The notes under the pieces are model-generated. The model was not told the DNA's origin and ran no database searches. It was given only the letters and a program-made list of their open reading frames with translations. Shown here one piece after another: positions 1 through 39,363 of a stretch of DNA of 39,363 nucleotides. A program made the translations under genes and the position numbers. The DNA comes from a virus: the IMG/VR virus record IMGVR_UViG_3300035156_000166, positions 1-39,363 of that record; one strand, 5' to 3'. Numbering within the stretch: the stretch's first letter is position 1; the number at the start of each line of letters is the position of its first letter.

Positions 1-127
1 TGAACCGAGTAGTGGCGGTGTTCTGCGCGACCGGCGCGGTCATGTGGTTGATGCTTGCCGAGGAGAACTCGACCGCTGCCTTGCCGTTCGCCAGGAACGC
101 ACCGGTCGAGCGGTACGTCGGCTGCCG
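1..127. repeat. Left copy of 127-bp terminal direct repeat, identical to 39237-39363 (circular closure, assembler overlap or terminal redundancy)
   Basis: Read directly: the two strings are identical, and an ORF runs in frame across the junction. Offset is 39236. Confidence 0.95.
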
Positions 128-1120
128 CGCCTGCGTCGCTTGAACAGCGTGCGCCGTGCCCACGCTGTCAGTCCACGAGGAGAGCAGACCGCCGTCGGCG
201 GGTGGTGAGGTGATGCCCGACGCCTTCCACCTGCCGCGCAACGTGGGGACAGAGGATATCGGGGACGGAACTGAGCCGGAGCCCGTGCCGACCACCGATA
301 CCGCGCCCGCCCCGGAGCCGCTCTTGTCCGTCGACCCGGAGCCCGATCCGGAGACCGCGACCGTGCCGGTCCCTGAGCCGGTCGGCACCGCGTCGGGCAC
401 GTAGTCGGACACCGTGATCGCGTAGCGGTTCTGAACGTAGCTGTGAAGCTCCGCCCGCTCCGCTGCCGTCGCCGCGTGGTCGACGATCATGAACTCCGCG
501 ACGTCAGCCTGCAGCGGTCTGGTTGCGCCCTTGAGCCCGATCCAGATAGTCCCGTTGCCCGCCGCGCCCGCGTTGCCCGTGGCTACCTGCGTGCCGTTGA
601 CGTAGATCGTCGTGCTCGCACCGTTGGCTACAGCAGTGACCACTACAGGGTTGAGGGTGGCCGTGCCTGCTGCGGACGAGACGTCAGCGGAGCCGCCCCA
701 CACGACCCACCCGGTGCCACGCTGCAACAGCTCCACGCCGCCGTCGACCAGCTCTTGATCGGTGCCGGGAAGCGCGTTCATCTTCAGCACCATGACGTAG
801 GTGAGAGGTTGCGCCTTCGACGCGATGTCTGCCTGCAGCACGTGATTGCTGAAGCGGAGGACGGGTAGCCCATTGATCCCGCTGTTGATGAACGGAGGTC
901 GCTCGGAGGCGGTGACCCTCGTCAGTGGTACGCCGCCCACAAGAGCGGGCCACGGGGGATTGATCCCGTCCGCCCCGCTGATCGAGTCGGCGCGCCAGCG
1001 TTGCGTGAGGCCGGTCACGTACGAAGGGTCTGCCGGTCCCTTGACCTCGAGCAGAACGGCAGAGGCCCCGTCCTCGAGGAGTAGCCTGCTGCCGTCCTCG
1101 AGGAGGAGAGTGTCAGCCAT
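1..1120 (-). CDS. N-terminal 373 codons (ATG at 1120) of a wrap-around ORF that continues 39236->37381: LamG-like x2 / Gly-Ser repeat protein, 991 aa in total (putative fibre or decoration protein)
   Basis: Hand translation of minus strand 1120->1 has no stop (MADTLLLEDGSRLLLEDGASAVLLE...). It is missing from the ORF track because it runs off the window edge. Position 43 equals 39279 and is in frame. The start lies 4 nt after the stop of 1124..1771. A LamG_3-like terminal motif ADVAEFMIVDHAATAAERAEL is followed by ITVSDYV and two GSGxGxVxVxGxGSG units. Confidence 0.8.
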   Translation of the reverse strand, partial: MADTLLLEDGSRLLLEDGASAVLLEVKGPADPSYVTGLTQRWRADSISGADGINPPWPALVGGVPLTRVTASERPPFINSGINGLPVLRFSNHVLQADIASKAQPLTYVMVLKMNALPGTDQELVDGGVELLQRGTGWVVWGGSADVSSAAGTATLNPVVVTAVANGASTTIYVNGTQVATGNAGAAGNGTIWIGLKGATRPLQADVAEFMIVDHAATAAERAELHSYVQNRYAITVSDYVPDAVPTGSGTGTVAVSGSGSGSTDKSGSGAGAVSVVGTGSGSVPSPISSVPTLRGRWKASGITSPPADGGLLSSWTDSVGTAHAVQATQARQPTYRSTGAFLANGKAAVEFSSASINHMTAPVAQNTATTRF

Positions 1121-1123
1121 GAC

Positions 1124-1771
1124 CTATGCCAGGTTGAAGAGCTCAGACTGCACGAGCTGAACCTGCCACGACGACGACGCGCCAGGGTTGACCGAGACCC
1201 CGATGCGGAGGTTCGCCGCGGTGACGTCGAAAGCTGCGCCGACCTGCGTGTTGATGTTGTTCGCGCCCGCGGTCGCGCCGCTTATGAGGCCGGTCGAGGT
1301 CAGCCGGTGCTGTAGGTAGATCACCGCTGCCGGGACCGCGGTCGCGCCGATGGTGCGGAAGTTGAGGTAGATCTCGAAGAAACCCTCGTCGACCACTGCA
1401 GTCTGCGCGCCGAACGAAGCGGTAACCCGCGCGGTGTCGGCAGTGGTGCCCGCGGTGCCGACCCGGATATTGAGCGACGCTGCCGCCACTCCCGCCGCCG
1501 ATTTGGTGACGTTGAACCTGCACCGGTACATAGACCGGACCTGCAACCGTCCCGTGGGGATCAGCACGTCCGAGCCCGTGATGTAGGTCTCAGTCGTGCC
1601 GAGGGTCTGCGCCGCTATCGAGCCGTTGCTCTGCCGACCCCGTTGCTCGAAGTACGCGGTGAGTTGGTTGAGGCTGAAGCGCTCGGTGACCCCGCCCGAA
1701 GCGACCGGCACTAGGTCGGTGTCTGCCGGGGTTCCCCCGTCGGGCAGTGCGCTGATCTTGGTATCGGGCAT
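1124..1771 (-). CDS. Tail-fibre-like structural protein
   Basis: ORF track, 215 aa. The N-terminus TKISALPDGGTPADTDLVPVASGGVTERFSLNQL matches the recurrent phage fibre/spike N-terminal anchor motif as I recall it. It sits among fibre-like genes and is tightly packed. Confidence 0.6.
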   Translation of the reverse strand: MPDTKISALPDGGTPADTDLVPVASGGVTERFSLNQLTAYFEQRGRQSNGSIAAQTLGTTETYITGSDVLIPTGRLQVRSMYRCRFNVTKSAAGVAAASLNIRVGTAGTTADTARVTASFGAQTAVVDEGFFEIYLNFRTIGATAVPAAVIYLQHRLTSTGLISGATAGANNINTQVGAAFDVTAANLRIGVSVNPGASSSWQVQLVQSELFNLA

Positions 1772-1913
1772 CCCGCTCCCTCGAGCTGAGCCTGCAGCTC
1801 AGCTATCGTTTCGTCTCGGTCTTTCAGTCTGCCCTCGAGCGCCCGCACCTTGCCCTCGAGTCGAGCGATGTAGCTGTCAGCTCGAGCGGCAAAGTCGGCG
1901 TACTGCCCGCCGA

Positions 1914-2258
1914 TCAGGTCGCGGCGCTGTTGAGCGCGAGGGAGTTGATGGTGTACTGCCCCGCTGCGTTGCTCGAGGTGTCACCGGTGAGGAGCTGAGA
2001 CCCCCGGTAGACCCCGCCCGTGATCGCCGACCAGTACGTCGCGTAGAGCACGGGCCCGGAGGCTGCGCCGCCCGTGAAAGCCTTGTTCGTGAGCACGATG
2101 TCGCCGTTCGCCGCGGTCGACCACCCTGCAGCGACGCGCGCGTGCGACGTCGCGTTGAGGCCGGTCGATCCGGGGTCGGCTGAGGCGAGGCCCACGTGCG
2201 AGCACGCGGCGGCGATCGCGTTCATGCCGATGTCGAGAGTCGTATCGAGTAGAGGCAT
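1914..2258 (-). CDS. Small fibre-associated protein (hypothetical)
   Basis: ORF track, 114 aa, Gly/Ala/Thr-rich. It resembles small proteins found beside actinophage minor tail or fibre genes. Coding-like GC3. Confidence 0.5.
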   Translation of the reverse strand: MPLLDTTLDIGMNAIAAACSHVGLASADPGSTGLNATSHARVAAGWSTAANGDIVLTNKAFTGGAASGPVLYATYWSAITGGVYRGSQLLTGDTSSNAAGQYTINSLALNSAAT

Positions 2259-2341
2259 GGTCAGCCCTTCGGTTCAGGTGGTGTTCAAAGATGACGATCG
2301 CGGGGCGCGAGTCGTCTAAACGTCTCTGCTCAGACTACCAG

Positions 2342-3373
2342 TCAGCGGTAGCTTCGGATCTTGGCTGTCACCTGATCGGCGTAGGGCTTGCGCCTGAAAT
2401 CGCTGTAGAGCCACCCGAAGCACAGCTCCCCATTGGTGGCGGAGACGCCGCGGTCGCGGAGCTGATAGAGCGTGGCGACGTACGGGTCCGCGCTCATCAC
2501 TGCGCTGATCTGTTGCACGATCGCGTTGCCGACGTCTGCGGGGGAGCCGTAGCCGCTGACCATCGGGAGGCCGAACTCGAGGATCCCGACCGGCTTGCCG
2601 TAGCGGGTCCGGAGTTCGCGCATCCCCTCCGCCATGATCCGCATAGCGGTCGCGTTCTTCTCCGGGTAGGCGTGCACGCACACGACGTCGAGCACGGGGA
2701 GCCCGTCGAAGAACGTCTTCCACCGGGCCACTCTGCCAGCGTCGACGGGGTAGCCGAAGGGCGTCGTGGTGATCTTGGCTGCCTCGAGACCGACCACGCC
2801 GCGGATCACGCCGCGGAGGTGGGTCAGGGAAGCGTTCATCCGGGCGAGGTAGGCCGTGTTGAAGTTGGTCCCGAGCGGGGCATGGTTGCGGTAGTCGCGC
2901 CCGTCGTGCTCGTTGTAGATCTGCCAGAGGTCGACGTGCTGCCCGATGTCCTCAGCGACCGCCCGGACGTATTGCCCGTTCGCCGCGTTGAATTGCGCCT
3001 CAGTCCAGGCGTCGGAGTTGTAGAGCGAGGCCATGACCAGCACGACCCGGATGCCGCTCGCCTTGATCTTCGCGAAGGCTTGCTTGTAGAAGGCCGCGAC
3101 CGCTGCGTTGCGTGTAAACGTGCTGCCGTTCGTCGAGCCGTAGACACCGATCGGGATATCGAAACGTCCCCACGTTGCGCCGGATGCCACGAGCTCAGCG
3201 AGATCCCGGTCGAAGGTCCCCTCGTTGACGAAGATCATCGCACCGAGCGCGCCAGCCGGAGGCGGGGGAGGTGGCGGTGGCGGGGGTGGGGGAGTGGTGA
3301 GCCTGTCGATCTCTGCCTGAAGCGCTGCGATCTTGTCGTCTGCCTGCTGGCCGAAGTCGGCGTAGGTTCCCAT
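2342..3373 (-). CDS. Clan GH-A (GH5-like) glycoside hydrolase with N-terminal coiled coil and poly-Pro linker; putative virion-associated depolymerase
   Basis: 343 aa. Motifs lie in TIM-barrel order: WQIYNEHD (acid/base NE), VCVHAYP (H-x-Y), GILEFGLP (nucleophile E). The N-terminus YADFGQQADDKIAALQAEIDRL is followed by 12 consecutive Pro. Confidence 0.6.
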   Translation of the reverse strand: MGTYADFGQQADDKIAALQAEIDRLTTPPPPPPPPPPPPAGALGAMIFVNEGTFDRDLAELVASGATWGRFDIPIGVYGSTNGSTFTRNAAVAAFYKQAFAKIKASGIRVVLVMASLYNSDAWTEAQFNAANGQYVRAVAEDIGQHVDLWQIYNEHDGRDYRNHAPLGTNFNTAYLARMNASLTHLRGVIRGVVGLEAAKITTTPFGYPVDAGRVARWKTFFDGLPVLDVVCVHAYPEKNATAMRIMAEGMRELRTRYGKPVGILEFGLPMVSGYGSPADVGNAIVQQISAVMSADPYVATLYQLRDRGVSATNGELCFGWLYSDFRRKPYADQVTAKIRSYR

Positions 3374-3379
3374 TCGCCC

Positions 3380-3388
3380 AGATTACCA
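3380..3388 (-). promoter_or_regulatory. Extended -10 like element TGgTAATCT, 6 nt upstream of ATG 3373 (leaderless-type start of the second late unit)
   Basis: Minus strand reads cgcTGGTAATCTgggcgaATG. No convincing -35. Confidence 0.35.
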
Positions 3389-3399
3389 GCGCTCGAGGG

Positions 3400-3428
3400 T
3401 TGACTCCGGCATCGCGCACGTGTAGAGT
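3400..3428 (+). promoter_or_regulatory. Sigma-70/SigA-type promoter TTGACT-N17-TAGAGT followed by the conserved CGTAGACA block
   Basis: -35 at 3400-3405, -10 at 3423-3428. The 18-mer CGTGTAGAGTCGTAGACA (3419-3436) is identical to 18643-18660 and 21503-21520. RBS agagaggag, then ATG 3459. Confidence 0.7.
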
Positions 3429-3458
3429 CGTAGACAACCAACAGAGAGGAGCAAGGCA

Positions 3459-3662
3459 ATGCAAGGTTTAAACGGTGAGGTGCTCGAGGGTGACTTCGTG
3501 GAGGTCGCCATACCTGCGGGGACGTATCCCGAGCAACGCGAGGAGACGTGGCTCGAGGGCGCGGTCTACCGGATCGGCTATCACGGGTTGCTCGGATGCT
3601 CCGGGGTCACGATCAACCGCCAGGACGCGCCGGTCAGGGTGCGCAAGATCAGCCGTGGCTAA
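3459..3662 (+). CDS. Hypothetical 67-aa protein (first ORF of opposite-strand cassette)
   Basis: ORF track. Preceded by a consensus promoter and RBS. Confidence 0.6.
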   Translation: MQGLNGEVLEGDFVEVAIPAGTYPEQREETWLEGAVYRIGYHGLLGCSGVTINRQDAPVRVRKISRG

Positions 3663-3834
3663 GGCGAGGGTCCGTTGCGGAGGGAAGGTTCGCTACCGTG
3701 ACCAGCTCGCCGCGAAGATCGCCCTAGCCTCCGCCTCTAGGCCGGGTGGTTCAGCGAAGCGGGACGAGACTCGCTTCTACCGCTGCCCGCGCTGCGCCGG
3801 GTGGCACCTGACCAGTCAAGCGAAGCGCGCTTAG
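3655..3834 (+). CDS. Small zinc-ribbon protein (59 aa, GTG start overlapping the upstream stop)
   Basis: In frame with track ORF 3475..3834. GTG at 3655 overlaps TAA 3660-3662. Cys pairs: RCGGKVRY ... YRCPRCAGWHLTSQ. Confidence 0.45.
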   Translation: MAKARVRCGGKVRYRDQLAAKIALASASRPGGSAKRDETRFYRCPRCAGWHLTSQAKRA

Positions 3835-3842
3835 GGGCACGA

Positions 3843-3877
3843 GAGCCCCGGTCTCCACGTAAGGGAGGCCGGGGCTC
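3843..3877. terminator. Bidirectional stem-loop terminator between convergent genes
   Basis: GAGCCCCGG (3843-3851) / CCGGGGCTC (3869-3877), 9-bp stem with 17-nt loop. Same arm sequence as the terminator at 21801-21831. Confidence 0.6.
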
Positions 3878-3912
3878 GTCGCGCCGAGGTAGCGGACTAG
3901 AGGAGCGCGCTT

Positions 3913-3928
3913 GCTACTACGTAGTAGC
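3913..3928. repeat. 16-bp perfect palindrome GCTACTACGTAGTAGC just downstream of the capsid gene stop (possible second hairpin or operator)
   Basis: Read directly. The stem can extend by 3 bp across a TT bulge. Confidence 0.8.
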
Positions 3929-3940
3929 GCGACTCATCCC

Positions 3941-4840
3941 TTACGGGGTGTCGACCACGCCGTCGGTCAGACGGACGTACTGCGTCAGGTCGCGGACGAT
4001 GAACCCGAGCTCGATCTCCGCGCGCACCGCGAACATGTCACGCTGCCAGAGGTTGATCTGAGTCCCGCCGTCGTTGATCGTCGCCTGATCGGAGATCGCC
4101 ACGGAGACGCCTTCCACCGTGCCGACGTACGCACCGGAGAAATCGCCCGCGAAGCCGAGATCGTCGCCGATCGTGGTGCTCTTCTTCATGGCTGCCTTCG
4201 TCTTCGACACCGGAGCGCCGAAGATCGAAGAGGCGAGCGTGCCGTCCGGCTGCTGACCCTGCGTGAAGTACTGCAGGCCCGAGGACGGGTTGACCGCGCC
4301 GAGGAGCGAGGCGTAGAGCGGGTTGCTGACGATCCAGTGCGTCAGGTCGCCGCCAGCCGCCGCGATCGCGGTTGCCACGCTGAGCACCTGCGCCAGGGTC
4401 GGGGTCGTCGCGCCGAACGAGATCTGCGGGACGCCGCCGAGGGTGTCGAAATCCGACCCCGGAACGGCGGTCACGCCGTACACGGTCTCGTCGAAGCGCT
4501 TCGCCAGAGCCGCGGGGAGCCGCTGCACGAGGGCACCGTAGAGGCTGCCGAGGTCGCGCTTGAACTGGTTGGAGAAGGGCACGATCACGGCGATCGTGTA
4601 ACCCTTCATGCTCTTCGAGCCGACCGTGCCGCGGCTGACGGGCTTCTCGTCGGTCTCGTTGACCCACGCGGCCACCGGCTCGCCGGTAATCATCGGGATC
4701 GTGAGACCCGCGCCGGGAAGCGGGAGGGTCTGCGACACCTGCATGATGGTCGACGCCTCGAGGACGTTCGACCAGATCTCACCGGAGATCTGCTTCGGGA
4801 GGGGAACGTTGGTCGTGCCCCTGTTGATATCGACGGGCAT
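3941..4840 (-). CDS. Major capsid protein (HK97-fold type)
   Basis: 299 aa. Sits after portal and scaffold. Sequence character is typical of actinophage HK97-like capsid proteins. Followed by terminator hairpins. Confidence 0.8.
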   Translation of the reverse strand: MPVDINRGTTNVPLPKQISGEIWSNVLEASTIMQVSQTLPLPGAGLTIPMITGEPVAAWVNETDEKPVSRGTVGSKSMKGYTIAVIVPFSNQFKRDLGSLYGALVQRLPAALAKRFDETVYGVTAVPGSDFDTLGGVPQISFGATTPTLAQVLSVATAIAAAGGDLTHWIVSNPLYASLLGAVNPSSGLQYFTQGQQPDGTLASSIFGAPVSKTKAAMKKSTTIGDDLGFAGDFSGAYVGTVEGVSVAISDQATINDGGTQINLWQRDMFAVRAEIELGFIVRDLTQYVRLTDGVVDTP

Positions 4841-4855
4841 GGTCAGCCTTTCGGA

Positions 4856-5476
4856 CTAGGAGAGCTTGGAGTTGAAGAGTTCGGCGAACGTCTCCGCGTT
4901 TGTCTTCGCGGAGGGTGCACCGTTGGTGCGACCGTGCCCCACCTTCGAGGCCGGTTTCTTGACGGTGCCCAGGAGAGCCACGTACTCGTCGTGCAACGCG
5001 GTGATCGCGTCCGCGTCCGGGTCGCCGTCCTCGCCCACGAACTGAGCGAGGTCGAGCTTGCCGACCACAGCGCCGATCAGCGCATCCGGCACCACTCCCT
5101 TGAGGGAAGCGGTGACCTCAGACTTCGCCAGCTTCACGCCGTACTCGAGCCGGATCGTCTCGCGCACGCGCGCTTCGATCGCTGCCGGAGTGTCGCCTTC
5201 AGCCGGTGCTGCCTTCTGAGCGGTGCGTGCCTTGATCCGCTGAGCTGCGTTCTCGTTCCTCAGCCTGCGGATCTCAGCCTGCCAGCTCTCCGGCAGATCT
5301 TCGAGCTTGGATTCCTGATCCGTCTGCTCTTCGTGCTCTTGCTCTTGCCCCGTGTCCTCCGTGCCGTCCGGCTCGTCCGTGCCGCCTCCGATGCCCAACT
5401 TCTGGGCTACGGCTGCGTCTTCGGCTGATAGTGCTTCTGGCATGAGGTGCACCCTTCTAGGGAAAGTCGTCGACAT
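4856..5476 (-). CDS. Capsid scaffolding protein (start may be ATG 5443)
   Basis: Acidic, Ala/Glu/Lys-rich and helical-looking, 206 aa, between the portal and capsid genes. Confidence 0.6.
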   Translation of the reverse strand: MSTTFPRRVHLMPEALSAEDAAVAQKLGIGGGTDEPDGTEDTGQEQEHEEQTDQESKLEDLPESWQAEIRRLRNENAAQRIKARTAQKAAPAEGDTPAAIEARVRETIRLEYGVKLAKSEVTASLKGVVPDALIGAVVGKLDLAQFVGEDGDPDADAITALHDEYVALLGTVKKPASKVGHGRTNGAPSAKTNAETFAELFNSKLS

Positions 5477-5492
5477 CTAGCCGATGCTCTCT

Positions 5493-5513
5493 AGGTTAGC
5501 GCACGTTTACACG
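5493..5513 (-). promoter_or_regulatory. Candidate late-promoter-like element CGTGTAAACG-N5-TAACCT
   Basis: Minus strand reads atCGTGTAAACGtgcgcTAACCTagagagc. The motif overlaps the portal stop codon and lies upstream of the scaffold gene. Confidence 0.35.
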
Positions 5514-6961
5514 ATCTCCTGTTGAGGAGGCTCAACCACGGCAGGCGCGGCGGATCCTGCCCGGTCCGTAGCCGGAGCTGCAGCGACCGGAGTCGGCCAC
5601 CCTGCCACGAGGTCGACGTCATAGCCACGCTCAAGCATGACCTGAGCGAACGGCACGCCCGCCTCGAGCTGCAGCTTCGCGGTCTCCCACGAGTCGCGAT
5701 CGTTGTACGTGATCGGCGGGGCCCACGCGACCTCAGCGTTCGTAGGCCCGAGCCCGCGCACCGCGCAGACCCACTCGAAGAGCTCGTGCCACGTCACACC
5801 GAACTGCGCCTGCCGGTCGCTCACCTTCGAGTTCAACGGCTGCTCGTCCATCCGTTGCGAGTCGCCCGAGGGTGTCGTGCCGCCGCGGTGATAGCGGTTC
5901 GCGGGCATATCGGTCACGTCGGCCATTTGCTGTACGAGCATTTCGATCGGCCCGGTGAAGTTCGATATGTCGGCTGCCGGGAACTGTCCGGGTCGGACGT
6001 TCTTCCCCGAGAGGATCCAGACCTCACCGGGCTCGTCGCTCATCGTCGAGCTCGAGTCCAGACCGGACCCTTCCGGGTCGAGCTCGGTCTCGCCGACGGC
6101 TGCCGCGAACGGGTCGGGCGCGTCAGCGTTGAGAGCTGAGTCAGTAGCGATGTAGCGCTTCGGCAGCACCTGGTGATCCACCCCGCCCATCATGGAGAGC
6201 ACGAGTTTGTTGATCGCTTCCTGCGGACCGTAGGCGTCGGCATGCTCAGGCCTGCCGTAAGGCCGACCGGTGCGGAAGTGGAAGACCGGGATCACACCGG
6301 GCACCGGGTTCTCGAGCGGCCACGCGCCGGTCTCGTCCAGGAAGGGGACGTACTCCACCTCAGCGCCGATGACGGTCGTCTTGCCGGTCTCGTCCTCGTG
6401 CGCTTGGCTGCTGACCCACTGCTCCACCCGGTCGGGGTAGTAGAGGTTGACCCGGTGCCACTTGCCCTTGCCGAGCCCGTTGCCCGTGTCTCCGGGCTCG
6501 AGCCACGAGTGCACCGCGTGCGACTTCTGCCGCGGCTTCTCCGGATCGTAGAAGACCCGGACGTTCGTCGGCTCGTGCTGGTAGAGCGAGACACCACCGG
6601 GCAGGTCGTCGTCGAGCCAGCCGATGATGTAGGAGTCCCCGAACTCGTACGCCTTGAGGTGCACGTCTTTCGCTTCGATGCCGAGTTGGTTGTCATCCCA
6701 CGTTTGATCGAGAGCTGCCTGCTGCGCAGAGTTGTCGCACGTGATCCCCTTGACCATCGTTCGCTCCGCGAGGAGGTCGACCGGAGTGCGAGCGTAGTTG
6801 ATCCTGAAGTGCTCGCTCTGATCCTTGAAGATCTCCCTCAGCTTCTCGGAGGCGAAGACTTCCGGGATGGTGCCCTCGAAGAACTGCGCCGCTCTCGAGT
6901 ACGCCGCACGCGGAGCGACCAGATCCTTGATCGCTTGGGTGAGGTGCGCGTGGTCAGCCAT
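5507..6961 (-). CDS. Portal protein
   Basis: Track ORF 5507..7024 trimmed to ATG 6961 (MADHAHLTQAIKDL...), 5 nt after the terminase stop. 484 aa, directly downstream of the large terminase. Confidence 0.8.
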   Translation of the reverse strand: MADHAHLTQAIKDLVAPRAAYSRAAQFFEGTIPEVFASEKLREIFKDQSEHFRINYARTPVDLLAERTMVKGITCDNSAQQAALDQTWDDNQLGIEAKDVHLKAYEFGDSYIIGWLDDDLPGGVSLYQHEPTNVRVFYDPEKPRQKSHAVHSWLEPGDTGNGLGKGKWHRVNLYYPDRVEQWVSSQAHEDETGKTTVIGAEVEYVPFLDETGAWPLENPVPGVIPVFHFRTGRPYGRPEHADAYGPQEAINKLVLSMMGGVDHQVLPKRYIATDSALNADAPDPFAAAVGETELDPEGSGLDSSSTMSDEPGEVWILSGKNVRPGQFPAADISNFTGPIEMLVQQMADVTDMPANRYHRGGTTPSGDSQRMDEQPLNSKVSDRQAQFGVTWHELFEWVCAVRGLGPTNAEVAWAPPITYNDRDSWETAKLQLEAGVPFAQVMLERGYDVDLVAGWPTPVAAAPATDRAGSAAPAVVEPPQQEIV

Positions 6962-6966
6962 GCATC

Positions 6967-8487
6967 TTAGGCTACCTGACGACGGAGCGTGCCCGCGCCT
7001 TCGCGACCGGCACCGGTGACCCACGCGAAACCCGTCGACACCGCGTCGACCATATCGTCATGCAAGCCCTTCGGGAAGGCGAGGAGCTCACGCTCGAGCG
7101 CCTCGAGCGGCTGAGTGTGCACCACCTGCCGACGCTGGTAGCCGTTGAGCAACAGCTCCGCCCGTGTCTCCTTCAGGATCGTCTGGTGCTTCGTCTCGTA
7201 CACGACGTCGGGGAACTCGCCGAGCACCTCGCGCCACACGTCGCCGCCCTGGTTCGTCTCGACCAAGATCAGCCGGATCTCCGGGTAACGCACGAGGAGG
7301 GAGGCTACCTTCGTGCGCAGCGCCTTCGGGTTGAGCCGGACGCCGAGACACTCCCGCACCCACACCTTGCCGGTCTGCCGGTCATGGCTCAGCACGGCCA
7401 GACCGGTCGCGTCGCTCGTCTTCCTCGAGGTGACCGCGGGGTCGACGGAGAGGAACGTCCGCGGATAGGTGGGCCGGGTCTCGTACGTGATGTCGGACGT
7501 CGACCACATGAGACCGTCGGCGGCGAGCGGTTCGTTCTGGAAGTTGATCGCGAAGTAACGATCTCCCTTCATCGCCTGCAGCTCTTCGAGTGTCCACTTC
7601 TCCGGCCAGAGAGAACGCTCCGTGCCCTCGTCGGTCAGCACAAGAGCGGGGTAGTAGCTGACCCTGAAGTTCTCCGCGGCGATCCACGGCTCCGCCTCCG
7701 AGGTGGTGACGCTCTTCACGAGCTGGTGCACCATGCTTCCCTCCATCGTGACCGTGCCGACCCACGCGACCCGAGCGTTCGCGTTGAGCGGGAGGAGAGC
7801 CTGACGCACGAGGTCGAGCCGCTGCCCCATCTGGTAGGTCGAGTAGGTCGCGGCGGGTGGTTCGATGTCGTCGAAGATGAGGAGGTCAGGCCGGAGGTTG
7901 CCGACCTTCAGACCGAGCGGGGTCGAGCCGACACCTCGAGCGGCGAAGATGAATCCGCTCTTCTGGTGCGCCATACCGCGGTTGTCCGACACCGAGACGC
8001 CCGTGCGCCGGACGGCGGGAGCGCAGAGCTCCGGGTAGTCGAGCCGGAGGAGAGCGTTCTGCTCGAGCTCAGACTTGAATGAGGCGAGGTGCTGCTCAGC
8101 TAGCCCCGCGTTGTCGGCGAACGCTGCCGCGAACTTGACGTGCCCGTGCGCGGCTGCCCACAAGGGCGCGATGAGGAACCACGTCGTCGACTTCGCGCTG
8201 TGCCGCGGTGCCACGTACGCACGCCGCCACGCCTTCGGCCGCGAGGTCGGCACGGCCCACTCAAGCATCTGCTCATACCATGCGAGGTGCGCCTCGCTGA
8301 AGCTGACCTCTCCACCCGTGCTCGGATCGGAGAGGTGGTGTCGGAGGTAGACGAGGGCGAAGAGCCGAGGGTTTAAACGGGTCAGCACGCGCCGACCGCG
8401 CGACGTCCCGAGGAGCTGCGCGTCGAAGCGCTCGAGGTAGGCCCACGCCTCAGAGCTGAGCGTCACAGTGCCACGTCGCAAGAGCAC
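6967..8487 (-). CDS. Terminase large subunit
   Basis: 506 aa. Walker A-like PRHSAKST, Walker B-like DLLIFDDIEP, C-terminal nuclease-like region. The start may be downstream (GTG 8466). Confidence 0.85.
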   Translation of the reverse strand: MLLRRGTVTLSSEAWAYLERFDAQLLGTSRGRRVLTRLNPRLFALVYLRHHLSDPSTGGEVSFSEAHLAWYEQMLEWAVPTSRPKAWRRAYVAPRHSAKSTTWFLIAPLWAAAHGHVKFAAAFADNAGLAEQHLASFKSELEQNALLRLDYPELCAPAVRRTGVSVSDNRGMAHQKSGFIFAARGVGSTPLGLKVGNLRPDLLIFDDIEPPAATYSTYQMGQRLDLVRQALLPLNANARVAWVGTVTMEGSMVHQLVKSVTTSEAEPWIAAENFRVSYYPALVLTDEGTERSLWPEKWTLEELQAMKGDRYFAINFQNEPLAADGLMWSTSDITYETRPTYPRTFLSVDPAVTSRKTSDATGLAVLSHDRQTGKVWVRECLGVRLNPKALRTKVASLLVRYPEIRLILVETNQGGDVWREVLGEFPDVVYETKHQTILKETRAELLLNGYQRRQVVHTQPLEALERELLAFPKGLHDDMVDAVSTGFAWVTGAGREGAGTLRRQVA

Positions 8488-8686
8488 GGGTCGAGACGAT
8501 CAGCGCATCGTCGAGCTTCATCGGGAGCACACGCTCGAGCTCGGTCCGGATCAGCGCGTCAAGCTTGCGTACCGCTTCGGCGTCCGCATCGGTGAAGCCT
8601 CCAGCCACCCATCCCGCGGGCAGGACCGGAGCGGTCGCCTCACGCACGGCTGCCGCGATCTCGTCTGGTGTCGGCGTGTTAGCCAC
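8450..8686 (-). CDS. Hypothetical protein
   Basis: ORF track, 78 aa. Operon packing with short overlaps. Confidence 0.5.
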   Translation of the reverse strand: MANTPTPDEIAAAVREATAPVLPAGWVAGGFTDADAEAVRKLDALIRTELERVLPMKLDDALIVSTRALATWHCDAQL

Positions 8687-8972
8687 GGGGGAGATACCTC
8701 TCGAGAACTTCCGCGTCGTACCGGATCTTCGCTTCAGTGATGAGGCCGAGCTGCTCGGTCATGCTGCCGACCGGGTAGATCGCGGTGTAAGACACGTCCT
8801 CACCCTCAGCGTCGAAGCCCTTGAGCCCGACCACGAGCACGTAGGACACGATGAGCGAACCCTCCGGGAAGGGCTCGCTGCCCTCGCTTGGGTCCGCCCG
8901 CTCTGCCGCTATCGCCGCCTCGAGCGCGGGACGGAGGATAGCGTCGGTGTCAGCCACGGCCCACCCTCCCAT
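8679..8972 (-). CDS. Hypothetical protein
   Basis: ORF track, 97 aa. Operon packing. Confidence 0.5.
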   Translation of the reverse strand: MGGWAVADTDAILRPALEAAIAAERADPSEGSEPFPEGSLIVSYVLVVGLKGFDAEGEDVSYTAIYPVGSMTEQLGLITEAKIRYDAEVLERYLPRG

Positions 8973-9267
8973 CCTTCATCGTTGCGCCGGTGTCCTCACG
9001 TGCCAGACCTAGCCGAGCGATGGTGCGCTTCGACGCGAGGTACGCCGCTTCGAACGGACCGATCCCCGGCAAGCCCTGCAGCGCACGGGCCCGGTGCTCA
9101 CTGTACGCCGCGCGACGCAGCGAGGGGAGATCTTTGCATAGTGCACGCTCGAGCTCTTCAATCGCCTCGAGGCCGATGCCGAGCCCGCGGATCTCGGTCT
9201 TGCTCAGCTTGCGCAGAGACTTGAGCGCGTTCGTCCGGGCACGCACCGCGGCGGGTTGCGTGGTCAC
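8950..9267 (-). CDS. Hypothetical protein
   Basis: ORF track, 105 aa. GTGA start/stop overlap with the upstream gene. Confidence 0.5.
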   Translation of the reverse strand: MTTQPAAVRARTNALKSLRKLSKTEIRGLGIGLEAIEELERALCKDLPSLRRAAYSEHRARALQGLPGIGPFEAAYLASKRTIARLGLAREDTGATMKDGRVGRG

Positions 9268-9758
9268 GACTCCACCACTTCGCCTTCGATCAGGTCGTGC
9301 TCTCGCATCTTCTCTCGTCTCTCTGCCTCATCGAGCAATTCTCGGAGCTGCCGCTCTTGCTCGGACTGCACGGTCACTTGAGCGTCGACCCGCTCCGGTG
9401 CGTTTAAACCGAGGAGCTTCGCTTGCCGCTCCATCACCCGGAGGATCAGGTTCGCCGCCTCGTGGTCGAGCTTATTGACCTCGAGACCCTGCGCGAGTCT
9501 GCTCATCCCTGCCCGCATGAGCGTCTCGAGCTGCTGGTTCTGCACCTCGCGGTAGGTCTCGATCGCGGGAGGACCGTGCTTCGTGACGAAGGCGTCGAGC
9601 CTGCGCTGCACGCCGCGCACCGAGAGATCCATCCGCCGCGCGATGTCGACGTTACGCTCGCCTCTGATCTTCGCGTTGAGGATCTCGAGACCTTCGGATT
9701 CTTGCTGCTCTTTGCGCCGCTGCCGTCCGCTAGGTCGGAAGGGCTCGAGCTCTGTCAT
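9264..9758 (-). CDS. HTH DNA-binding protein, possible small terminase subunit
   Basis: Track ORF 9264..9767. I prefer ATG 9758 (MTELEPF...). HTH segment NVDIARRMDLSVRGVQRRLDAF plus a coiled-coil C-terminus. It is the first gene of the packaging operon, but three ORFs separate it from the large terminase. Confidence 0.5.
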   Translation of the reverse strand: MTELEPFRPSGRQRRKEQQESEGLEILNAKIRGERNVDIARRMDLSVRGVQRRLDAFVTKHGPPAIETYREVQNQQLETLMRAGMSRLAQGLEVNKLDHEAANLILRVMERQAKLLGLNAPERVDAQVTVQSEQERQLRELLDEAERREKMREHDLIEGEVVES

Positions 9759-9791
9759 ACTGCCCACCTTACGCGACAGCTCAGCACGACA

Positions 9792-9807
9792 TGTTCAAAT
9801 TTGAACA
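9792..9807. repeat. 16-bp perfect AT-rich palindrome TGTTCAAATTTGAACA upstream of the HTH/terS-like gene
   Basis: Read directly. Lies in the 52-nt gap between stop 9811 and ATG 9758. Confidence 0.85.
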
Positions 9808-9810
9808 CTT

Positions 9811-9879
9811 CTACTTCGTCCAGACGATGAGGAAGGCGAGCACGAGGAGGAGGAAGAGCACGACGAGCGTCCCGGTCAT
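9811..9879 (-). CDS. Possible 22-aa hydrophobic peptide MTGTLVVLFLLLVLAFLIVWTK
   Basis: ATGA start/stop overlap with 9876..10061. Single TM-like segment. Too short for the ORF track. Confidence 0.35.
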   Translation of the reverse strand: MTGTLVVLFLLLVLAFLIVWTK

Positions 9880-10061
9880 GCCGGGACGGTAGCGAGCGTC
9901 GCGTGCACCTGAGCCCGGAGGAGGGCGATCTTCTCCTGCTCGGTCCACCGCGACTCGCCACCGTACCCTGCCTGCCTCGCCTGGTCGGCTCGCTCGCCGT
10001 AGAGGTCAGCTTTCGCGAGCTCTCGCTCTGCCTCTTCGTAGTGCTGGTATTGCGTTGCCAT
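9876..10061 (-). CDS. Hypothetical 61-aa protein
   Basis: Track ORF 9876..10118 trimmed to ATG 10061 (MATQYQHYEEAEREL...) with RBS ggaagagag. The longer version would include the terminator hairpin. Confidence 0.5.
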   Translation of the reverse strand: MATQYQHYEEAERELAKADLYGERADQARQAGYGGESRWTEQEKIALLRAQVHATLATVPA

Positions 10062-10084
10062 GATCTCTCTTCCGGGTATGGGAG

Positions 10085-10116
10085 GAGCGGGTCGCACCAC
10101 TAAGTGCGACCCGCTC
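10085..10116 (-). terminator. 13-bp GC-rich stem-loop (no U tract) downstream of the secreted-protein gene
   Basis: GAGCGGGTCGCAC / GTGCGACCCGCTC with a 6-nt loop. Confidence 0.55.
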
Positions 10117-10243
10117 ACTCGCGCGTGATTGGGCAGGTCAGCCGATAGATCTCATCCCCACCAAGGGAGAGGGTCGTGCTGCCTTCGGGTAGGAAGTAAC
10201 AAAACCCCGTTGACCCGTGTTGGCTTGTGACGGACGAGCGGCT

Positions 10244-10654
10244 CTACTCGCGCCAGAGATCGACGGTCCGGGTCAGACCGCCCGATCCGCCGAGCTTGTG
10301 CCAGCCGGTGGAGCTGATCCGGTACGACGGGTAGCCGCCGCCCGAGATCGTCGCGTTGTAGCCCGCGGGCAGGACGAATCCGTCGGTGTCGGCCCATCGG
10401 TACTTCGTCTTGCTGTTCTGCCCCCGCTCGAGGTAGCCGAGCGGGGAGCCTTCCTTGCATCCGGGGTCCGACGAGGTGCCCGACCAGTCTTTGCAGATGG
10501 TCAGCCGAGACCGGTCGGAAGCCGAGGCGTGCTTCAGCACGGCGTCTCCGGGGGAGACCGCGGAGGCGAGGGTCGGAGTGCCAGCGACCAGAGCGCTGCC
10601 TCCGAGAGTGACGGCTGCCGCCAGAGCTGCAAGCCGATGCTTTGATGAGGTCAT
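10244..10654 (-). CDS. Secreted protein of unknown function (signal peptide)
   Basis: Track ORF trimmed to ATG 10654. MTSSKHRLAALAAAVTLGGSALVAGTPTLASA then VSP looks like a Sec signal with an AxA site. The mature part has two Cys. It has its own promoter and terminator. Confidence 0.65.
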   Translation of the reverse strand: MTSSKHRLAALAAAVTLGGSALVAGTPTLASAVSPGDAVLKHASASDRSRLTICKDWSGTSSDPGCKEGSPLGYLERGQNSKTKYRWADTDGFVLPAGYNATISGGGYPSYRISSTGWHKLGGSGGLTRTVDLWRE

Positions 10655-10661
10655 GTGAACT

Positions 10662-10690
10662 ACCCTACTACTCTCATAGATCTGTGTCAA
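10662..10690 (-). promoter_or_regulatory. Consensus promoter TTGACA-N17-TAGGGT placed 7 nt before ATG 10654 (leaderless type)
   Basis: Minus strand reads gagTTGACAcagatctatgagagtagTAGGGTagttcacATG. It lies at the 3' end of the upstream gene, with its -35 hexamer overlapping that gene's stop codon. Confidence 0.6.
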
Positions 10691-11172
10691 CTCTTGATTA
10701 GTGTCTTGAGCTCGTTAACTCCGGAGACCCGGACGGGTTCAGGCTTCTCGCTCGTGAAGCTGATCGTCTCATCGTTGAGATACCGGACGATCTTCCCCTT
10801 CTCGTCCCGCTCCACGTCGAGCACGTAGCGGGTGCGCTGCGTGGTGCTCCATGCGTTGTCCTTCGTCCACTTCCGCTCCACGCGATAGCCGCGCACGGTG
10901 GCCGTGTGGTGCCTGGTCCACCAGTACGCCGCGTCGGGCTTCCATGACGGCCCCGCCTTGCCTCCGAGCTCCGGGTCGAAGAGGTAGACCGCTAGGAACC
11001 GTTGCACATCTTCGCCAGCTCGCCGCCACCCTCGCACGATCCAAGACCTCGTTGTCCGTCCGTCGAACCATCCTTCGCCGTACGTCGCCACGGTCCACCA
11101 CCCCGCGTCGTCCGCCACCTGCGCCAGGCTGACCACGCCCCCCGGTGCACTTGGTGTAGTTGGTGTAGACAT
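10687..11172 (-). CDS. Hypothetical protein (Trp-rich); start uncertain
   Basis: ORF track, 161 aa. ATG 11172 and its RBS-like aggaaa lie inside the 102-bp repeat element, and codons 2-7 are the iteron arm. Confidence 0.55.
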   Translation of the reverse strand: MSTPTTPSAPGGVVSLAQVADDAGWWTVATYGEGWFDGRTTRSWIVRGWRRAGEDVQRFLAVYLFDPELGGKAGPSWKPDAAYWWTRHHTATVRGYRVERKWTKDNAWSTTQRTRYVLDVERDEKGKIVRYLNDETISFTSEKPEPVRVSGVNELKTLIKS

Positions 11173-11254
11173 TGAGCGTTTTCCTACTCTCTATATTTTA
11201 CACTTGCTAAGTTGCCTCAGTATGAATCGGACGAAAAACTACACCAACTACACC
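11153..11254. repeat. Copy 1 of the 102-bp AT-rich element: 16-bp inverted arms GGTGTAGTTGGTGTAG / CTACACCAACTACACC flanking a 70-bp core at about 37% GC
   Basis: 97 of 102 positions identical to 35265-35366 in the same orientation. Each arm is a tandem TTGGTGTAG-type 8-9 bp unit. Confidence 0.95.
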
Positions 11255-11257
11255 AAG

Positions 11258-11281
11258 TTATCCACATTTTCCTGTGGATAA
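11258..11281. promoter_or_regulatory. Inverted pair of perfect DnaA-box consensus 9-mers TTATCCACA-N6-TGTGGATAA (candidate origin element or hairpin)
   Basis: Read directly. Immediately follows the primase stop codon (11283-11285) and abuts repeat copy 1. Confidence 0.4.
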
Positions 11282-11282
11282 C

Positions 11283-13517
11283 TCACTCGTTAGGTAAGCC
11301 TAGGCTAAGTCCCCGAACTGCCGCCAGACCCCCGTACATGTAGCTGCTGTAGCCGAGCGCCTGCATCCTCTGCCACCACTTCGTCAGGGGCAGAGTGCCG
11401 TTGCCGGTCGCCTCAGTCCAGCGCTTGTAGTGGGTGTAAGCCTCTTTCTTCAGCATCCGGACGTCGATCCGGTCGGGGTCGCGAATGGCCAGCCGATCGT
11501 CCTCCGTGACCCACTCGCGCACCTGATCGGCTGCCAGCTCGAAGCGATCCTTCTCGTCCTGCGCCGACTTCGGGGTGTCGAAGTTGCCGCGCGCCATGAG
11601 CTCGCGAAGAGACCTGACCGCGTGCGCCAGGATGCCGGGGAGCTCAGACGTTAGGTCTTCACTCAGTCCCGCCTTTGTGTCGAAGGTGTTGGGGAACGTG
11701 AGGAGCTGCCAGCGCCGACGGTAGCCGTGCGTGGTGTCCGCGCTCTTCCAGAACTCGTTAGCCGAGAAGACCGGCACGGCCCAGCACGTGAACGCGAAGG
11801 GATGCTCGTACTTCCGCTGAGCCTCAATCGTGTCCTCGCCCGTGATCGCCTTAAAGCGAGCGGTCGACTTCATGTAGGCCGGGTCGATGTCGCCCGCGAG
11901 GTTCGCGATCTTGCCGAAGAGGGACGCGACTTCGAACTTCCCTTCAGCGATGTCCTGCAGGGTCACCTGAGACGTGTTCGACGCGCCGAGGAGAGCCTTG
12001 ATTACTCGGATCAGGGTCCCCTTCCCGTTGCTGCCCGCACCGTGGAAGAGGAACGCGCGCTGCAGCGGGTTCCCGGAGTAGGCCAGATAGCCGAGGATCT
12101 CCCAGAGATAGGCGTGCGCGTCGGGAGCCATGACCTGATCCACGAAGCGGTCGAAGAGCGGGCATACGGCATCCTCGTCCCACGTCACGGGAAGTTGCAC
12201 CGTGGAGTAGAACGAGGGATCGTGGGGGTAGAGCGTGCCGGTCTTCCAGAAGAGCATCCCGTTCAGGACGTTGAGGTACTCCGGCACCGGGTCGCACGTG
12301 ATGATCGCCCCGCGGCTGCGTAAGAGCTGCTGCAGCATCGGCAAGACGGTCGAGACGTGGGACGGTCGGAACTTGTGCCCGAGGAGGACCGTGCACCGGT
12401 CCGACACCTCGTGCGGAGCGCGGTGCCAGACGCCATTCCGGTACGACCAGATAGACCGGTTGTCGCTGTCATCCATAGCGAGGTCGCCCAGCTCGAGGAG
12501 GTCGAGCGCAAGCTTGGTGACGATGAGCCCGCCCTTGCCGCCGAAGTAGGCGTCGGGGTCGTAGATCTTCTCCGGATCTGCGACCCCCTCAGGGAAAGGG
12601 ACGAACATGCCGGTCTGGGCCCGTGGCATGGGTCGCCCTGCCCCGTTGACTTTCTTCCGCGCGGAGTCCCAGCGCTCGAGGATCTCGGCCAGACCGAATC
12701 CCGAGTCCCGCGGCGCGTGCTTCGCGAGGGTGTCGTAGGCGTCGCCTTCGGTGAGCGCGTTCCAGGGTGAGTACGCGATCTCGAGGAGGTTGCAGGCGAC
12801 CTCGTACGTCGTCGAGTTCCAGTCGGGCCCCGTGTAAACGTCCCGTCCGAAGTTGGACACCGCTGCCTGCGCGCACTCCCTGAGTCGCGCGACCTCGAGC
12901 TCGAAGACCGTCTCCGCGTAATGGTCGCACCGAGCCTTCTCTGCCTCGCTCATCGCGTCGCGGCTGACCACCTCCCGCGACGCCGAGGAGATCTCGACTT
13001 CCTTCGGCTGCAGCTTCTCGAGGAGCCATGCCGGGGCCGGAGCGACCTTGCCGCTCCACGTCGCCCCGCCCTCTGTGGGCAGAACCTCGTACGTGCCGAA
13101 GATCGTGCTCGAGGGTGCCGCGATGACGTAGCCACCGTCCCCGCGCACGTCGACGTGCGGGAAGAGCGACGTCGTGCTCCGCACTGGACCGGCAACCGAG
13201 AAGTAGTAGTGCGTCCCGCCGCGCCCGGTCTTGACCGTGTAGGTCCGTGGTAGGCCACCGTGGGAGCTGACGAACTCTCTCCACTCCGGCGCGCCCTGCT
13301 CGCTCTTGTAGGAATCGTCGTCGATCACCACGAGCCCGTTGCCGGTCGCGATCCCGATCAGGTCGTCCGGGTTCTCCGCCCAGTGGGTGCGGAGCTGGTC
13401 GACGTCGGTCGTGGCATCCTTGAATCCGTTGCGCGTCTTGGGTCGCTTCTGGTCGTCGCACGGGAAGACGGGCCAGCCACGGGATGCATAGTCGCACACG
13501 GCAGTGATGGGGTGCAC
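11283..13517 (-). CDS. Bifunctional DNA primase-polymerase / SF3 (D5/P4-type) helicase
   Basis: 744 aa. N-terminal prim-pol motifs: GWPVFPC, GLVVIDDD, GGTHYYF, VDVRGDGGYVIAAPS. Walker A GAGSNGKGT in the C-terminal half. RBS aggaga before GTG. Confidence 0.85.
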   Translation of the reverse strand: MHPITAVCDYASRGWPVFPCDDQKRPKTRNGFKDATTDVDQLRTHWAENPDDLIGIATGNGLVVIDDDSYKSEQGAPEWREFVSSHGGLPRTYTVKTGRGGTHYYFSVAGPVRSTTSLFPHVDVRGDGGYVIAAPSSTIFGTYEVLPTEGGATWSGKVAPAPAWLLEKLQPKEVEISSASREVVSRDAMSEAEKARCDHYAETVFELEVARLRECAQAAVSNFGRDVYTGPDWNSTTYEVACNLLEIAYSPWNALTEGDAYDTLAKHAPRDSGFGLAEILERWDSARKKVNGAGRPMPRAQTGMFVPFPEGVADPEKIYDPDAYFGGKGGLIVTKLALDLLELGDLAMDDSDNRSIWSYRNGVWHRAPHEVSDRCTVLLGHKFRPSHVSTVLPMLQQLLRSRGAIITCDPVPEYLNVLNGMLFWKTGTLYPHDPSFYSTVQLPVTWDEDAVCPLFDRFVDQVMAPDAHAYLWEILGYLAYSGNPLQRAFLFHGAGSNGKGTLIRVIKALLGASNTSQVTLQDIAEGKFEVASLFGKIANLAGDIDPAYMKSTARFKAITGEDTIEAQRKYEHPFAFTCWAVPVFSANEFWKSADTTHGYRRRWQLLTFPNTFDTKAGLSEDLTSELPGILAHAVRSLRELMARGNFDTPKSAQDEKDRFELAADQVREWVTEDDRLAIRDPDRIDVRMLKKEAYTHYKRWTEATGNGTLPLTKWWQRMQALGYSSYMYGGLAAVRGLSLGLPNE

Positions 13518-13546
13518 AGGGTCTCCTAGTTGATCGTAGGAGTTTC

Positions 13547-13555
13547 ACTATATCA
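13547..13555 (-). promoter_or_regulatory. Extended -10 like element TGaTATAGT upstream of the primase gene, next to degenerate iteron-like repeats (13556-13575)
   Basis: Minus strand reads ggTTGGTGCACTTGGTGTTGTGATATAGTgaaact. Confidence 0.35.
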
Positions 13556-13578
13556 CAACACCAAGTGCACCAACCGCC

Positions 13579-13815
13579 CTACTTGTCTCGAGCGAGCCCT
13601 TCCCGTAGGTAGCGGTAGATGAGCTCAGCGCGGGAGACCTCGAGCCGGAACGCGGTCGCGTCCAGCTCTTCGAGCTCGCGCGGCTTGACCGTCGTCGCGA
13701 CTTGCTTCGTCCGCGCATACGGTGCCGGGGTGACCGGAAGCGTCTCGGTCTTGTGCCCGTCGACGATCAGGTCGCCCACTGTGTCAGACATTTGTGATAC
13801 CTTTCTAGGAGTCAT
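13579..13815 (-). CDS. Ribbon-helix-helix (CopG/Arc-like) DNA-binding protein
   Basis: C-terminal KPRELEELDATAFRLEVSRAELIYRYLREGL fits an RHH pattern. First gene of the leftward unit. ATG 13815 lies 7 nt after a -10 box. Alternative starts are GTG 13821 and ATG 13791. Confidence 0.6.
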   Translation of the reverse strand: MTPRKVSQMSDTVGDLIVDGHKTETLPVTPAPYARTKQVATTVKPRELEELDATAFRLEVSRAELIYRYLREGLARDK

Positions 13816-13843
13816 TGCCACAAGTCTACCTCAAGAGTAGACT
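13815..13843. promoter_or_regulatory. Overlapping divergent promoters built on the palindrome AGTCTAC-N7-GTAGACT
   Basis: Rightward: TTGCCA (13815-13820), N17, TAGACT (13838-13843). Leftward: -10 TAGACT is the complement of 13823-13828. The rightward -35 overlaps the leftward start codon. Confidence 0.5.
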
Positions 13844-13868
13844 GAGACTCTCACAGAAGGAGTAGAGG

Positions 13869-14444
13869 ATGGGGTTCAAGGTACGACAGGAGACGACGGT
13901 CGAGACGCTGCAGGCCGGAGAGATCACGATCGACAAGACCGGCACGAGCTGGACAGTCGAGAGAGTGAGTACGGTCGCGGCTGAGCCGGACGAGGTGACC
14001 TTCGTCATCGCCGGGATCAAGTACGAGAAGAGCGAGGGCAAGCGCTTCACGCTGACTAAGCCGTTCGGCTCACCGATCACGGTCGTCCGCGAGAAGAGCA
14101 CGGGGATCTCGGAGGCCACGCCGGATGACGTGACCGAAACTGCGACCGTGGTCGAAGAGAACGAAGCCGCCGTAGCTGCTCTGAAGGGCGCGGGCGCGGA
14201 GATCCTCGTGCAAGCCACGGTAGCCGACGCTGACGCCGTGGCTGCCATAGCCGAAGGCGAGAGCGTGGTGCTGCCGCCCTTCGCCAGCCTGACCGACCTC
14301 GAGCAACGGACGCACGTTTTCGTGATGCACGGCTCCGTCGCCTACGACATCATGGAGCGCGTCGCCCTGACGAAGCTGCATGAGCGTTTACACGCCGCCC
14401 CGCCGAAGGCGAAGGCCAAGCCCCACACTCACGAGGTGGCATGA
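13869..14444 (+). CDS. Hypothetical protein (first early gene)
   Basis: ORF track, 191 aa. RBS gaaggag. Confidence 0.6.
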   Translation: MGFKVRQETTVETLQAGEITIDKTGTSWTVERVSTVAAEPDEVTFVIAGIKYEKSEGKRFTLTKPFGSPITVVREKSTGISEATPDDVTETATVVEENEAAVAALKGAGAEILVQATVADADAVAAIAEGESVVLPPFASLTDLEQRTHVFVMHGSVAYDIMERVALTKLHERLHAAPPKAKAKPHTHEVA

Positions 14445-14746
14445 TGCCGATCAACGCTGCCGGAATCCGGACCCTGCCGGTCGCACCTAACGACGAGCCC
14501 GACCCTCGTGCTCGCCGTTGCGAGACGATCGAGATCTTCGGCTTCAAGATCGAGACGATCGCCGCCGTCGACACCGACGATCTCGCCCGCCGCGCCGGTG
14601 TCGACTGCCCGTGGTGCCAGCCGAGACCGGTCGGAGCGCGACGTATGAACACGTGCGTACTCTGTGATGGGACCGGTCTGATCGCACGCGCCCAGAGTGA
14701 ACGCAAGCATTGCGAGTGCCCGGAGTGTCGGGACGGTCACGCATGA
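14441..14746 (+). CDS. Cys-rich zinc-finger protein with a DnaJ-type CxxCxGxG motif
   Basis: ATGA overlap with the upstream stop. Motifs: CPWC, CVLCDGTG, CECPEC. Confidence 0.6.
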   Translation: MMPINAAGIRTLPVAPNDEPDPRARRCETIEIFGFKIETIAAVDTDDLARRAGVDCPWCQPRPVGARRMNTCVLCDGTGLIARAQSERKHCECPECRDGHA

Positions 14747-14928
14747 GCGCCGAGATCGAGACCCCGGCGAAGAGTGAGGACCAGACCGGCCACTGCACCG
14801 CGAAGACCTCGAGAGGTCCGTGCCCGTGCCCCGCCTTCGTCTTCCTGCGCAGAGATCAGGGTTACCCGATCTGCGCGGACTGCACCCATACCCAACAGAT
14901 CCACGCGCTGAAGGAGTCGGTATCGTGA
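14743..14928 (+). CDS. Small Cys-rich protein
   Basis: Track ORF trimmed to ATG 14743 (ATGA overlap). Motifs: HC..CPCP..CADC. Confidence 0.5.
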   Translation: MSAEIETPAKSEDQTGHCTAKTSRGPCPCPAFVFLRRDQGYPICADCTHTQQIHALKESVS

Positions 14929-15935
14929 CGGAGCCTCAGGTCGACCCCGAAGGCATGTTCGGATGGGTCGACCCCGTTCGCCGCTCAGCCGACGGACGTC
15001 CCTACATCATCGGCCCGTGCCCGAACGCGCACCCGGAGCCCAGCGAGGCTATCCCTTCCGATCACTACTGCGTCGAAGGCCGCGTGCCCAGTGCGAAGCG
15101 CGAGGGCAAGACTGTCCAGTGCCCGAAGTGCAAGGGTGTCGGATGGATCGAGACGCTCTACACGCGATGCACCACCTTCGTCTCTGCGATGGAGGAGTCA
15201 TCGGCGCTCGCCGCGTGGAAGTTGCGCCTCGTCCTAACCGGTGTCGCGCTTGACGCTCGTAACGTCTCGGAGCGCCGGATCATTGACGAGCTCGTGGAGA
15301 TCGACTTCGACGAGCCCGGAGAGGCTGACCTCTTCACGCTGACCACGAAGCAACAGATCGACGCGATCGCCGAGCACGCCTTCGAGATCGCAGACGGCCA
15401 CCTCAAGGCGAAAAAGGGCACGACGCTCCACGAGCTCTCCGAGCTGGTCGACCGGCAGGAGCCGCTGCCACCCGAGACGACCGACCAAGAGCGCGCGGAT
15501 CTGGGCGCGTATGTCCGTGTCGTCGAGTCGCTCGGTCTGGTCATGCTCGAGTCGGAGCTGTTCGTGGTGAACGATGAGCTGAAGATCGCGGGCACGCTGG
15601 ACCGGCTCTGTGGCTCGAAGACCGAAGCGCTCTGTGACCAGTGCGAGCTCCCCGTGATCGTCGACCTCAAGACCGGCAGGGTCGACTACGGGGCCGGGAA
15701 GATCGCTCAACAGCTCGCCGTGTACTCCCGCTCGAAGCGCTACGATCCGGTCAGCGGGGCCCGCTCCGAACTCGGTGCCTGCCCGCACAAGGGAATCGTG
15801 ATCCACCTGCCGCAAGGGACCGGCGAGGCGGAGCCGCTGTTGGTCGACCTCGAGGCGGGCTATGGCGGAGCGTTGATGTCGCGCGACGTCCGGCAGTACC
15901 GCAACGCATCGAAGAAATGGCTGAGCCCGCTATGA
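14925..15935 (+). CDS. PD-(D/E)XK nuclease (RecB/Cas4-like exonuclease) with an N-terminal zinc finger
   Basis: GTG 14925 (GTGA overlap, RBS aaggag). Motifs GTLDRL, VIVDLKTG and QQLAVY fit D...D/ExK...QxxxY. N-terminal CPKCKGVG. Confidence 0.65.
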   Translation: MTEPQVDPEGMFGWVDPVRRSADGRPYIIGPCPNAHPEPSEAIPSDHYCVEGRVPSAKREGKTVQCPKCKGVGWIETLYTRCTTFVSAMEESSALAAWKLRLVLTGVALDARNVSERRIIDELVEIDFDEPGEADLFTLTTKQQIDAIAEHAFEIADGHLKAKKGTTLHELSELVDRQEPLPPETTDQERADLGAYVRVVESLGLVMLESELFVVNDELKIAGTLDRLCGSKTEALCDQCELPVIVDLKTGRVDYGAGKIAQQLAVYSRSKRYDPVSGARSELGACPHKGIVIHLPQGTGEAEPLLVDLEAGYGGALMSRDVRQYRNASKKWLSPL

Positions 15936-16252
15936 GCGGCGGATCATACGACTACGCTTGTTTCGCTCGCGAGCTCGACGAGCTGTTAGGTCACGTGCAC
16001 AATCTCGAGGCACTGCGCGACCGCCTCGCCGGACTGCCCTACGCTCGTGCTGCCGCGGTCGAGACCGAGCGTCTGGTTGCGAAGCTCCGGAGCTGGGAAG
16101 TGCAAGCGCGCGTAGCTGCGGAGCGTCTCGGCCCCGTTTGGCACGCCGTCGAGTGGTGGGATTCGTGCGACTCCGGCGAGGATCGAGTGCGCGAGGCCGT
16201 CGAAAACTTCCTAGAGATTTCTCACGATTCTAGGTTGACTTCTGAGCCGTAG
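15932..16252 (+). CDS. Hypothetical protein
   Basis: ATGA overlap. 106 aa, in frame with track ORF 15641..16252. Confidence 0.55.
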   Translation: MSGGSYDYACFARELDELLGHVHNLEALRDRLAGLPYARAAAVETERLVAKLRSWEVQARVAAERLGPVWHAVEWWDSCDSGEDRVREAVENFLEISHDSRLTSEP

Positions 16253-16262
16253 GGTGTAGAGT
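16235..16262 (+). promoter_or_regulatory. Promoter TTGACT-N16-TAGAGT
   Basis: -35 at 16235-16240, -10 at 16257-16262. Overlaps the stop of the upstream gene. Member of the TAGAGT promoter family. Confidence 0.6.
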
Positions 16263-16277
16263 TGTACTCAAGAGGTT

Positions 16278-16319
16278 GATCCGGGGACGGGATCGTATAG
16301 GCGTGAAACTCCCCGGATC
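16278..16319 (+). promoter_or_regulatory. 5' UTR stem-loop (10-bp perfect stem, 22-nt loop) ahead of the SSB-like gene
   Basis: GATCCGGGGA (16278-16287) / TCCCCGGATC (16310-16319). No U tract. Confidence 0.45.
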
Positions 16320-16367
16320 TCCTCACCTCCACCACTCCGCACCACCTCAACAGATGGGAGCCCTCTC

Positions 16368-16970
16368 ATGGGCATGTTCGACGAAGAGAAGCTAGGCGTC
16401 CCGGCGATCTCGCTGAAGACCGTTCGCAAGGGGACGACGCTCAAGGGCACGATCCTCCCGATCCCGAAGGTCAACGCGAAGACCGGCGCGGTCGATCTCC
16501 TCAGCTACCGCGAGGACCCCGCGAAGGATCGCACCGGCAAGCCGAAGCTCTTCCCCTCCGGCGACCCGATCATGGTCGGTCAGCTCTTGCTGAAGACCGA
16601 TCTCCGGGACTGGCAGTACTCGAGCCCGGAGTTCGAGGAGCGCACGAGCGACTTCCCGGAGGAGACCGACACCGGCTTGCGTCGATTCTTCGTCGAGTCG
16701 ATGTACGTCGTCTCCGCGGTGCGTGCCGCGAAGAAACGGCTCCGGGTCGCCCCGGAGGTCGGCGGGTCCTTCTCCATCACGGTGAAGGGCTTGCTGAAGG
16801 GCACGATGAAGAGCGGCGAGCCGTACACCTACCCCGACCTCGAGGTGTCGTGGTCCCCCGCCACGCCGGAGGGCAAGGCCGTCGTCGAAGAGTACTCGAA
16901 GACGATGGTCCTGCCGGAGACCGCTTCGGATATGGGCTTCGATCAGGGAGACGAAGAGCCTCCCTTCTGA
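16368..16970 (+). CDS. Single-stranded-DNA-binding-like protein (non-canonical body, SSB-type acidic tip)
   Basis: 200 aa ending DQGDEEPPF, which resembles the SSB C-terminal protein-interaction tip. Located in the recombination/replication block. Confidence 0.55.
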   Translation: MGMFDEEKLGVPAISLKTVRKGTTLKGTILPIPKVNAKTGAVDLLSYREDPAKDRTGKPKLFPSGDPIMVGQLLLKTDLRDWQYSSPEFEERTSDFPEETDTGLRRFFVESMYVVSAVRAAKKRLRVAPEVGGSFSITVKGLLKGTMKSGEPYTYPDLEVSWSPATPEGKAVVEEYSKTMVLPETASDMGFDQGDEEPPF

Positions 16971-17007
16971 TCTTCGCTCGGTCCCGTCGGAGGAGGCCGA
17001 TCGAAAG

Positions 17008-17035
17008 GGGACCGGGCGCATCGCTGCCCGGTCCC
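17008..17035 (+). terminator. Stem-loop downstream of the SSB-like gene
   Basis: GGGACCGGGC / GCCCGGTCCC, 10-bp stem with 8-nt loop. Confidence 0.55.
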
Positions 17036-17041
17036 TACCTA

Positions 17042-17145
17042 GGGAAGGTAGCTCAACGGCAGAGCAACGGGTGCACTCGAGCGGCAAAGGGTTGATCTCC
17101 GGAGCCGGTACACCGTAGTTGGAGGTTCGAATCCTCCCCTTTCCA
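17042..17145 (+). ncRNA. tRNA-like element (104 nt) with canonical acceptor, D and T arms but an expanded, non-canonical anticodon region
   Basis: Acceptor GGGAAGG/CCTTTCC. U8-A9. D arm GCTC-AACGGCA-GAGC. T arm GGAGG-TTCGAAT-CCTCC. Discriminator A. About 50 nt (17067-17116) stand where a 17-nt anticodon arm is expected. Confidence 0.55.
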
Positions 17146-17263
17146 CCGTGCCAGGCTTGACGTAAGGCTCAGGAAGTGCCGTCGGCTCTGTTCCCCCGCA
17201 CCCGACCGCGTGACCACGACACCTGCCAAGCCTGGCACTCACACATAGAGACGGGAGAGCGAC

Positions 17264-17470
17264 GTGCCCACCACCTACCGACGGACCGCTCACCGGCTCG
17301 AGGAGCTGCAGGCTGCGTACGCCGCGGGGCTCGACCATGAGCAAGCCGTTGCTGATCTCGGACTGACACCCGGAGCCCTGGCGAAGTGGCTCGAGCGTCA
17401 AGGCGAGCTCGAGCTTGCCCGTCCGTTCTACCGAATCTCTGAAGCGCACCGACGGAAGGAAGCAAGATGA
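17264..17470 (+). CDS. Small HTH-like DNA-binding protein
   Basis: GTG start with RBS gggagag. Contains GLDHEQAVADLGLTPGALAKWLERQG. Confidence 0.5.
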   Translation: MPTTYRRTAHRLEELQAAYAAGLDHEQAVADLGLTPGALAKWLERQGELELARPFYRISEAHRRKEAR

Positions 17471-17814
17471 CCAAGCCCGGAGAAAGAGCTGTCCGCCGTG
17501 CCAAGATCGCTCGAGCTGCAGAGTTGCACGCTGAAGGTGTCCCGGTCGCTCAGATCGCTGTCCACCTCGCCACCACCGAGGGCAGGGTGCGCCGGTATCT
17601 CGAGTCGGCGAAGGCTGCAGAGCCGAGGAGACCGGAGTTCGTGGGGCTAGCCGGAGACAATCGGCAGAGGTTCCTCGTCCGCCCGGATGAGATCGCCGCG
17701 ATCCAGGATTTCGGAGACCGCGGTTGCGTTGTCTACCTCTCCGGAGTCGAGAAGGGACTGGACATCGCGACCACGACCGAGGAGGTCTTGCGCCGGATCG
17801 CTGCGTTGAGGTGA
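17467..17814 (+). CDS. HTH DNA-binding protein (sigma-70 region-4-like)
   Basis: ATGA overlap. Contains AELHAEGVPVAQIAVHLATTEGRVRRYL. Confidence 0.55.
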   Translation: MTKPGERAVRRAKIARAAELHAEGVPVAQIAVHLATTEGRVRRYLESAKAAEPRRPEFVGLAGDNRQRFLVRPDEIAAIQDFGDRGCVVYLSGVEKGLDIATTTEEVLRRIAALR

Positions 17815-18443
17815 GGGTCTGCATAGAGCTCGACTGTGAGCTCGAGGCTGCGCCTAGGCGTCAGCGGTGCGAGGAGTGCTGGTTGGCCCGTCAGCCGCCC
17901 GTTGTGCGCGCTGAGGCTGCCCTGCGCCGCCTGTCGATGGTGCCGGAGTCGGCTCGGAAAAAGACCGTCGACAAATCCGTCTGGCCGAAGGGCCGGAGGT
18001 GGTGCGCTAGCTGCCAGACCTTCGTCCGGCTGCAGGACTGCACCGGCTCGAGGTGCAAGGCGTGCCAGGGGATCGCTGCCCACAAGTCCCGCGCGAAGAG
18101 CAACTTCGGGATCTCGGAGGAGGACTACCAGTGGCTGCTAGTGCTGCAGCACGGGAAGTGTGCAATCTGCCGTGAGCGTCCGCGGACTAAGCGCCTAGCC
18201 CTCGACCACGATCACAAGCATGAGCCCTGTAAGGGTGAGGGTTGCCGCGACTGCGTGCGCGGTCTGATCTGCGCTCGGTGCAATCACGAGCTCCTCGCCG
18301 CGGCGCATGAGTCGATCCACATCTTGCGTAACGCGGTGGCCTACCTCGAAGATCCGCCGATGTCCGGCCGTTGGGCGATCCCCGCCTTCGAGCGGGAGGC
18401 GTGGGAGGCCGAGCATCCCGGTCAGGAGATCCCGCCCTACTGA
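17811..18443 (+). CDS. Endonuclease VII family (Holliday-junction resolvase-like) with an N-terminal Cys-rich domain
   Basis: GTGA overlap start. Motif KCAICRERPRTKRLALDHDH...CVRGLICARCNHEL. Confidence 0.75.
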   Translation: MRVCIELDCELEAAPRRQRCEECWLARQPPVVRAEAALRRLSMVPESARKKTVDKSVWPKGRRWCASCQTFVRLQDCTGSRCKACQGIAAHKSRAKSNFGISEEDYQWLLVLQHGKCAICRERPRTKRLALDHDHKHEPCKGEGCRDCVRGLICARCNHELLAAAHESIHILRNAVAYLEDPPMSGRWAIPAFEREAWEAEHPGQEIPPY

Positions 18444-18574
18444 GCTAGTACCCGCTCCACGGCTGCCTCGATCGTGTCGAATTCGAGCTTCGTGATCGGC
18501 TCTCTCCCCTTGAGCTGCACGAAGCGAGCCCTCATGGATTCCCAGGCTGCGATCCGTGCCTTCGTTGTGGTCAT
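18437..18574 (-). CDS. 45-aa protein on the opposite strand inside the early region
   Basis: Track ORF trimmed to ATG 18574. It has its own consensus promoter 7 nt upstream. Its 3' end overlaps the endonuclease VII 3' end by 7 nt. Confidence 0.5.
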   Translation of the reverse strand: MTTTKARIAAWESMRARFVQLKGREPITKLEFDTIEAAVERVLAQ

Positions 18575-18581
18575 GTGGACT

Positions 18582-18610
18582 ACGCTACAGGAACAAAGAT
18601 CTGAAGTCAA
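18582..18610 (-). promoter_or_regulatory. Promoter TTGACT-N17-TAGCGT, 7 nt before ATG 18574 (leaderless type)
   Basis: Minus strand reads gtgTTGACTtcagatctttgttcctgTAGCGTagtccacATG. Confidence 0.6.
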
Positions 18611-18612
18611 CA

Positions 18613-18622
18613 CGTTTAAACG
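18613..18622. promoter_or_regulatory. Perfect palindrome CGTTTAAACG centred between the two divergent -35 boxes (candidate operator)
   Basis: agtcaa-ca-CGTTTAAACG-c-ttgcgc. Member of the dispersed motif family. Confidence 0.5.
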
Positions 18623-18623
18623 C

Positions 18624-18652
18624 TTGCGCTGCGTGTGGATCTCGTGTAGAGT
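18624..18652 (+). promoter_or_regulatory. Promoter TTGCGC-N17-TAGAGT plus CGTAGACA block
   Basis: -10 at 18647-18652. The 18-mer is identical to the 3419 and 21503 copies. Confidence 0.65.
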
Positions 18653-18692
18653 CGTAGACAGAAAGCAAGACCTACACCACCAAGGAGACACC

Positions 18693-19322
18693 GTGACGAT
18701 CAACTACAGCACCCGCGAAGAGTGGCTCATCGCTGCTACCGCCCTCATGCGCACCGAGGTCTTCGAGCCGAAGGAGATCACCATCCCCGCGGTCCGGCTC
18801 TCCGTCGGTTGGCCCGGAGGTCGTGCGGACCAGAGCACGACCGGGGGTCAGTGCTGGAAGAGCGCCATGAGCGCCGACAAGATCCCTCAGGTCTTCGTCT
18901 CCCCGATCGTCGACGACGCCGCTCAGGTGCTCGAGGTTCTGGGCCACGAGCTGATCCACGCGGTCGACGATTGCGAGAGCGGTCACCGCGGAGCCTTCGC
19001 GAAGATGATGAAGACCGTCGGCTACGAGGGCAAGATGACCGGGTGCACCGCGGGCCAGTCGCTCAAAGACATCTACGCTCTTCTCCTGATCGAGCTCGGG
19101 GACTACCCGCACTCGAAGCTCGGTGTCGCCGGTGACGCTGGTCAGGATCCCGACGGCGGCGCGGAGTCCCCGAAAAAGCAAGGGACCCGGATGCTCAAGG
19201 TCTCGTGCCAGAGCCCCGACCTCGAGGGTGAGGCGTACTCGGTCCGGATGACCCGGAAGTGGCTCGATCTCTACGGGGCCCCGATCTGCCCGTGCCACGG
19301 GGTCGAAATGATCGAAGGCTGA
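18693..19322 (+). CDS. SprT-like zinc metalloprotease domain protein
   Basis: GTG 18693 after RBS aaggaga. HExxH in VLGHELIHAVDDCESGHRGAF. C-terminal CPCH. Confidence 0.65.
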   Translation: MTINYSTREEWLIAATALMRTEVFEPKEITIPAVRLSVGWPGGRADQSTTGGQCWKSAMSADKIPQVFVSPIVDDAAQVLEVLGHELIHAVDDCESGHRGAFAKMMKTVGYEGKMTGCTAGQSLKDIYALLLIELGDYPHSKLGVAGDAGQDPDGGAESPKKQGTRMLKVSCQSPDLEGEAYSVRMTRKWLDLYGAPICPCHGVEMIEG

Positions 19323-19324
19323 TC

Positions 19325-19591
19325 GTGCCCTGCCAGAAGAGGATGCCGGTCCGGGCCAATGATGAGCCCGGATCGGGATGCCGGAGAGACTGCCTGCACC
19401 GTGCGCTCGTGAAGCGCTACCGCTCCGAGAAGGGCGCGTACGACGAAGCGCGCAAGCTCGAGCGGGAAGAGGCTACCCACGGGTTCGCCACGGAGGGCAC
19501 AGACTGGGACGAGGATCATCCCTCGTGGGGCTTCAGAGAGTTTCTCGTACAATCCGCCGCGGGGCTTGCGCCAGAGCCTCAGAGCGTGTAG
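19325..19591 (+). CDS. Hypothetical protein (start GTG 19325 or ATG 19343)
   Basis: In frame with track ORF 19259..19591. Confidence 0.45.
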   Translation: MPCQKRMPVRANDEPGSGCRRDCLHRALVKRYRSEKGAYDEARKLEREEATHGFATEGTDWDEDHPSWGFREFLVQSAAGLAPEPQSV

Positions 19592-19594
19592 AGT
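19566..19594 (+). promoter_or_regulatory. Promoter TTGCGC-N17-TAGAGT, 7 nt before ATG 19602 (leaderless type)
   Basis: Reads gcTTGCGCcagagcctcagagcgtgTAGAGTcttctacATG. GTAGA/TCTAC form a small inverted repeat around the -10. Confidence 0.6.
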
Positions 19595-19601
19595 CTTCTA
19601 C

Positions 19602-19802
19602 ATGAGCAACTACTGCGACACCGAGACCTGCGAGATCTGCCAAACCGAGACGGTCGAAGGCAACGACGAGCTCGGTCGATGCATCCACTGCTCGCACCTG
19701 AGCCGCCAGGCGCAGAGCCTCGAGCACCTCCTCAGCCTTATGGCTGCCGGAGTCACCCGCGACGCCCGGACCGGACGCTTCGCCTCAGTCAGGAAGGGCT
19801 GA
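19602..19802 (+). CDS. Small Cys-rich (zinc-finger-like) protein
   Basis: MSNYCDTETCEICQ...CIHCSHL. Track ORF trimmed to the ATG that follows the promoter. Confidence 0.55.
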   Translation: MSNYCDTETCEICQTETVEGNDELGRCIHCSHLSRQAQSLEHLLSLMAAGVTRDARTGRFASVRKG

Positions 19803-19805
19803 TCG

Positions 19806-20054
19806 ATGGAGCCGTGGCAGGGTGTCCTCGTCGGCTTCGGCTCTGCGGTCTGCTGGTTGCCGTGGCTGCGCTCATGGCTAGCCTCGCCGACCGTTGTCCG
19901 CCCGACCGAGCGCCAGCTCTACAACCAGACCGACGCGCTTATGAAAGAGGTACTGGCAGGCGTGATCGACGAGCTGCAGACCGGTCGCACGAAGATAGAT
20001 CAGATCCAGGACGCATTCCGCGTCAACGTAACCGTAGAGAGGCTAGACCGATGA
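19806..20054 (+). CDS. Hypothetical protein with a hydrophobic N-terminus
   Basis: ORF track, 82 aa. Confidence 0.55.
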   Translation: MEPWQGVLVGFGSAVCWLPWLRSWLASPTVVRPTERQLYNQTDALMKEVLAGVIDELQTGRTKIDQIQDAFRVNVTVERLDR

Positions 20055-20263
20055 TCAGACACACGAACCAAGAGCGAGCCATGCCACGCACAGAGCTCGT
20101 GCTGAAGAGGCTAGCGGAGGGCGCGAGCTACGCCGATCTCGCCGCGGAGCTGGGCATCGCTCAAGACTCCGTACGGACGACGGTCTACCGGGCCCGCCAG
20201 CGCGCCGGTCTGCGGCGGCGCGTGACCTTCGAGCCGACCGGAGAGGGCTCGAGCGATGCCTGA
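20051..20263 (+). CDS. LuxR / sigma-70 region-4-type HTH protein
   Basis: ATGA overlap. Contains LKRLAEGASYADLAAELGIAQDSVRTTVYRARQRAG. Confidence 0.6.
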   Translation: MIRHTNQERAMPRTELVLKRLAEGASYADLAAELGIAQDSVRTTVYRARQRAGLRRRVTFEPTGEGSSDA

Positions 20264-20483
20264 GCCCTGTAGCGTGCACAAGATCAGAGCGTGTACGATC
20301 TGCGATCCGCAATGGGTTGCGATTGGCTACTCAAGTGAGGGTGCGCGGACCTACGGCAACGTTTACACGACGTCGCGCGTGGGTCAGTTCCCGGCCGGTC
20401 CGATGGGGGATCGGCGGACCAAGCGCGACCGGGACCGTTCGACCCGCGAGCGGCGTGCTATCGAGAGGGACGCCGATGCCTGA
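20256..20483 (+). CDS. Hypothetical protein
   Basis: ORF track, 75 aa. Confidence 0.5.
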   Translation: MPEPCSVHKIRACTICDPQWVAIGYSSEGARTYGNVYTTSRVGQFPAGPMGDRRTKRDRDRSTRERRAIERDADA

Positions 20484-20667
20484 GCCGAGACGCCGCACCC
20501 ACCGTGCGGACTGTGCGGTGCACAATCTCGAGAGCTGCGACTGTGACCGGAGCGGGCCACGCGCGACGAGCGGTAACGAGTTCGGGCAGGCCGTCCTGCT
20601 GCTCGCTGCATTTATTGTCCTGCTGATTTTCGTCAACGTGTTGACACGGCTACTCCCTAGCCTGTAG
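20476..20667 (+). CDS. Small membrane-anchored protein (C-terminal TM)
   Basis: ATG 20476, in frame with the track ORF. Contains AVLLLAAFIVLLIFVNVLTRLL. Confidence 0.5.
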   Translation: MPEPRRRTHRADCAVHNLESCDCDRSGPRATSGNEFGQAVLLLAAFIVLLIFVNVLTRLLPSL

Positions 20668-20670
20668 AGT
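20641..20670 (+). promoter_or_regulatory. Promoter TTGACA-N18-TAGAGT plus CATAGACA block
   Basis: -35 at 20641-20646, -10 at 20665-20670. Confidence 0.65.
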
Positions 20671-20707
20671 CATAGACAAGAGCTCAACCGAACCGAAGGA
20701 GACCGAA

Positions 20708-21061
20708 ATGTTCAACCCATACGAGCCGGAGACAGAGGAAGAGCGTCGGAGCAACGCCGGGGAGCCGGAGCCCCTCGAGGAGCCGGAGCCGGAGGAGCCG
20801 CCCTTCCCGGACCCGGAGGACGAGCGCGAGTCGCTCTCCTGGTTCGGCGGGGAGTACCCGGCCGTGCCGGAGGGAGCGGTCGCCGACTGGCCGAGCATTC
20901 TCCTCGCCTCGAGCTGGACCGAACCCGTCGGGGGAGAGGTGCGTGAGGTGGTGAGCCGAACGGTAACCCGCGAGCTCGACGTCCAGCGGTGCACCTTCCC
21001 GCGCGGTGTAAACGCGCTGGCCGATGCGCTGGACAAGCTCATCACGGAGCACGAGCACTGA
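20708..21061 (+). CDS. Acidic hypothetical protein
   Basis: ORF track, 117 aa. RBS gaaggagac. Confidence 0.6.
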   Translation: MFNPYEPETEEERRSNAGEPEPLEEPEPEEPPFPDPEDERESLSWFGGEYPAVPEGAVADWPSILLASSWTEPVGGEVREVVSRTVTRELDVQRCTFPRGVNALADALDKLITEHEH

Positions 21062-21213
21062 TGTTGTGGCTCGCGATGCTCTTCGGCGTGGTGATCGGGG
21101 TCTCCCTGACCACGCTCTACGCCGCCCGCGCACTGGATCGCCAGCGTGCCCACTACGAGCGGCAGGACGCCGCTCTGCTCGATACCGTTTGGCCTAGAAG
21201 GGATCTCCGATGA
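21061..21213 (+). CDS. Small single-TM protein (50 aa)
   Basis: TGATG overlap. MLWLAMLFGVVIGVSLTTLY. Confidence 0.5.
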   Translation: MLWLAMLFGVVIGVSLTTLYAARALDRQRAHYERQDAALLDTVWPRRDLR

Positions 21214-21314
21214 GTACCGGATTCTGGTTCGTCTATCTGGCAGGAGTCGCTACGCCGATCCTGCTATGGCTGCTCTACACCCTCTGCAATCGCCCGAGGC
21301 GGAGGAACTGGTGA
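21210..21314 (+). CDS. Small single-TM protein (34 aa)
   Basis: ATGA overlap. MSTGFWFVYLAGVATPILLWLLYTLCNRPRRRNW. Confidence 0.4.
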   Translation: MSTGFWFVYLAGVATPILLWLLYTLCNRPRRRNW

Positions 21315-21487
21315 AGAGCTGGACAGTAGCGGAGATCGAAGCCGCCCTCGAGGTACGCCGGGTGAGGTGCAAGCGAGCGCGTGCCCGTAACGACCGGCAG
21401 TCCGCACTGCTCGAGCTCGTCTACATCGATACCCTTCTCGAAATGCATACCGAAGCGATCGTGCGAGGTGGCCGCTCGAGGAGTTGA
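21311..21487 (+). CDS. Hypothetical protein (alternative start ATG 21266)
   Basis: GTGA overlap. In frame with track ORF 21146..21487. Confidence 0.4.
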   Translation: MKSWTVAEIEAALEVRRVRCKRARARNDRQSALLELVYIDTLLEMHTEAIVRGGRSRS

Positions 21488-21512
21488 CACGAGATCCGGA
21501 TACGTGTAGAGT
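21484..21512 (+). promoter_or_regulatory. Promoter TTGACA-N17-TAGAGT plus CGTAGACA block
   Basis: -35 at 21484-21489, -10 at 21507-21512. Confidence 0.7.
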
Positions 21513-21550
21513 CGTAGACAAGAGCAAGAACCTACCTCAAGGGAGACACC

Positions 21551-21787
21551 ATGAACGACATCACCACCACTCAGAGCTCAATCCTCATCGGCAACCTGAA
21601 CGTCGTGATCTCGGTCTGCGAGGGACCGAAGTTCTTCACTGTCGGTGCGATGGTCTGGCAGAAGGGCACCTTCGCATCTATCGCCAGCGTGACCCTCAAC
21701 TCGCGGGATGAGGGCACCGAGGACGTCTCAGCGCTGAAGCATAAGGCACTCTGGCACGCGATCTTCAGCGCCGGTCACCCCGCCTGA
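21551..21787 (+). CDS. Hypothetical protein (last rightward gene)
   Basis: ORF track, 78 aa. RBS aagggagac. Confidence 0.6.
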   Translation: MNDITTTQSSILIGNLNVVISVCEGPKFFTVGAMVWQKGTFASIASVTLNSRDEGTEDVSALKHKALWHAIFSAGHPA

Positions 21788-21800
21788 TCCGGACGTAAGA

Positions 21801-21831
21801 GAGCCCCGGTAGGGAGACGCTACCGGGGCTC
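21801..21831. terminator. Bidirectional terminator, 12-bp stem
   Basis: GAGCCCCGGTAG-ggagacg-CTACCGGGGCTC, between convergent genes. Confidence 0.7.
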
Positions 21832-21869
21832 AGCCTTGCCCGACCGAAGTCGGAGATCGGGATCACCGC

Positions 21870-22205
21870 CTAGCTCGGAGGAGTGTCTCGCTTCTGCACG
21901 TTGCTCGCTGCGATAGTGGCGAACGGGGTCGAGAGATAGGTCACGACTGCTGCCGCCACGGTGAGCCACACGGGGACGCTGCCCAGCGTAGCGAAGGCGA
22001 TCAGAGCGGAGCCAACCACGAGCCCGACTAGGCCATACGCCACGTAGAGCGTCTGCCGTACTCGAGCTGGCAGGCCGGTCAGAACACCCGGCACGGGCGC
22101 GTCGAAGTTGGTCAGCGGCACGCCGCGCCCCTCCCTGTCTTGCTGTTCGAGCGGTGCTTCGAGGCTCATCCGTGCGCTCCCATCGTTCGGCGTGACGTAG
22201 GTCAC
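21870..22205 (-). CDS. Two-TM membrane protein (holin-like, end of lysis cassette)
   Basis: ORF track, 111 aa. Two hydrophobic spans. Confidence 0.55.
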   Translation of the reverse strand: MTYVTPNDGSARMSLEAPLEQQDREGRGVPLTNFDAPVPGVLTGLPARVRQTLYVAYGLVGLVVGSALIAFATLGSVPVWLTVAAAVVTYLSTPFATIAASNVQKRDTPPS

Positions 22206-22208
22206 GAG

Positions 22209-23276
22209 TTACTGCCTGACCTTGAGCGCGGTCCGTGTCGCCACGATCCGCCGTTTCTTGCCGGGGCTTCCCTCTCTCGAGGTGGCCCAGACGTAACCAG
22301 CGTAAACCATCGCGCCCTCAGCCTCATCGCCGAAGTCGGTCGTCACAAACTCCCCGGCGAACGCGAACGACTTTTTGCCGGTCTTCGGGTCGGTCTTGAT
22401 CTCGTACCACTTGAGCGAGCTCTTGCCCTTCGTCGCGACGTCGCGGTGCACGAGCACGACGGTCCGCCCGTCCTCGAGCACGGCGATCCGGTGTCCCTGA
22501 AAGCGGTTGAACCAGTCGGGGATCTTGCCGGAGACGATGAGTCGAGGCTTCCCCGCATAGCACGAGGAGAGCGTGTAAACGCTGTAGGTCGTGCCGCGCC
22601 GGATGCAGAGGAGATCGTCGTCACTGTCGACCGTGATGTCGCCGTTCGGGATCCCGACCAGCCGCGTCCAGGTGTCGGGCTTGCCGAAGACGAAGTAGCC
22701 CGGTCCGAATTTCTTGTGACCGATGATGACCTTCGAGCCGTCCAGACCGAAGCTCGAGCCGTGGCCCGCGGCGAGGAGCTCACACGAGGAGAGGTATTTG
22801 CCGTCCTCGTTGTGCTCGTGGAAGACGACGCCCTCGCCCGTGTCGGCTCGCTTGCGCGCGTTCGCGCCGACGAAGCGCTTGAGGAACGTCGACCACTCGA
22901 TGCCCTGCACGTAGGAGTTGTAGCCCCACCCGCCGATCTGGAAAACGATCCGGGCTCCGGGCTTCGGCGGGACGATCGGCGGAACCCACGGGTCGCGCAC
23001 GACGCCTTCCTTCGCGGGGTCGCCGAGCCCGAGGAAGTCGAGCGTCATCTGACCGGGCATGCCGTCGGCTGCCGAGGATCCAGGCTGCGCCCCGAGCTTC
23101 TCGACCTGCAGCTTCGCGACCGCGCGCTTCGTGTCCGGTCCCCACCACCCATCCGCCCCCGCCGCGCCGACCGGGTAGCCGTGTTTGATGAGAGCCGTCT
23201 GCAGCTCCCCGACCAGCGACGTCTCCCCGTTGAGCCGGATCGCGGCCAGTAGCTCGCTCAGGACTAGCGTCGTCAT
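22209..23276 (-). CDS. Peptidoglycan-binding-domain protein with an uncharacterised C-terminal domain (possible second lysin)
   Basis: Track ORF trimmed to ATG 23276 (ATGA overlap with the endolysin stop). The N-terminus LQTALIKHGYPVGAAGADGWWGPDTKRAVAKLQ fits PG_binding_1. Confidence 0.6.
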   Translation of the reverse strand: MTTLVLSELLAAIRLNGETSLVGELQTALIKHGYPVGAAGADGWWGPDTKRAVAKLQVEKLGAQPGSSAADGMPGQMTLDFLGLGDPAKEGVVRDPWVPPIVPPKPGARIVFQIGGWGYNSYVQGIEWSTFLKRFVGANARKRADTGEGVVFHEHNEDGKYLSSCELLAAGHGSSFGLDGSKVIIGHKKFGPGYFVFGKPDTWTRLVGIPNGDITVDSDDDLLCIRRGTTYSVYTLSSCYAGKPRLIVSGKIPDWFNRFQGHRIAVLEDGRTVVLVHRDVATKGKSSLKWYEIKTDPKTGKKSFAFAGEFVTTDFGDEAEGAMVYAGYVWATSREGSPGKKRRIVATRTALKVRQ

Positions 23277-24436
23277 GGTGAGACCTTTCCTCGTGCCCAC
23301 TTGCGGAGCTCTGCGGCACTGTCGAAGTAGCCGTAGTTGCGGTCGAGCGTGTTGCCCGTGGTGGAGTACTGCCAGAACTTGTACGGGGCCCGGATGGTCG
23401 GCTTCTCCCCACCGTAGCGGGCGATCCAGAGGAAGTCCCCGCGGAAGTCCGTCTTGTCGATGTTCAGCCAATGGTTCTGGTTGCAGTAGAGCCCGACCTT
23501 GCACTGAGGCCGGAGAGCCTGAGCCAGCTTGATCGCGGTATCCTTCTCCGCGTTCGTCACGCCGTCGGCTTCCCAGTCGATCACGAGGAGATCCCCGTTC
23601 TGGATCGCCGGACGATCACAGAACTTCTCGACCTGATCGGAGATCTTGCCGTGCAAGAGGTAGAGGTAGTGGCCGACCACGAGCCCCGCGGCGCGCGCCT
23701 TATCGACGTGCACGCCGTGGAGCGGGTCGACCGTCATCCCCCGAGCTGCCCGGACGAAGACGAAGGAGTCGCCCTTCGCGGGCTTCCAATCCGGCTGATA
23801 CTTCGAGACGTCGCTGCCGTCGAGAGGCTTCCTGGCCGGAGGCTTCGGAGGCGGAGGCTTCGGCGGAGCGATGACGTCGGGATCCTTCCACCCGAGCGCT
23901 CCCGCGGGCAGTCCGCACAGCACCTCCGCGAGCCCCGTCATCCGGTTCTTGTCCAGCACGTAGCGCCGGAGAACCGAAATGTGAATGTGCCAGAGGTGGG
24001 AGGCGTCGGAGTAGCCGCTCTTGTGCAGACCGACCTTCGACCTCGAGCCGCTCGTGCCGGTGCGCTTGCGGTTGTAGCCGCACACGTTGCGCCCGTCGAC
24101 CGTGCCGATGATCTCCCGGATCGGGAACATGCGAGGATCGTTCGACCGGCAGGCTTCGATCAGCCGGTTCGTCGCCGTCTTCATTTCGGACGGGTTGAGC
24201 TTGATGTCGATCGCTGAGGCGTACCGCCCATCTCCGCCCTCGAGGTCTTCGTCGAGCCGCATGGAGTAGTGCGACCCGTGCCCCTTCTCCCGCATGAGGT
24301 CGCGGGAGACGTGGTAGGAGCCCTTCCGCACGTGCGCCGCGTTGCCGACCACGCCCGAGATCTCCCGACTCTTGAGGTAGGGCTTGATCTGCGTGTAAAC
24401 AGCGTAGAGCGGCGAGGGATTGAGGTTCTGGGCCAT
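23273..24436 (-). CDS. Endolysin: LAS-type metallopeptidase-like N-terminal domain plus GH25 muramidase C-terminal domain
   Basis: SYHVSRD ... AIDI ... WHIH (H-x3-D, HxH). Pro/Lys linker. GH25-like DGSDVSKYQPDW...FVFVRAARG...VIDWE. Confidence 0.8.
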   Translation of the reverse strand: MAQNLNPSPLYAVYTQIKPYLKSREISGVVGNAAHVRKGSYHVSRDLMREKGHGSHYSMRLDEDLEGGDGRYASAIDIKLNPSEMKTATNRLIEACRSNDPRMFPIREIIGTVDGRNVCGYNRKRTGTSGSRSKVGLHKSGYSDASHLWHIHISVLRRYVLDKNRMTGLAEVLCGLPAGALGWKDPDVIAPPKPPPPKPPARKPLDGSDVSKYQPDWKPAKGDSFVFVRAARGMTVDPLHGVHVDKARAAGLVVGHYLYLLHGKISDQVEKFCDRPAIQNGDLLVIDWEADGVTNAEKDTAIKLAQALRPQCKVGLYCNQNHWLNIDKTDFRGDFLWIARYGGEKPTIRAPYKFWQYSTTGNTLDRNYGYFDSAAELRKWARGKVSP

Positions 24437-24472
24437 GCTAGGTCTCCGTCCGATAAGGTTCTGTAGCAGAGT

Positions 24473-24838
24473 CTACTCCGTGAACGTGCGGGTATCCCGG
24501 CGAAGACCGGCCTCGTCGTCGCTTCGGTTCTGCGAGCTGACCAGCGTCACGAAGAGCCGCCAGCTCGAGAGGAAGAAAAATCCGTAGACACAGATCCGGA
24601 CGTACTCATAGCCGAACCATCCGGCACCGAGCCACAGAGTGATCGCGACGTGGACCGCGATCAGGCTCATGGAGAGCCCGAGATAGAAGATTGCCCGACC
24701 CTCGCGTGTCATGCTCCACTTCGAGCGGGCACCGTAGAGCACGGTGAAGAGCACCATCGCGGGCAAACCCGCATAGAGCAACCAGTCTCCTATGATGAGG
24801 AGAATTTCAACATATCTGGGGACGTCGGGGTGACGCAT
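24473..24838 (-). CDS. Four-TM membrane protein, holin candidate
   Basis: 121 aa, hydrophobic. Directly upstream of the endolysin. Locally lower GC. Confidence 0.55.
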   Translation of the reverse strand: MRHPDVPRYVEILLIIGDWLLYAGLPAMVLFTVLYGARSKWSMTREGRAIFYLGLSMSLIAVHVAITLWLGAGWFGYEYVRICVYGFFFLSSWRLFVTLVSSQNRSDDEAGLRRDTRTFTE

Positions 24839-24841
24839 TAT

Positions 24842-25090
24842 CTAAGCCCTTCTCAGACCGAAGCTATCCTTTATCGCCTCGCCGAAGTGATTCTGTGCGA
24901 GGAGATTCCGATGAGAGGCTGCCACCTTTTCGACCTCGAGCCCCATAGCGTCGATTTTACGTGTCCGCTGCTCGGTAATCCTGAGATTACGTTGAGCGGT
25001 CAAGTAGGCTTGATAAGCTTCGTCACGAGCGGCTTGGTCGACCGGCGTCGCCACCTCTCGCTCGTTGCGTCCCCGATTCCACCAGCACAT
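24842..25090 (-). CDS. Hypothetical coiled-coil protein (82 aa)
   Basis: Track ORF trimmed to ATG 25090 (TAATG overlap). Confidence 0.45.
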   Translation of the reverse strand: MCWWNRGRNEREVATPVDQAARDEAYQAYLTAQRNLRITEQRTRKIDAMGLEVEKVAASHRNLLAQNHFGEAIKDSFGLRRA

Positions 25091-25440
25091 TAGCGAACCC
25101 TTCGCTGTTCTTCGGCGATGCTTTGAATCTCTCGGAGAAGATGCTCCGCTGTCTTCCCCTGGTCGAGAAGTATGCCGACCTGACCGATCAACTTCTCTAT
25201 CTGTCCAGCCTGCAGAGACCGCGACGCCTCCGCTGCTAGGTACGAATCCCTCCACGTGGTGACCTGCTCATTCTTGTCTTTGAGTTGAGCGTCCCTGTCG
25301 GCCCGTAGATCTGTGAGCTGGGTTCGAGAGACGATACTGCCGCCAAGCATTGAGCGTGTTGCCCAAGCGACCAGACCCACGAGCACCGCGAACGGTGCGT
25401 AGGGTGCTGCGCTAGTCCAGAATTCCATCGTGAGGCTCAC
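25090..25440 (-). CDS. N-terminal TM plus coiled-coil protein (lysis-associated?)
   Basis: ORF track, 116 aa. RBS gggaggg. Confidence 0.5.
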   Translation of the reverse strand: MSLTMEFWTSAAPYAPFAVLVGLVAWATRSMLGGSIVSRTQLTDLRADRDAQLKDKNEQVTTWRDSYLAAEASRSLQAGQIEKLIGQVGILLDQGKTAEHLLREIQSIAEEQRRVR

Positions 25441-25478
25441 ACCCTCCCGGTCGCTGCCCCGGTCGGGACCTTCCCTCG

Positions 25479-25498
25479 AGTCTAGCGCCGTTTACACG
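25479..25498 (-). promoter_or_regulatory. Candidate late-promoter-like element CGTGTAAACG-N4-TAGACT
   Basis: Minus strand reads tcCGTGTAAACGgcgcTAGACTcgagggaagg. The motif overlaps the stop of the upstream tail gene. Confidence 0.4.
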
Positions 25499-26472
25499 GA
25501 CAAGCGATGCAGGACGCTCTTCACCTTCACAGTCGAGTGAGGCGTCAGCACCCGGTATTGCCCCGCCGCCGCGCCCGCCTGCTGCACAATCTTGAGCTCA
25601 AGCGTCGGACCGGACGTCTCGCCGAGGATCGTCCAGGTCTTGTCGAGCGCGATCCGGGAGTTCTGCCGCCCCTCATTCCACACGATCTGCTCCGTCTCCG
25701 CGGTGCCGTTCGTCCAGAGCTGCACGATGAAAGCGGTCGACGCGCCGTGCACGCCCGCCACGTTCACCGAGACGTCCAGGTGCACGTTGACCTCGAGGAT
25801 CGCCCGCCCTCCGAACTGGTCGAGCTGTTGGTCCCACTCCGAGATCCCGTAGCGCCCGCCGTAGCCGATCGGGAAGCTGCCCGTCCAGAGGTTCGCCGCC
25901 GTCGTGGTCGCGATCTGCGTCGTGGGGTTGCGCCAGTACTCGAGGTCGCCGAGCTGTTGCAGGTAGCTCATGTAGTCGTTGAGCGAGTAGTCGATATCGT
26001 TCGCGGTGTCCCTGAGCATGAAATCCGCGCGCCTGTTCTCTTCGACGATATCCAGAATCTCGGTCGCCTGCCCGGTGAAGCCGTAGCGGACGGTCTGCTC
26101 CTCACCGGTCTGCAGACCCTCGTCGAAGCGGTGCTCGAGCCCCTTCGGGATGACCATCGGCACGGGGTCGCCCTCTCCCCCGGTGTCGACCAGCGCGACC
26201 TTCATCGGGCTCGGAGGCTCCACCTGCACGAGCGCGCCCTCCGGGACGTTGACCCCGAGCACGCCGGAGAGCTGGATCGTGTTCGTTTCGACGTCGACGG
26301 AGGCGTAGGTGTAGGGCTCGCCGTCGATCGAGATCGTGCCACCCTTGTCGTCGAAGGTCCCCGCATCGGCCACCGAAACGGAGAGGTCCCCCGCGGCCGC
26401 GGGTGCCGTGGTCGGCTCCGAGAGGTTGCGCGTGTCCACGCTCAGCACTTGCCCATAGAGTTCATCGCTCAT
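25492..26472 (-). CDS. Minor tail protein
   Basis: 326 aa, in the tail module downstream of the tape measure. Confidence 0.6.
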   Translation of the reverse strand: MSDELYGQVLSVDTRNLSEPTTAPAAAGDLSVSVADAGTFDDKGGTISIDGEPYTYASVDVETNTIQLSGVLGVNVPEGALVQVEPPSPMKVALVDTGGEGDPVPMVIPKGLEHRFDEGLQTGEEQTVRYGFTGQATEILDIVEENRRADFMLRDTANDIDYSLNDYMSYLQQLGDLEYWRNPTTQIATTTAANLWTGSFPIGYGGRYGISEWDQQLDQFGGRAILEVNVHLDVSVNVAGVHGASTAFIVQLWTNGTAETEQIVWNEGRQNSRIALDKTWTILGETSGPTLELKIVQQAGAAAGQYRVLTPHSTVKVKSVLHRLSV

Positions 26473-26481
26473 CTTCGTCTC

Positions 26482-27681
26482 CTAGCGTGCGCGGATCCGC
26501 GCCTTATTAGCGCTCCGTCTTGCGTTGTAGCCTACCGTCATAGGCCCGCCCTTTAGCGGGATCGTCATTTTCTTGAGCCGACCGTTGAACCCGAGCGTCG
26601 GAGTGTTGACCGTGTAAACGTCCTCCGGCTCGAGGTGAGGGATGACCATAGCGTCGAAAGTCACTTCGACGCTTTCACGGAGGATCGTCTCGAGGTGCGC
26701 TCTCGCGAGGGAGGTAGCCTGCGCGGTTGTCTTCAGATGATCGTCGGCGAGCTCCGCCAGGATCACCCGCGGCTTGCCGTTGCGCCCGAGAGCGGCAGAC
26801 GAGAGAGGATGCGTCCGCGGAGCTGAAGCTGTCCCCACAACCGGACGCTTCGCCTTCGCCGGTGTCGCGCCGACCACGCGCACCGTGTTCGCGACGGTCG
26901 ACATATCGTACGAGACCTGAGGCTCGGAAATGATCGTGCCACCCGTGCCCGTCCGGAAGGCGAAGACCGACGCGCTCGGAGTCTTGCGGAGCACGCACAC
27001 GCCGCGCCCGTCGTAGAAGAGGTGGTTCACCGCGCGGCTGCCGACCACGCGCTTCGCGACCGCCCAGAGGTTGCTATTGAAAACGGTCGTCACCGGGGCT
27101 GCGGTTGTCTCCGCCCAGTCCGGGATTGAGAACTTCGTTTCGCCGCCCAGCTCGGAGAGAAGGAGCCGGACCAGTGTCGTTTTCTTCATCCCCTTGCCGT
27201 AGGTCTTCGCGAACCACGCGACCGTAGGCGGAGAGATCAGGTGCTCCATCCCTGACGCCTCGAGGTTGATGATGTCCGCGGTCCGGCTGACCTTCGTTAC
27301 GGGCCCGGTGAAGATCGGCACCGACCAGCTCTTGACGGAAGGGTAGGGAGCCCGGACGACGTAGATGATCTGCACGAGCCGGTCGACGAAGAGAGCGGCA
27401 TCGTTCGGGCTCGAGGTGTCCCAGAGGAGAGACCGACCGGGATCCCGGAGCGAGAGCGTGCACGTCCGGGTGATGTCGGCGTCCGCGTCGATGTTGACCT
27501 GCCCGTCGAAGAGCTGCCCGGTCACGTCGGCGAGGTAGGCCCGATTGAGGCTCAGCACGCGGACCACGACGTCGGTCGAGTGCGACCCGGCGAGCACCTC
27601 GTGAAACTCGCGCTGCTCCGCCGCGTTGAGGCCTAGGGAGATCAAGACTTCCGCCCCCGTTCGAGCGCGCACGTCTTGCAC
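26482..27681 (-). CDS. Minor tail protein (tail tip/hub-like); start uncertain
   Basis: 399 aa, by position in the tail module. Overlaps the HNH gene end by 40 nt. Confidence 0.6.
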   Translation of the reverse strand: MQDVRARTGAEVLISLGLNAAEQREFHEVLAGSHSTDVVVRVLSLNRAYLADVTGQLFDGQVNIDADADITRTCTLSLRDPGRSLLWDTSSPNDAALFVDRLVQIIYVVRAPYPSVKSWSVPIFTGPVTKVSRTADIINLEASGMEHLISPPTVAWFAKTYGKGMKKTTLVRLLLSELGGETKFSIPDWAETTAAPVTTVFNSNLWAVAKRVVGSRAVNHLFYDGRGVCVLRKTPSASVFAFRTGTGGTIISEPQVSYDMSTVANTVRVVGATPAKAKRPVVGTASAPRTHPLSSAALGRNGKPRVILAELADDHLKTTAQATSLARAHLETILRESVEVTFDAMVIPHLEPEDVYTVNTPTLGFNGRLKKMTIPLKGGPMTVGYNARRSANKARIRAR

Positions 27682-28226
27682 GTCCGGCCGCCATTCTTGC
27701 CGAGGTAGACGTTATCGGTGGTCAACTCGTGGCCTCTCTTACAGTGAGTCTTCGTGCGTCGGACCGTGGCAGGGTCGACCGGGCCGCGCGCTCGCTGCGC
27801 CGCTGCACGAGCCTGCGCGCATATCTTGCACAGTCGATTCTTGCCGCCTGCCGGAGTTTCGTATGAGTAGGAGTTGCCCTCGTACGGGTGACCCTTCGGG
27901 CAGTGCGTCTTCCGTTGCTGAGCGAGCCTGCCACGGCTGACGGCATCCTGAGAGTTATCCTTCGCGCTGCCGATGAGAAGGTGCACGGGATTGATGCATG
28001 GCGGGTTGTCGCACGTATGCCGGACCTGCTCGCCCGGTAACGGCAGGCGTCCGTTCGCGTCGATCCATGCGAGCACGTGAGCACGCCGGATGAGTTTGCC
28101 GAACCTGCGCGCGTAGCAGATTCCATAGCCTTTAGCATCGGTCGCGCCGCCCCACTCGATACACTCCATGCCTTCGAGTTTATCATGATTACTTAATTCC
28201 GACCTGATAGAACTCGAAGCTGACAT
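27642..28226 (-). CDS. HNH homing-type endonuclease with two C-terminal zinc ribbons (start may be ATG 28169)
   Basis: HTCDNPPCINPVHLLIGSAKDN. Repeated THCxxGH...CKxC. AT-richer 5' end. Confidence 0.8.
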   Translation of the reverse strand: MSASSSIRSELSNHDKLEGMECIEWGGATDAKGYGICYARRFGKLIRRAHVLAWIDANGRLPLPGEQVRHTCDNPPCINPVHLLIGSAKDNSQDAVSRGRLAQQRKTHCPKGHPYEGNSYSYETPAGGKNRLCKICAQARAAAQRARGPVDPATVRRTKTHCKRGHELTTDNVYLGKNGGRTCKTCALERGRKS

Positions 28227-30033
28227 CGTAGACCGGTGTCGGCAGGGGACGGGGAGCGCACTTCAGGTTGCGGATCACAACCGGGATCGTCGCATCGGAG
28301 AGCGTCAGCCAACACTGCTGACCGGGCTTGGCCCGGATCGCCAGGATCGCCGCCTGCTGCTGCTGCGCGGTAGTGGCTAACCCGATGGGTGCCGTCGCCT
28401 GCAGCGTGCCCTGCACAGTGCCCTCGAGCCCGCGGAGCGAATGCGTGACGACGGTCGACTCCGAGGAGTTGAGAGCGGTCAGCACCTCAGAGTCTTCGCC
28501 GTAGATCCAGTCCCTCGTCTCGCGCCCGAAGAGCACCACCTCATTCTGCCGGAGGTAGTCGCTGAGCCATATCCCCTGAGACCGGACCGTGACCGTCCCG
28601 GTCGAGTTGCCCGAGCTCGCCTTACCGTTCACCACCGCGAGCACCTGGTAGGTCAGGCTGTTGCCCGGAGGCGCGGAGCGGTCGACGTAGGAGAACTGCG
28701 TGCCGCTGCCGACGTCCCCCGGCAGGATCCCCGAGACGATCACGACGTTATTGCGCATGATCGAGAAGGAGTCGGGGAACGTCGCCCGCGACCACGCGAG
28801 CGTCACCTGAGGCCGTGGGTCACCCGGTGTCAGTACGAGGTTCGTGGTCGGCGTCGTGAGGTTGGAGAGGACGAAGGAGAAATCCCTCGAGGCATCGGAC
28901 CACGCCGGATCGTTCGGGATCGTCTCGCGGTTCTTGCTGTCCCAGACGATCACGCGCACGTTGTAGATCGTCCCCGCCGCGGACGGCAGAGCTGCAGCGG
29001 GCAGGGTGAGCGACGTCGCGGTGCCGGTGACCTTGCCGGATGACCAGATGATCGCGCCGGTCACCGGGTCGGAAATGTTGACCTGATACGCCTTCTGCGT
29101 CTCGCCGGTGAAGCTCCAGACGATCGGCGGGGTCTGCTCGTTGACGAAGTTGTTCGGCGCGACTCCGGGGCTCGTGATCGCTACGGTCCCCTTGATATCG
29201 CGTGTAAACGACTCAGCTTGTGACCACGCCGAAACGAGACCGTTCGTGTCGGTGCACCGCATCCGCCACCACCGCGTCTCGCCGTCGGCGAGCCCGACAA
29301 AGGTCCCCTGCGTCGAGAGGTCGAGCTCCGGAGCCGAAGCGGTAACCGCGCCGGAGTCCCACGCCGGAGACGTCCAGAGGTTTGAGGAGTTCGTCTGCAC
29401 CTGCACCGCGGCCAGAGCGTTATCGTTCCCGACGTCGGTGTAGGTCGCCGCGACTGTAGGTGCCGCCAGGCTGACCACACGCCCGCCTCCGGGACGAAGA
29501 GCGGTCGGGGCTGACGGGGGTACGGACCATGCCAGCTCGAGCCTAGGACGGAGCGTAGGGTCCGTGGCAGTGGAGTCGTAGAACCATAGGAGCGGGTTGA
29601 AGTTGCCGGTGAGCTGCCAGCCGTACCAGACGTCCCCGTTCGCCACGCTCTGAACTTGGCTCGTGACGTCGACCAGCCACTCCGCGCCCTGCGCGATCGG
29701 CCCGGTCCGGCTGACCGTCTTCGCCGCGTCCGGGTAGAGCGTGGTCGGGCGCGTGTTCCACGTGACCTTGCTCGAGGACATCGCCTGCGCGAGCCGCTTC
29801 AGGGAGAGCGTCATCGTGCCCGCCTGCGCCGACGTCCGGCTGTAGAGGTAGAGCTTCGCGGAGCTGACCACGGCTCCCTTCGGGATCGCGGAGAGGCCGA
29901 AGTAGAGCAAGCCCCACGCATCACCCGCGCCCCCGGTCCGGACGCCGAACTGCGTCAGGTACTCGAAGTTCTTCGAGGGATCGGCGAGCGAGACCGTAGT
30001 CGCGAGCGCGGTGCGTAGCGTGGTGGCTGCCAT
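28189..30033 (-). CDS. Minor tail protein: N-terminal carbohydrate-binding-like (DNRLRE-like) domain, FN3-like repeats, distal-tail-like C-terminus
   Basis: 614 aa, immediately after the tape measure. Contains LLYFGLSAIPKGAVVSSAKLYLY...KVTWNTRP. Confidence 0.6.
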   Translation of the reverse strand: MAATTLRTALATTVSLADPSKNFEYLTQFGVRTGGAGDAWGLLYFGLSAIPKGAVVSSAKLYLYSRTSAQAGTMTLSLKRLAQAMSSSKVTWNTRPTTLYPDAAKTVSRTGPIAQGAEWLVDVTSQVQSVANGDVWYGWQLTGNFNPLLWFYDSTATDPTLRPRLELAWSVPPSAPTALRPGGGRVVSLAAPTVAATYTDVGNDNALAAVQVQTNSSNLWTSPAWDSGAVTASAPELDLSTQGTFVGLADGETRWWRMRCTDTNGLVSAWSQAESFTRDIKGTVAITSPGVAPNNFVNEQTPPIVWSFTGETQKAYQVNISDPVTGAIIWSSGKVTGTATSLTLPAAALPSAAGTIYNVRVIVWDSKNRETIPNDPAWSDASRDFSFVLSNLTTPTTNLVLTPGDPRPQVTLAWSRATFPDSFSIMRNNVVIVSGILPGDVGSGTQFSYVDRSAPPGNSLTYQVLAVVNGKASSGNSTGTVTVRSQGIWLSDYLRQNEVVLFGRETRDWIYGEDSEVLTALNSSESTVVTHSLRGLEGTVQGTLQATAPIGLATTAQQQQAAILAIRAKPGQQCWLTLSDATIPVVIRNLKCAPRPLPTPVYDVSFEFYQVGIK

Positions 30034-30037
30034 GTGG

Positions 30038-33000
30038 TCAGCGCCTCATTCCGTCGATGGTTGCGCGGTACTCGCCCGCCTGGTCGATCTCGTCGGCGAT
30101 GATACGCCGGATGCCGCCCAGCTCAGGCCCGAGGTCGATATTGATGATGATCGGGGAACGGCCCACCGCGCCCGCGCCGGAGCTCGAGCTCGAGGGAGAC
30201 CCGCCCGTGGCGAACCTGCGCCCGGTGAAGAACTCCTTCGGGTACGCTCCCGCATTGATCCCGGCCATGATCTCGTCACCGAGGAGCTTCGACGTCCGAG
30301 CCTGAATGACCCACTCGTTCGCGGAGAGCCGAGCGTCGATCAGGTCGGAGGTGTCCCCGCCCGGACCGCGCACCTTGCCCGGAGATCCACCCGCGGCGAA
30401 TCCGGGCACCCCGTCGCCAGCTCGCCCGCCCGCCGCGGACTTTTTGACCGTCCGCACGGTGACCGTAACGGTCTTGCCCTGAATCCCGTTGATCGAGCTC
30501 TGCACGCCGCCCACGCCGGACTGCCGGACCGAGATCGTGACGGTCTTGCCCTTGATCCCGTTAATGTCGCCCTTCGTCTTGGAGACGCCCTTCGAGCCGA
30601 CCGTGACGGTAGCCTTCTGCCCCTTCGCCGCGCCCTTGACCTCTCCCTTGACCTTGGAGACGCCCTTCGCGTGCACGTCGACCGGAGCCTTCGCACCCTT
30701 CGCCGCGCCCTTCACGTCGGAGCGGACCTTCGGTACGCCCTTCGAGCCGACCGTGACGGTCGCCTTCGCGCCCTTCGCCGCGCTCTTGACGTCGGACTTC
30801 GCCTTGCCGGTGCCGCGGGTCTTGACGTCGACGTTCGCCGACCGACCCTTAGCTGCGTCTTTGACGTCCGACTTCGCCTTGCCGGTGCCGCGGGTCTTGA
30901 CGTCGACCGGTGCCTTGATCGGGTTGCCGAAGTAGTCGAGCTTCCCCTTCGCCAGCTTGTCGCCCTGCACGTTGACCGAGACCGGAGCCTTGATCGTTTT
31001 GCCGTACTGGTCGAGCTTCGGCTTCGCTCCGCCGTCGGTCACGGTCGGCACGACCGGGACTTTCTTCGGCTTGAGGAGGGTCAGGAGGTAGGCTTCCGCC
31101 GCTCCCGCCCCGCTCTTGTCGTAGATAGTCTGCAGTTTGATCTGCTGCGGCTCGGTCAGGCCGGAGAGGGCTTGCTTGTACTTCTCGACCTTCGCCTGCT
31201 GCAGCGCCATTCCCACGGCGTCGATCTTGGTCGACACCTTGTCGGGCACGAGCCCGTAGGCGTCGGCGAGCTTGTTTGCCTGCCCCTTCGTGAGACCGGC
31301 TGCGTCCGCTGCGGAGACGAAGGCGTCGCGGACTTTCTGAGTCGCGGCTGCCGCATCCTTCGAGCTGGCACCCTGAGCGACCAGAGACGCGACGTACGCC
31401 TTCCCGCTCGAGGCGAGCTGACCGATCGCCGCGCCCGCGTCGCGTTGCTTCTGCGTACCATCGGCGAGGAGCCCCGTGCTCTTACTGATCGCCAGCGAGT
31501 CGGCGGAGAGTGCGGTCTCGTGCTTTTTGGTGCTGAGAGCCGCCCCGTCAACGGCTGCCTCATACGCCGCGTGAGCCCCGGCCACCCCCTGAATCGCGTC
31601 GCCCGTGGCGAAGATCTTCTGCGAGAGGGCTTGGTTGTCGGCTGCGCTCCGGCGCGTCGTCTCGCCCAGAGCCGCCACTGCGGAGATCGAAGCGAGTACG
31701 GCTGCCTGCTGTTGCTTGTGCGCCTCGCTCTCCGCCCCGAGAGCGTCGGTGCCAGCGTCGACCGACTCCGCGTAGGTCTTGTAGGCTTCCTGCCCGGTCT
31801 TCAGCTCATCGTTGCCGCCCGCGATCGCCTCTTGGATCTTGACGACATCTTTCGCCGCGTCGGAGGTGGACCGCCCGAACTCGTCGGTCCCTCCGTAGGC
31901 TGCGTTCGTCGCGTCGGTGTACTTCGTCAGCGCATCGTTTACACGCGCTTGAGCGTCAGCGTTGCCGAGCGAGGCCGCGGTCAGGTCGCCGACGGAGATC
32001 CCGAGCTTGTTCGCGCTGTCAGCCGCCCCCGACTTCATAAGCGAGTCGGTGCGTTGCTTCGCGATGGACTGATCCAGCACGCCGTTGCTCGCGATGAGAG
32101 CCTGAGTGAAGCTGTCTTGCGACGCCTTCGCCGTGGCCGCGTTGCTCGCCCACTTGCCGATCAGGACTGCCGCGATCGAGATAGCTACACCGATCGCTCC
32201 GGCTGCCAGGACCGCCGTCCGCGCCCCGATACCAAGCTCGATGAAAGCGAGCTTCGCGGCGGAGGCTGCGCCCGCCAGCTTGAGGACCGCCCCGGTCGCC
32301 ACGAGAGCGATACCACCGATCGCCGCCACCTTCAGGAGCCCGCCCTGCACGCCTGCCGGGAGCCCTGAGAAGGCGTCGACGAGGTTCGTCACGCCCTGCA
32401 CGATCCCGCGGAGCGGGATCTGGCTCGAGGTCGCCGCCCCGATGAAAGCCGACTGCAGAGCCCCGCCGAGCTTCTCGACGTCGCCCTTCAGGTTGTCCAT
32501 CTTGGTTGCCGCGACTTCGGAGGCGTAGCCGCTGTCATTGACCGCTGCCGTCCACTTAGCGATCCCGGCCGCGCCGCCGCTGTAGAGCACCGTGGCCGCG
32601 GTGATGCTGTTCTTCCCGAAGATCCGGGCCAGAGCTGCGTCCCGCTCCGCCTGCCCGAGCCCGCCGAGCTTCGCCTCGAGCTCCCCTACGGCTGCCTCCA
32701 TACCGATGAACTGCCCGGAGGCGTCCCGGACGTTGATGCCGTACTTCTCGATCGTCTTCGCGCCAGCGCCCATCGGAGCGGTCAGGGAGACGATCATGGA
32801 CCGGAGGGAGGTGCCCGCCTGCTCACCCTTGATCCCCGCGTCTGCCAGTCCTGCCAGGGTGCCGACGGTCTGGTCGATGCTCATGTTCGCGCCGGAGGCC
32901 ACGGGACCGACGTACTTCAGGGCCCCGGCGAGATCCTGCACCTCGCCTTGAGCCTTACCAGCTCCCGCGGCGAGGAGGTCGGCTACGTGGCTAGCCTGCG

Positions 33001-33787
33001 TCCCCGGCACGTTGAATTGCGACATCGCGGTCGCCATGATCCCCGCGGCGTCAGCGACCCCGAGGGACCCTGCAGCGGCGAGGTCGAGCGAGCCCTTGAG
33101 CCCGCCGTTGATGACGTCGCCGACCTTGACGTTCGCCTTTATCAGCTCTTCCTGAGCGTTCGCCGCTTCCTTCGCGGAGAAGGCGGTATCGGCCCCGTAC
33201 TTCAGAGCCTCCGCCCGGAGCTGACCGATGCTCTCCTTCGCGTCCGAGCCGGTCGCCGCGACGTGGGATACCGCCTGCTCGAAATCCGCGGTCACCTTGA
33301 CGGCCACGCCCACCGCGGCGAGGAGCCCCGCGCCGACGGCCAGCATTCCGGAGGCTGCCTTCTGCACGCTCGGATTGTTGACGTTCTTCCCGAGCGTCTT
33401 GAAGAGCCCGTCCGCGGGACGGTTCGCGGCTGCCGTCGCGGACGCTACCTCAGCGGAGGCTGAGGCCACGTTGCGGAGGGCCCGAGCCTGAGACTCCTGC
33501 GCTGAGAGGAGTCGGGCGGAGCCCGCGCCCGCCTTCGCCTGCGTCTCGATCAGCCGAGCGGAGGCGACCCGGAGGGTGCCCTGCGCGTTCGCCAGCTTGC
33601 GGGTCGAAGCGTCGAGCGAGGAGTTCTGGCCGACCAAGCCGCGGATCCCCGCGGTCGCCTTCGTGGTGTCGGCGTCGACCTGAATCTTCGCGGGCTTGAT
33701 GCTACCCACGCCCGCGGCCACGGCGGGGCCGAACTTGCCCATTTCCGGCAAGACGTCGTAGTAGACGGTCCCGACGCTACCGGCCAT
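30038..33787 (-). CDS. Tape measure protein
   Basis: 1249 aa, Ala/Gly-rich with hydrophobic segments. Follows the chaperone pair. Confidence 0.9.
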   Translation of the reverse strand: MAGSVGTVYYDVLPEMGKFGPAVAAGVGSIKPAKIQVDADTTKATAGIRGLVGQNSSLDASTRKLANAQGTLRVASARLIETQAKAGAGSARLLSAQESQARALRNVASASAEVASATAAANRPADGLFKTLGKNVNNPSVQKAASGMLAVGAGLLAAVGVAVKVTADFEQAVSHVAATGSDAKESIGQLRAEALKYGADTAFSAKEAANAQEELIKANVKVGDVINGGLKGSLDLAAAGSLGVADAAGIMATAMSQFNVPGTQASHVADLLAAGAGKAQGEVQDLAGALKYVGPVASGANMSIDQTVGTLAGLADAGIKGEQAGTSLRSMIVSLTAPMGAGAKTIEKYGINVRDASGQFIGMEAAVGELEAKLGGLGQAERDAALARIFGKNSITAATVLYSGGAAGIAKWTAAVNDSGYASEVAATKMDNLKGDVEKLGGALQSAFIGAATSSQIPLRGIVQGVTNLVDAFSGLPAGVQGGLLKVAAIGGIALVATGAVLKLAGAASAAKLAFIELGIGARTAVLAAGAIGVAISIAAVLIGKWASNAATAKASQDSFTQALIASNGVLDQSIAKQRTDSLMKSGAADSANKLGISVGDLTAASLGNADAQARVNDALTKYTDATNAAYGGTDEFGRSTSDAAKDVVKIQEAIAGGNDELKTGQEAYKTYAESVDAGTDALGAESEAHKQQQAAVLASISAVAALGETTRRSAADNQALSQKIFATGDAIQGVAGAHAAYEAAVDGAALSTKKHETALSADSLAISKSTGLLADGTQKQRDAGAAIGQLASSGKAYVASLVAQGASSKDAAAATQKVRDAFVSAADAAGLTKGQANKLADAYGLVPDKVSTKIDAVGMALQQAKVEKYKQALSGLTEPQQIKLQTIYDKSGAGAAEAYLLTLLKPKKVPVVPTVTDGGAKPKLDQYGKTIKAPVSVNVQGDKLAKGKLDYFGNPIKAPVDVKTRGTGKAKSDVKDAAKGRSANVDVKTRGTGKAKSDVKSAAKGAKATVTVGSKGVPKVRSDVKGAAKGAKAPVDVHAKGVSKVKGEVKGAAKGQKATVTVGSKGVSKTKGDINGIKGKTVTISVRQSGVGGVQSSINGIQGKTVTVTVRTVKKSAAGGRAGDGVPGFAAGGSPGKVRGPGGDTSDLIDARLSANEWVIQARTSKLLGDEIMAGINAGAYPKEFFTGRRFATGGSPSSSSSGAGAVGRSPIIINIDLGPELGGIRRIIADEIDQAGEYRATIDGMRR
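30786..30907 (-). repeat. Tandem 75-bp duplication inside the tape measure gene (two 47-nt near-identical cores)
   Basis: 30786-30832 versus 30861-30907, 46 of 47 identical. Part of a Lys-rich array of about 25-aa units. Confidence 0.8.
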
Positions 33788-33802
33788 GAGTGAGCCCTTC
33801 TG

Positions 33803-34446
33803 TTAGGTGATCTCGCCGAACTGCTGAGCAAGAGCGATCCGCTGCGCCTGAGGTGTCTCCTCCGCCGTCTCCCGGTAGTCCGGCTCCGGCTCCCGGACCT
33901 CGAGCGCCTCGTCCAGCTCGTCGAGCTGTTCCCGATCCTTACCCTCCCGGAGGAAGGCGTAGGTCGCGGCGAGCAACATGCGGAGCGAGAGACCGGGGAA
34001 GATCCCTTCCCCTATCCCAGCGTGCCCCGCGAGGATCAGTCTGCCGTCGACTTCGGCTCGGTGCTGCTCGTAGAATCCGATGAGTCCGAGGACTGCGCTT
34101 TTGGGAGGTTCGTCTCTCCCCGCACCGCGGCGAACATCGCGTCATAGATCACCTGAGTAAAATCCGGGTCGTCCCCGTGCGCGATCAGGAACTCCTCGAG
34201 CGCCGGACGAGCTTCGTCGAGCACGAGCGCTTCGAGCATGACCATCACGGAGTCGAACTCGCCGGTCAGGAAACCGACCCGGTGCTTCCAGAGGAGCATC
34301 TGGTTGAACTGTGGTCGGCACGGAAAGCGACCGATCTGCTCTTCACCCTTGCCGTAGTCGAGCACGAGGTGTGGCGAGAGGCTCGTGCCTGCCGGGATCG
34401 TGTCGTCCTCACGGACTTCTGCGCTGGACTTCGGCTTACTGGGCAT
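33803..34446 (-). CDS. Tail assembly chaperone, -1 frameshift-extended form (G-T type)
   Basis: After the slip at CCCAAAA, the -1 frame stays open for 98 codons (SAVLGLIGFYEQH...FGEIT) to TAA 33803-33805, 15 nt before the tape measure ATG. Confidence 0.65.
34036..34446 (-). CDS. Tail assembly chaperone (short form)
   Basis: 136 aa, between the major tail and tape measure genes. Confidence 0.75.
   Translation of the reverse strand: MPSKPKSSAEVREDDTIPAGTSLSPHLVLDYGKGEEQIGRFPCRPQFNQMLLWKHRVGFLTGEFDSVMVMLEALVLDEARPALEEFLIAHGDDPDFTQVIYDAMFAAVRGETNLPKAQSSDSSDSTSSTEPKSTAD
34099..34105 (-). other. -1 slippery heptamer C CCA AAA
   Basis: The zero frame reads CTC CCA AAA GCG, which fits X XXY YYZ. 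Confidence 0.65.
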
Positions 34447-34548
34447 CGGTGTCTCCTCCGATAGTGGGTGGTGAGGTGGCGGACCGCGCCGGAGCCCACG
34501 ATTTCAGGTCGTGGAGACCGGTCCGCCACTCACTACTGTAGCGGTCGA

Positions 34549-35124
34549 TCAGGTGATGGTCGCCGTCGACTTCAGGATTGCCACGAAGGGCCGGACCGTC
34601 GAGCTGACAGGCTCGAGGGTGAAGCTCAGCGGCACCGTCGCCTTGTCCGCACCCTTGCGCCGCTGGATCGCGACCGCGCCCGTCTGCAGGCACTTCCGCC
34701 AGACCCACCGCTCGCTCTTGTCGTCGGCCTCCCACAGGACCGCAACGCGGGTCTCGGTGACGCCGAAGGCGAGCGGCTCCACCTTGTCGATCGCGGTCGC
34801 GCCGGTGCCGGAGGCCGTGATGGTCGCACCGTTGAGGGCCCGCTGCACGTTCGCCGCGGTGACCTCAGCAAGCGCCATTTCGAGGGTCATCTCCTGACCG
34901 GTCGCCACGCGAGCGATCGGGAGGAGCGACTCCGCAACTTCGACGCTCTCGTAGGAAGGCGTGAAGGTGAACGTGTGACCTTCCGCGGTCCAGCCTGCGT
35001 AGGTCCAGGCCACGCCGATTGCCGTAGTGAGGTCGGTCGGCTCGGTAGCGCCGACGGCACCGAAGTAGATCTTGCCGGGGCCGAGCTTGACGAATTGGGC
35101 ATCTGAGCCCGGAACGTAAGGCAT
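34549..35124 (-). CDS. Major tail protein
   Basis: 191 aa, upstream of the chaperones. Has its own upstream regulatory region. Confidence 0.8.
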   Translation of the reverse strand: MPYVPGSDAQFVKLGPGKIYFGAVGATEPTDLTTAIGVAWTYAGWTAEGHTFTFTPSYESVEVAESLLPIARVATGQEMTLEMALAEVTAANVQRALNGATITASGTGATAIDKVEPLAFGVTETRVAVLWEADDKSERWVWRKCLQTGAVAIQRRKGADKATVPLSFTLEPVSSTVRPFVAILKSTATIT

Positions 35125-35210
35125 GAGAGATCTCGCATTCTCCGCTCGAGAGCGGTAGGTCGGACGCCGGAGCGAACGGTTGAGCCGGACCGGACGTACG
35201 GCCCGAGATC

Positions 35211-35229
35211 AGTCTAGCCCGTTTACACC
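35211..35229 (-). promoter_or_regulatory. Candidate late-promoter-like element GGTGTAAACG-N3-TAGACT upstream of the major tail gene
   Basis: Minus strand reads gcaGGTGTAAACGggcTAGACTgatctcggg. Confidence 0.4.
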
Positions 35230-35264
35230 TGCCCCACCTCTTGCCAACCACCGCTACCGACCCT

Positions 35265-35366
35265 GGTGTAGTTGGTGTAGCTTTCGAGCGTTTTCCTACT
35301 CTCTATATTTTACACTTGCTAAGTTGCCTCAGTATGAAACGGACGAAAAACTACACCAACTACACC
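35265..35366. repeat. Copy 2 of the 102-bp AT-rich element with 16-bp inverted iteron-like arms
   Basis: 97 of 102 identical to 11153-11254. Intergenic, between 35378..35770 and the major tail gene. Confidence 0.95.
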
Positions 35367-35377
35367 AACTTACACGG

Positions 35378-35770
35378 TTAAGGCGTGCGGGTCGCCGCGT
35401 TGACCGTGACGTCGACGATGTAGCGGCAGAGCTTCGACTCCGGCTCACGGAGGTAGAGGACGGCGATGTCCTGCACCGTGTAAACATGCGTGGTCGCGTC
35501 GAGCCACTTCCCGCCCAGGCCGTTGAGGTAGTCGAGAAGGGCGCGCTTGACGTCGGAAGCGTCCTCTTTCTTCGAGGCCCAGCAGTCGAACGAGATCCGG
35601 GGGAACTCGAGGAGCTCGTCGACGCCGCCGCCCACCTGAGACAGGGTGACCAGCGGGTAGGCCGGAGATCCCTCCGGGGTCGAGTAGAAGACCCTGCCCG
35701 CCAGCTTCTCCGGCGCGAGGTTCACCTTCATGTGCGACTTCAGCGCTTGCTCTACGTCCGCCGCCCTCAT
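35378..35770 (-). CDS. Tail terminator-like protein
   Basis: 130 aa, last connector gene before the major tail gene. Confidence 0.5.
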   Translation of the reverse strand: MRAADVEQALKSHMKVNLAPEKLAGRVFYSTPEGSPAYPLVTLSQVGGGVDELLEFPRISFDCWASKKEDASDVKRALLDYLNGLGGKWLDATTHVYTVQDIAVLYLREPESKLCRYIVDVTVNAATRTP

Positions 35771-36063
35771 ATCGCCGCCCTCGCGTCGTCCATGCTCGGT
35801 CGGATGAACGGCTGAGCGCTCATCCTCGAGGTCCCGAACTCGTTGTAGATGTCGTGGTCCGTGCCACCCATCACCCGCGCGCCGCCCGTGATCCGGCGCG
35901 CCTTGATCGCGTTGCGCATCTGGCCCGTGTCGACCCTTGCTCTACGCTTCGCACCCGCCGAGCCCGCCTTCGCCGCGCGCATCGAGACCGCAAGGAGCTC
36001 CGGACCGTTCGCCAGAGCTTCGACCGCGCCTTGATTAGTCACTACCTCCACTGGACTTCGCAC
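35767..36063 (-). CDS. HK97 gp10-like neck / tail-completion protein (start uncertain)
   Basis: Contains RARVDTGQMRNAI ... YNEFGTSRMSAQPFIRPS. Confidence 0.55.
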   Translation of the reverse strand: MRSPVEVVTNQGAVEALANGPELLAVSMRAAKAGSAGAKRRARVDTGQMRNAIKARRITGGARVMGGTDHDIYNEFGTSRMSAQPFIRPSMDDARAAI

Positions 36064-36289
36064 CCTTCCTGGTCGCGGGCTCCGGCTCCGGGTCCGCGAT
36101 CGGGACCTTGACCGTGTAGTCCGTGTGGCTGCCGGAGACGTTCGTGTAGCCGAGCACCTCGTACTCGCTGTCCGGTGCGCGCTTGTCGTCGCCCAGAGCG
36201 ACCCGGACCCCGGCGCTCAGAGCTGCACGGCTGCAGGAATGGTCTCCGGGATGCTGAACGGTGAACTCCACGGTGCGGTGCTTGGTCAT
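36035..36289 (-). CDS. Hypothetical protein
   Basis: ORF track, 84 aa. Confidence 0.45.
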   Translation of the reverse strand: MTKHRTVEFTVQHPGDHSCSRAALSAGVRVALGDDKRAPDSEYEVLGYTNVSGSHTDYTVKVPIADPEPEPATRKGAKSSGGSD

Positions 36290-36291
36290 GG

Positions 36292-36633
36292 TTAGCTGCC
36301 TCTCGAGGTGTTTAAACCTGCCTTAGTGCTGCCCAGCATACCGGCCACGCCGGGGGAGGTGACGGACCAGACAACTTCGTAGCGGTCGCCGGTCACCTCG
36401 TCGACCACGCGGTCGAGGTGGTTGAGGTCGCACGGGTCGGCGAGGAGAGTAAACGTCACGCTCTCGACGCTGCCTGACGGCCCACCCTCACCGCCCGTCG
36501 TGGTGTCGATCACTGCCCGGACGCCGGTCTCTACGGTCTCGAAATCGGCAAGCTCGTCGTAGTCTTCGGGGTCGATGTTCGACCGGTCCGCTGCCCGCTC
36601 GATCTTGATCGTGGTCGTGCTGATCGGGATCAT
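36292..36633 (-). CDS. Head closure / stopper-like protein
   Basis: ATGA overlap start at 36633. Assigned by position after the adaptor. Confidence 0.5.
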   Translation of the reverse strand: MIPISTTTIKIERAADRSNIDPEDYDELADFETVETGVRAVIDTTTGGEGGPSGSVESVTFTLLADPCDLNHLDRVVDEVTGDRYEVVWSVTSPGVAGMLGSTKAGLNTSRGS

Positions 36634-37070
36634 ACGATCGGGATCCACGGGTCAGGCTGCCGACGGTAGCGGGGCCGGACGGACGGCATGACGCTCTGGA
36701 TCTTCACGGTCGAGCTCGAGACCCACGAGAGCCGACGGAGAGCTGCGCGCGCGAGCGGGGAGAGGAAGCGGTCTTCGGTCTCCGTGCCGCCGAAGTAGGA
36801 GATCGAAGCCCCGTTCGCCGACACCGACGAGACGCCGGAGATCCTCTTCAGCGCCTCCGGATTCTCGTCCAGGTAGGCCACCTGCCAGATGATCGCCGAC
36901 CGGAGCACGGCGAGGTCCGCTTCGCTGTACGTCGCTTCAGCTAGCGCAGAGTCCCCGAGGTGCGTGCCGGTCTCAGTCTCAATGATGAATTGAGACTTCG
37001 CGATCGCCACGGAGTCGACGGAGAGCCCGAGCTTGTCGGCGACCTCTTGAGCGGTGACGAGGTTCGTCAT
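36630..37070 (-). CDS. Head-to-tail adaptor
   Basis: Track ORF trimmed to ATG 37070 (ATGA overlap). MTNLVTAQEVADKLGLSVDS... is typical of connector N-termini. Confidence 0.6.
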   Translation of the reverse strand: MTNLVTAQEVADKLGLSVDSVAIAKSQFIIETETGTHLGDSALAEATYSEADLAVLRSAIIWQVAYLDENPEALKRISGVSSVSANGASISYFGGTETEDRFLSPLARAALRRLSWVSSSTVKIQSVMPSVRPRYRRQPDPWIPIV

Positions 37071-37384
37071 AGTGCGACTCCCAACGGATAGACTTCGATG
37101 ATCTCGGTCGTCGTCCAGTCGAGCACGGTCGACCCGGACACCCTGACGCGGAGCTTGTAGTCCCCCGCGGTCGGGAAGAGCGTCGTGGGTGGCCACGCGA
37201 AGAGCGCCTTGCCGTCCTCACGCACGGAGAGGGTGCCGCCCGACGTCGAGACTGCCTGACCCTCCGGACTGACCAGCTCGAGAACGAGCTGCCCTTCATG
37301 CGGGGTGAGGTCGATCTGATCCCTGCCGTCGGTCACGGTGATGAGAAGAGCCTGCAGCGGGACAGATCCCACGGTGAGCTTCAC
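37067..37384 (-). CDS. Small beta-sandwich (Ig-like?) protein
   Basis: 105 aa, with an alternating beta-strand pattern. GTGA overlap with the giant ORF. Confidence 0.45.
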   Translation of the reverse strand: MKLTVGSVPLQALLITVTDGRDQIDLTPHEGQLVLELVSPEGQAVSTSGGTLSVREDGKALFAWPPTTLFPTAGDYKLRVRVSGSTVLDWTTTEIIEVYPLGVAL

Positions 37385-39363
37385 GATCGCCTCCTCCGGA
37401 AGTTAACGGCAGGCCGGTCGAGCTGCAACGTTATCTCGATCGTACCGCGTCTGCGGAAGATCACGGCGGGACGCTCGAGCGTGAGCGTGACGTCGATCGT
37501 GCCGCGAACGTCGCCCAGACCGACGCCCACGACGGACCAGAGACCGAGGCCGGAGCCGCTCGAGACCCTCGAGCCTTCGCCGGATCCGGTCAAGAGGATG
37601 ATCCCGGAGCCGTCGCCCTGCGGGATGGTGAGCACCGGAGCGGAGCCCGAGCCGGTGCTGGTGATGCTGACCACGGCGGAGCCCGAGCCGACGGAGCTCC
37701 GCGAGCCAAAGCCCGTGCCCGTGTAGCTGACCGTCCCGGTCGCCACGCCGAGCGGGACCTTGCTGCCGCTGCCCGTTCCCGAGACTGCCACGGTGCCCGA
37801 GCCGGAGCCCTGCCCGCCTGTCAGCGTCGGCGCGGTGCCGGACCCGCTGCCTTCTACCTGCAGGGTCGCGATCCCTGTCCCCTGAGCAAGCCTCGAGCCC
37901 GACCCGGCGCTCGAGAACTGTATCGCACCCGCCCCGTCGCCGCTCTTGAGGGTCGACCCTGCGCCAACTCCGGAGACCGCGACCGTGCCGCTGCCGCTGC
38001 CGGACCTCGAGGTGGTGCCAGTGCCGGAGCCGGAGACCGAGACCGTGCCCGTGCCGGAGCCGGAGCTGACGCCGACCGTCGGCGCGAAGCCGACGCCGGA
38101 GCCGGAGACCGCGACCGTGCCGACACCTGAGCCGGACTTGTCCGTGATGCCGTTGCCGGAGCCGACCACGGGCACAGAGCCCGTCCCTGAGCCCGCGGGC
38201 TGCTGAGATCCAGCACCCGAGCCGGAGACCGCTACAGCGCCCGCTCCCGCCCCGCTGCGCGCCGTTGTGCCGTCGCCGCTACCTGAGACCGCCCAGACGC
38301 CCGCGCCTGCGCCCTGAGCGATCCTCGCGCCGCTGCCGCTGCCTACGACAGAGACCGTGCCGGAGCCGTCGCCGTTCGGGACGCCGAGCACGGGTGCCGT
38401 GCCGGATCCAGCGCCGGTGACCGCGACCGTGCCCGCCCCGTCGCCTGTCGGTGCCTTGCTGCCGATGCCCGACCCGATGACCGCGACCGTGCCCGTGCCG
38501 GAGCCGGACCTCGAGGTGGTGCCAGCTCCCGATCCGGTGACGTCGACCGAGCCCGCGCCCTGCCCGCTCTTGACCGTCGACCCTGCGCCAGCTCCCGAGA
38601 CTGCCACGGTGCCCGTGCCGGAGCCCGTGTAAACGGTGCTGCCCGAACCTGAGCCGGAGACTGCGACCGTGCCGGTGCCCGACCCTGCCGGAGTGCGCGT
38701 GCCCGATCCGTCGCCAGAGATCGCTACGGTGCCGACGGCGGAGCCGCCAGCTACCCGCGTGCCCGACCCTGAGCCGGAGACCGCGACCGTGCCGGTGCCC
38801 GAGCCGGACTTGTCCGGAGTGCCGGAGAGGTAGTCAGCAACCGTGATGCCGTACTCATCGGAGAGGGCACTGTGAACAATGGCCCGGTCCCCAGCCGAGA
38901 GGACCGAGGAAAAGTCGACCACATCGCTGAGGTAGATGTTCGCGGGCTCGCCGCCGTCGGTCTTCGCGCCGAGGGTGAGCGAGGTCCCGGTCAGCGTGTG
39001 AGCCGTCGAGCTCGAGGCGTCGAGCGCTCCGTTGACGTAGATCGTGTTCGAGTTGGTCCCGTTGTCCGCGATGGTCAGGACGTACCACGTGTTGATCTGC
39101 GGGGTGAAGACACCGTTCGTCAGGAAGGTAACGTTCTGGACACCGGTACGGAAGCGCGGCGTGGCGTCGACGAGAGCCTGCAACAGCGAGGAAGTGACGT
39201 TCTGCGTCGCGCCCAGAGTCTTGAACCGCACCACCATGAACCGAGTAGTGGCGGTGTTCTGCGCGACCGGCGCGGTCATGTGGTTGATGCTTGCCGAGGA
39301 GAACTCGACCGCTGCCTTGCCGTTCGCCAGGAACGCACCGGTCGAGCGGTACGTCGGCTGCCG
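37381..39363 (-). CDS. C-terminal part of the wrap-around 991-aa ORF: second LamG-like domain plus 21 Gly/Ser-rich 20-aa units
   Basis: The track lists 37381..39279, but the frame stays open upstream to the window end and joins 1120->1. Confidence 0.8.
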   Translation of the reverse strand, partial: RQPTYRSTGAFLANGKAAVEFSSASINHMTAPVAQNTATTRFMVVRFKTLGATQNVTSSLLQALVDATPRFRTGVQNVTFLTNGVFTPQINTWYVLTIADNGTNSNTIYVNGALDASSSTAHTLTGTSLTLGAKTDGGEPANIYLSDVVDFSSVLSAGDRAIVHSALSDEYGITVADYLSGTPDKSGSGTGTVAVSGSGSGTRVAGGSAVGTVAISGDGSGTRTPAGSGTGTVAVSGSGSGSTVYTGSGTGTVAVSGAGAGSTVKSGQGAGSVDVTGSGAGTTSRSGSGTGTVAVIGSGIGSKAPTGDGAGTVAVTGAGSGTAPVLGVPNGDGSGTVSVVGSGSGARIAQGAGAGVWAVSGSGDGTTARSGAGAGAVAVSGSGAGSQQPAGSGTGSVPVVGSGNGITDKSGSGVGTVAVSGSGVGFAPTVGVSSGSGTGTVSVSGSGTGTTSRSGSGSGTVAVSGVGAGSTLKSGDGAGAIQFSSAGSGSRLAQGTGIATLQVEGSGSGTAPTLTGGQGSGSGTVAVSGTGSGSKVPLGVATGTVSYTGTGFGSRSSVGSGSAVVSITSTGSGSAPVLTIPQGDGSGIILLTGSGEGSRVSSGSGLGLWSVVGVGLGDVRGTIDVTLTLERPAVIFRRRGTIEITLQLDRPAVNFRRRRS
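37510..38800 (-). repeat. In-frame coding tandem repeat array (about 60-nt units) encoding GSGxGxVxVxGxGxG plus a 5-aa linker
   Basis: I counted 21 units in the protein. Every fourth or fifth linker is 9 aa (TAPVLGVPN, FAPTVGVSS, TAPTLTGGQ, SAPVLTIPQ). Confidence 0.8.
39237..39363. repeat. Right copy of the 127-bp terminal direct repeat
   Basis: Identical to 1-127. Confidence 0.95.

What the first reader, a model, noticed from the sequence alone, without database searches (positions are those of the whole stretch)
2313..38645. Dispersed, strongly over-represented 10-bp near-palindrome CGT(G/T)TAAACG (about 21 copies), kept in genes by rare codons
Sites found by eye (10-mer coordinates):
- Exact CGTGTAAACG or its complement CGTTTACACG, 11 sites: 3111, 5504, 12831, 14385, 20360, 22572, 25489, 26611, 29201, 31936, 38636.
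- Perfect palindrome CGTTTAAACG: 18613.
- One-mismatch variants: 2313 (CGTCTAAACG), 3465, 8370, 9401, 21005, 24392, 35220, 35477, 36309.

Under a simple composition model at about 66% GC, I estimate well under one expected copy of the exact 10-mer on both strands. The core GTTTAAAC (5 copies) is similarly unexpected.

Inside genes the motif is nearly always read as:
- Val-Tyr-Thr (GTT TAC ACG, 7 times);
- Phe-Thr-Arg (TTT ACA CGC, twice);
- x-Leu-Asn (TTA AAC, 4 times).

These readings use GTT, TTT and the very rare TTA codon. That argues for selection at the DNA level rather than for a peptide. Sites are spread every 0.3-4 kb around the whole circle, in both orientations. The asymmetric form favours GTTTACAC on the coding strand about 10:5.

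The function is unknown. Candidates are a binding site for a phage regulator (stoperator-like), a methylation or modification target, a nicking site, or a promoter element.
Basis: seen in the sequence. Interest (0 to 1): 0.85.

Follow-up and report, generated by a model that had tools for sequence, protein, structure and literature searches.

The report
Protease-linked 10-bp motif across phage genome
A 10-letter DNA word scattered about every 2 kb through this phage genome is real, is kept by selection on the DNA itself, and turns up in many unrelated phages of Actinobacteria that share one gene, a SprT-like zinc protease, which is probably the protein that reads it.

Summary
CGTGTAAACG occurs 11 times (about 0.02 expected; about 1 under a codon-preserving shuffle), and 20 sites lie within one mismatch of CGTKTAAACG. 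The sites are spaced more evenly than random. They use a third of the genome's TTA codons and a quarter of its TTT codons.

The window is a circular, 39.2-kb siphovirus of Actinobacteria type, with no integrase found.

The same 10-mer is strongly over-represented in unrelated isolated phages of Arthrobacter (Yang, 14 copies), Microbacterium (Floof 7, Mabodamaca 14) and Streptomyces (JackieB, 23). It also marks 68 of 80 IMG/VR loci. All of these carry a homologue of window gene 18693..19322, a SprT-like HExxH metalloprotease with a C-terminal zinc-ribbon-like module. That is the only gene specifically shared with all four.

The motif is absent from relatives that lack the gene, from host-matched control phages, and from host DNA flanking two prophages. 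A copy sits in or beside the gene's own promoter.

Best reading: the motif is a genome-wide array of binding sites for the SprT-like protein, working like operators and stoperators. This may be the "missing repressor" of Cluster AZ and EH phages. Binding is inferred, not shown.

The parts
2313..2322 (+). Site with 1 mismatch (CGTCTAAACG). Intergenic, just downstream of a -10-like TAGTCT on the gene strand.
   Evidence: the 96% relative L001 has CGTTTACACC at the same place
3111..3120 (+). Exact site inside gene 2342..3373(-), read as Thr-Phe-Thr-Arg.
3465..3474 (.). Site with palindromic core (GGTTTAAACG) at codons 3-5 of small early ORF 3459..3662(+). Uses a TTA codon.
5504..5513 (-). Exact site containing the TAA stop codon of the portal gene. 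It lies 5 nt upstream of a -10-like TAACCT, ahead of the scaffold and capsid genes.
8370..8379 (.). Site with palindromic core inside the terminase gene (Arg-Leu-Asn, TTA codon). Absent at the orthologous position in phage B.
9401..9410 (.). Site with palindromic core inside gene 9264..9767(-) (Gly-Leu-Asn). Phage B has GGGTTGGACG (Gly-Leu-Asp) here.
12831..12840 (+). Exact site inside the primase/helicase gene (Val-Tyr-Thr).
14385..14394 (-). Exact site inside gene 13869..14444(+) (Arg-Leu-His, TTA codon).
18613..18622 (.). Perfect palindrome CGTTTAAACG, one base upstream of the -35 hexamer of the promoter of the SprT-like gene.
   Evidence: phage B has the same layout (AGTTTAAACG)
18624..18652 (+). 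Sigma-70-type promoter of the SprT-like gene: TTGCGC, 17-nt spacer, TAGAGT.
   Evidence: read from sequence, not mapped experimentally
18693..19322 (+). SprT-like zinc metalloprotease gene (209 aa). It has HELIH and a C-terminal KKQGTRMLK...VRMTRKW...CPCH module. Proposed reader of the motif.
20360..20369 (-). Exact site in the early region. The ORF call around it is doubtful.
21005..21014 (+). Site with 1 mismatch (GGTGTAAACG) inside gene 20708..21061(+).
22572..22581 (+). Exact site inside gene 22209..23504(-) (Val-Tyr-Thr).
24392..24401 (+). Site with 1 mismatch (CGTGTAAACA) inside lysin gene 23273..24436(-).
25489..25498 (-). Exact site containing the TAA stop codon of gene 25492..26472(-). 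It lies 4 nt upstream of a -10-like TAGACT.
26611..26620 (+). Exact site inside tail gene 26482..27681(-). Conserved at the orthologous codons (Asp-Val-Tyr-Thr) in phage B.
29201..29210 (+). Exact site inside minor-tail gene 28189..30033(-). The orthologous site in phage B reads CGTTTAAACG, a Thr-to-Lys change that keeps the motif.
31936..31945 (-). Exact site inside the tape-measure gene, in reverse orientation (Arg-Val-Asn). Conserved at the orthologous position in phage B.
35220..35229 (-). Site with 1 mismatch (GGTGTAAACG). Intergenic, 3 nt upstream of CTAGACTG, an element conserved upstream of the major tail gene in all four related phages.
35477..35486 (+). Site with 1 mismatch (CGTGTAAACA) inside the tail-terminator gene (Val-Tyr-Thr).
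38626..38635 (+). Exact site inside the 991-aa gene that spans the contig junction (Val-Tyr-Thr).

Best explanation
The motif C-GTGTAAAC-G is the recognition sequence of the phage's own SprT-like protein (gene 18693..19322). [quoted passage not shown]

The site is asymmetric, so it is most simply read by one protomer on duplex DNA. About 20 copies, one roughly every 2 kb in both orientations, form a genome-wide array that selection maintains by number and spacing rather than by position.

Proposed steps, all inferred:
- The protein is made early from a sigma-70-type promoter that carries a site next to its -35 hexamer, which suggests autoregulation.
- It then occupies the array.
- Sites next to promoters would hinder RNA polymerase. 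In the window these lie upstream of -10-like hexamers ahead of the scaffold/capsid genes, the major tail gene and the genes after 25492.
- Sites inside genes would act as roadblocks or as anchoring points for the protease domain.

In temperate relatives (Clusters AZ and EH) this system is the best candidate for the unidentified immunity repressor with its operators.

Shown: enrichment, DNA-level selection, co-occurrence with the gene, and placement at promoters. Inferred: binding itself, and what binding does.
For: **1. The motif is real and selected at the DNA level**.

**2. It persists through site turnover in a relative with 66% portal identity.**
- Phage B has 8 exact, 2 palindromic and 7 one-mismatch sites.
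- Three sites sit at orthologous positions. The rest were gained or lost.

**3. The identical 10-mer is the top over-represented word in unrelated isolated phages of three host genera.**
- Yang has 14 copies, Floof 7 (GTGTAAAC 16), Mabodamaca 14 and JackieB 23.
- The only ORF specifically shared between the window and all four is the SprT-like gene. The one other hit is generic primase/helicase similarity that motif-less phages also have.

**4. Association across public viral contigs.**
- 80 IMG/VR loci encoding relatives of the protein hold 418 GTGTAAAC in 1.16 Mb. 68 of the 80 have at least 2.
- 48 control loci (portal relatives without the gene) total about 0.67 Mb. They hold 2 copies, and none has 2 or more. 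Fisher p = 3e-24.

**5. Host-matched controls lack the motif.**
- M. foliorum phages Dismas and Brahms have 0 copies.
- A. globiformis phage Auxilium has 0 copies.
- In two prophages, 8 sites lie in 24.5 kb of prophage DNA and none in about 16.7 kb of host flank.

**6. A motif copy lies in or beside the core promoter of the SprT-like gene.**
- This holds in the window, B, Yang, the EPSL27 prophage, Mabodamaca and JackieB; Floof has a two-mismatch copy. The position relative to the promoter differs among them.
- 45 of 80 IMG/VR loci have a core motif within 200 bp upstream of the gene. About 9% is expected (p = 9e-26).

**7. The C-terminal module covaries with the motif.**
- KKQGTRMLK...VRMTRKW is nearly invariant in motif-bearing phages.
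- It is replaced by KSRSGKSIK...VSISKAR in the motif-less Dismas and Brahms homologues.

**8. Sites favour intergenic DNA.** 9 of 19 in Yang (p = 2e-6) and 5 of 20 in the window (p = 0.04). In Yang two sites directly follow -10 hexamers.

**9. Literature.**
- AZ and EH phages are temperate and homoimmune but have no identifiable repressor (PMC8758107).
- Liebe, whose SprT-like gene carries a frameshift, makes clear plaques. Its near-identical sibling Maureen makes turbid plaques (bioRxiv 10.1101/2025.05.26.655371).
Against: - There is no direct binding evidence.
- Foldseek found only weak, non-significant metalloprotease matches and no DNA-binding match. The window protein is below Pfam's cut-off for SprT-like (16.5 against 25.6 bits).
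- 12 of 80 homologue-bearing loci have fewer than 2 core motifs. Some of them (L149, L162, L166) have the same C-terminal signature. Most are partial loci or have lower G+C.
- Dismas, Brahms and Burkholderia phage Mica carry homologues at 35-39% identity but have no motif.
- The gene content of phage D, which carries a variant motif, is unknown.
- The invariant HExxH implies a catalytic role that simple repression does not explain.
- No integrase was found in the window or in the sequence held for phage B (about 95% of its contig), and none is annotated in the fetched part of JackieB, so an immunity role cannot be the whole story.
- The specificity is identical across very divergent phages. 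Immunity repressors normally diversify.
- Orientation is mixed, unlike the polar stoperators.
Confidence: 0.6

Rival explanations
1. Sequence-addressed protease. The SprT-like protein does bind the motif, but the array does not serve to repress transcription. Instead it positions and activates a Spartan-like, DNA-dependent protease along the phage's own genome. There it would cleave DNA-bound proteins, such as host silencers like Lsr2, defence complexes or trapped enzymes. It could also cleave itself.
For: - The catalytic HExxH and the surrounding residues are invariant in 37 homologues.
- Spacing is even and does not depend on orientation in the window, Yang and JackieB. That suits coverage of a whole genome by a locally acting enzyme.
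- The system occurs in phages with and without integrases.
- The specificity is unusually conserved across hosts.
- Spartan-type proteases are DNA-activated (established knowledge; cited).
Against: - No substrate is known and no protease activity has been shown.
- Sites that overlap core promoter elements, and the Liebe clear-plaque phenotype, fit regulation more directly.
Confidence: 0.22
2. The motif is read by a conserved host protein of Actinobacteria, or it mirrors a signature of the host genome of the uptake-sequence or Chi type. On this view the SprT-like gene is only a fellow traveller or acts on that host protein.
For: - The motif occurs in phages of three host genera, which a conserved host factor could explain.
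- Even spacing, use of both orientations and placement inside genes resemble uptake sequences.
Against: - Phages of the very same host strains differ. For M. foliorum, Floof and Mabodamaca have 16 core copies each, while Dismas and Brahms have 0. For A. globiformis, Yang has 20 and Auxilium 0.
- About 16.7 kb of host DNA next to two prophages has none.
- Portal relatives of the window have 2 core copies in 630 kb.
Confidence: 0.06
3. A classical repressor-stoperator system, as in Cluster A mycobacteriophages. An undetected helix-turn-helix repressor binds the sites and blocks elongation.
For: - There are many copies of a short asymmetric site spread over the genome, some at promoters.
- Temperate relatives have no identified repressor.
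Against: - No shared HTH or RHH protein exists among motif-bearing phages. The all-ORF comparison found none at 30 aa or longer and E <= 1e-3.
- 15 of the window's 20 sites are inside genes, and orientation is mixed.
- Stoperators are 13 bp, intergenic and polar.
- The window has no integrase or partition genes.
Confidence: 0.05
4. The motif is a target for a DNA transaction: nicking, modification, priming, packaging, or a promoter for a phage factor.
For: - The site is asymmetric.
- Some copies sit next to -10-like hexamers.
Against: - The primase is not the determinant. The window's primase resembles that of motif-less phage C (56%) more than that of motif-bearing phage B (35% over 30%).
- The terminase family is shared by motif-less relatives.
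- No nickase or methylase is shared among the motif-bearing phages.
- Flanks of the sites have no common -10 or -35 element.
- The conserved CTAGACTG upstream of the major tail gene persists without the motif in phages B and C.
Confidence: 0.04

Closest known systems
Repressor-stoperator systems of Cluster A mycobacteriophages (L5 gp71, Bxb1 gp69), with related arrays in Rhodococcus Cluster CA, Gordonia A15 and Streptomyces R4-like phages
   Same: - Twenty or so copies of a short asymmetric site are spread over the whole phage genome.
- One or more copies lie at an early promoter.
- They are read, here presumably, by a single phage-encoded protein.
- There is a link to lysogeny in temperate members.
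   Different: - The site is 10 bp, not 13.
- Most copies are inside genes, kept at a codon cost, rather than in short intergenic gaps.
- Both orientations occur.
- The candidate reader is a SprT-like metalloprotease, not a two-domain HTH repressor.
- The system also occurs in phages with no detected integrase.
- The specificity is identical across clusters and host genera instead of diversifying with immunity groups.
SprT/Spartan/Wss1 DNA-dependent metalloproteases (Pfam PF10263)
   Same: - HExxH zinc-protease core followed by a small zinc-binding, nucleic-acid-binding module.
- 21 of 37 homologues hit PF10263.
- The Cluster AZ preprint reports HHpred probability above 99% to the mammalian SprT domain.
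   Different: - Known members bind DNA without sequence specificity and repair DNA-protein crosslinks.
- Here the family member tracks a defined 10-bp word, which implies sequence-specific recognition.
- The window protein itself is below Pfam's cut-off.
ImmA/IrrE/CapP metalloprotease-repressor pairs
   Same: - A zinc metalloprotease tied to control of a mobile element or defence operon.
- CapP was the top Foldseek hit, though not significant (E = 0.2).
   Different: - Those systems have a separate HTH repressor as the protease's substrate, and only a few operators.
- No partner repressor is shared among the motif-bearing phages.
DNA uptake sequences (Neisseria DUS, Haemophilus USS) and Chi sites
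   Same: - Short words, strongly over-represented, evenly spaced, in both orientations.
- Tolerated inside genes in preferred reading frames.
   Different: - Those are signatures of the host genome, read by host machinery.
- This motif is confined to phage and prophage DNA and is absent from host flanks and from other phages of the same hosts.

Membership tests
Cluster A-type repressor-stoperator system | Many (about 20-35) dispersed copies of one short asymmetric site | tested here: met
   20 sites within 1 mismatch. The site is asymmetric: CGTGTACACG occurs 0 times.
Cluster A-type repressor-stoperator system | Sites lie in short intergenic gaps or overlap stop codons | tested here: not met
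   15 of 20 sites are inside genes. 2 overlap stop codons and 3 are intergenic. Intergenic positions are enriched but in the minority.
Cluster A-type repressor-stoperator system | One orientation relative to the direction of transcription | tested here: not met
   The bias inside genes is predicted by codon cost. Intergenic sites in Yang are mixed, 3 + and 6 -.
Cluster A-type repressor-stoperator system | gp71-like HTH immunity repressor, plus an integrase or parABS | tested here: not met
   PHROG and Pfam scans of the window's ORFs found none. No HTH protein is shared among motif-bearing phages.
SprT-like metalloprotease (PF10263) for gene 18693..19322 | HExxH zinc-binding catalytic motif | tested here: met
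   HELIH is present in the window protein. H85, E86 and H89 are invariant in 37 homologues.
SprT-like metalloprotease (PF10263) for gene 18693..19322 | Profile match above the curated threshold | tested here: inconclusive
   The window protein scores 16.5 bits against a cut-off of 25.6. 21 of 37 homologues match at E <= 0.01, the best at 1.2e-5. A PDB profile search found nothing.
SprT-like metalloprotease (PF10263) for gene 18693..19322 | Metalloprotease fold with a C-terminal zinc-binding, DNA-binding subdomain | tested here: inconclusive
   The AF2 model has pLDDT 86.7. It shows a helical core and a C-terminal strand-strand-helix unit carrying C...CPCH. Foldseek gives only weak zinc-protease matches, the best at E = 0.2.
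SprT-like metalloprotease (PF10263) for gene 18693..19322 | DNA-dependent proteolysis | not testable with these tools
   Needs biochemistry.
DNA uptake sequence or Chi-like host signature | Over-represented throughout the host chromosome | tested here: not met
   0 sites in about 16.7 kb of host DNA next to two prophages, against 8 in 24.5 kb of prophage. Other phages of the same host strains have 0. The host sample is small.
Sigma-70-type promoter or UP element | Fixed position relative to -35/-10 hexamers, and orientation matching transcription | tested here: not met
   Only 1 of the 6 early promoters carries it. Its position relative to promoter elements varies between phages. Flanks of the sites show no common hexamers.

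The most novel reading that the evidence does not exclude
A phage-encoded, Spartan-like metalloprotease has acquired sequence-specific DNA recognition. Phages that carry it seed their genomes, even inside essential genes, with an evenly spaced array of its 10-bp address.

On this reading the array makes the protease act in cis on the phage chromosome. It could be a protease-coupled repressor, or a device that strips host silencers or defence proteins from phage DNA.

This would be a new class of genome-wide cis-element and reader pair, spread across actinophage clusters and host genera.
Probability: 0.25. Interest if true: 0.9.

Novelty: new variant of a known kind. Interest (0 to 1): 0.8.

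Why it matters
**Scope.** The finding turns an oddity of one contig into a general, testable rule. One 10-bp word marks many otherwise unrelated actinophage genomes: Arthrobacter Cluster AZ, Microbacterium phages such as the Cluster EH phage Floof, Streptomyces phage JackieB, and many metagenomic phages. It is tied to a single gene.

**A named candidate for an open question.** Cluster AZ and EH phages form immune lysogens, yet no repressor has been identified (PMC8758107). This work gives a concrete candidate protein together with its binding sites.

**A new property for a protease family.** If the protein does read the motif, it would be the first SprT/Spartan-type protease known to me with sequence-specific DNA targeting.

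**Practical uses.**
- The motif is a cheap marker for annotating such phages and prophages.
- It gives defined targets for engineering immunity or gene expression in actinophages.

Tried and rejected
- **Nucleotide search of isolated phages.** Megablast of 25 kb against the phage collection found no match.
- **Single-protein locus searches.** Searches in IMG/VR with the portal, a tail protein and the exonuclease found no relatives. Alignments were needed instead.
- **Literature text searches.** Searches for the 8- to 10-mers, alone or with 'bacteriophage', returned only primers and unrelated operators such as GalR. Searches on stoperators and on SprT with repressor found no description of this motif.
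Rejected. The window's primase matches that of motif-less phage C, not that of motif-bearing phage B.
- **RHH and HTH proteins as readers.** Rejected.
- **Zinc-ribbon protein 19602..19802.** It is shared with phage B only.
- **Transcription polarity.** Rejected, because the codon shuffle predicts the bias.
- **Frameshift site.** The TTTAAAC variants look like a -1 frameshift site, but most sites (CGTTTACACG) are not slippery.
- **parS, Rex or LacI-family half-site.** The resemblance was recalled from memory only. No full operators are present, so I did not pursue it.
- **An analogous motif in motif-less relatives.** Phage C, L004, L007, L012, L096 and L097 show no comparable over-represented word.
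- **Classifying the IMG/VR homologues by C-terminal signature.** This was uninformative. The loci had been retrieved with that very peptide pattern.
- **Structure-based search for a DNA-binding domain.** Inconclusive.

Full report
**1. The observation**

- CGTGTAAACG or its complement occurs 11 times in the window. Dinucleotide shuffles expect 0.02. The last coordinate is 38626, not 38636.
- Allowing G or T at position 4 and one mismatch gives 20 distinct sites.
- The window is a circular contig with a 127-bp terminal overlap, so its unique length is 39,236 bp.
- I called genes by third-position G+C and annotated them with PHROGs and Pfam. The element is a siphovirus.
  - Late and replication genes lie on the minus strand: terminase, portal, scaffold, capsid, tail genes, a 1249-aa tape measure, lysins and a primase/helicase.
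  - A block of early genes lies on the plus strand, from 13.9 to 21.8 kb.
  - No integrase, partition gene or classical repressor was found.
- The nearest isolated phages infect Actinobacteria, at 36% portal identity or less.

**2. The excess is not a codon artefact**

- I permuted synonymous codons within each gene, keeping every protein and its codon usage. This gives 0.98 exact copies on average, with a maximum of 4 in 1000 trials. Part of that mean comes from intergenic copies that the shuffle cannot remove.
- Inside coding sequence the expectation is 0.20 copies in the CGTTTACACG reading and 0.008 in the reverse reading. The observed counts are 8 and 1.
- Both orientations are therefore enriched 40- to 120-fold.
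- 4 of 12 TTA codons and 4 of 17 TTT codons in the genome lie in sites.
- 15 of 17 TGTAAA hexamers lie in the motif.
- The symmetric form CGTGTACACG would be the cheapest to encode, yet it never occurs. The site is truly asymmetric.
- Spacing is more even than random: CV 0.56, p = 0.005.

**3. Close relatives**

- Portal and tail-protein homologues led to metagenomic relatives.
- A 96% relative (L001) keeps all seven sites in the region it covers.
- Phage B (L003 + L092; portal 66% identical) has 8 exact, 2 palindromic and 7 one-mismatch sites in 38.4 kb.
- Three sites are at orthologous codons, in the tail protein, a minor tail protein and the tape measure. At one of them the amino acid differs (Thr against Lys) while the motif family is kept. 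The other sites are lineage-specific. Copy number is thus maintained through turnover.
- Phage D (L098) has six copies of GRTGTAAACG.
- Phage C (portal 54%) and seven other relatives have none, and they show no substitute motif.
- Across the fetched high-G+C loci, 29 of 30 TGTAAACG occurrences lie in the A-like, B and D lineages.

**4. Which gene goes with the motif**

- Genes shared by the window and B but not C were few.
- One of them, 18693..19322, has the palindromic copy of the motif one base upstream of its -35 hexamer. B has the same layout.
- The protein has HELIH and a basic C-terminal C...CPCH module. It belongs to phrog_6361.
- tblastn against isolated phages found 164 records, annotated 'SprT-like protease'. 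Most are Arthrobacter, Microbacterium and Streptomyces phages.
- The same 10-mer is the most over-represented word in four of these genomes, which are otherwise unrelated to the window:

| Phage | Host genus | Exact 10-mer | Expected |
|---|---|---|---|
| Yang | Arthrobacter | 14 | about 0.1 |
| Floof | Microbacterium | 7 (GTGTAAAC 16) | about 0.06 |
| Mabodamaca | Microbacterium | 14 | about 0.04 |
| JackieB | Streptomyces | 23 | about 0.26 |

- An all-ORF comparison shows that the SprT-like gene is the only gene specifically shared between the window and all four. The other hit is generic primase/helicase similarity, which motif-less phages also have.

**5. Breadth and controls**

- A profile of the protein retrieved 80 IMG/VR loci.
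  - They hold 418 GTGTAAAC in 1.16 Mb, one per 2.8 kb, and 68 of 80 have at least two.
  - 48 control loci without the gene hold 2, and none has two or more. Fisher p = 3e-24.
  - The consensus from the 418 sites is C(69%)-GTGTAAAC-G(76%).
- Host-matched controls exclude a host signature.
  - M. foliorum phages Dismas and Brahms have no copy. Their SprT-like homologues are only 38-39% identical.
  - A. globiformis phage Auxilium has no homologue and no copy.
  - In prophages of Arthrobacter sp. EPSL27 and a Microbacterium, all 8 sites lie in prophage DNA. None lies in about 16.7 kb of adjacent host DNA.
- Burkholderia phage Mica has a 35% homologue and no copy. The link therefore holds for one clade of the family.
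- In Dismas and Brahms the C-terminal module reads KSRSGKSIK...VSISKAR. Motif-bearing phages have the nearly invariant KKQGTRMLK...VRMTRKW. This is what one would expect if the module reads the DNA.

**6. Placement**

- A copy lies in or beside the core promoter of the SprT-like gene, at a different position in different phages:
  - upstream of -35 in the window and B;
  - over the -35 and spacer in JackieB;
  - over the -10 in Mabodamaca;
  - directly after the -10 in Yang and the EPSL27 prophage, and as a two-mismatch copy in Floof.
- 45 of 80 IMG/VR loci have a core motif within 200 bp upstream of the gene, against 9% expected (p = 9e-26).
- In Yang, 9 of 19 sites are intergenic (p = 2e-6). 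In the window, 5 of 20 are (p = 0.04).
- Three window sites sit 3-5 nt upstream of -10-like hexamers, ahead of the scaffold/capsid genes, the major tail gene and the genes after 25492. The hexamers persist without the motif in B and C, so the motif is not part of those promoters.
- Even spacing recurs in Yang (p = 0.001) and JackieB (p < 0.0002).
- One contig, L161, has 23 sites in 7.5 kb beginning at the gene.

**7. The protein**

- The AlphaFold2 model is confident (pLDDT 86.7). It has a helical core that carries the HExxH, a disordered linker, and a C-terminal unit of two strands and a helix.
- Foldseek against the PDB gives only weak zinc-protease matches, with CapP best at E = 0.2.
- A PDB profile search finds nothing.
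- Pfam SprT-like is hit by 21 of 37 homologues. The window protein is below threshold.

**8. What is published**

- The same preprint notes that Liebe, with a frameshift in this gene, makes clear plaques. Its near-identical sibling Maureen makes turbid ones (10.1101/2025.05.26.655371).
- An earlier paper shows that Powerpuff forms immune lysogens although no repressor can be identified in AZ or EH phages (PMC8758107).
- Neither paper mentions the 10-mer. Text searches for it found nothing relevant.

**9. Interpretation**

- The simplest account is that the motif is the binding site of the SprT-like protein and that the array works like operators plus stoperators.
- Binding, and what binding does, are inferred from co-occurrence, promoter placement and one natural mutant.
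- Several facts fit a pure repressor poorly:
  - the invariant catalytic motif;
  - the presence of the system in phages without integrases;
  - the mixed orientation of the sites;
  - the unchanged specificity across clusters and host genera.
- These facts keep open a more novel reading, in which the array addresses a DNA-dependent protease to the phage chromosome.
- The following alternatives were tested and are not supported (sections 2-6):
  - a host signature;
  - a classical HTH stoperator system;
  - priming sites;
  - packaging sites;
  - nick or modification targets;
  - promoter elements.

Noticed in passing
window 11150-11257 and 35262-35369: A roughly 110-bp AT-rich element is duplicated almost identically in two intergenic gaps. 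In each copy, two tandem AACTACACCAAC repeats on the minus strand and two on the plus strand flank a 66-bp core. The motif AACTACACCAAC is itself strongly over-represented. It may be a regulatory region, a small RNA or an origin.
   Followed up: partly
window 11258-11281: TTATCCACA-TTTTCC-TGTGGATAA is an inverted pair of perfect DnaA-box consensus sequences. It lies just after the first copy of the duplicated element, between the 3' end of the primase gene and the next gene. It could be an origin.
   Followed up: no
window 3421, 16255, 18645, 19587, 20663, 21505 (+ strand): Six sigma-70-type early promoters of the form TTGACx/TTGCGC-N17-18-(TG)TAGAGT share a conserved downstream box, CGTAGACAAGAGC. 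Phage B has five of the same kind. The one at 19587 appears to give a leaderless mRNA, with ATG at 19602.
   Followed up: partly
window about 35209-35216 (- strand); L003 about 19764; L098 about 1530; L094 about 3130: CTAGACTG, about 90 nt upstream of the major tail protein start codon, is invariant in four phages that are only 62-82% identical in that protein. It is probably the -10 of a strong late promoter.
   Followed up: partly
window 27642-28226 (-): An HNH endonuclease gene (PHROG E = 8e-37) sits between tail genes. It has no counterpart in phages B or C and is probably a mobile insertion.
   Followed up: no
window 37381-39363 joined to 1-1120 (-): A 991-aa ORF spans the contig junction. 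It is rich in G+C at second codon positions and contains repeated GAGCCGGAGACCGCGACCGTGCC-type units. It has no family match and may be a fibre or collagen-like protein.
   Followed up: no
L161 3965-11489 (IMGVR_UViG_3300027963_002865): This is an extreme array: 23 GTGTAAAC sites in 7.5 kb, about one per 330 bp. It begins at the SprT-like gene in a contig of 61% G+C.
   Followed up: partly
L104 (Brahms) about 30730 and L101 (Dismas) about 33170: The motif-less Microbacterium phages have a different repeated word, ATACTTCTATTGTA (5 copies in Brahms). One copy lies just upstream of their divergent SprT-like gene. It may be the counterpart site for that clade.
   Followed up: no
L106 13772-16197: The Microbacterium prophage that carries the SprT-like gene ends next to the host comEC and comEA competence genes.
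   Followed up: no
L003 6946-7098: Phage B encodes a 50-aa protein with an Lsr2 DNA-binding domain just upstream of its terminase gene. The window has no detectable counterpart.
   Followed up: no

What the first reader, a model, noticed from the sequence alone, without database searches (positions are those of the whole stretch)
11153..11254. 102-bp AT-rich element with perfect 16-bp inverted iteron-like arms, present twice in the genome (copy 1)
The sequence GGTGTAGTTGGTGTAG, a 70-bp core and CTACACCAACTACACC occurs at 11153-11254 and again at 35265-35366 in the same orientation, with 97 of 102 positions identical.

The core is about 37% GC in a roughly 66% GC genome. Each arm is two tandem TTGGTGTAG-type units. 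A third degenerate unit (GGTGCAC) precedes copy 1. Degenerate inverted units (CAACACCAAGTGCACCAACC, 13556-13575) lie just upstream of the primase gene.

Inverted iterons around an AT-rich spacer match the layout of a replication origin (binding sites plus an unwinding element). Alternatives are a large RNA hairpin or insulator, an ncRNA gene, or a MITE-like mobile element.

Other details:
- Both cores contain a degenerate copy of the dispersed motif (TTTTACAC).
- Both carry a short plus-strand ORF: MNRTKNYTNYTKLSTFSCG at 11222..11281 and MKRTKNYTNYTNLHG at 35334..35381.
- In copy 1, the RBS-like AGGAAA, the ATG and the first codons of gene 10687..11172 are supplied by the element.
Basis: seen in the sequence. 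Interest (0 to 1): 0.85.

Follow-up and report, generated by a model that had tools for sequence, protein, structure and literature searches.

The report
Duplicated phage replication-origin cassette
The element is most likely this phage's replication origin, of a known design with initiator-binding repeats around an easily melted AT-rich centre, and the unusual part is a recent exact second copy among the tail genes.

Summary
Two about 105-bp elements (11151-11256 and 35264-35368) share 97 of 102 positions. Each has two inverted TTGGTGTAG units per side around a 70-bp core, and these cores are the two most AT-rich stretches of the genome.

Copy 1 starts 26 bp after the stop codon of a fused prim-pol/SF3-helicase gene. 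That protein's only match among solved structures is the SaPI5 PriRep primase-helicase. The layout matches the published staphylococcal island (SaPI) and pRN1 origins: downstream of the replication gene, at least two iterons per side pointing in opposite directions, AT-rich centre, about 100-nt stem-loop.

GTGTAG-type inverted double repeats occur in 30 viral contigs. In 9 of 17 distinct groups they lie within 155 bp after a DUF5906 helicase gene. A relative with a 56% identical primase has the same architecture at the same place with different repeats (GGGAGTC).

Copy 2 lies between the tail-terminator and major-tail-protein genes. It is identical in three independent assemblies of this phage but absent from all four relatives examined, so it is a lineage-specific ectopic duplicate. 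Whether it fires, acts as a fork barrier as proposed for SPP1 oriR, or is neutral is untested.

Verdict: a new member of a known kind, of moderate interest.

The parts
11151..11168 (+). Copy 1, left arm: two tandem TTGGTGTAG iterons with a 9-bp period
11169..11238 (.). Copy 1, 70-bp AT-rich core (37% GC), the presumed DNA-unwinding element
   Evidence: lowest-GC 70-bp window of the genome..
11239..11256 (-). Copy 1, right arm: two tandem TTGGTGTAG iterons in inverted orientation
11144..11150 (+). Degenerate third unit (GGTGCAC) outside the left arm of copy 1
11258..11281 (.). Perfect inverted pair of TTATCCACA (E. coli-type DnaA-box sequence) between the primase stop codon and copy 1. It forms a 13-bp RNA hairpin. 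It may be the terminator of the primase gene or a host DnaA site.
   Evidence: Not seen beside other GTGTAG elements. pRN1 has a putative terminator followed by its stem-loop origin.
11283..13517 (-). Fused prim-pol / D5_N / DUF5906 (SF3) helicase gene with a predicted C-terminal winged-helix domain, the presumed initiator
13556..13575 (-). Half-site of two degenerate units (GGTTGGTGCACTTGGTGTTG) between the RHH gene stop and the primase start, next to a TATAGT -10-like hexamer. Possibly an autoregulatory site.
13579..13791 (-). 70-aa CopG-like ribbon-helix-helix (RHH) candidate gene, first gene of the replication operon
   Evidence: RHH_1 at E 0.01, below the Pfam cutoff, and the same weak hit in relative L221.
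35264..35280 (+). Copy 2, left arm (CTGGTGTAG + TTGGTGTAG)
35281..35350 (.). Copy 2, 70-bp AT-rich core (39% GC). It differs from copy 1 by a 5-nt patch next to the arm (4 substitutions) and one further substitution.
35351..35368 (-). Copy 2, right arm: two TTGGTGTAG iterons in inverted orientation
10687..11172 (-). Gene downstream of copy 1. The candidate ATG start lies in the arm. The alternative GTG start is at 11136.

Best explanation
**Copy 1 (11151-11256) is the phage's origin of replication.**
- It is of the type used by self-loading primase-helicases such as SaPI Rep/PriRep, pRN1 ORF904 and P4 alpha.
- The initiator is the prim-pol/SF3-helicase encoded just upstream.
- Its C-terminal winged-helix domain is inferred to bind the four TTGGTGTAG iterons, two on each side pointing towards each other.
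- Two hexamers would then assemble on either side of the 70-bp AT-rich core and melt it, and the prim-pol domain would prime synthesis.
- The degenerate half-site in front of the primase gene would let the same binder, or the RHH protein, autoregulate the operon.

**Copy 2 (35264-35368) is a recent ectopic duplicate of this cassette.** It was inserted between the tail-terminator stop codon and the promoter/leader of the major-tail-protein gene. Its arms are identical, so it should be bound by the same protein. It could act as a second origin or as a bound roadblock, like SPP1 oriR.

**Shown here:** sequence anatomy, position, homology of the initiator, recurrence of the architecture, and absence of copy 2 in relatives.

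**Inferred:** protein binding, melting, origin firing, and any function of copy 2.
For: **Position and initiator**
- Copy 1 starts 26 bp after the stop of the Prim-Pol + D5_N + DUF5906 gene.
- The protein's only PDB match is SaPI5 PriRep, 7OLA/7OM0, E 9e-13.
- Its C-terminal 80 residues model with pLDDT above 95 as helix-helix-beta-hairpin. The nearest folds are winged-helix DNA binders (RFX DNA-binding domain, TM 0.64) and the ASFV PrimPol C-terminus.

**Published precedents**
- SaPI origins lie immediately downstream of rep. They have an AT-rich centre and at least two iterons on each side in opposite directions, bound by the Rep winged-helix domain (PMC9371898).
- The pRN1 origin is an about 100-nt stem-loop after a putative terminator, downstream of a CopG-like repressor + prim-pol/SF3 operon. 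It still works when moved elsewhere in the plasmid (PMC4234260).

**Sequence properties**
- The two cores are the most AT-rich windows of the genome.
- As single strands, both elements fold into 17-20-bp stems (z -4.8 to -6.8).

**Recurrence in other genomes**
- The pattern GTGTAGNNNGTGTAG-N55-85-CTACACNNNCTACAC hits 30 IMG/VR loci.
- In 9 of 17 distinct groups the element lies from a 5-bp overlap with the end of the ORF to 154 bp after the stop of a DUF5906/D5-type helicase gene.
- A Lachnospiraceae contig has nearly the same arms, an unrelated core of 17-19% GC, and extra direct iterons, 215 bp after a homologous helicase gene.
- Relative L222 (56% identical primase) has GGGAGTC/GACTCCC iterons with a 9-bp period around an AT-rich centre at the same position. 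L221 has AGGGCAGGGC repeats there.

**Copy 2**
- It is identical in three independent assemblies.
- It is absent upstream of the major-tail-protein gene in four relatives. One of these is the L222/L223 phage, which keeps the tail-terminator to major-tail-protein gene order with only a 92-bp spacer.
Against: - No binding, melting or replication data exist.
- Two relatives (L221, L222) have different iterons at the same position although their C-terminal domains are more similar to the window's. GTGTAG-associated helicases elsewhere share no detectable C-terminal similarity with it. The binder could therefore be another domain or another protein, for example the RHH.
- Some GTGTAG elements are not next to helicase genes. 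L183 lies between the small and large terminase genes, L184 is next to an integrase, and the GGGT subfamily has 2-3 copies per contig and a core that is not AT-rich.
- The fold match of the C-terminal domain is weak (E 0.017 at best).
- A 95% identical 70-bp core is more conservation than a DNA-unwinding element needs. I read this as recent duplication, but it could reflect another function of the core.
Confidence: 0.72

Rival explanations
1. Operator/promoter cassette. The 9-bp repeats would be arrays of binding sites for the small CopG-like RHH protein or another regulator, and the AT-rich core would carry a promoter. The two copies would control transcription of the downstream genes (gene 10687..11172 and the major tail protein gene), not replication.
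For: - RHH proteins typically bind short tandem or inverted repeats (general knowledge).
- An RHH-like gene heads the operon, and a degenerate half-site overlaps a TATAGT -10-like hexamer in front of the primase gene.
- Both copies lie upstream of genes on the transcribed strand.
- The core contains TANNNT-type hexamers and a near-copy of the dispersed GTTTACAC motif.
Against: - The sigma-70 scan finds no promoter in either copy.
- Relatives express their major tail protein gene without such a cassette.
- The factor that recurs next to GTGTAG elements across unrelated contigs is the helicase gene, not an RHH gene. L120 has an HTH gene upstream instead.
Confidence: 0.12
2. RNA-level element. 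In the long minus-strand transcripts the arms would form a 17-20-bp perfect stem. This would act as an RNase III processing site, an mRNA stabiliser or a transcriptional insulator between gene blocks.
For: - Strong predicted hairpins on both strands (-43 to -49 kcal/mol, z -4.8 to -6.1).
- Both copies are intergenic within one co-directional gene array.
Against: - No U-tract follows the stem on either strand, and the scan finds no terminator at either element.
- No Rfam family matches.
- Across distant phages the GTGTAG hexamer itself is conserved while the linker and core vary.
- Extra unpaired direct units occur outside the palindrome. This fits a protein-binding site, not a helix that only needs to be complementary.
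Confidence: 0.07
3. MITE-like non-autonomous transposable element with 17-20-bp terminal inverted repeats that has inserted twice, unrelated to replication.
For: - Sharp homology boundaries at the ends of the inverted repeats, with unrelated flanks.
- Copy 2 is an insertion relative to related phages.
- A size of about 105 bp is typical of MITEs.
Against: - No target-site duplication at either copy.
- The element with this core is found nowhere else: 0 hits in IMG/VR for the core or the full arms.
- The only hits in 185,579 species genomes and in JGI metagenomes have different cores and again sit next to a helicase gene.
- Copy 1 occupies the position where relatives have their own iteron origins.
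Confidence: 0.05

Closest known systems
SaPI / PICI replication origins with self-loading Rep or fused PriRep helicases (PMC9371898)
   Same: - The origin lies immediately 3' of the rep/pri-rep ORF.
- It has a central AT-rich region and at least two short iterons on each side pointing in opposite directions.
- The initiator is homologous: the only PDB match of the window protein is SaPI5 PriRep.
- A C-terminal winged-helix-like domain is predicted.
   Different: - The iterons are 9-bp-period TTGGTGTAG units rather than the penta- or hexanucleotides described for SaPIs.
- The carrier is a complete siphovirus-like phage genome of about 66% GC, not a satellite island.
- The whole cassette is present twice.
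- Binding has not been tested.
pRN1 replicon: orf56 (CopG-like) + orf904 (prim-pol/SF3/winged helix) + about 100-nt stem-loop origin; similar stem-loops 3' of the replication gene in Bordetella phages BIP-1/BPP-1 (PMC4234260)
   Same: - Same gene order: small RHH-like gene, prim-pol/SF3 helicase gene, short hairpin (putative terminator), then an about 100-nt stem-loop.
- The pRN1 stem-loop still supports replication when moved elsewhere. An ectopic copy such as copy 2 could therefore be active.
   Different: - pRN1 is an archaeal plasmid, and its origin was described as lacking typical iterons.
- Here the stem is made of repeated units.
- The RHH assignment is below the Pfam threshold.
Bacillus phage SPP1 oriL / oriR (PMC6316719)
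   Same: - Two similar origin sequences, each with repeats plus an AT-rich unwinding element, lie about 13-15 kb apart on the circular map (15.1 kb here).
- One is in the replication module and the other interrupts the late structural genes.
- Initiator bound at oriR is proposed to stall forks and trigger the theta-to-sigma switch.
   Different: - SPP1 uses gp38 + gp39 + a DnaB-type helicase and direct repeats. Here a prim-pol/SF3 helicase and inverted repeats are used.
- The second copy here is not conserved in relatives.
Satellite phage P4 ori and crr bound by the alpha primase-helicase (from my own knowledge; no paper retrieved)
   Same: - A multifunctional primase/SF3-helicase/winged-helix protein binds the same short repeats at two separate cis sites.
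- The P4 repeat TGTTCACC (reverse complement GGTGAACA) shares the GGTG start with GGTGTAG.
- Pseudomonas phage MR14 has GGTGACAA-type inverted pairs downstream of its primase gene.
   Different: - The P4 primase is a Toprim type.
- P4's crr is a required partner of different structure, not an exact copy of ori.
MITEs such as the Correia elements of Neisseria (from my own knowledge)
   Same: An about 100-bp element with terminal inverted repeats, lying in intergenic regions and able to form RNA hairpins.
   Different: - No target-site duplication.
- Only two copies, both in one phage.
- The arms are tandem repeat units shared with helicase-adjacent origins.

Membership tests
SaPI-type iteron origin of a self-loading (Pri)Rep helicase | The origin lies immediately downstream of the rep / pri-rep ORF | tested here: met
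   The primase-helicase stop codon is at 11283-11285 and the outer arm of copy 1 ends at 11256, a 26-bp gap. Copy 2 does not meet this.
SaPI-type iteron origin of a self-loading (Pri)Rep helicase | At least two iterons on each side of the centre, pointing in opposite directions | tested here: met
   Two TTGGTGTAG units on each side, inverted, in both copies.
SaPI-type iteron origin of a self-loading (Pri)Rep helicase | Central AT-rich region | tested here: met
   Cores are 37% and 39% GC against 65.3 +/- 5.8%, the two lowest 70-bp windows in the genome.
SaPI-type iteron origin of a self-loading (Pri)Rep helicase | The initiator is a Rep-type helicase homologous to SaPI Rep/PriRep | tested here: met
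   phmmer against the PDB gives only 7OLA/7OM0 (797-aa 'DNA primase'), E 8.9e-13, residues 411-614. I equate this entry with the fused SaPI5 PriRep of PMC9371898; the entry code was not confirmed in the text read. Pfam finds Prim-Pol, D5_N and DUF5906.
SaPI-type iteron origin of a self-loading (Pri)Rep helicase | C-terminal winged-helix domain that recognises the iterons | tested here: inconclusive
   The AlphaFold model of the last 160 residues has a helix-helix-beta-hairpin module with pLDDT above 95. The best Foldseek hits are winged-helix domains, but E is 0.017 or worse. Binding cannot be tested here.
SaPI-type iteron origin of a self-loading (Pri)Rep helicase | The initiator binds and melts the origin, and the origin supports replication | not testable with these tools
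   Needs EMSA or footprinting, and plasmid replication or marker-frequency assays.
pRN1-type replicon | Operon of a CopG-like RHH repressor followed by a prim-pol/SF3 helicase replication protein | tested here: inconclusive
   The prim-pol/SF3 part is clear. The 70-aa upstream protein hits RHH_1 only at E 0.01, 16.2 bits against a cutoff of 20.5. L221 gives the same weak hit and L222 a weak NikA-like hit.
pRN1-type replicon | About 100-nt stem-loop downstream of the replication gene, preceded by a putative terminator | tested here: met
   A 13-bp hairpin at 11258-11283 is followed by a 110-nt stem-loop with a 20-bp perfect stem.
MITE (miniature inverted-repeat transposable element) | Terminal inverted repeats | tested here: met
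   17-20-bp perfect inverted ends.
MITE (miniature inverted-repeat transposable element) | Target-site duplication flanking each copy | tested here: not met
   The flanks are GCACT/AGTTA for copy 1 and GACCC/ACTTA for copy 2, with no direct repeat.
MITE (miniature inverted-repeat transposable element) | Multiple dispersed copies in host or other genomes | tested here: not met
   No hit for the core or the full arms in IMG/VR. One hit in the species genomes and six metagenome loci, all with other cores: L120 and three relatives beside a helicase gene, the rest 9-bp satellite-like arrays. Caveat: the window's own contig is not in these collections.
Two-origin phage replicon (SPP1 oriL/oriR type) | Two similar repeat + AT-rich origin sequences far apart, one within the late genes | tested here: met
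   The copies are 24,112 bp apart one way and 15,124 bp the other way on the 39,236-bp circle. Copy 2 lies between the tail terminator and major tail protein genes.
Two-origin phage replicon (SPP1 oriL/oriR type) | gp38-type origin binder with helicase loader and DnaB-type helicase | tested here: not met
   The replication protein next to the origin is a prim-pol/SF3 helicase. Not every ORF in the genome was scanned.
Intrinsic terminator / described RNA family | GC-rich stem followed by a U-tract, or a match to an Rfam model | tested here: not met
   No terminator-like site at either element and no Rfam match at E <= 1.

The most novel reading that the evidence does not exclude
Origin cassettes bounded by initiator-binding repeats may behave as duplicative, position-independent modules. 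On this reading, the copy in the tail-gene region is a functional second initiator-binding site. It would act as an extra origin, or as a programmed fork barrier that triggers the switch to concatemer synthesis, as proposed for SPP1 oriR. GTGTAG-armed palindromic elements found at other sites would belong to the same class of dispersed origin-like elements in viral genomes. These include the subfamily with 2-3 copies per contig and the element between the terminase genes in L183.
Probability: 0.2. Interest if true: 0.65.

Novelty: new member of a known kind. Interest (0 to 1): 0.4.

Why it matters
- **Annotation.** It gives a well-supported origin call for an uncultured, probably actinobacterial, phage.
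- **A reusable signature.** GTGTAG double inverted repeats around an AT-rich core, just after a DUF5906/prim-pol helicase gene, recur from 36% to 66% GC genomes. This signature could be used to find origins of this replicon type in metagenomic viruses.
- **A natural experiment.** Origin cassettes of this type tolerate relocation in pRN1. The exact ectopic duplicate here lets one ask what a second initiator-binding site does inside a late operon: extra origin, fork barrier, or effect on tail-gene expression.
- **Limit.** It is not a new kind of system.

Tried and rejected
- **BLAST of copy 1 and flank against 50,697 phage records:** no match.
- **Exact 16-mer arm search in IMG/VR:** more than 119 unrelated single hits, uninformative.
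- **Single-unit inverted pattern (TTGGTGTAG-N60-90-CTACACCAA):** 61 loci, nearly all chance single units. Only L122, L162 and L164 looked real.
- **Protein-based locus search with the primase in IMG/VR:** nothing.
- **Domain-swap test.** I asked whether helicases associated with GTGTAG share a distinctive C-terminal domain that would explain the shared repeat. They do not.
- **DnaA boxes as a general feature of these origins:** rejected, since only the window has them.
- **Second iteron cluster in relative L222/L223:** none in the 36.5 kb of the 40.6-kb contig that was retrieved.
- **PHROG annotation of neighbours of the multi-copy GGGT subfamily:** no hits.
- **Literature searches:** nothing for GTGTAG iterons or for P4 ori/crr.
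- **First scan of the RHH used the wrong ORF** (13548..13718). It was redone on 13579..13791.
- **Rejected readings:** the short plus-strand ORFs, whose YTNYT residues simply translate the arms, and an ncRNA gene.
Full report
**1.

- The window is a 39,363-bp contig whose first and last 127 bases are identical. It is therefore a circularly assembled genome of 39,236 bp, about 65% GC.
- Positions 11153-11254 and 35265-35366 match at 97 of 102 positions. The 16-bp arms are perfect inverted repeats.
- Homology spans 109 nt (family D10), and the flanks are unrelated.
- The perfect palindrome is 20 bp in copy 1 and 17 bp in copy 2.
- Each arm is two tandem TTGGTGTAG units. With up to one mismatch, this 9-mer occurs 14 times against 2.2 expected, and 8 of those lie in the two elements.
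- The 70-bp cores are 37% and 39% GC. They are the two most AT-rich 70-bp windows of the genome, about 5 SD below the mean.
- Copy 2 is identical in three independent assemblies (ENA, JGI, Logan) and copy 1 in a fourth contig. Neither is an assembly artefact.

**2. Genomic context**

- Codon-position GC content and family searches give one long minus-strand gene array. It runs from 13.8 kb down through the contig junction to 21.9 kb. An 8-kb plus-strand block covers 13.9-21.8 kb.
- The minus-strand array starts with a 70-aa CopG-like RHH candidate at 13579..13791. It gives sub-threshold RHH_1 hits here and in a relative.
- Next comes a 744-aa protein with Prim-Pol, D5_N and DUF5906 domains at 11283..13517.
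- Copy 1 starts 26 bp after the stop codon of that gene. The gap holds a perfect inverted pair of TTATCCACA that folds into a 13-bp hairpin.
- A degenerate half-site lies between the RHH stop and the primase start, beside a TATAGT hexamer. It shares the exact 14-mer GGTGCACTTGGTGT with the flank of copy 1.
- Copy 2 lies between the tail-terminator gene (35378..35770) and the major-tail-protein gene (34549..35124).
- The portal and a terminase-like gene are at 5.5-8.5 kb.
- A relative carries a WhiB gene. With the high GC content, this suggests an actinobacterial host.

**3. Comparative evidence for what copy 1 is**

*The initiator*
- The only solved structure matching the primase-helicase is 7OLA/7OM0, E 9e-13. 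I take this to be the fused SaPI5 PriRep.
- A model of the C-terminal 160 residues shows a confident helix-helix-beta-hairpin module. Its best structural neighbours are winged-helix DNA-binding domains and the C-terminus of ASFV PrimPol, but with weak E-values.

*Published origins of this replicon type*
- SaPI origins lie immediately downstream of rep. They have an AT-rich centre and at least two iterons on each side pointing in opposite directions. The Rep winged-helix domain recognises the iterons, and two hexamers are thought to self-load (PMC9371898).
- The pRN1 minimal replicon is orf56 (repressor) + orf904 (prim-pol/SF3/winged helix), plus a putative terminator and a 100-nt stem-loop downstream. 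The stem-loop still works when moved. Similar stem-loops follow the replication gene in Bordetella phages (PMC4234260).
- Copy 1 fits both descriptions feature by feature.

*The same arms elsewhere*
- A search of 185,579 species genomes for the arms with any core found one locus, L120. It is a Lachnospiraceae contig.
- There, GTGTAGTTGGTGTAG ... CTACACCAACTAC flank an unrelated 17-19% GC core, 215 bp after a homologous helicase gene. Homology is 28% identity over 302 aa, E 2e-26. Seven further direct GGTGTAG-type units lie in between.
- The generalised pattern GTGTAGNNNGTGTAG-N55-85-CTACACNNNCTACAC found 30 IMG/VR loci. I estimate far less than one hit by chance for 24 specified bases.
- These loci fall into 17 distinct groups. 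Most cores are AT-rich relative to their contig.
- In 9 groups (L182, L187, L194, L195/L198, L196, L199, L202, L205, L211) the element lies from a 5-bp overlap with the end of the ORF (L196) to 154 bp after the stop of a D5/DUF5906 helicase gene. L164 shows the same arrangement.
- A region of that size is about 2% of a 10-kb locus, so this association is far beyond chance.

*Relatives of this phage*
- L222 (56% identical primase) has two GGGAGTC units, an AT-rich centre of about 65 bp, and then GACTCCC units with a 9-bp period at the same position.
- L221 (61% identical primase) has AGGGCAGGGCAGGGC repeats there.
- S. thermophilus phage 858 and Pseudomonas phage MR14 also have repeat-flanked AT-rich regions after their primase-helicase genes, with other repeat sequences.
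- The architecture and its position are therefore conserved, while the repeat sequence varies. That is what one expects of an initiator-specific origin.

**4. What copy 2 is**

- Relatives with 70-84% identical major tail proteins have only 92-121 bp upstream of that gene. There is no AT-rich island and there are no repeats.
- In L223, which is the same phage as L222, the tail-terminator homologue (39% identity) directly precedes the major-tail-protein gene. The phage's own GGGAGTC iterons cluster only at the primase-adjacent origin.
- Copy 2 is therefore a lineage-specific insertion, placed 9 bp after the tail-terminator stop codon. It sits upstream of a TAGACT-containing leader that relatives also have.
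- The cores of GTGTAG elements in different phages are unrelated. I take the 95% identity of the two cores here to reflect recent duplication rather than constraint.
- The copies differ by a 5-nt patch next to the arm (4 substitutions: ACATT versus CTTTC) and one further substitution. In copy 1 the patch creates the ATG at 11172.
- No target-site duplication is present.
- The arms are identical, so whatever binds copy 1 should bind copy 2.
- Precedents are SPP1 and pRN1. In SPP1, oriR interrupts the late genes and initiator bound there is proposed to stall forks (PMC6316719). In pRN1, the origin tolerates relocation.
- Function of copy 2 is inferred only.

**5. Rival explanations**

- *RNA hairpin.* Stable stems are predicted. 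However, there is no U-tract or terminator call and no Rfam match. Conservation of the hexamer itself, together with unpaired extra units in other loci, points to a protein site.
- *MITE.* It fails on target-site duplication and on copy number elsewhere.
- *Operator or promoter for the RHH protein.* This cannot be excluded and may coexist with origin function. The recurring neighbour across unrelated contigs is the helicase gene, though, and no sigma-70 promoter is detected.
- *Caveat on the binder.* Sequence comparison of the C-terminal domains does not explain why distant helicases share GTGTAG while closer relatives do not. The identity of the binding domain therefore remains open.

**6.

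- The short plus-strand ORFs simply translate the arms (YTNYT) and have no support.
- The ATG at 11172 has a reasonable AGGA 9 nt upstream. Its first 11 codons are AT-rich at the third position, unlike the genome as a whole.
- JGI's gene call starts at the GTG at 11136. A weak homologue has an N-terminal extension of similar length. The start codon is undecided.

**7. Verdict**

- Copy 1 is very probably the replication origin of a pRN1/SaPI/P4-like prim-pol-helicase replicon. This makes it a new member of a known kind.
- Copy 2 is a recent ectopic duplicate of unknown consequence. It is the only unusual aspect.
- The GTGTAG iteron family is widespread, and I found no description of it in the searchable literature.

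Noticed in passing
window 3112, 5505, 12832, 14386, 20361, 21006, 22573, 24393, 25490, 26612, 29202, 31937, 35221, 35478, 38627: The dispersed motif (C)GTTTACAC(G) has 15 exact copies against 0.14 expected, on both strands and in coding as well as intergenic DNA. Three intergenic copies sit 4-5 nt from a TAGAC(T)-like hexamer. The motif is absent from all related phage loci examined, so it is specific to this lineage. Its function is unknown.
   Followed up: partly
window 11258-11281: A perfect inverted pair of TTATCCACA, the E. coli-type DnaA-box consensus, lies between the primase stop codon and copy 1. These are the only two matches in the genome. The pair could be the terminator of the primase gene or a host DnaA site. 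It is not found beside other GTGTAG elements.
   Followed up: partly
window 17042-17145 (+): Rfam finds a tRNA (52.8 bits, E 1e-8) with 42 nt where the model has 9 in the anticodon-loop region. This implies an insertion or intron of about 33 nt. ARAGORN does not call it.
   Followed up: partly
window 2554-2642 (-): ARAGORN calls an 89-nt tRNA-Arg(CCG) inside the well-supported coding ORF 2342..3373. Rfam does not confirm it, so it is probably a false positive.
   Followed up: no
window 3400-3428, 20641-20670, 21484-21512; similar at about 16226-16262 and 18623-18661 (+ strand): Repeated early-promoter-like sites of the form TTGAC(A/T)-N17-18-(C/G)TGTAGAGT, followed by TAGACAA. Three are exact pattern matches against 0 expected. 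Their -10 region contains the hexamer GTGTAG, the same as the iteron core.
   Followed up: partly
window 1-127 and 39237-39363: An exact 127-bp terminal direct repeat. It most likely reflects the assembler's overlap on a circular contig rather than a biological terminal repeat.
   Followed up: no
window 37550-38830 and 273-381; 30578-30871: Repeats with a 60-nt period, rich in G and C, lie within the 632-aa gene 37381..39279(-). Repeats with a 75-nt period lie in the 1249-aa tape-measure gene.
   Followed up: no
L191, L197, L200, L201, L204, L206, L208, L209 (IMG/VR): A subfamily of 98-bp palindromic elements has GTGTAGGGTGTGTAGGGT arms and a conserved core that is not AT-rich. It has 2-3 copies per contig, in either core orientation. 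One copy lies 319-957 bp upstream of a helicase gene. Six neighbouring ORFs scanned against Pfam or PHROGs gave no significant match.
   Followed up: partly
L215, L216, L218 (JGI metagenome Ga0126336): Long inverted arrays of 9-bp GTGTAGnnn repeats, up to about 25 units per arm, on short contigs of 41-45% GC. Their origin is unknown.
   Followed up: no
L183 1198-1306; L184 10746-10840: GTGTAG-type inverted double-repeat elements also occur away from helicase genes. One lies between the small and large terminase genes (L183). Another is 70 bp upstream of an integrase gene (L184/L190).
   Followed up: partly

What the first reader, a model, noticed from the sequence alone, without database searches (positions are those of the whole stretch)
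37381..39363. 991-aa protein with two LamG-like domains and 23 copies of a 20-aa Gly/Ser unit with a higher-order period
The joined ORF has four parts:
- an LLLEDG N-terminus;
- LamG-like domain 1 followed by 2 repeat units (encoded at about 250-340);
- LamG-like domain 2 followed by 21 repeat units;
- a duplicated basic tail, GTIDVTLTLERPAVIFRRR / GTIEITLQLDRPAVNFRRRRS.

The repeat unit is GSGxGTVAVSGSGSG plus a 5-aa linker. Roughly every fourth or fifth linker is a 9-aa xAPxL type, which suggests a super-repeat. The strict alternation of Gly and small residues with V-x-V is consistent with a beta-solenoid or fibre. I do not recognise this repeat as a described family.
Basis: partly seen in the sequence, partly recalled or inferred. 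Interest (0 to 1): 0.65.

Follow-up and report, generated by a model that had tools for sequence, protein, structure and literature searches.

The report
Phage lectin fibre on glycine-rich stalk
This is a real 991-residue gene of an uncultured actinobacterial-type tailed phage, most likely a sugar-binding surface fibre whose two lectin-like domains sit on a stalk made of a widespread 20-residue glycine/serine repeat that none of the family libraries searched (Pfam, NCBIfam, PHROGs) covers.

Summary
The gene is on the minus strand. The window ends share an exact 127-bp overlap that must be removed to read the ORF: ATG at 1120, running through 1 (=39237) to the stop at 37381. The same 2976-nt CDS lies uninterrupted on two independent linear contigs.

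Both LamG-like domains pass Pfam's PF13385 cut-off. There are 23 units of 20 aa (2 + 21). Four carry 9-aa xAPxL linkers, giving blocks of 7, 5, 4, 3 and 2 units, so there is no regular super-period.

The repeat matches nothing in Pfam, NCBIfam or PHROGs, and has no credible match in the PDB. It is nevertheless common: 1904 representative proteins match the full-length query, and many of the best 150 match its repeat region. In these it is nearly always C-terminal, has the same 20/24-aa spacing, ends in a short tail, and sits behind exchangeable N-terminal domains (LamG, GDSL esterase, GDPD).

AlphaFold2 with an alignment gives an all-beta meander. pLDDT reaches 80-89 in the first block, and confidence dips at the long linkers. 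No fold match was significant in the PDB.

Best reading: a virion accessory adhesin fibre. The head/neck versus tail location is unresolved. I rate it a new variant of a known kind, of moderate interest.

The parts
1..1120 (-). 5' part of the CDS (aa 1-373 and the first base of codon 374). ATG at 1118-1120. Bases 1-127 duplicate 39237-39363.
37381..39363 (-). 3' part of the CDS. The unique part is 37381-39236; 39237-39363 repeats window 1-127. Stop codon at 37381-37383, overlapping the GTG start of the next gene by 4 nt.
1043..1111 (-). N-terminal triple octapeptide motif: TLLLEDGS, RLLLEDGA, SAVLLEVK (aa 4-26).
401..1033 (-). LamG-like domain 1 (aa about 30-240). PF13385 Laminin_G_3, E 1.3e-7, 32.3 bits against a cut-off of 27.6.
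260..379 (-). Repeat units 1-2 (aa 248-287).
1..256 (-). LamG-like domain 2, first part (aa 289-373). It starts with a Pro/Ser linker and the motif PTLRGRWKASGI, which matches the N-termini of stand-alone LamG proteins.
38809..39236 (-). LamG-like domain 2, second part (aa 374-516). For the whole domain: PF13385 E 6.5e-7, 30.1 bits against a cut-off of 27.6.
37513..38805 (-). Repeat units 3-23 (aa 518-948), in five blocks of 7, 5, 4, 3 and 2 units.
38374..38400 (-). Long linker 1, TAPVLGVPN (aa 653-661). AlphaFold2 confidence dips here.
38062..38088 (-). Long linker 2, FAPTVGVSS (aa 757-765). AlphaFold2 confidence dips here.
37810..37836 (-). Long linker 3, TAPTLTGGQ (aa 841-849). AlphaFold2 confidence dips here.
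37618..37644 (-). Long linker 4, SAPVLTIPQ (aa 905-913). AlphaFold2 confidence dips here.
37384..37512 (-). C-terminal tail (aa 949-991): two copies of a 19-aa amphipathic, basic unit, GTIDVTLTLERPAVIFRRR and GTIEITLQLDRPAVNFRRRRS.
1124..3373 (-). Three genes between the major capsid gene and the target: 343 aa (coiled coil, poly-Pro, clan GH-A-like barrel), 114 aa and 215 aa.
3941..4840 (-). Major capsid protein gene (context).
36630..37384 (-). Downstream genes: a 105-aa gene whose start overlaps the target's stop, and a head-tail adaptor gene (context).

Best explanation
The gene encodes an accessory surface fibre (adhesin) of a siphovirus with an actinophage-like genome.

Shown:
- Two ConA-like/LamG lectin-fold domains.
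- A 21-unit Gly/Ser-rich array predicted to be all-beta.
- A short duplicated basic tail.
- Membership of a large family in which the C-terminal repeat plus tail is the constant part and the N-terminal domain is exchangeable.

Inferred mechanism:
- The conserved C-terminal repeat and tail act as scaffold and probable attachment end.
- The N-terminal LamG domains are displayed distally. They bind host cell-envelope polysaccharide reversibly and multivalently, which raises adsorption.
- The Gly face / Ser-Thr face alternation, with a V-x-V core, lets successive 20-aa units stack as an antiparallel beta-meander.
- The 9-aa xAPxL linkers separate the sheet blocks.

Location: the gene slot, directly upstream of the head-tail adaptor genes, favours attachment at the head or neck over the tail tip, but only weakly.
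For: Genome context:
- The genome has standard siphovirus order: terminase, portal, scaffold, major capsid protein, [343, 114, 215, 991 aa], 105 aa, adaptor, Neck1, tail terminator, major tail protein, tape measure, distal tail genes, endolysin.
- The gene abuts its neighbours: a 3-nt gap upstream and a 4-nt overlap downstream.

Domains and fold:
- PF13385 passes its cut-off for both domains, and for 20 of 21 relatives in alignment A2.
- AlphaFold2 with a 31-sequence alignment gives an all-beta model. pLDDT is 80-89 over block 1 and 70-78 over block 2, with dips at the four long linkers.
- 48% of identical residues between units use different codons, so the repeat is old and kept at protein level.

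Family features:
- 1904 representative proteins match the full-length query.
- 57 of the 152 homologues in hand match the repeat region, which in most of them ends within about 45 residues of the C-terminus.
- In 61 proteins with at least 8 units, spacings are 20 aa (483 times) and 24 aa (63 times), followed by a tail that is usually about 25-90 aa.

Exchangeable N-terminal partners point at cell-envelope glycans:
- LamG.
- GDSL esterase (P0098).
- GDPD (P0163).
- Gly_rich_2 (P0168).

Same slot, between the capsid gene and the adaptor or head-completion genes, in two unrelated phages:
- L022.
- L051.
Against: - No direct evidence of virion incorporation.
- Other family members lie in or after the tail module (L023, L024, L050, L048) or just upstream of the terminase gene (L047). 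Gene position is therefore a weak guide to location.
- The tail module here has no obvious long fibre, which leaves room for this protein to be the tail fibre.
- The AlphaFold2 model is a monomer of only moderate confidence (mean pLDDT 62.5; the last blocks and the tail are below 50).
- Oligomeric state is unknown.
- Sugar binding by these LamG domains is inferred from the superfamily only.
- The N-terminal LLLEDG motif could be the anchor instead of the C-terminal tail.
Confidence: 0.55

Rival explanations
1. It is the phage's tail fibre or receptor-binding protein, encoded away from the tail module and attached at the tail tip or baseplate.
For: - Several family members are encoded in or next to tail modules. 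L024 lies after a gpJ-like Phage-tail_3 gene. L050 lies among tail genes and also carries the Gly_rich_2 domain. L023 is at the end of a tail module.
- The target's own tail module (614-aa CBM96+Ig protein, 194, 399 and 326 aa) has no long fibre.
- The LLLEDG motif also occurs inside gpJ-like tip proteins.
Against: - The gene sits between the capsid gene and the head-tail adaptor genes, as in L022 and L051.
- The polarity is the reverse of typical tail fibres: the variable domain is N-terminal and the conserved part C-terminal.
- The LLLEDG motif is also found on neck proteins of the gpFII and Hc type.
Confidence: 0.3
2. It is not a virion component. It is a soluble or released cell-wall-binding protein made late in infection, for example one that aids lysis, blocks superinfection or binds debris.
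For: No virion data exist. LamG and enzyme domains can act in solution. One homologue (L049) lies in a region that does not look like a phage.
Against: - It lies inside the structural gene block, abutting its neighbours (3-nt gap upstream, 4-nt overlap downstream).
- It has no signal peptide or membrane segment.
- Most family contexts examined are phage structural modules.
Confidence: 0.08
3. The Gly/Ser array is a flexible, disordered spacer rather than a folded beta structure.
For: - Composition is 29% Gly and 19% Ser.
- Single-sequence AlphaFold2 gave pLDDT 38.
- The last blocks have low confidence even with an alignment.
Against: - Positions are strictly conserved: Gly at 1, 3, 5, 11, 13, 15 and hydrophobic residues at 7 and 9 (V here, often W/F/Y in relatives), held across hundreds of proteins at fixed 20/24 spacing.
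- pLDDT is 80-89 for block 1 with the alignment.
- The two-residue periodicity fits beta strands.
Confidence: 0.1
4. The repeat region is a WD40-like beta-propeller.
For: phmmer against PDB sequences hits the designed propeller Ika8 (E 2e-6) and the PkwA WD40 domain (E 0.05).
Against: - The alignment rests on the shared V-S-G-x-x-D-G-T-like motif and the 20/40-residue periodicity, at low identity.
- There is no Pfam WD40 hit, even at E up to 1.
- AlphaFold2 does not build a propeller, and Foldseek finds no propeller.
Confidence: 0.01
5. The 991-aa ORF is an assembly artefact created by joining the two contig ends.
For: The ORF exists only after the contig is circularised, and the two LamG domains are paralogous.
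Against: The identical CDS is uninterrupted on two independent linear contigs from other samples, and a third contig carries its first 490 codons. LamG1 and LamG2 are only 28% identical, too far apart to cause a mis-join.
Confidence: 0.01

Closest known systems
Pfam PF13385 Laminin_G_3 (ConA-like lectin/glucanase) domains on phage proteins, e.g. Rhodococcus phage REQ2 gp13, annotated 'virion structural protein'
   Same: Both N-terminal domains pass the PF13385 cut-off. They carry the GDIAE...Y...LS...R...HSY.QD.YGITVSDY C-terminal signature shared with many 230-255-aa stand-alone proteins. REQ2 gp13 matches a relative at 28% identity and lies in a structural module.
   Different: No GenBank phage matches the target itself. 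The tandem LamG arrangement fused to a 21-unit stalk was not seen in any other protein retrieved.
Head decoration fibres with adhesin domains: T4 Hoc, T5 pb10 (from established knowledge, not tested here)
   Same: A dispensable-type accessory protein displaying binding domains away from the particle. The gene is next to the capsid genes. Hoc is likewise anchored by its C-terminal end.
   Different: Those use Ig-like domains, not LamG. They have no Gly/Ser 20-aa repeat and no sequence or profile similarity. Capsid binding of the target is untested.
Carbohydrate-binding modules on siphophage virions: evolved Dit, neck passage structure / collar-whisker proteins of lactococcal phages (review PMC7291167 was listed by the paper search; I did not open it)
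   Same: Lectin-type modules added to structural proteins for binding saccharide receptors on Gram-positive hosts. The window's own 614-aa distal tail protein carries CBM96.
   Different: The carrier proteins and folds differ, and none has this repeat.
Glycine-rich minor tail proteins of actinobacteriophages (Pfam PF21722 Gly_rich_2)
   Same: Gly-rich actinophage fibre-type proteins. One family member (P0168) carries both PF21722 and the 20-aa repeat.
   Different: The target has no PF21722 hit. Its repeat is a strict Gly-X alternation with a 20-aa period, which no Pfam model covers.
Silk-fibroin-type (Gly-Ala/Ser)n antiparallel beta sheets (analogy from established knowledge)
   Same: Glycine alternates with small residues, so one strand face is Gly and the other Ser/Thr/Ala. 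Long antiparallel strands are predicted.
   Different: There is no homology. Here the units are discrete 20-aa units with a V-x-V core, defined turns and Pro-containing block linkers. The packing is unknown.

Membership tests
Laminin_G_3 / ConA-like lectin superfamily (PF13385) | Profile match at or above Pfam's gathering score | tested here: met
   LamG1 32.3 bits and LamG2 30.1 bits against a cut-off of 27.6. The full-length scan missed both.
Laminin_G_3 / ConA-like lectin superfamily (PF13385) | Beta-sandwich jelly-roll fold | tested here: inconclusive
   Only a single-sequence AlphaFold2 model covers these domains, at pLDDT about 30-45. A profile search of PDB sequences gave only weak hits to LamG/pentraxin-like chains, E 0.02-0.2.
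Laminin_G_3 / ConA-like lectin superfamily (PF13385) | Carbohydrate binding | not testable with these tools
   Needs glycan arrays or cell-binding assays.
Unnamed 20-aa Gly/Ser(Thr/Ala) repeat family (a few NCBI/UniRef members are called 'beta strand repeat-containing protein') | 20-aa unit with Gly at core positions 1, 5, 11 and 15 and hydrophobic residues at 7 and 9; occasional 24-aa unit with an xAPxVG-type linker | tested here: met
   (483 spacings of 20 aa and 63 of 24 aa in 61 proteins)
Unnamed 20-aa Gly/Ser(Thr/Ala) repeat family (a few NCBI/UniRef members are called 'beta strand repeat-containing protein') | Array at the C-terminal end, followed by a short tail of repeated beta-strand-like or basic motifs, behind a variable N-terminal domain | tested here: met
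WD40 beta-propeller | Pfam WD40 profile match and a propeller fold of about 40-aa blades | tested here: not met
   No Pfam hit at E up to 1. AlphaFold2 and Foldseek show no propeller. Only a weak periodic PDB sequence hit.
Collagen-like or polyglycine-II helix bundles (as in some phage fibres) | Gly at every third residue | tested here: not met
   Gly falls at every second residue; lag-2 and lag-10/20 periodicities dominate.
Parallel beta-solenoid / beta-helix fibre | Successive repeats stack as parallel coils; structural similarity to known beta-helices | tested here: inconclusive
   The monomer model shows antiparallel hairpins. Foldseek hits to beta-helix proteins all have E above 0.3 and TM at or below 0.24. 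A trimeric fold could not be modelled.
Phage tail fibre (generic) | Encoded in the tail module downstream of the tape measure, Dit and Tal genes | tested here: not met
   The gene lies between the capsid and head-tail adaptor genes. Some relatives do lie in tail modules.
Head decoration / head fibre protein (Hoc-like) | Binds the capsid lattice; present on purified heads | not testable with these tools
   Only gene position supports it. No Ig-like or known decoration-family hit.

The most novel reading that the evidence does not exclude
The 20-aa Gly-X alternating repeat is an undescribed, silk-like beta-meander fibre fold. Together with its short C-terminal tail it would serve phages of several lineages (actinophage-like contigs and a GTA-like siphophage contig) as a C-terminally anchored display scaffold for exchangeable glycan-binding or glycan-degrading heads. 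The LLLEDG octapeptide triple, shared with gpFII/Hc-type neck proteins and gpJ-like tip proteins, would be an unrecognised trimerisation or docking motif.
Probability: 0.25. Interest if true: 0.7.

Novelty: new variant of a known kind. Interest (0 to 1): 0.5.

Why it matters
Accessory fibres carrying lectin or enzyme domains affect how fast, and to which hosts, phages adsorb. That matters for host-range prediction and for engineering actinophages.

This protein is a handle on a large family that is absent from Pfam, NCBIfam and PHROGs. In the homologue searches its members came almost entirely from metagenomes.

The family's stalk repeat has no significant structural match in the PDB. Its architecture, with a variable N-terminal head and a constant C-terminal stalk plus tail, is the reverse of classical tail fibres.

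Defining the fold and the attachment site would:
- add a module to the phage fibre repertoire;
- allow annotation of hundreds of currently 'hypothetical' proteins.

It does not point to a new kind of biological system.

Tried and rejected
- Naive end-to-end join of the window: it breaks the frame, and was fixed by removing the 127-bp overlap.
- Full-length Pfam and PHROGs scans: no usable hit; the LamG matches appear only when the domains are scanned alone.
- tblastn of the target and of the repeat homologue P0074 against GenBank phages: no match. BLAST's low-complexity filter may hide the repeats, so absence from cultured phages is not proven.
- Word-indexed homologue searches with the full protein and with aa 1-516: 1 and 2 hits only. 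The exhaustive phmmer scan and a profile of alignment A1 worked.
- Single-sequence AlphaFold2: unusable, pLDDT 38.
- Genome-contig scan with P0008: only distant LamG relatives in MAGs of diverse phyla, so no host assignment.
- The PDB hit to the designed WD40 propeller Ika8: rejected as a periodicity and low-complexity match.
- Literature searches for LLLEDG, for glycine-rich actinophage tail proteins and for LamG on siphophages: nothing describing this repeat or motif.
- Sorting C-terminal tail types by gene slot (head versus tail): no pattern.
Full report

Yes, with corrections.

- The ORF lies on the minus strand.
- The first 127 bases of the window are identical to the last 127. This is the usual signature of a circular or permuted assembly.
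- Joining the ends directly breaks the frame. Removing one copy gives a unique sequence of 39,236 bp and an ORF of 991 codons.
- The ATG is at window 1120. The ORF runs down through position 1 (=39237) and continues from 39236 to the stop at 37381-37383.

The join is not an artefact. The identical 2976-nt CDS lies uninterrupted on two linear contigs from other samples, L008:9439-12414 and L011:1793-4768. A third contig holds its first 490 codons.

**2. Anatomy**

| Part | Residues |
|---|---|
| Three octapeptides: TLLLEDGS, RLLLEDGA, SAVLLEVK | 4-26 |
| LamG-like domain 1 | about 30-240 |
| Two repeat units | 248-287 |
| Pro/Ser linker, then LamG-like domain 2 | 289-516 |
| Twenty-one repeat units | 518-948 |
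| Two copies of a 19-aa amphipathic, basic tail | 949-991 |

- Each unit is a 15-aa core plus a 5-aa linker.
- In the core, Gly is invariant or nearly so at positions 1, 3, 5, 11, 13 and 15. V/I occupies positions 7 and 9, and Ser/Thr/Ala fill the even positions. One face of an extended strand would therefore be Gly-Gly-Gly-Val-Val-Gly-Gly-Gly, and the other hydroxyl-rich.
- Lag-20 self-identity is 0.425 against 0.162 for shuffles, z = 15.
- Units average 62% nucleotide identity. Also, 48% of identical residues between units use different codons. The array is old and maintained at protein level, not a recent DNA expansion or an assembly collapse.
- Four linkers are 9 aa long: TAPVLGVPN, FAPTVGVSS, TAPTLTGGQ and SAPVLTIPQ. 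They follow units 9, 14, 18 and 21 and give blocks of 7, 5, 4, 3 and 2 units. That is not a regular super-repeat.
- The tail duplication also shows at DNA level (57-nt period).
- LamG1 and LamG2 are paralogous: 28% identity, E 3e-11.

**3. Known families**

- The full-length Pfam and PHROGs scans returned nothing useful.
- Scanned alone, both LamG-like domains pass the PF13385 Laminin_G_3 gathering score of 27.6 bits: 32.3 and 30.1 bits. Twenty of 21 members of an alignment of close relatives also match.
- The repeat region, the tail and the N-terminal motif have no Pfam hit even at E up to 1.
- The target and several repeat-bearing homologues have no NCBIfam match to the repeat.
- PDB sequence searches gave only a periodic, low-identity hit to the designed WD40 propeller Ika8. 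I reject it because there is no WD40 profile hit and the model shows no propeller.
- GenBank phages hold no detectable homologue of the target. BLAST's low-complexity filter weakens that negative for the repeats.

**4. The repeat is a large family absent from the libraries searched**

- An exhaustive phmmer scan of 1.84 billion representative proteins found 1904 hits at E up to 1e-3, and 281 at E up to 1e-10.
- Some hits match the LamG module. Many of these are stand-alone proteins of 230-255 aa that begin MADPT..GL..RWRADSI and end ..HSYVQDRYGITVSDY.
- Others match the repeat module. Its consensus is G[ST]A[ST]G.[WVI].[FWV].G[ST]A[ST]G plus five residues.
- The repeat region nearly always reaches the C-terminus.
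- In 61 proteins with at least 8 units, spacings are 20 aa (483 times) and 24 aa (63 times). The 24-aa units carry the same xAPxVGxxxG-type linker. Block sizes range irregularly from 1 to 12, usually with the longest block first. A tail, usually of about 25-90 aa, follows.
- The tails often hold repeated motifs such as SRTLTATG or RATLSIG.
- N-terminal partners vary. They include LamG, a GDSL esterase with a hydrolase-like region (P0098), GDPD (P0163), Gly_rich_2 (P0168) and a recurrent unknown domain.
- The only names that sources give are 'hypothetical protein' and 'beta strand repeat-containing protein', the latter for a few alphaproteobacterial entries.
- The closest LamG relatives are stand-alone proteins: 54% identity for LamG2 and 50% for LamG1. 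The target therefore looks like a fusion of two such modules onto one stalk.

**5. Fold**

- Single-sequence AlphaFold2 failed (pLDDT 38).
- With a 31-sequence alignment of aa 497-991, the model has mean pLDDT 62.5 and pTM 0.54, and is entirely beta.
- pLDDT is 80-89 across the first seven units and 70-78 across the next five. It is lower afterwards, and below 50 for the tail.
- In block 1 the strands are about 17 residues long with three-residue turns every 20 residues. In block 2 they are about 8 residues long every 10 residues. Both describe an antiparallel meander rather than parallel solenoid coils.
- Segments with pLDDT below 50 fall on all four 9-aa linkers, which supports reading the linkers as block boundaries. 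A few further dips lie within the last blocks.
- Foldseek found no significant PDB match (best E 0.38, TM 0.16). In the viral predicted-structure library it found one match, to an uncharacterised protein, at E 5e-4.
- Gly at every second residue fits beta strands. It does not fit collagen or polyglycine-II bundles, which need Gly at every third residue.
- A homotrimeric fibre fold could not be tested.

**6. Genomic context**

- The window is a siphovirus genome of about 65% G+C, distantly related to Streptomyces, Mycobacterium and Microbacterium phages.
- Gene order on the minus strand is: large terminase, portal, scaffold, major capsid protein, then 343 aa, 114 aa, 215 aa and the target. These are followed by a 105-aa gene, head-tail adaptor, Neck1, tail terminator, major tail protein, tape measure (1249 aa), a 614-aa CBM96+Ig protein, further tail proteins and a GH25 endolysin.
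- The target starts 3 nt after the upstream stop, and its own stop overlaps the next start by 4 nt.

Nine contexts of repeat-bearing proteins were examined:

| Position of the gene | Loci |
|---|---|
| Between the capsid gene and the adaptor or head-completion genes | target; L022 (different capsid family); L051 |
| In or after the tail module | L023, L024, L050, L048 |
| Just upstream of the terminase gene | L047 |
| Unclear | L049 |

Gene position therefore favours a head or neck location for this protein only weakly.

**7. Most likely mechanism**

- Shown: lectin-fold domains, a predicted beta stalk, a conserved C-terminal scaffold with exchangeable N-terminal heads that are glycan-binding or glycan-degrading, and location inside the structural gene block.
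- Inferred: an accessory virion fibre. The repeat plus tail would form the scaffold and probable attachment end. The LamG domains would bind host envelope polysaccharide reversibly and so aid adsorption.
- The polarity, with the conserved part at the C-terminus, resembles T4 Hoc rather than classical tail fibres. That comparison rests on established knowledge and was not tested here.
- The main rival is a tail fibre encoded outside the tail module (confidence 0.3).
- Minor rivals are a non-virion protein and a disordered spacer.

**8. The N-terminal motif**

- A DNA pattern for LLLEDGxxLLLEDG found 22 viral contigs.
- There the triple octapeptide lies mostly at the extreme C-terminus of small proteins. 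Three of the five families tested match neck-protein models. One is PF05354 Phage_attach (gpFII-like), another is phrog_82 (head closure Hc1), and the third gives weak Phage_HCP and Phage_attach hits.
- It also lies near the C-terminus of gpJ-like tip proteins.
- In this window only the target carries the motif.
- No Pfam model covers it and no paper found mentions it in phages.
- It may be a small oligomerisation or docking element. The analogy to octapeptide triple beta-helices is a lead only.

**9. Verdict**

- The feature is real and correctly described in outline.
- The LamG assignment and the 'undescribed repeat' claim hold. The 'super-repeat' and 'solenoid' claims do not, or are unproven.
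- I rate it a new variant of a known kind, a phage accessory adhesin fibre.
- The stalk repeat is widespread, missing from Pfam, NCBIfam and PHROGs, and without a significant structural match in the PDB. I score interest at 0.5.

Noticed in passing
window 1-127 and 39237-39363: Exact 127-bp terminal direct repeat. This is the circular-assembly overlap; the unique genome length is 39,236 bp. Any feature that crosses the window ends must be read after removing one copy.
   Followed up: yes
window 1043-1111 (-); loci L025-L046: The triple octapeptide motif LLLEDGxx recurs in 22 IMG/VR contigs. It sits mostly at the C-terminus of small proteins, some matching neck-protein models (gpFII-like PF05354, head closure Hc1), and inside gpJ-like tip proteins. 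No Pfam model or paper covers it. It may be a docking or trimerisation element.
   Followed up: partly
window 2342-3373 (-): The 343-aa gene just after the capsid gene encodes an N-terminal coiled-coil-like segment, a run of 12 prolines and a TIM-barrel-like region with an IYNEHDG motif. It has a weak Glyco_hydro_cc hit (E 0.0035) and weak GH1 hits in the PDB. It may be a virion-associated glycosidase.
   Followed up: partly
window 1124-1771 (-): The 215-aa gene directly upstream of the target starts MPDTKISALPDGGTPADTDLVPV. From memory, this N-terminus resembles those of some phage fibre or spike proteins. It has no Pfam, PHROGs or PDB hit.
   Followed up: partly
window 28189-30033 (-): The 614-aa protein after the tape measure gene carries CBM96 and a Rha78A-like Ig domain. 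That is a second sugar-binding module on this phage, probably an 'evolved' distal tail protein.
   Followed up: partly
alignment A2; proteins P0004, P0008, P0029, P0044: Many stand-alone LamG proteins of this subfamily end in short basic tails (e.g. PPRRRISVAVSRAANF, RGRPQLYVPRRRAANW) that recall the target's RPAVIFRRR tail. This hints that the tail is a common attachment element.
   Followed up: no
L018/L019; L047: In other phage contigs, LamG proteins of this family (with or without repeats) lie immediately upstream of what look, from size and order only, like the terminase and portal genes. The cassette seems to move between positions in the late gene block.
   Followed up: partly
L022:6510-7403: In the unrelated phage contig L022, a gene matching a 'major tail protein' PHROG lies directly after the major capsid gene and upstream of the adaptor genes. 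This is an atypical gene order.
   Followed up: no
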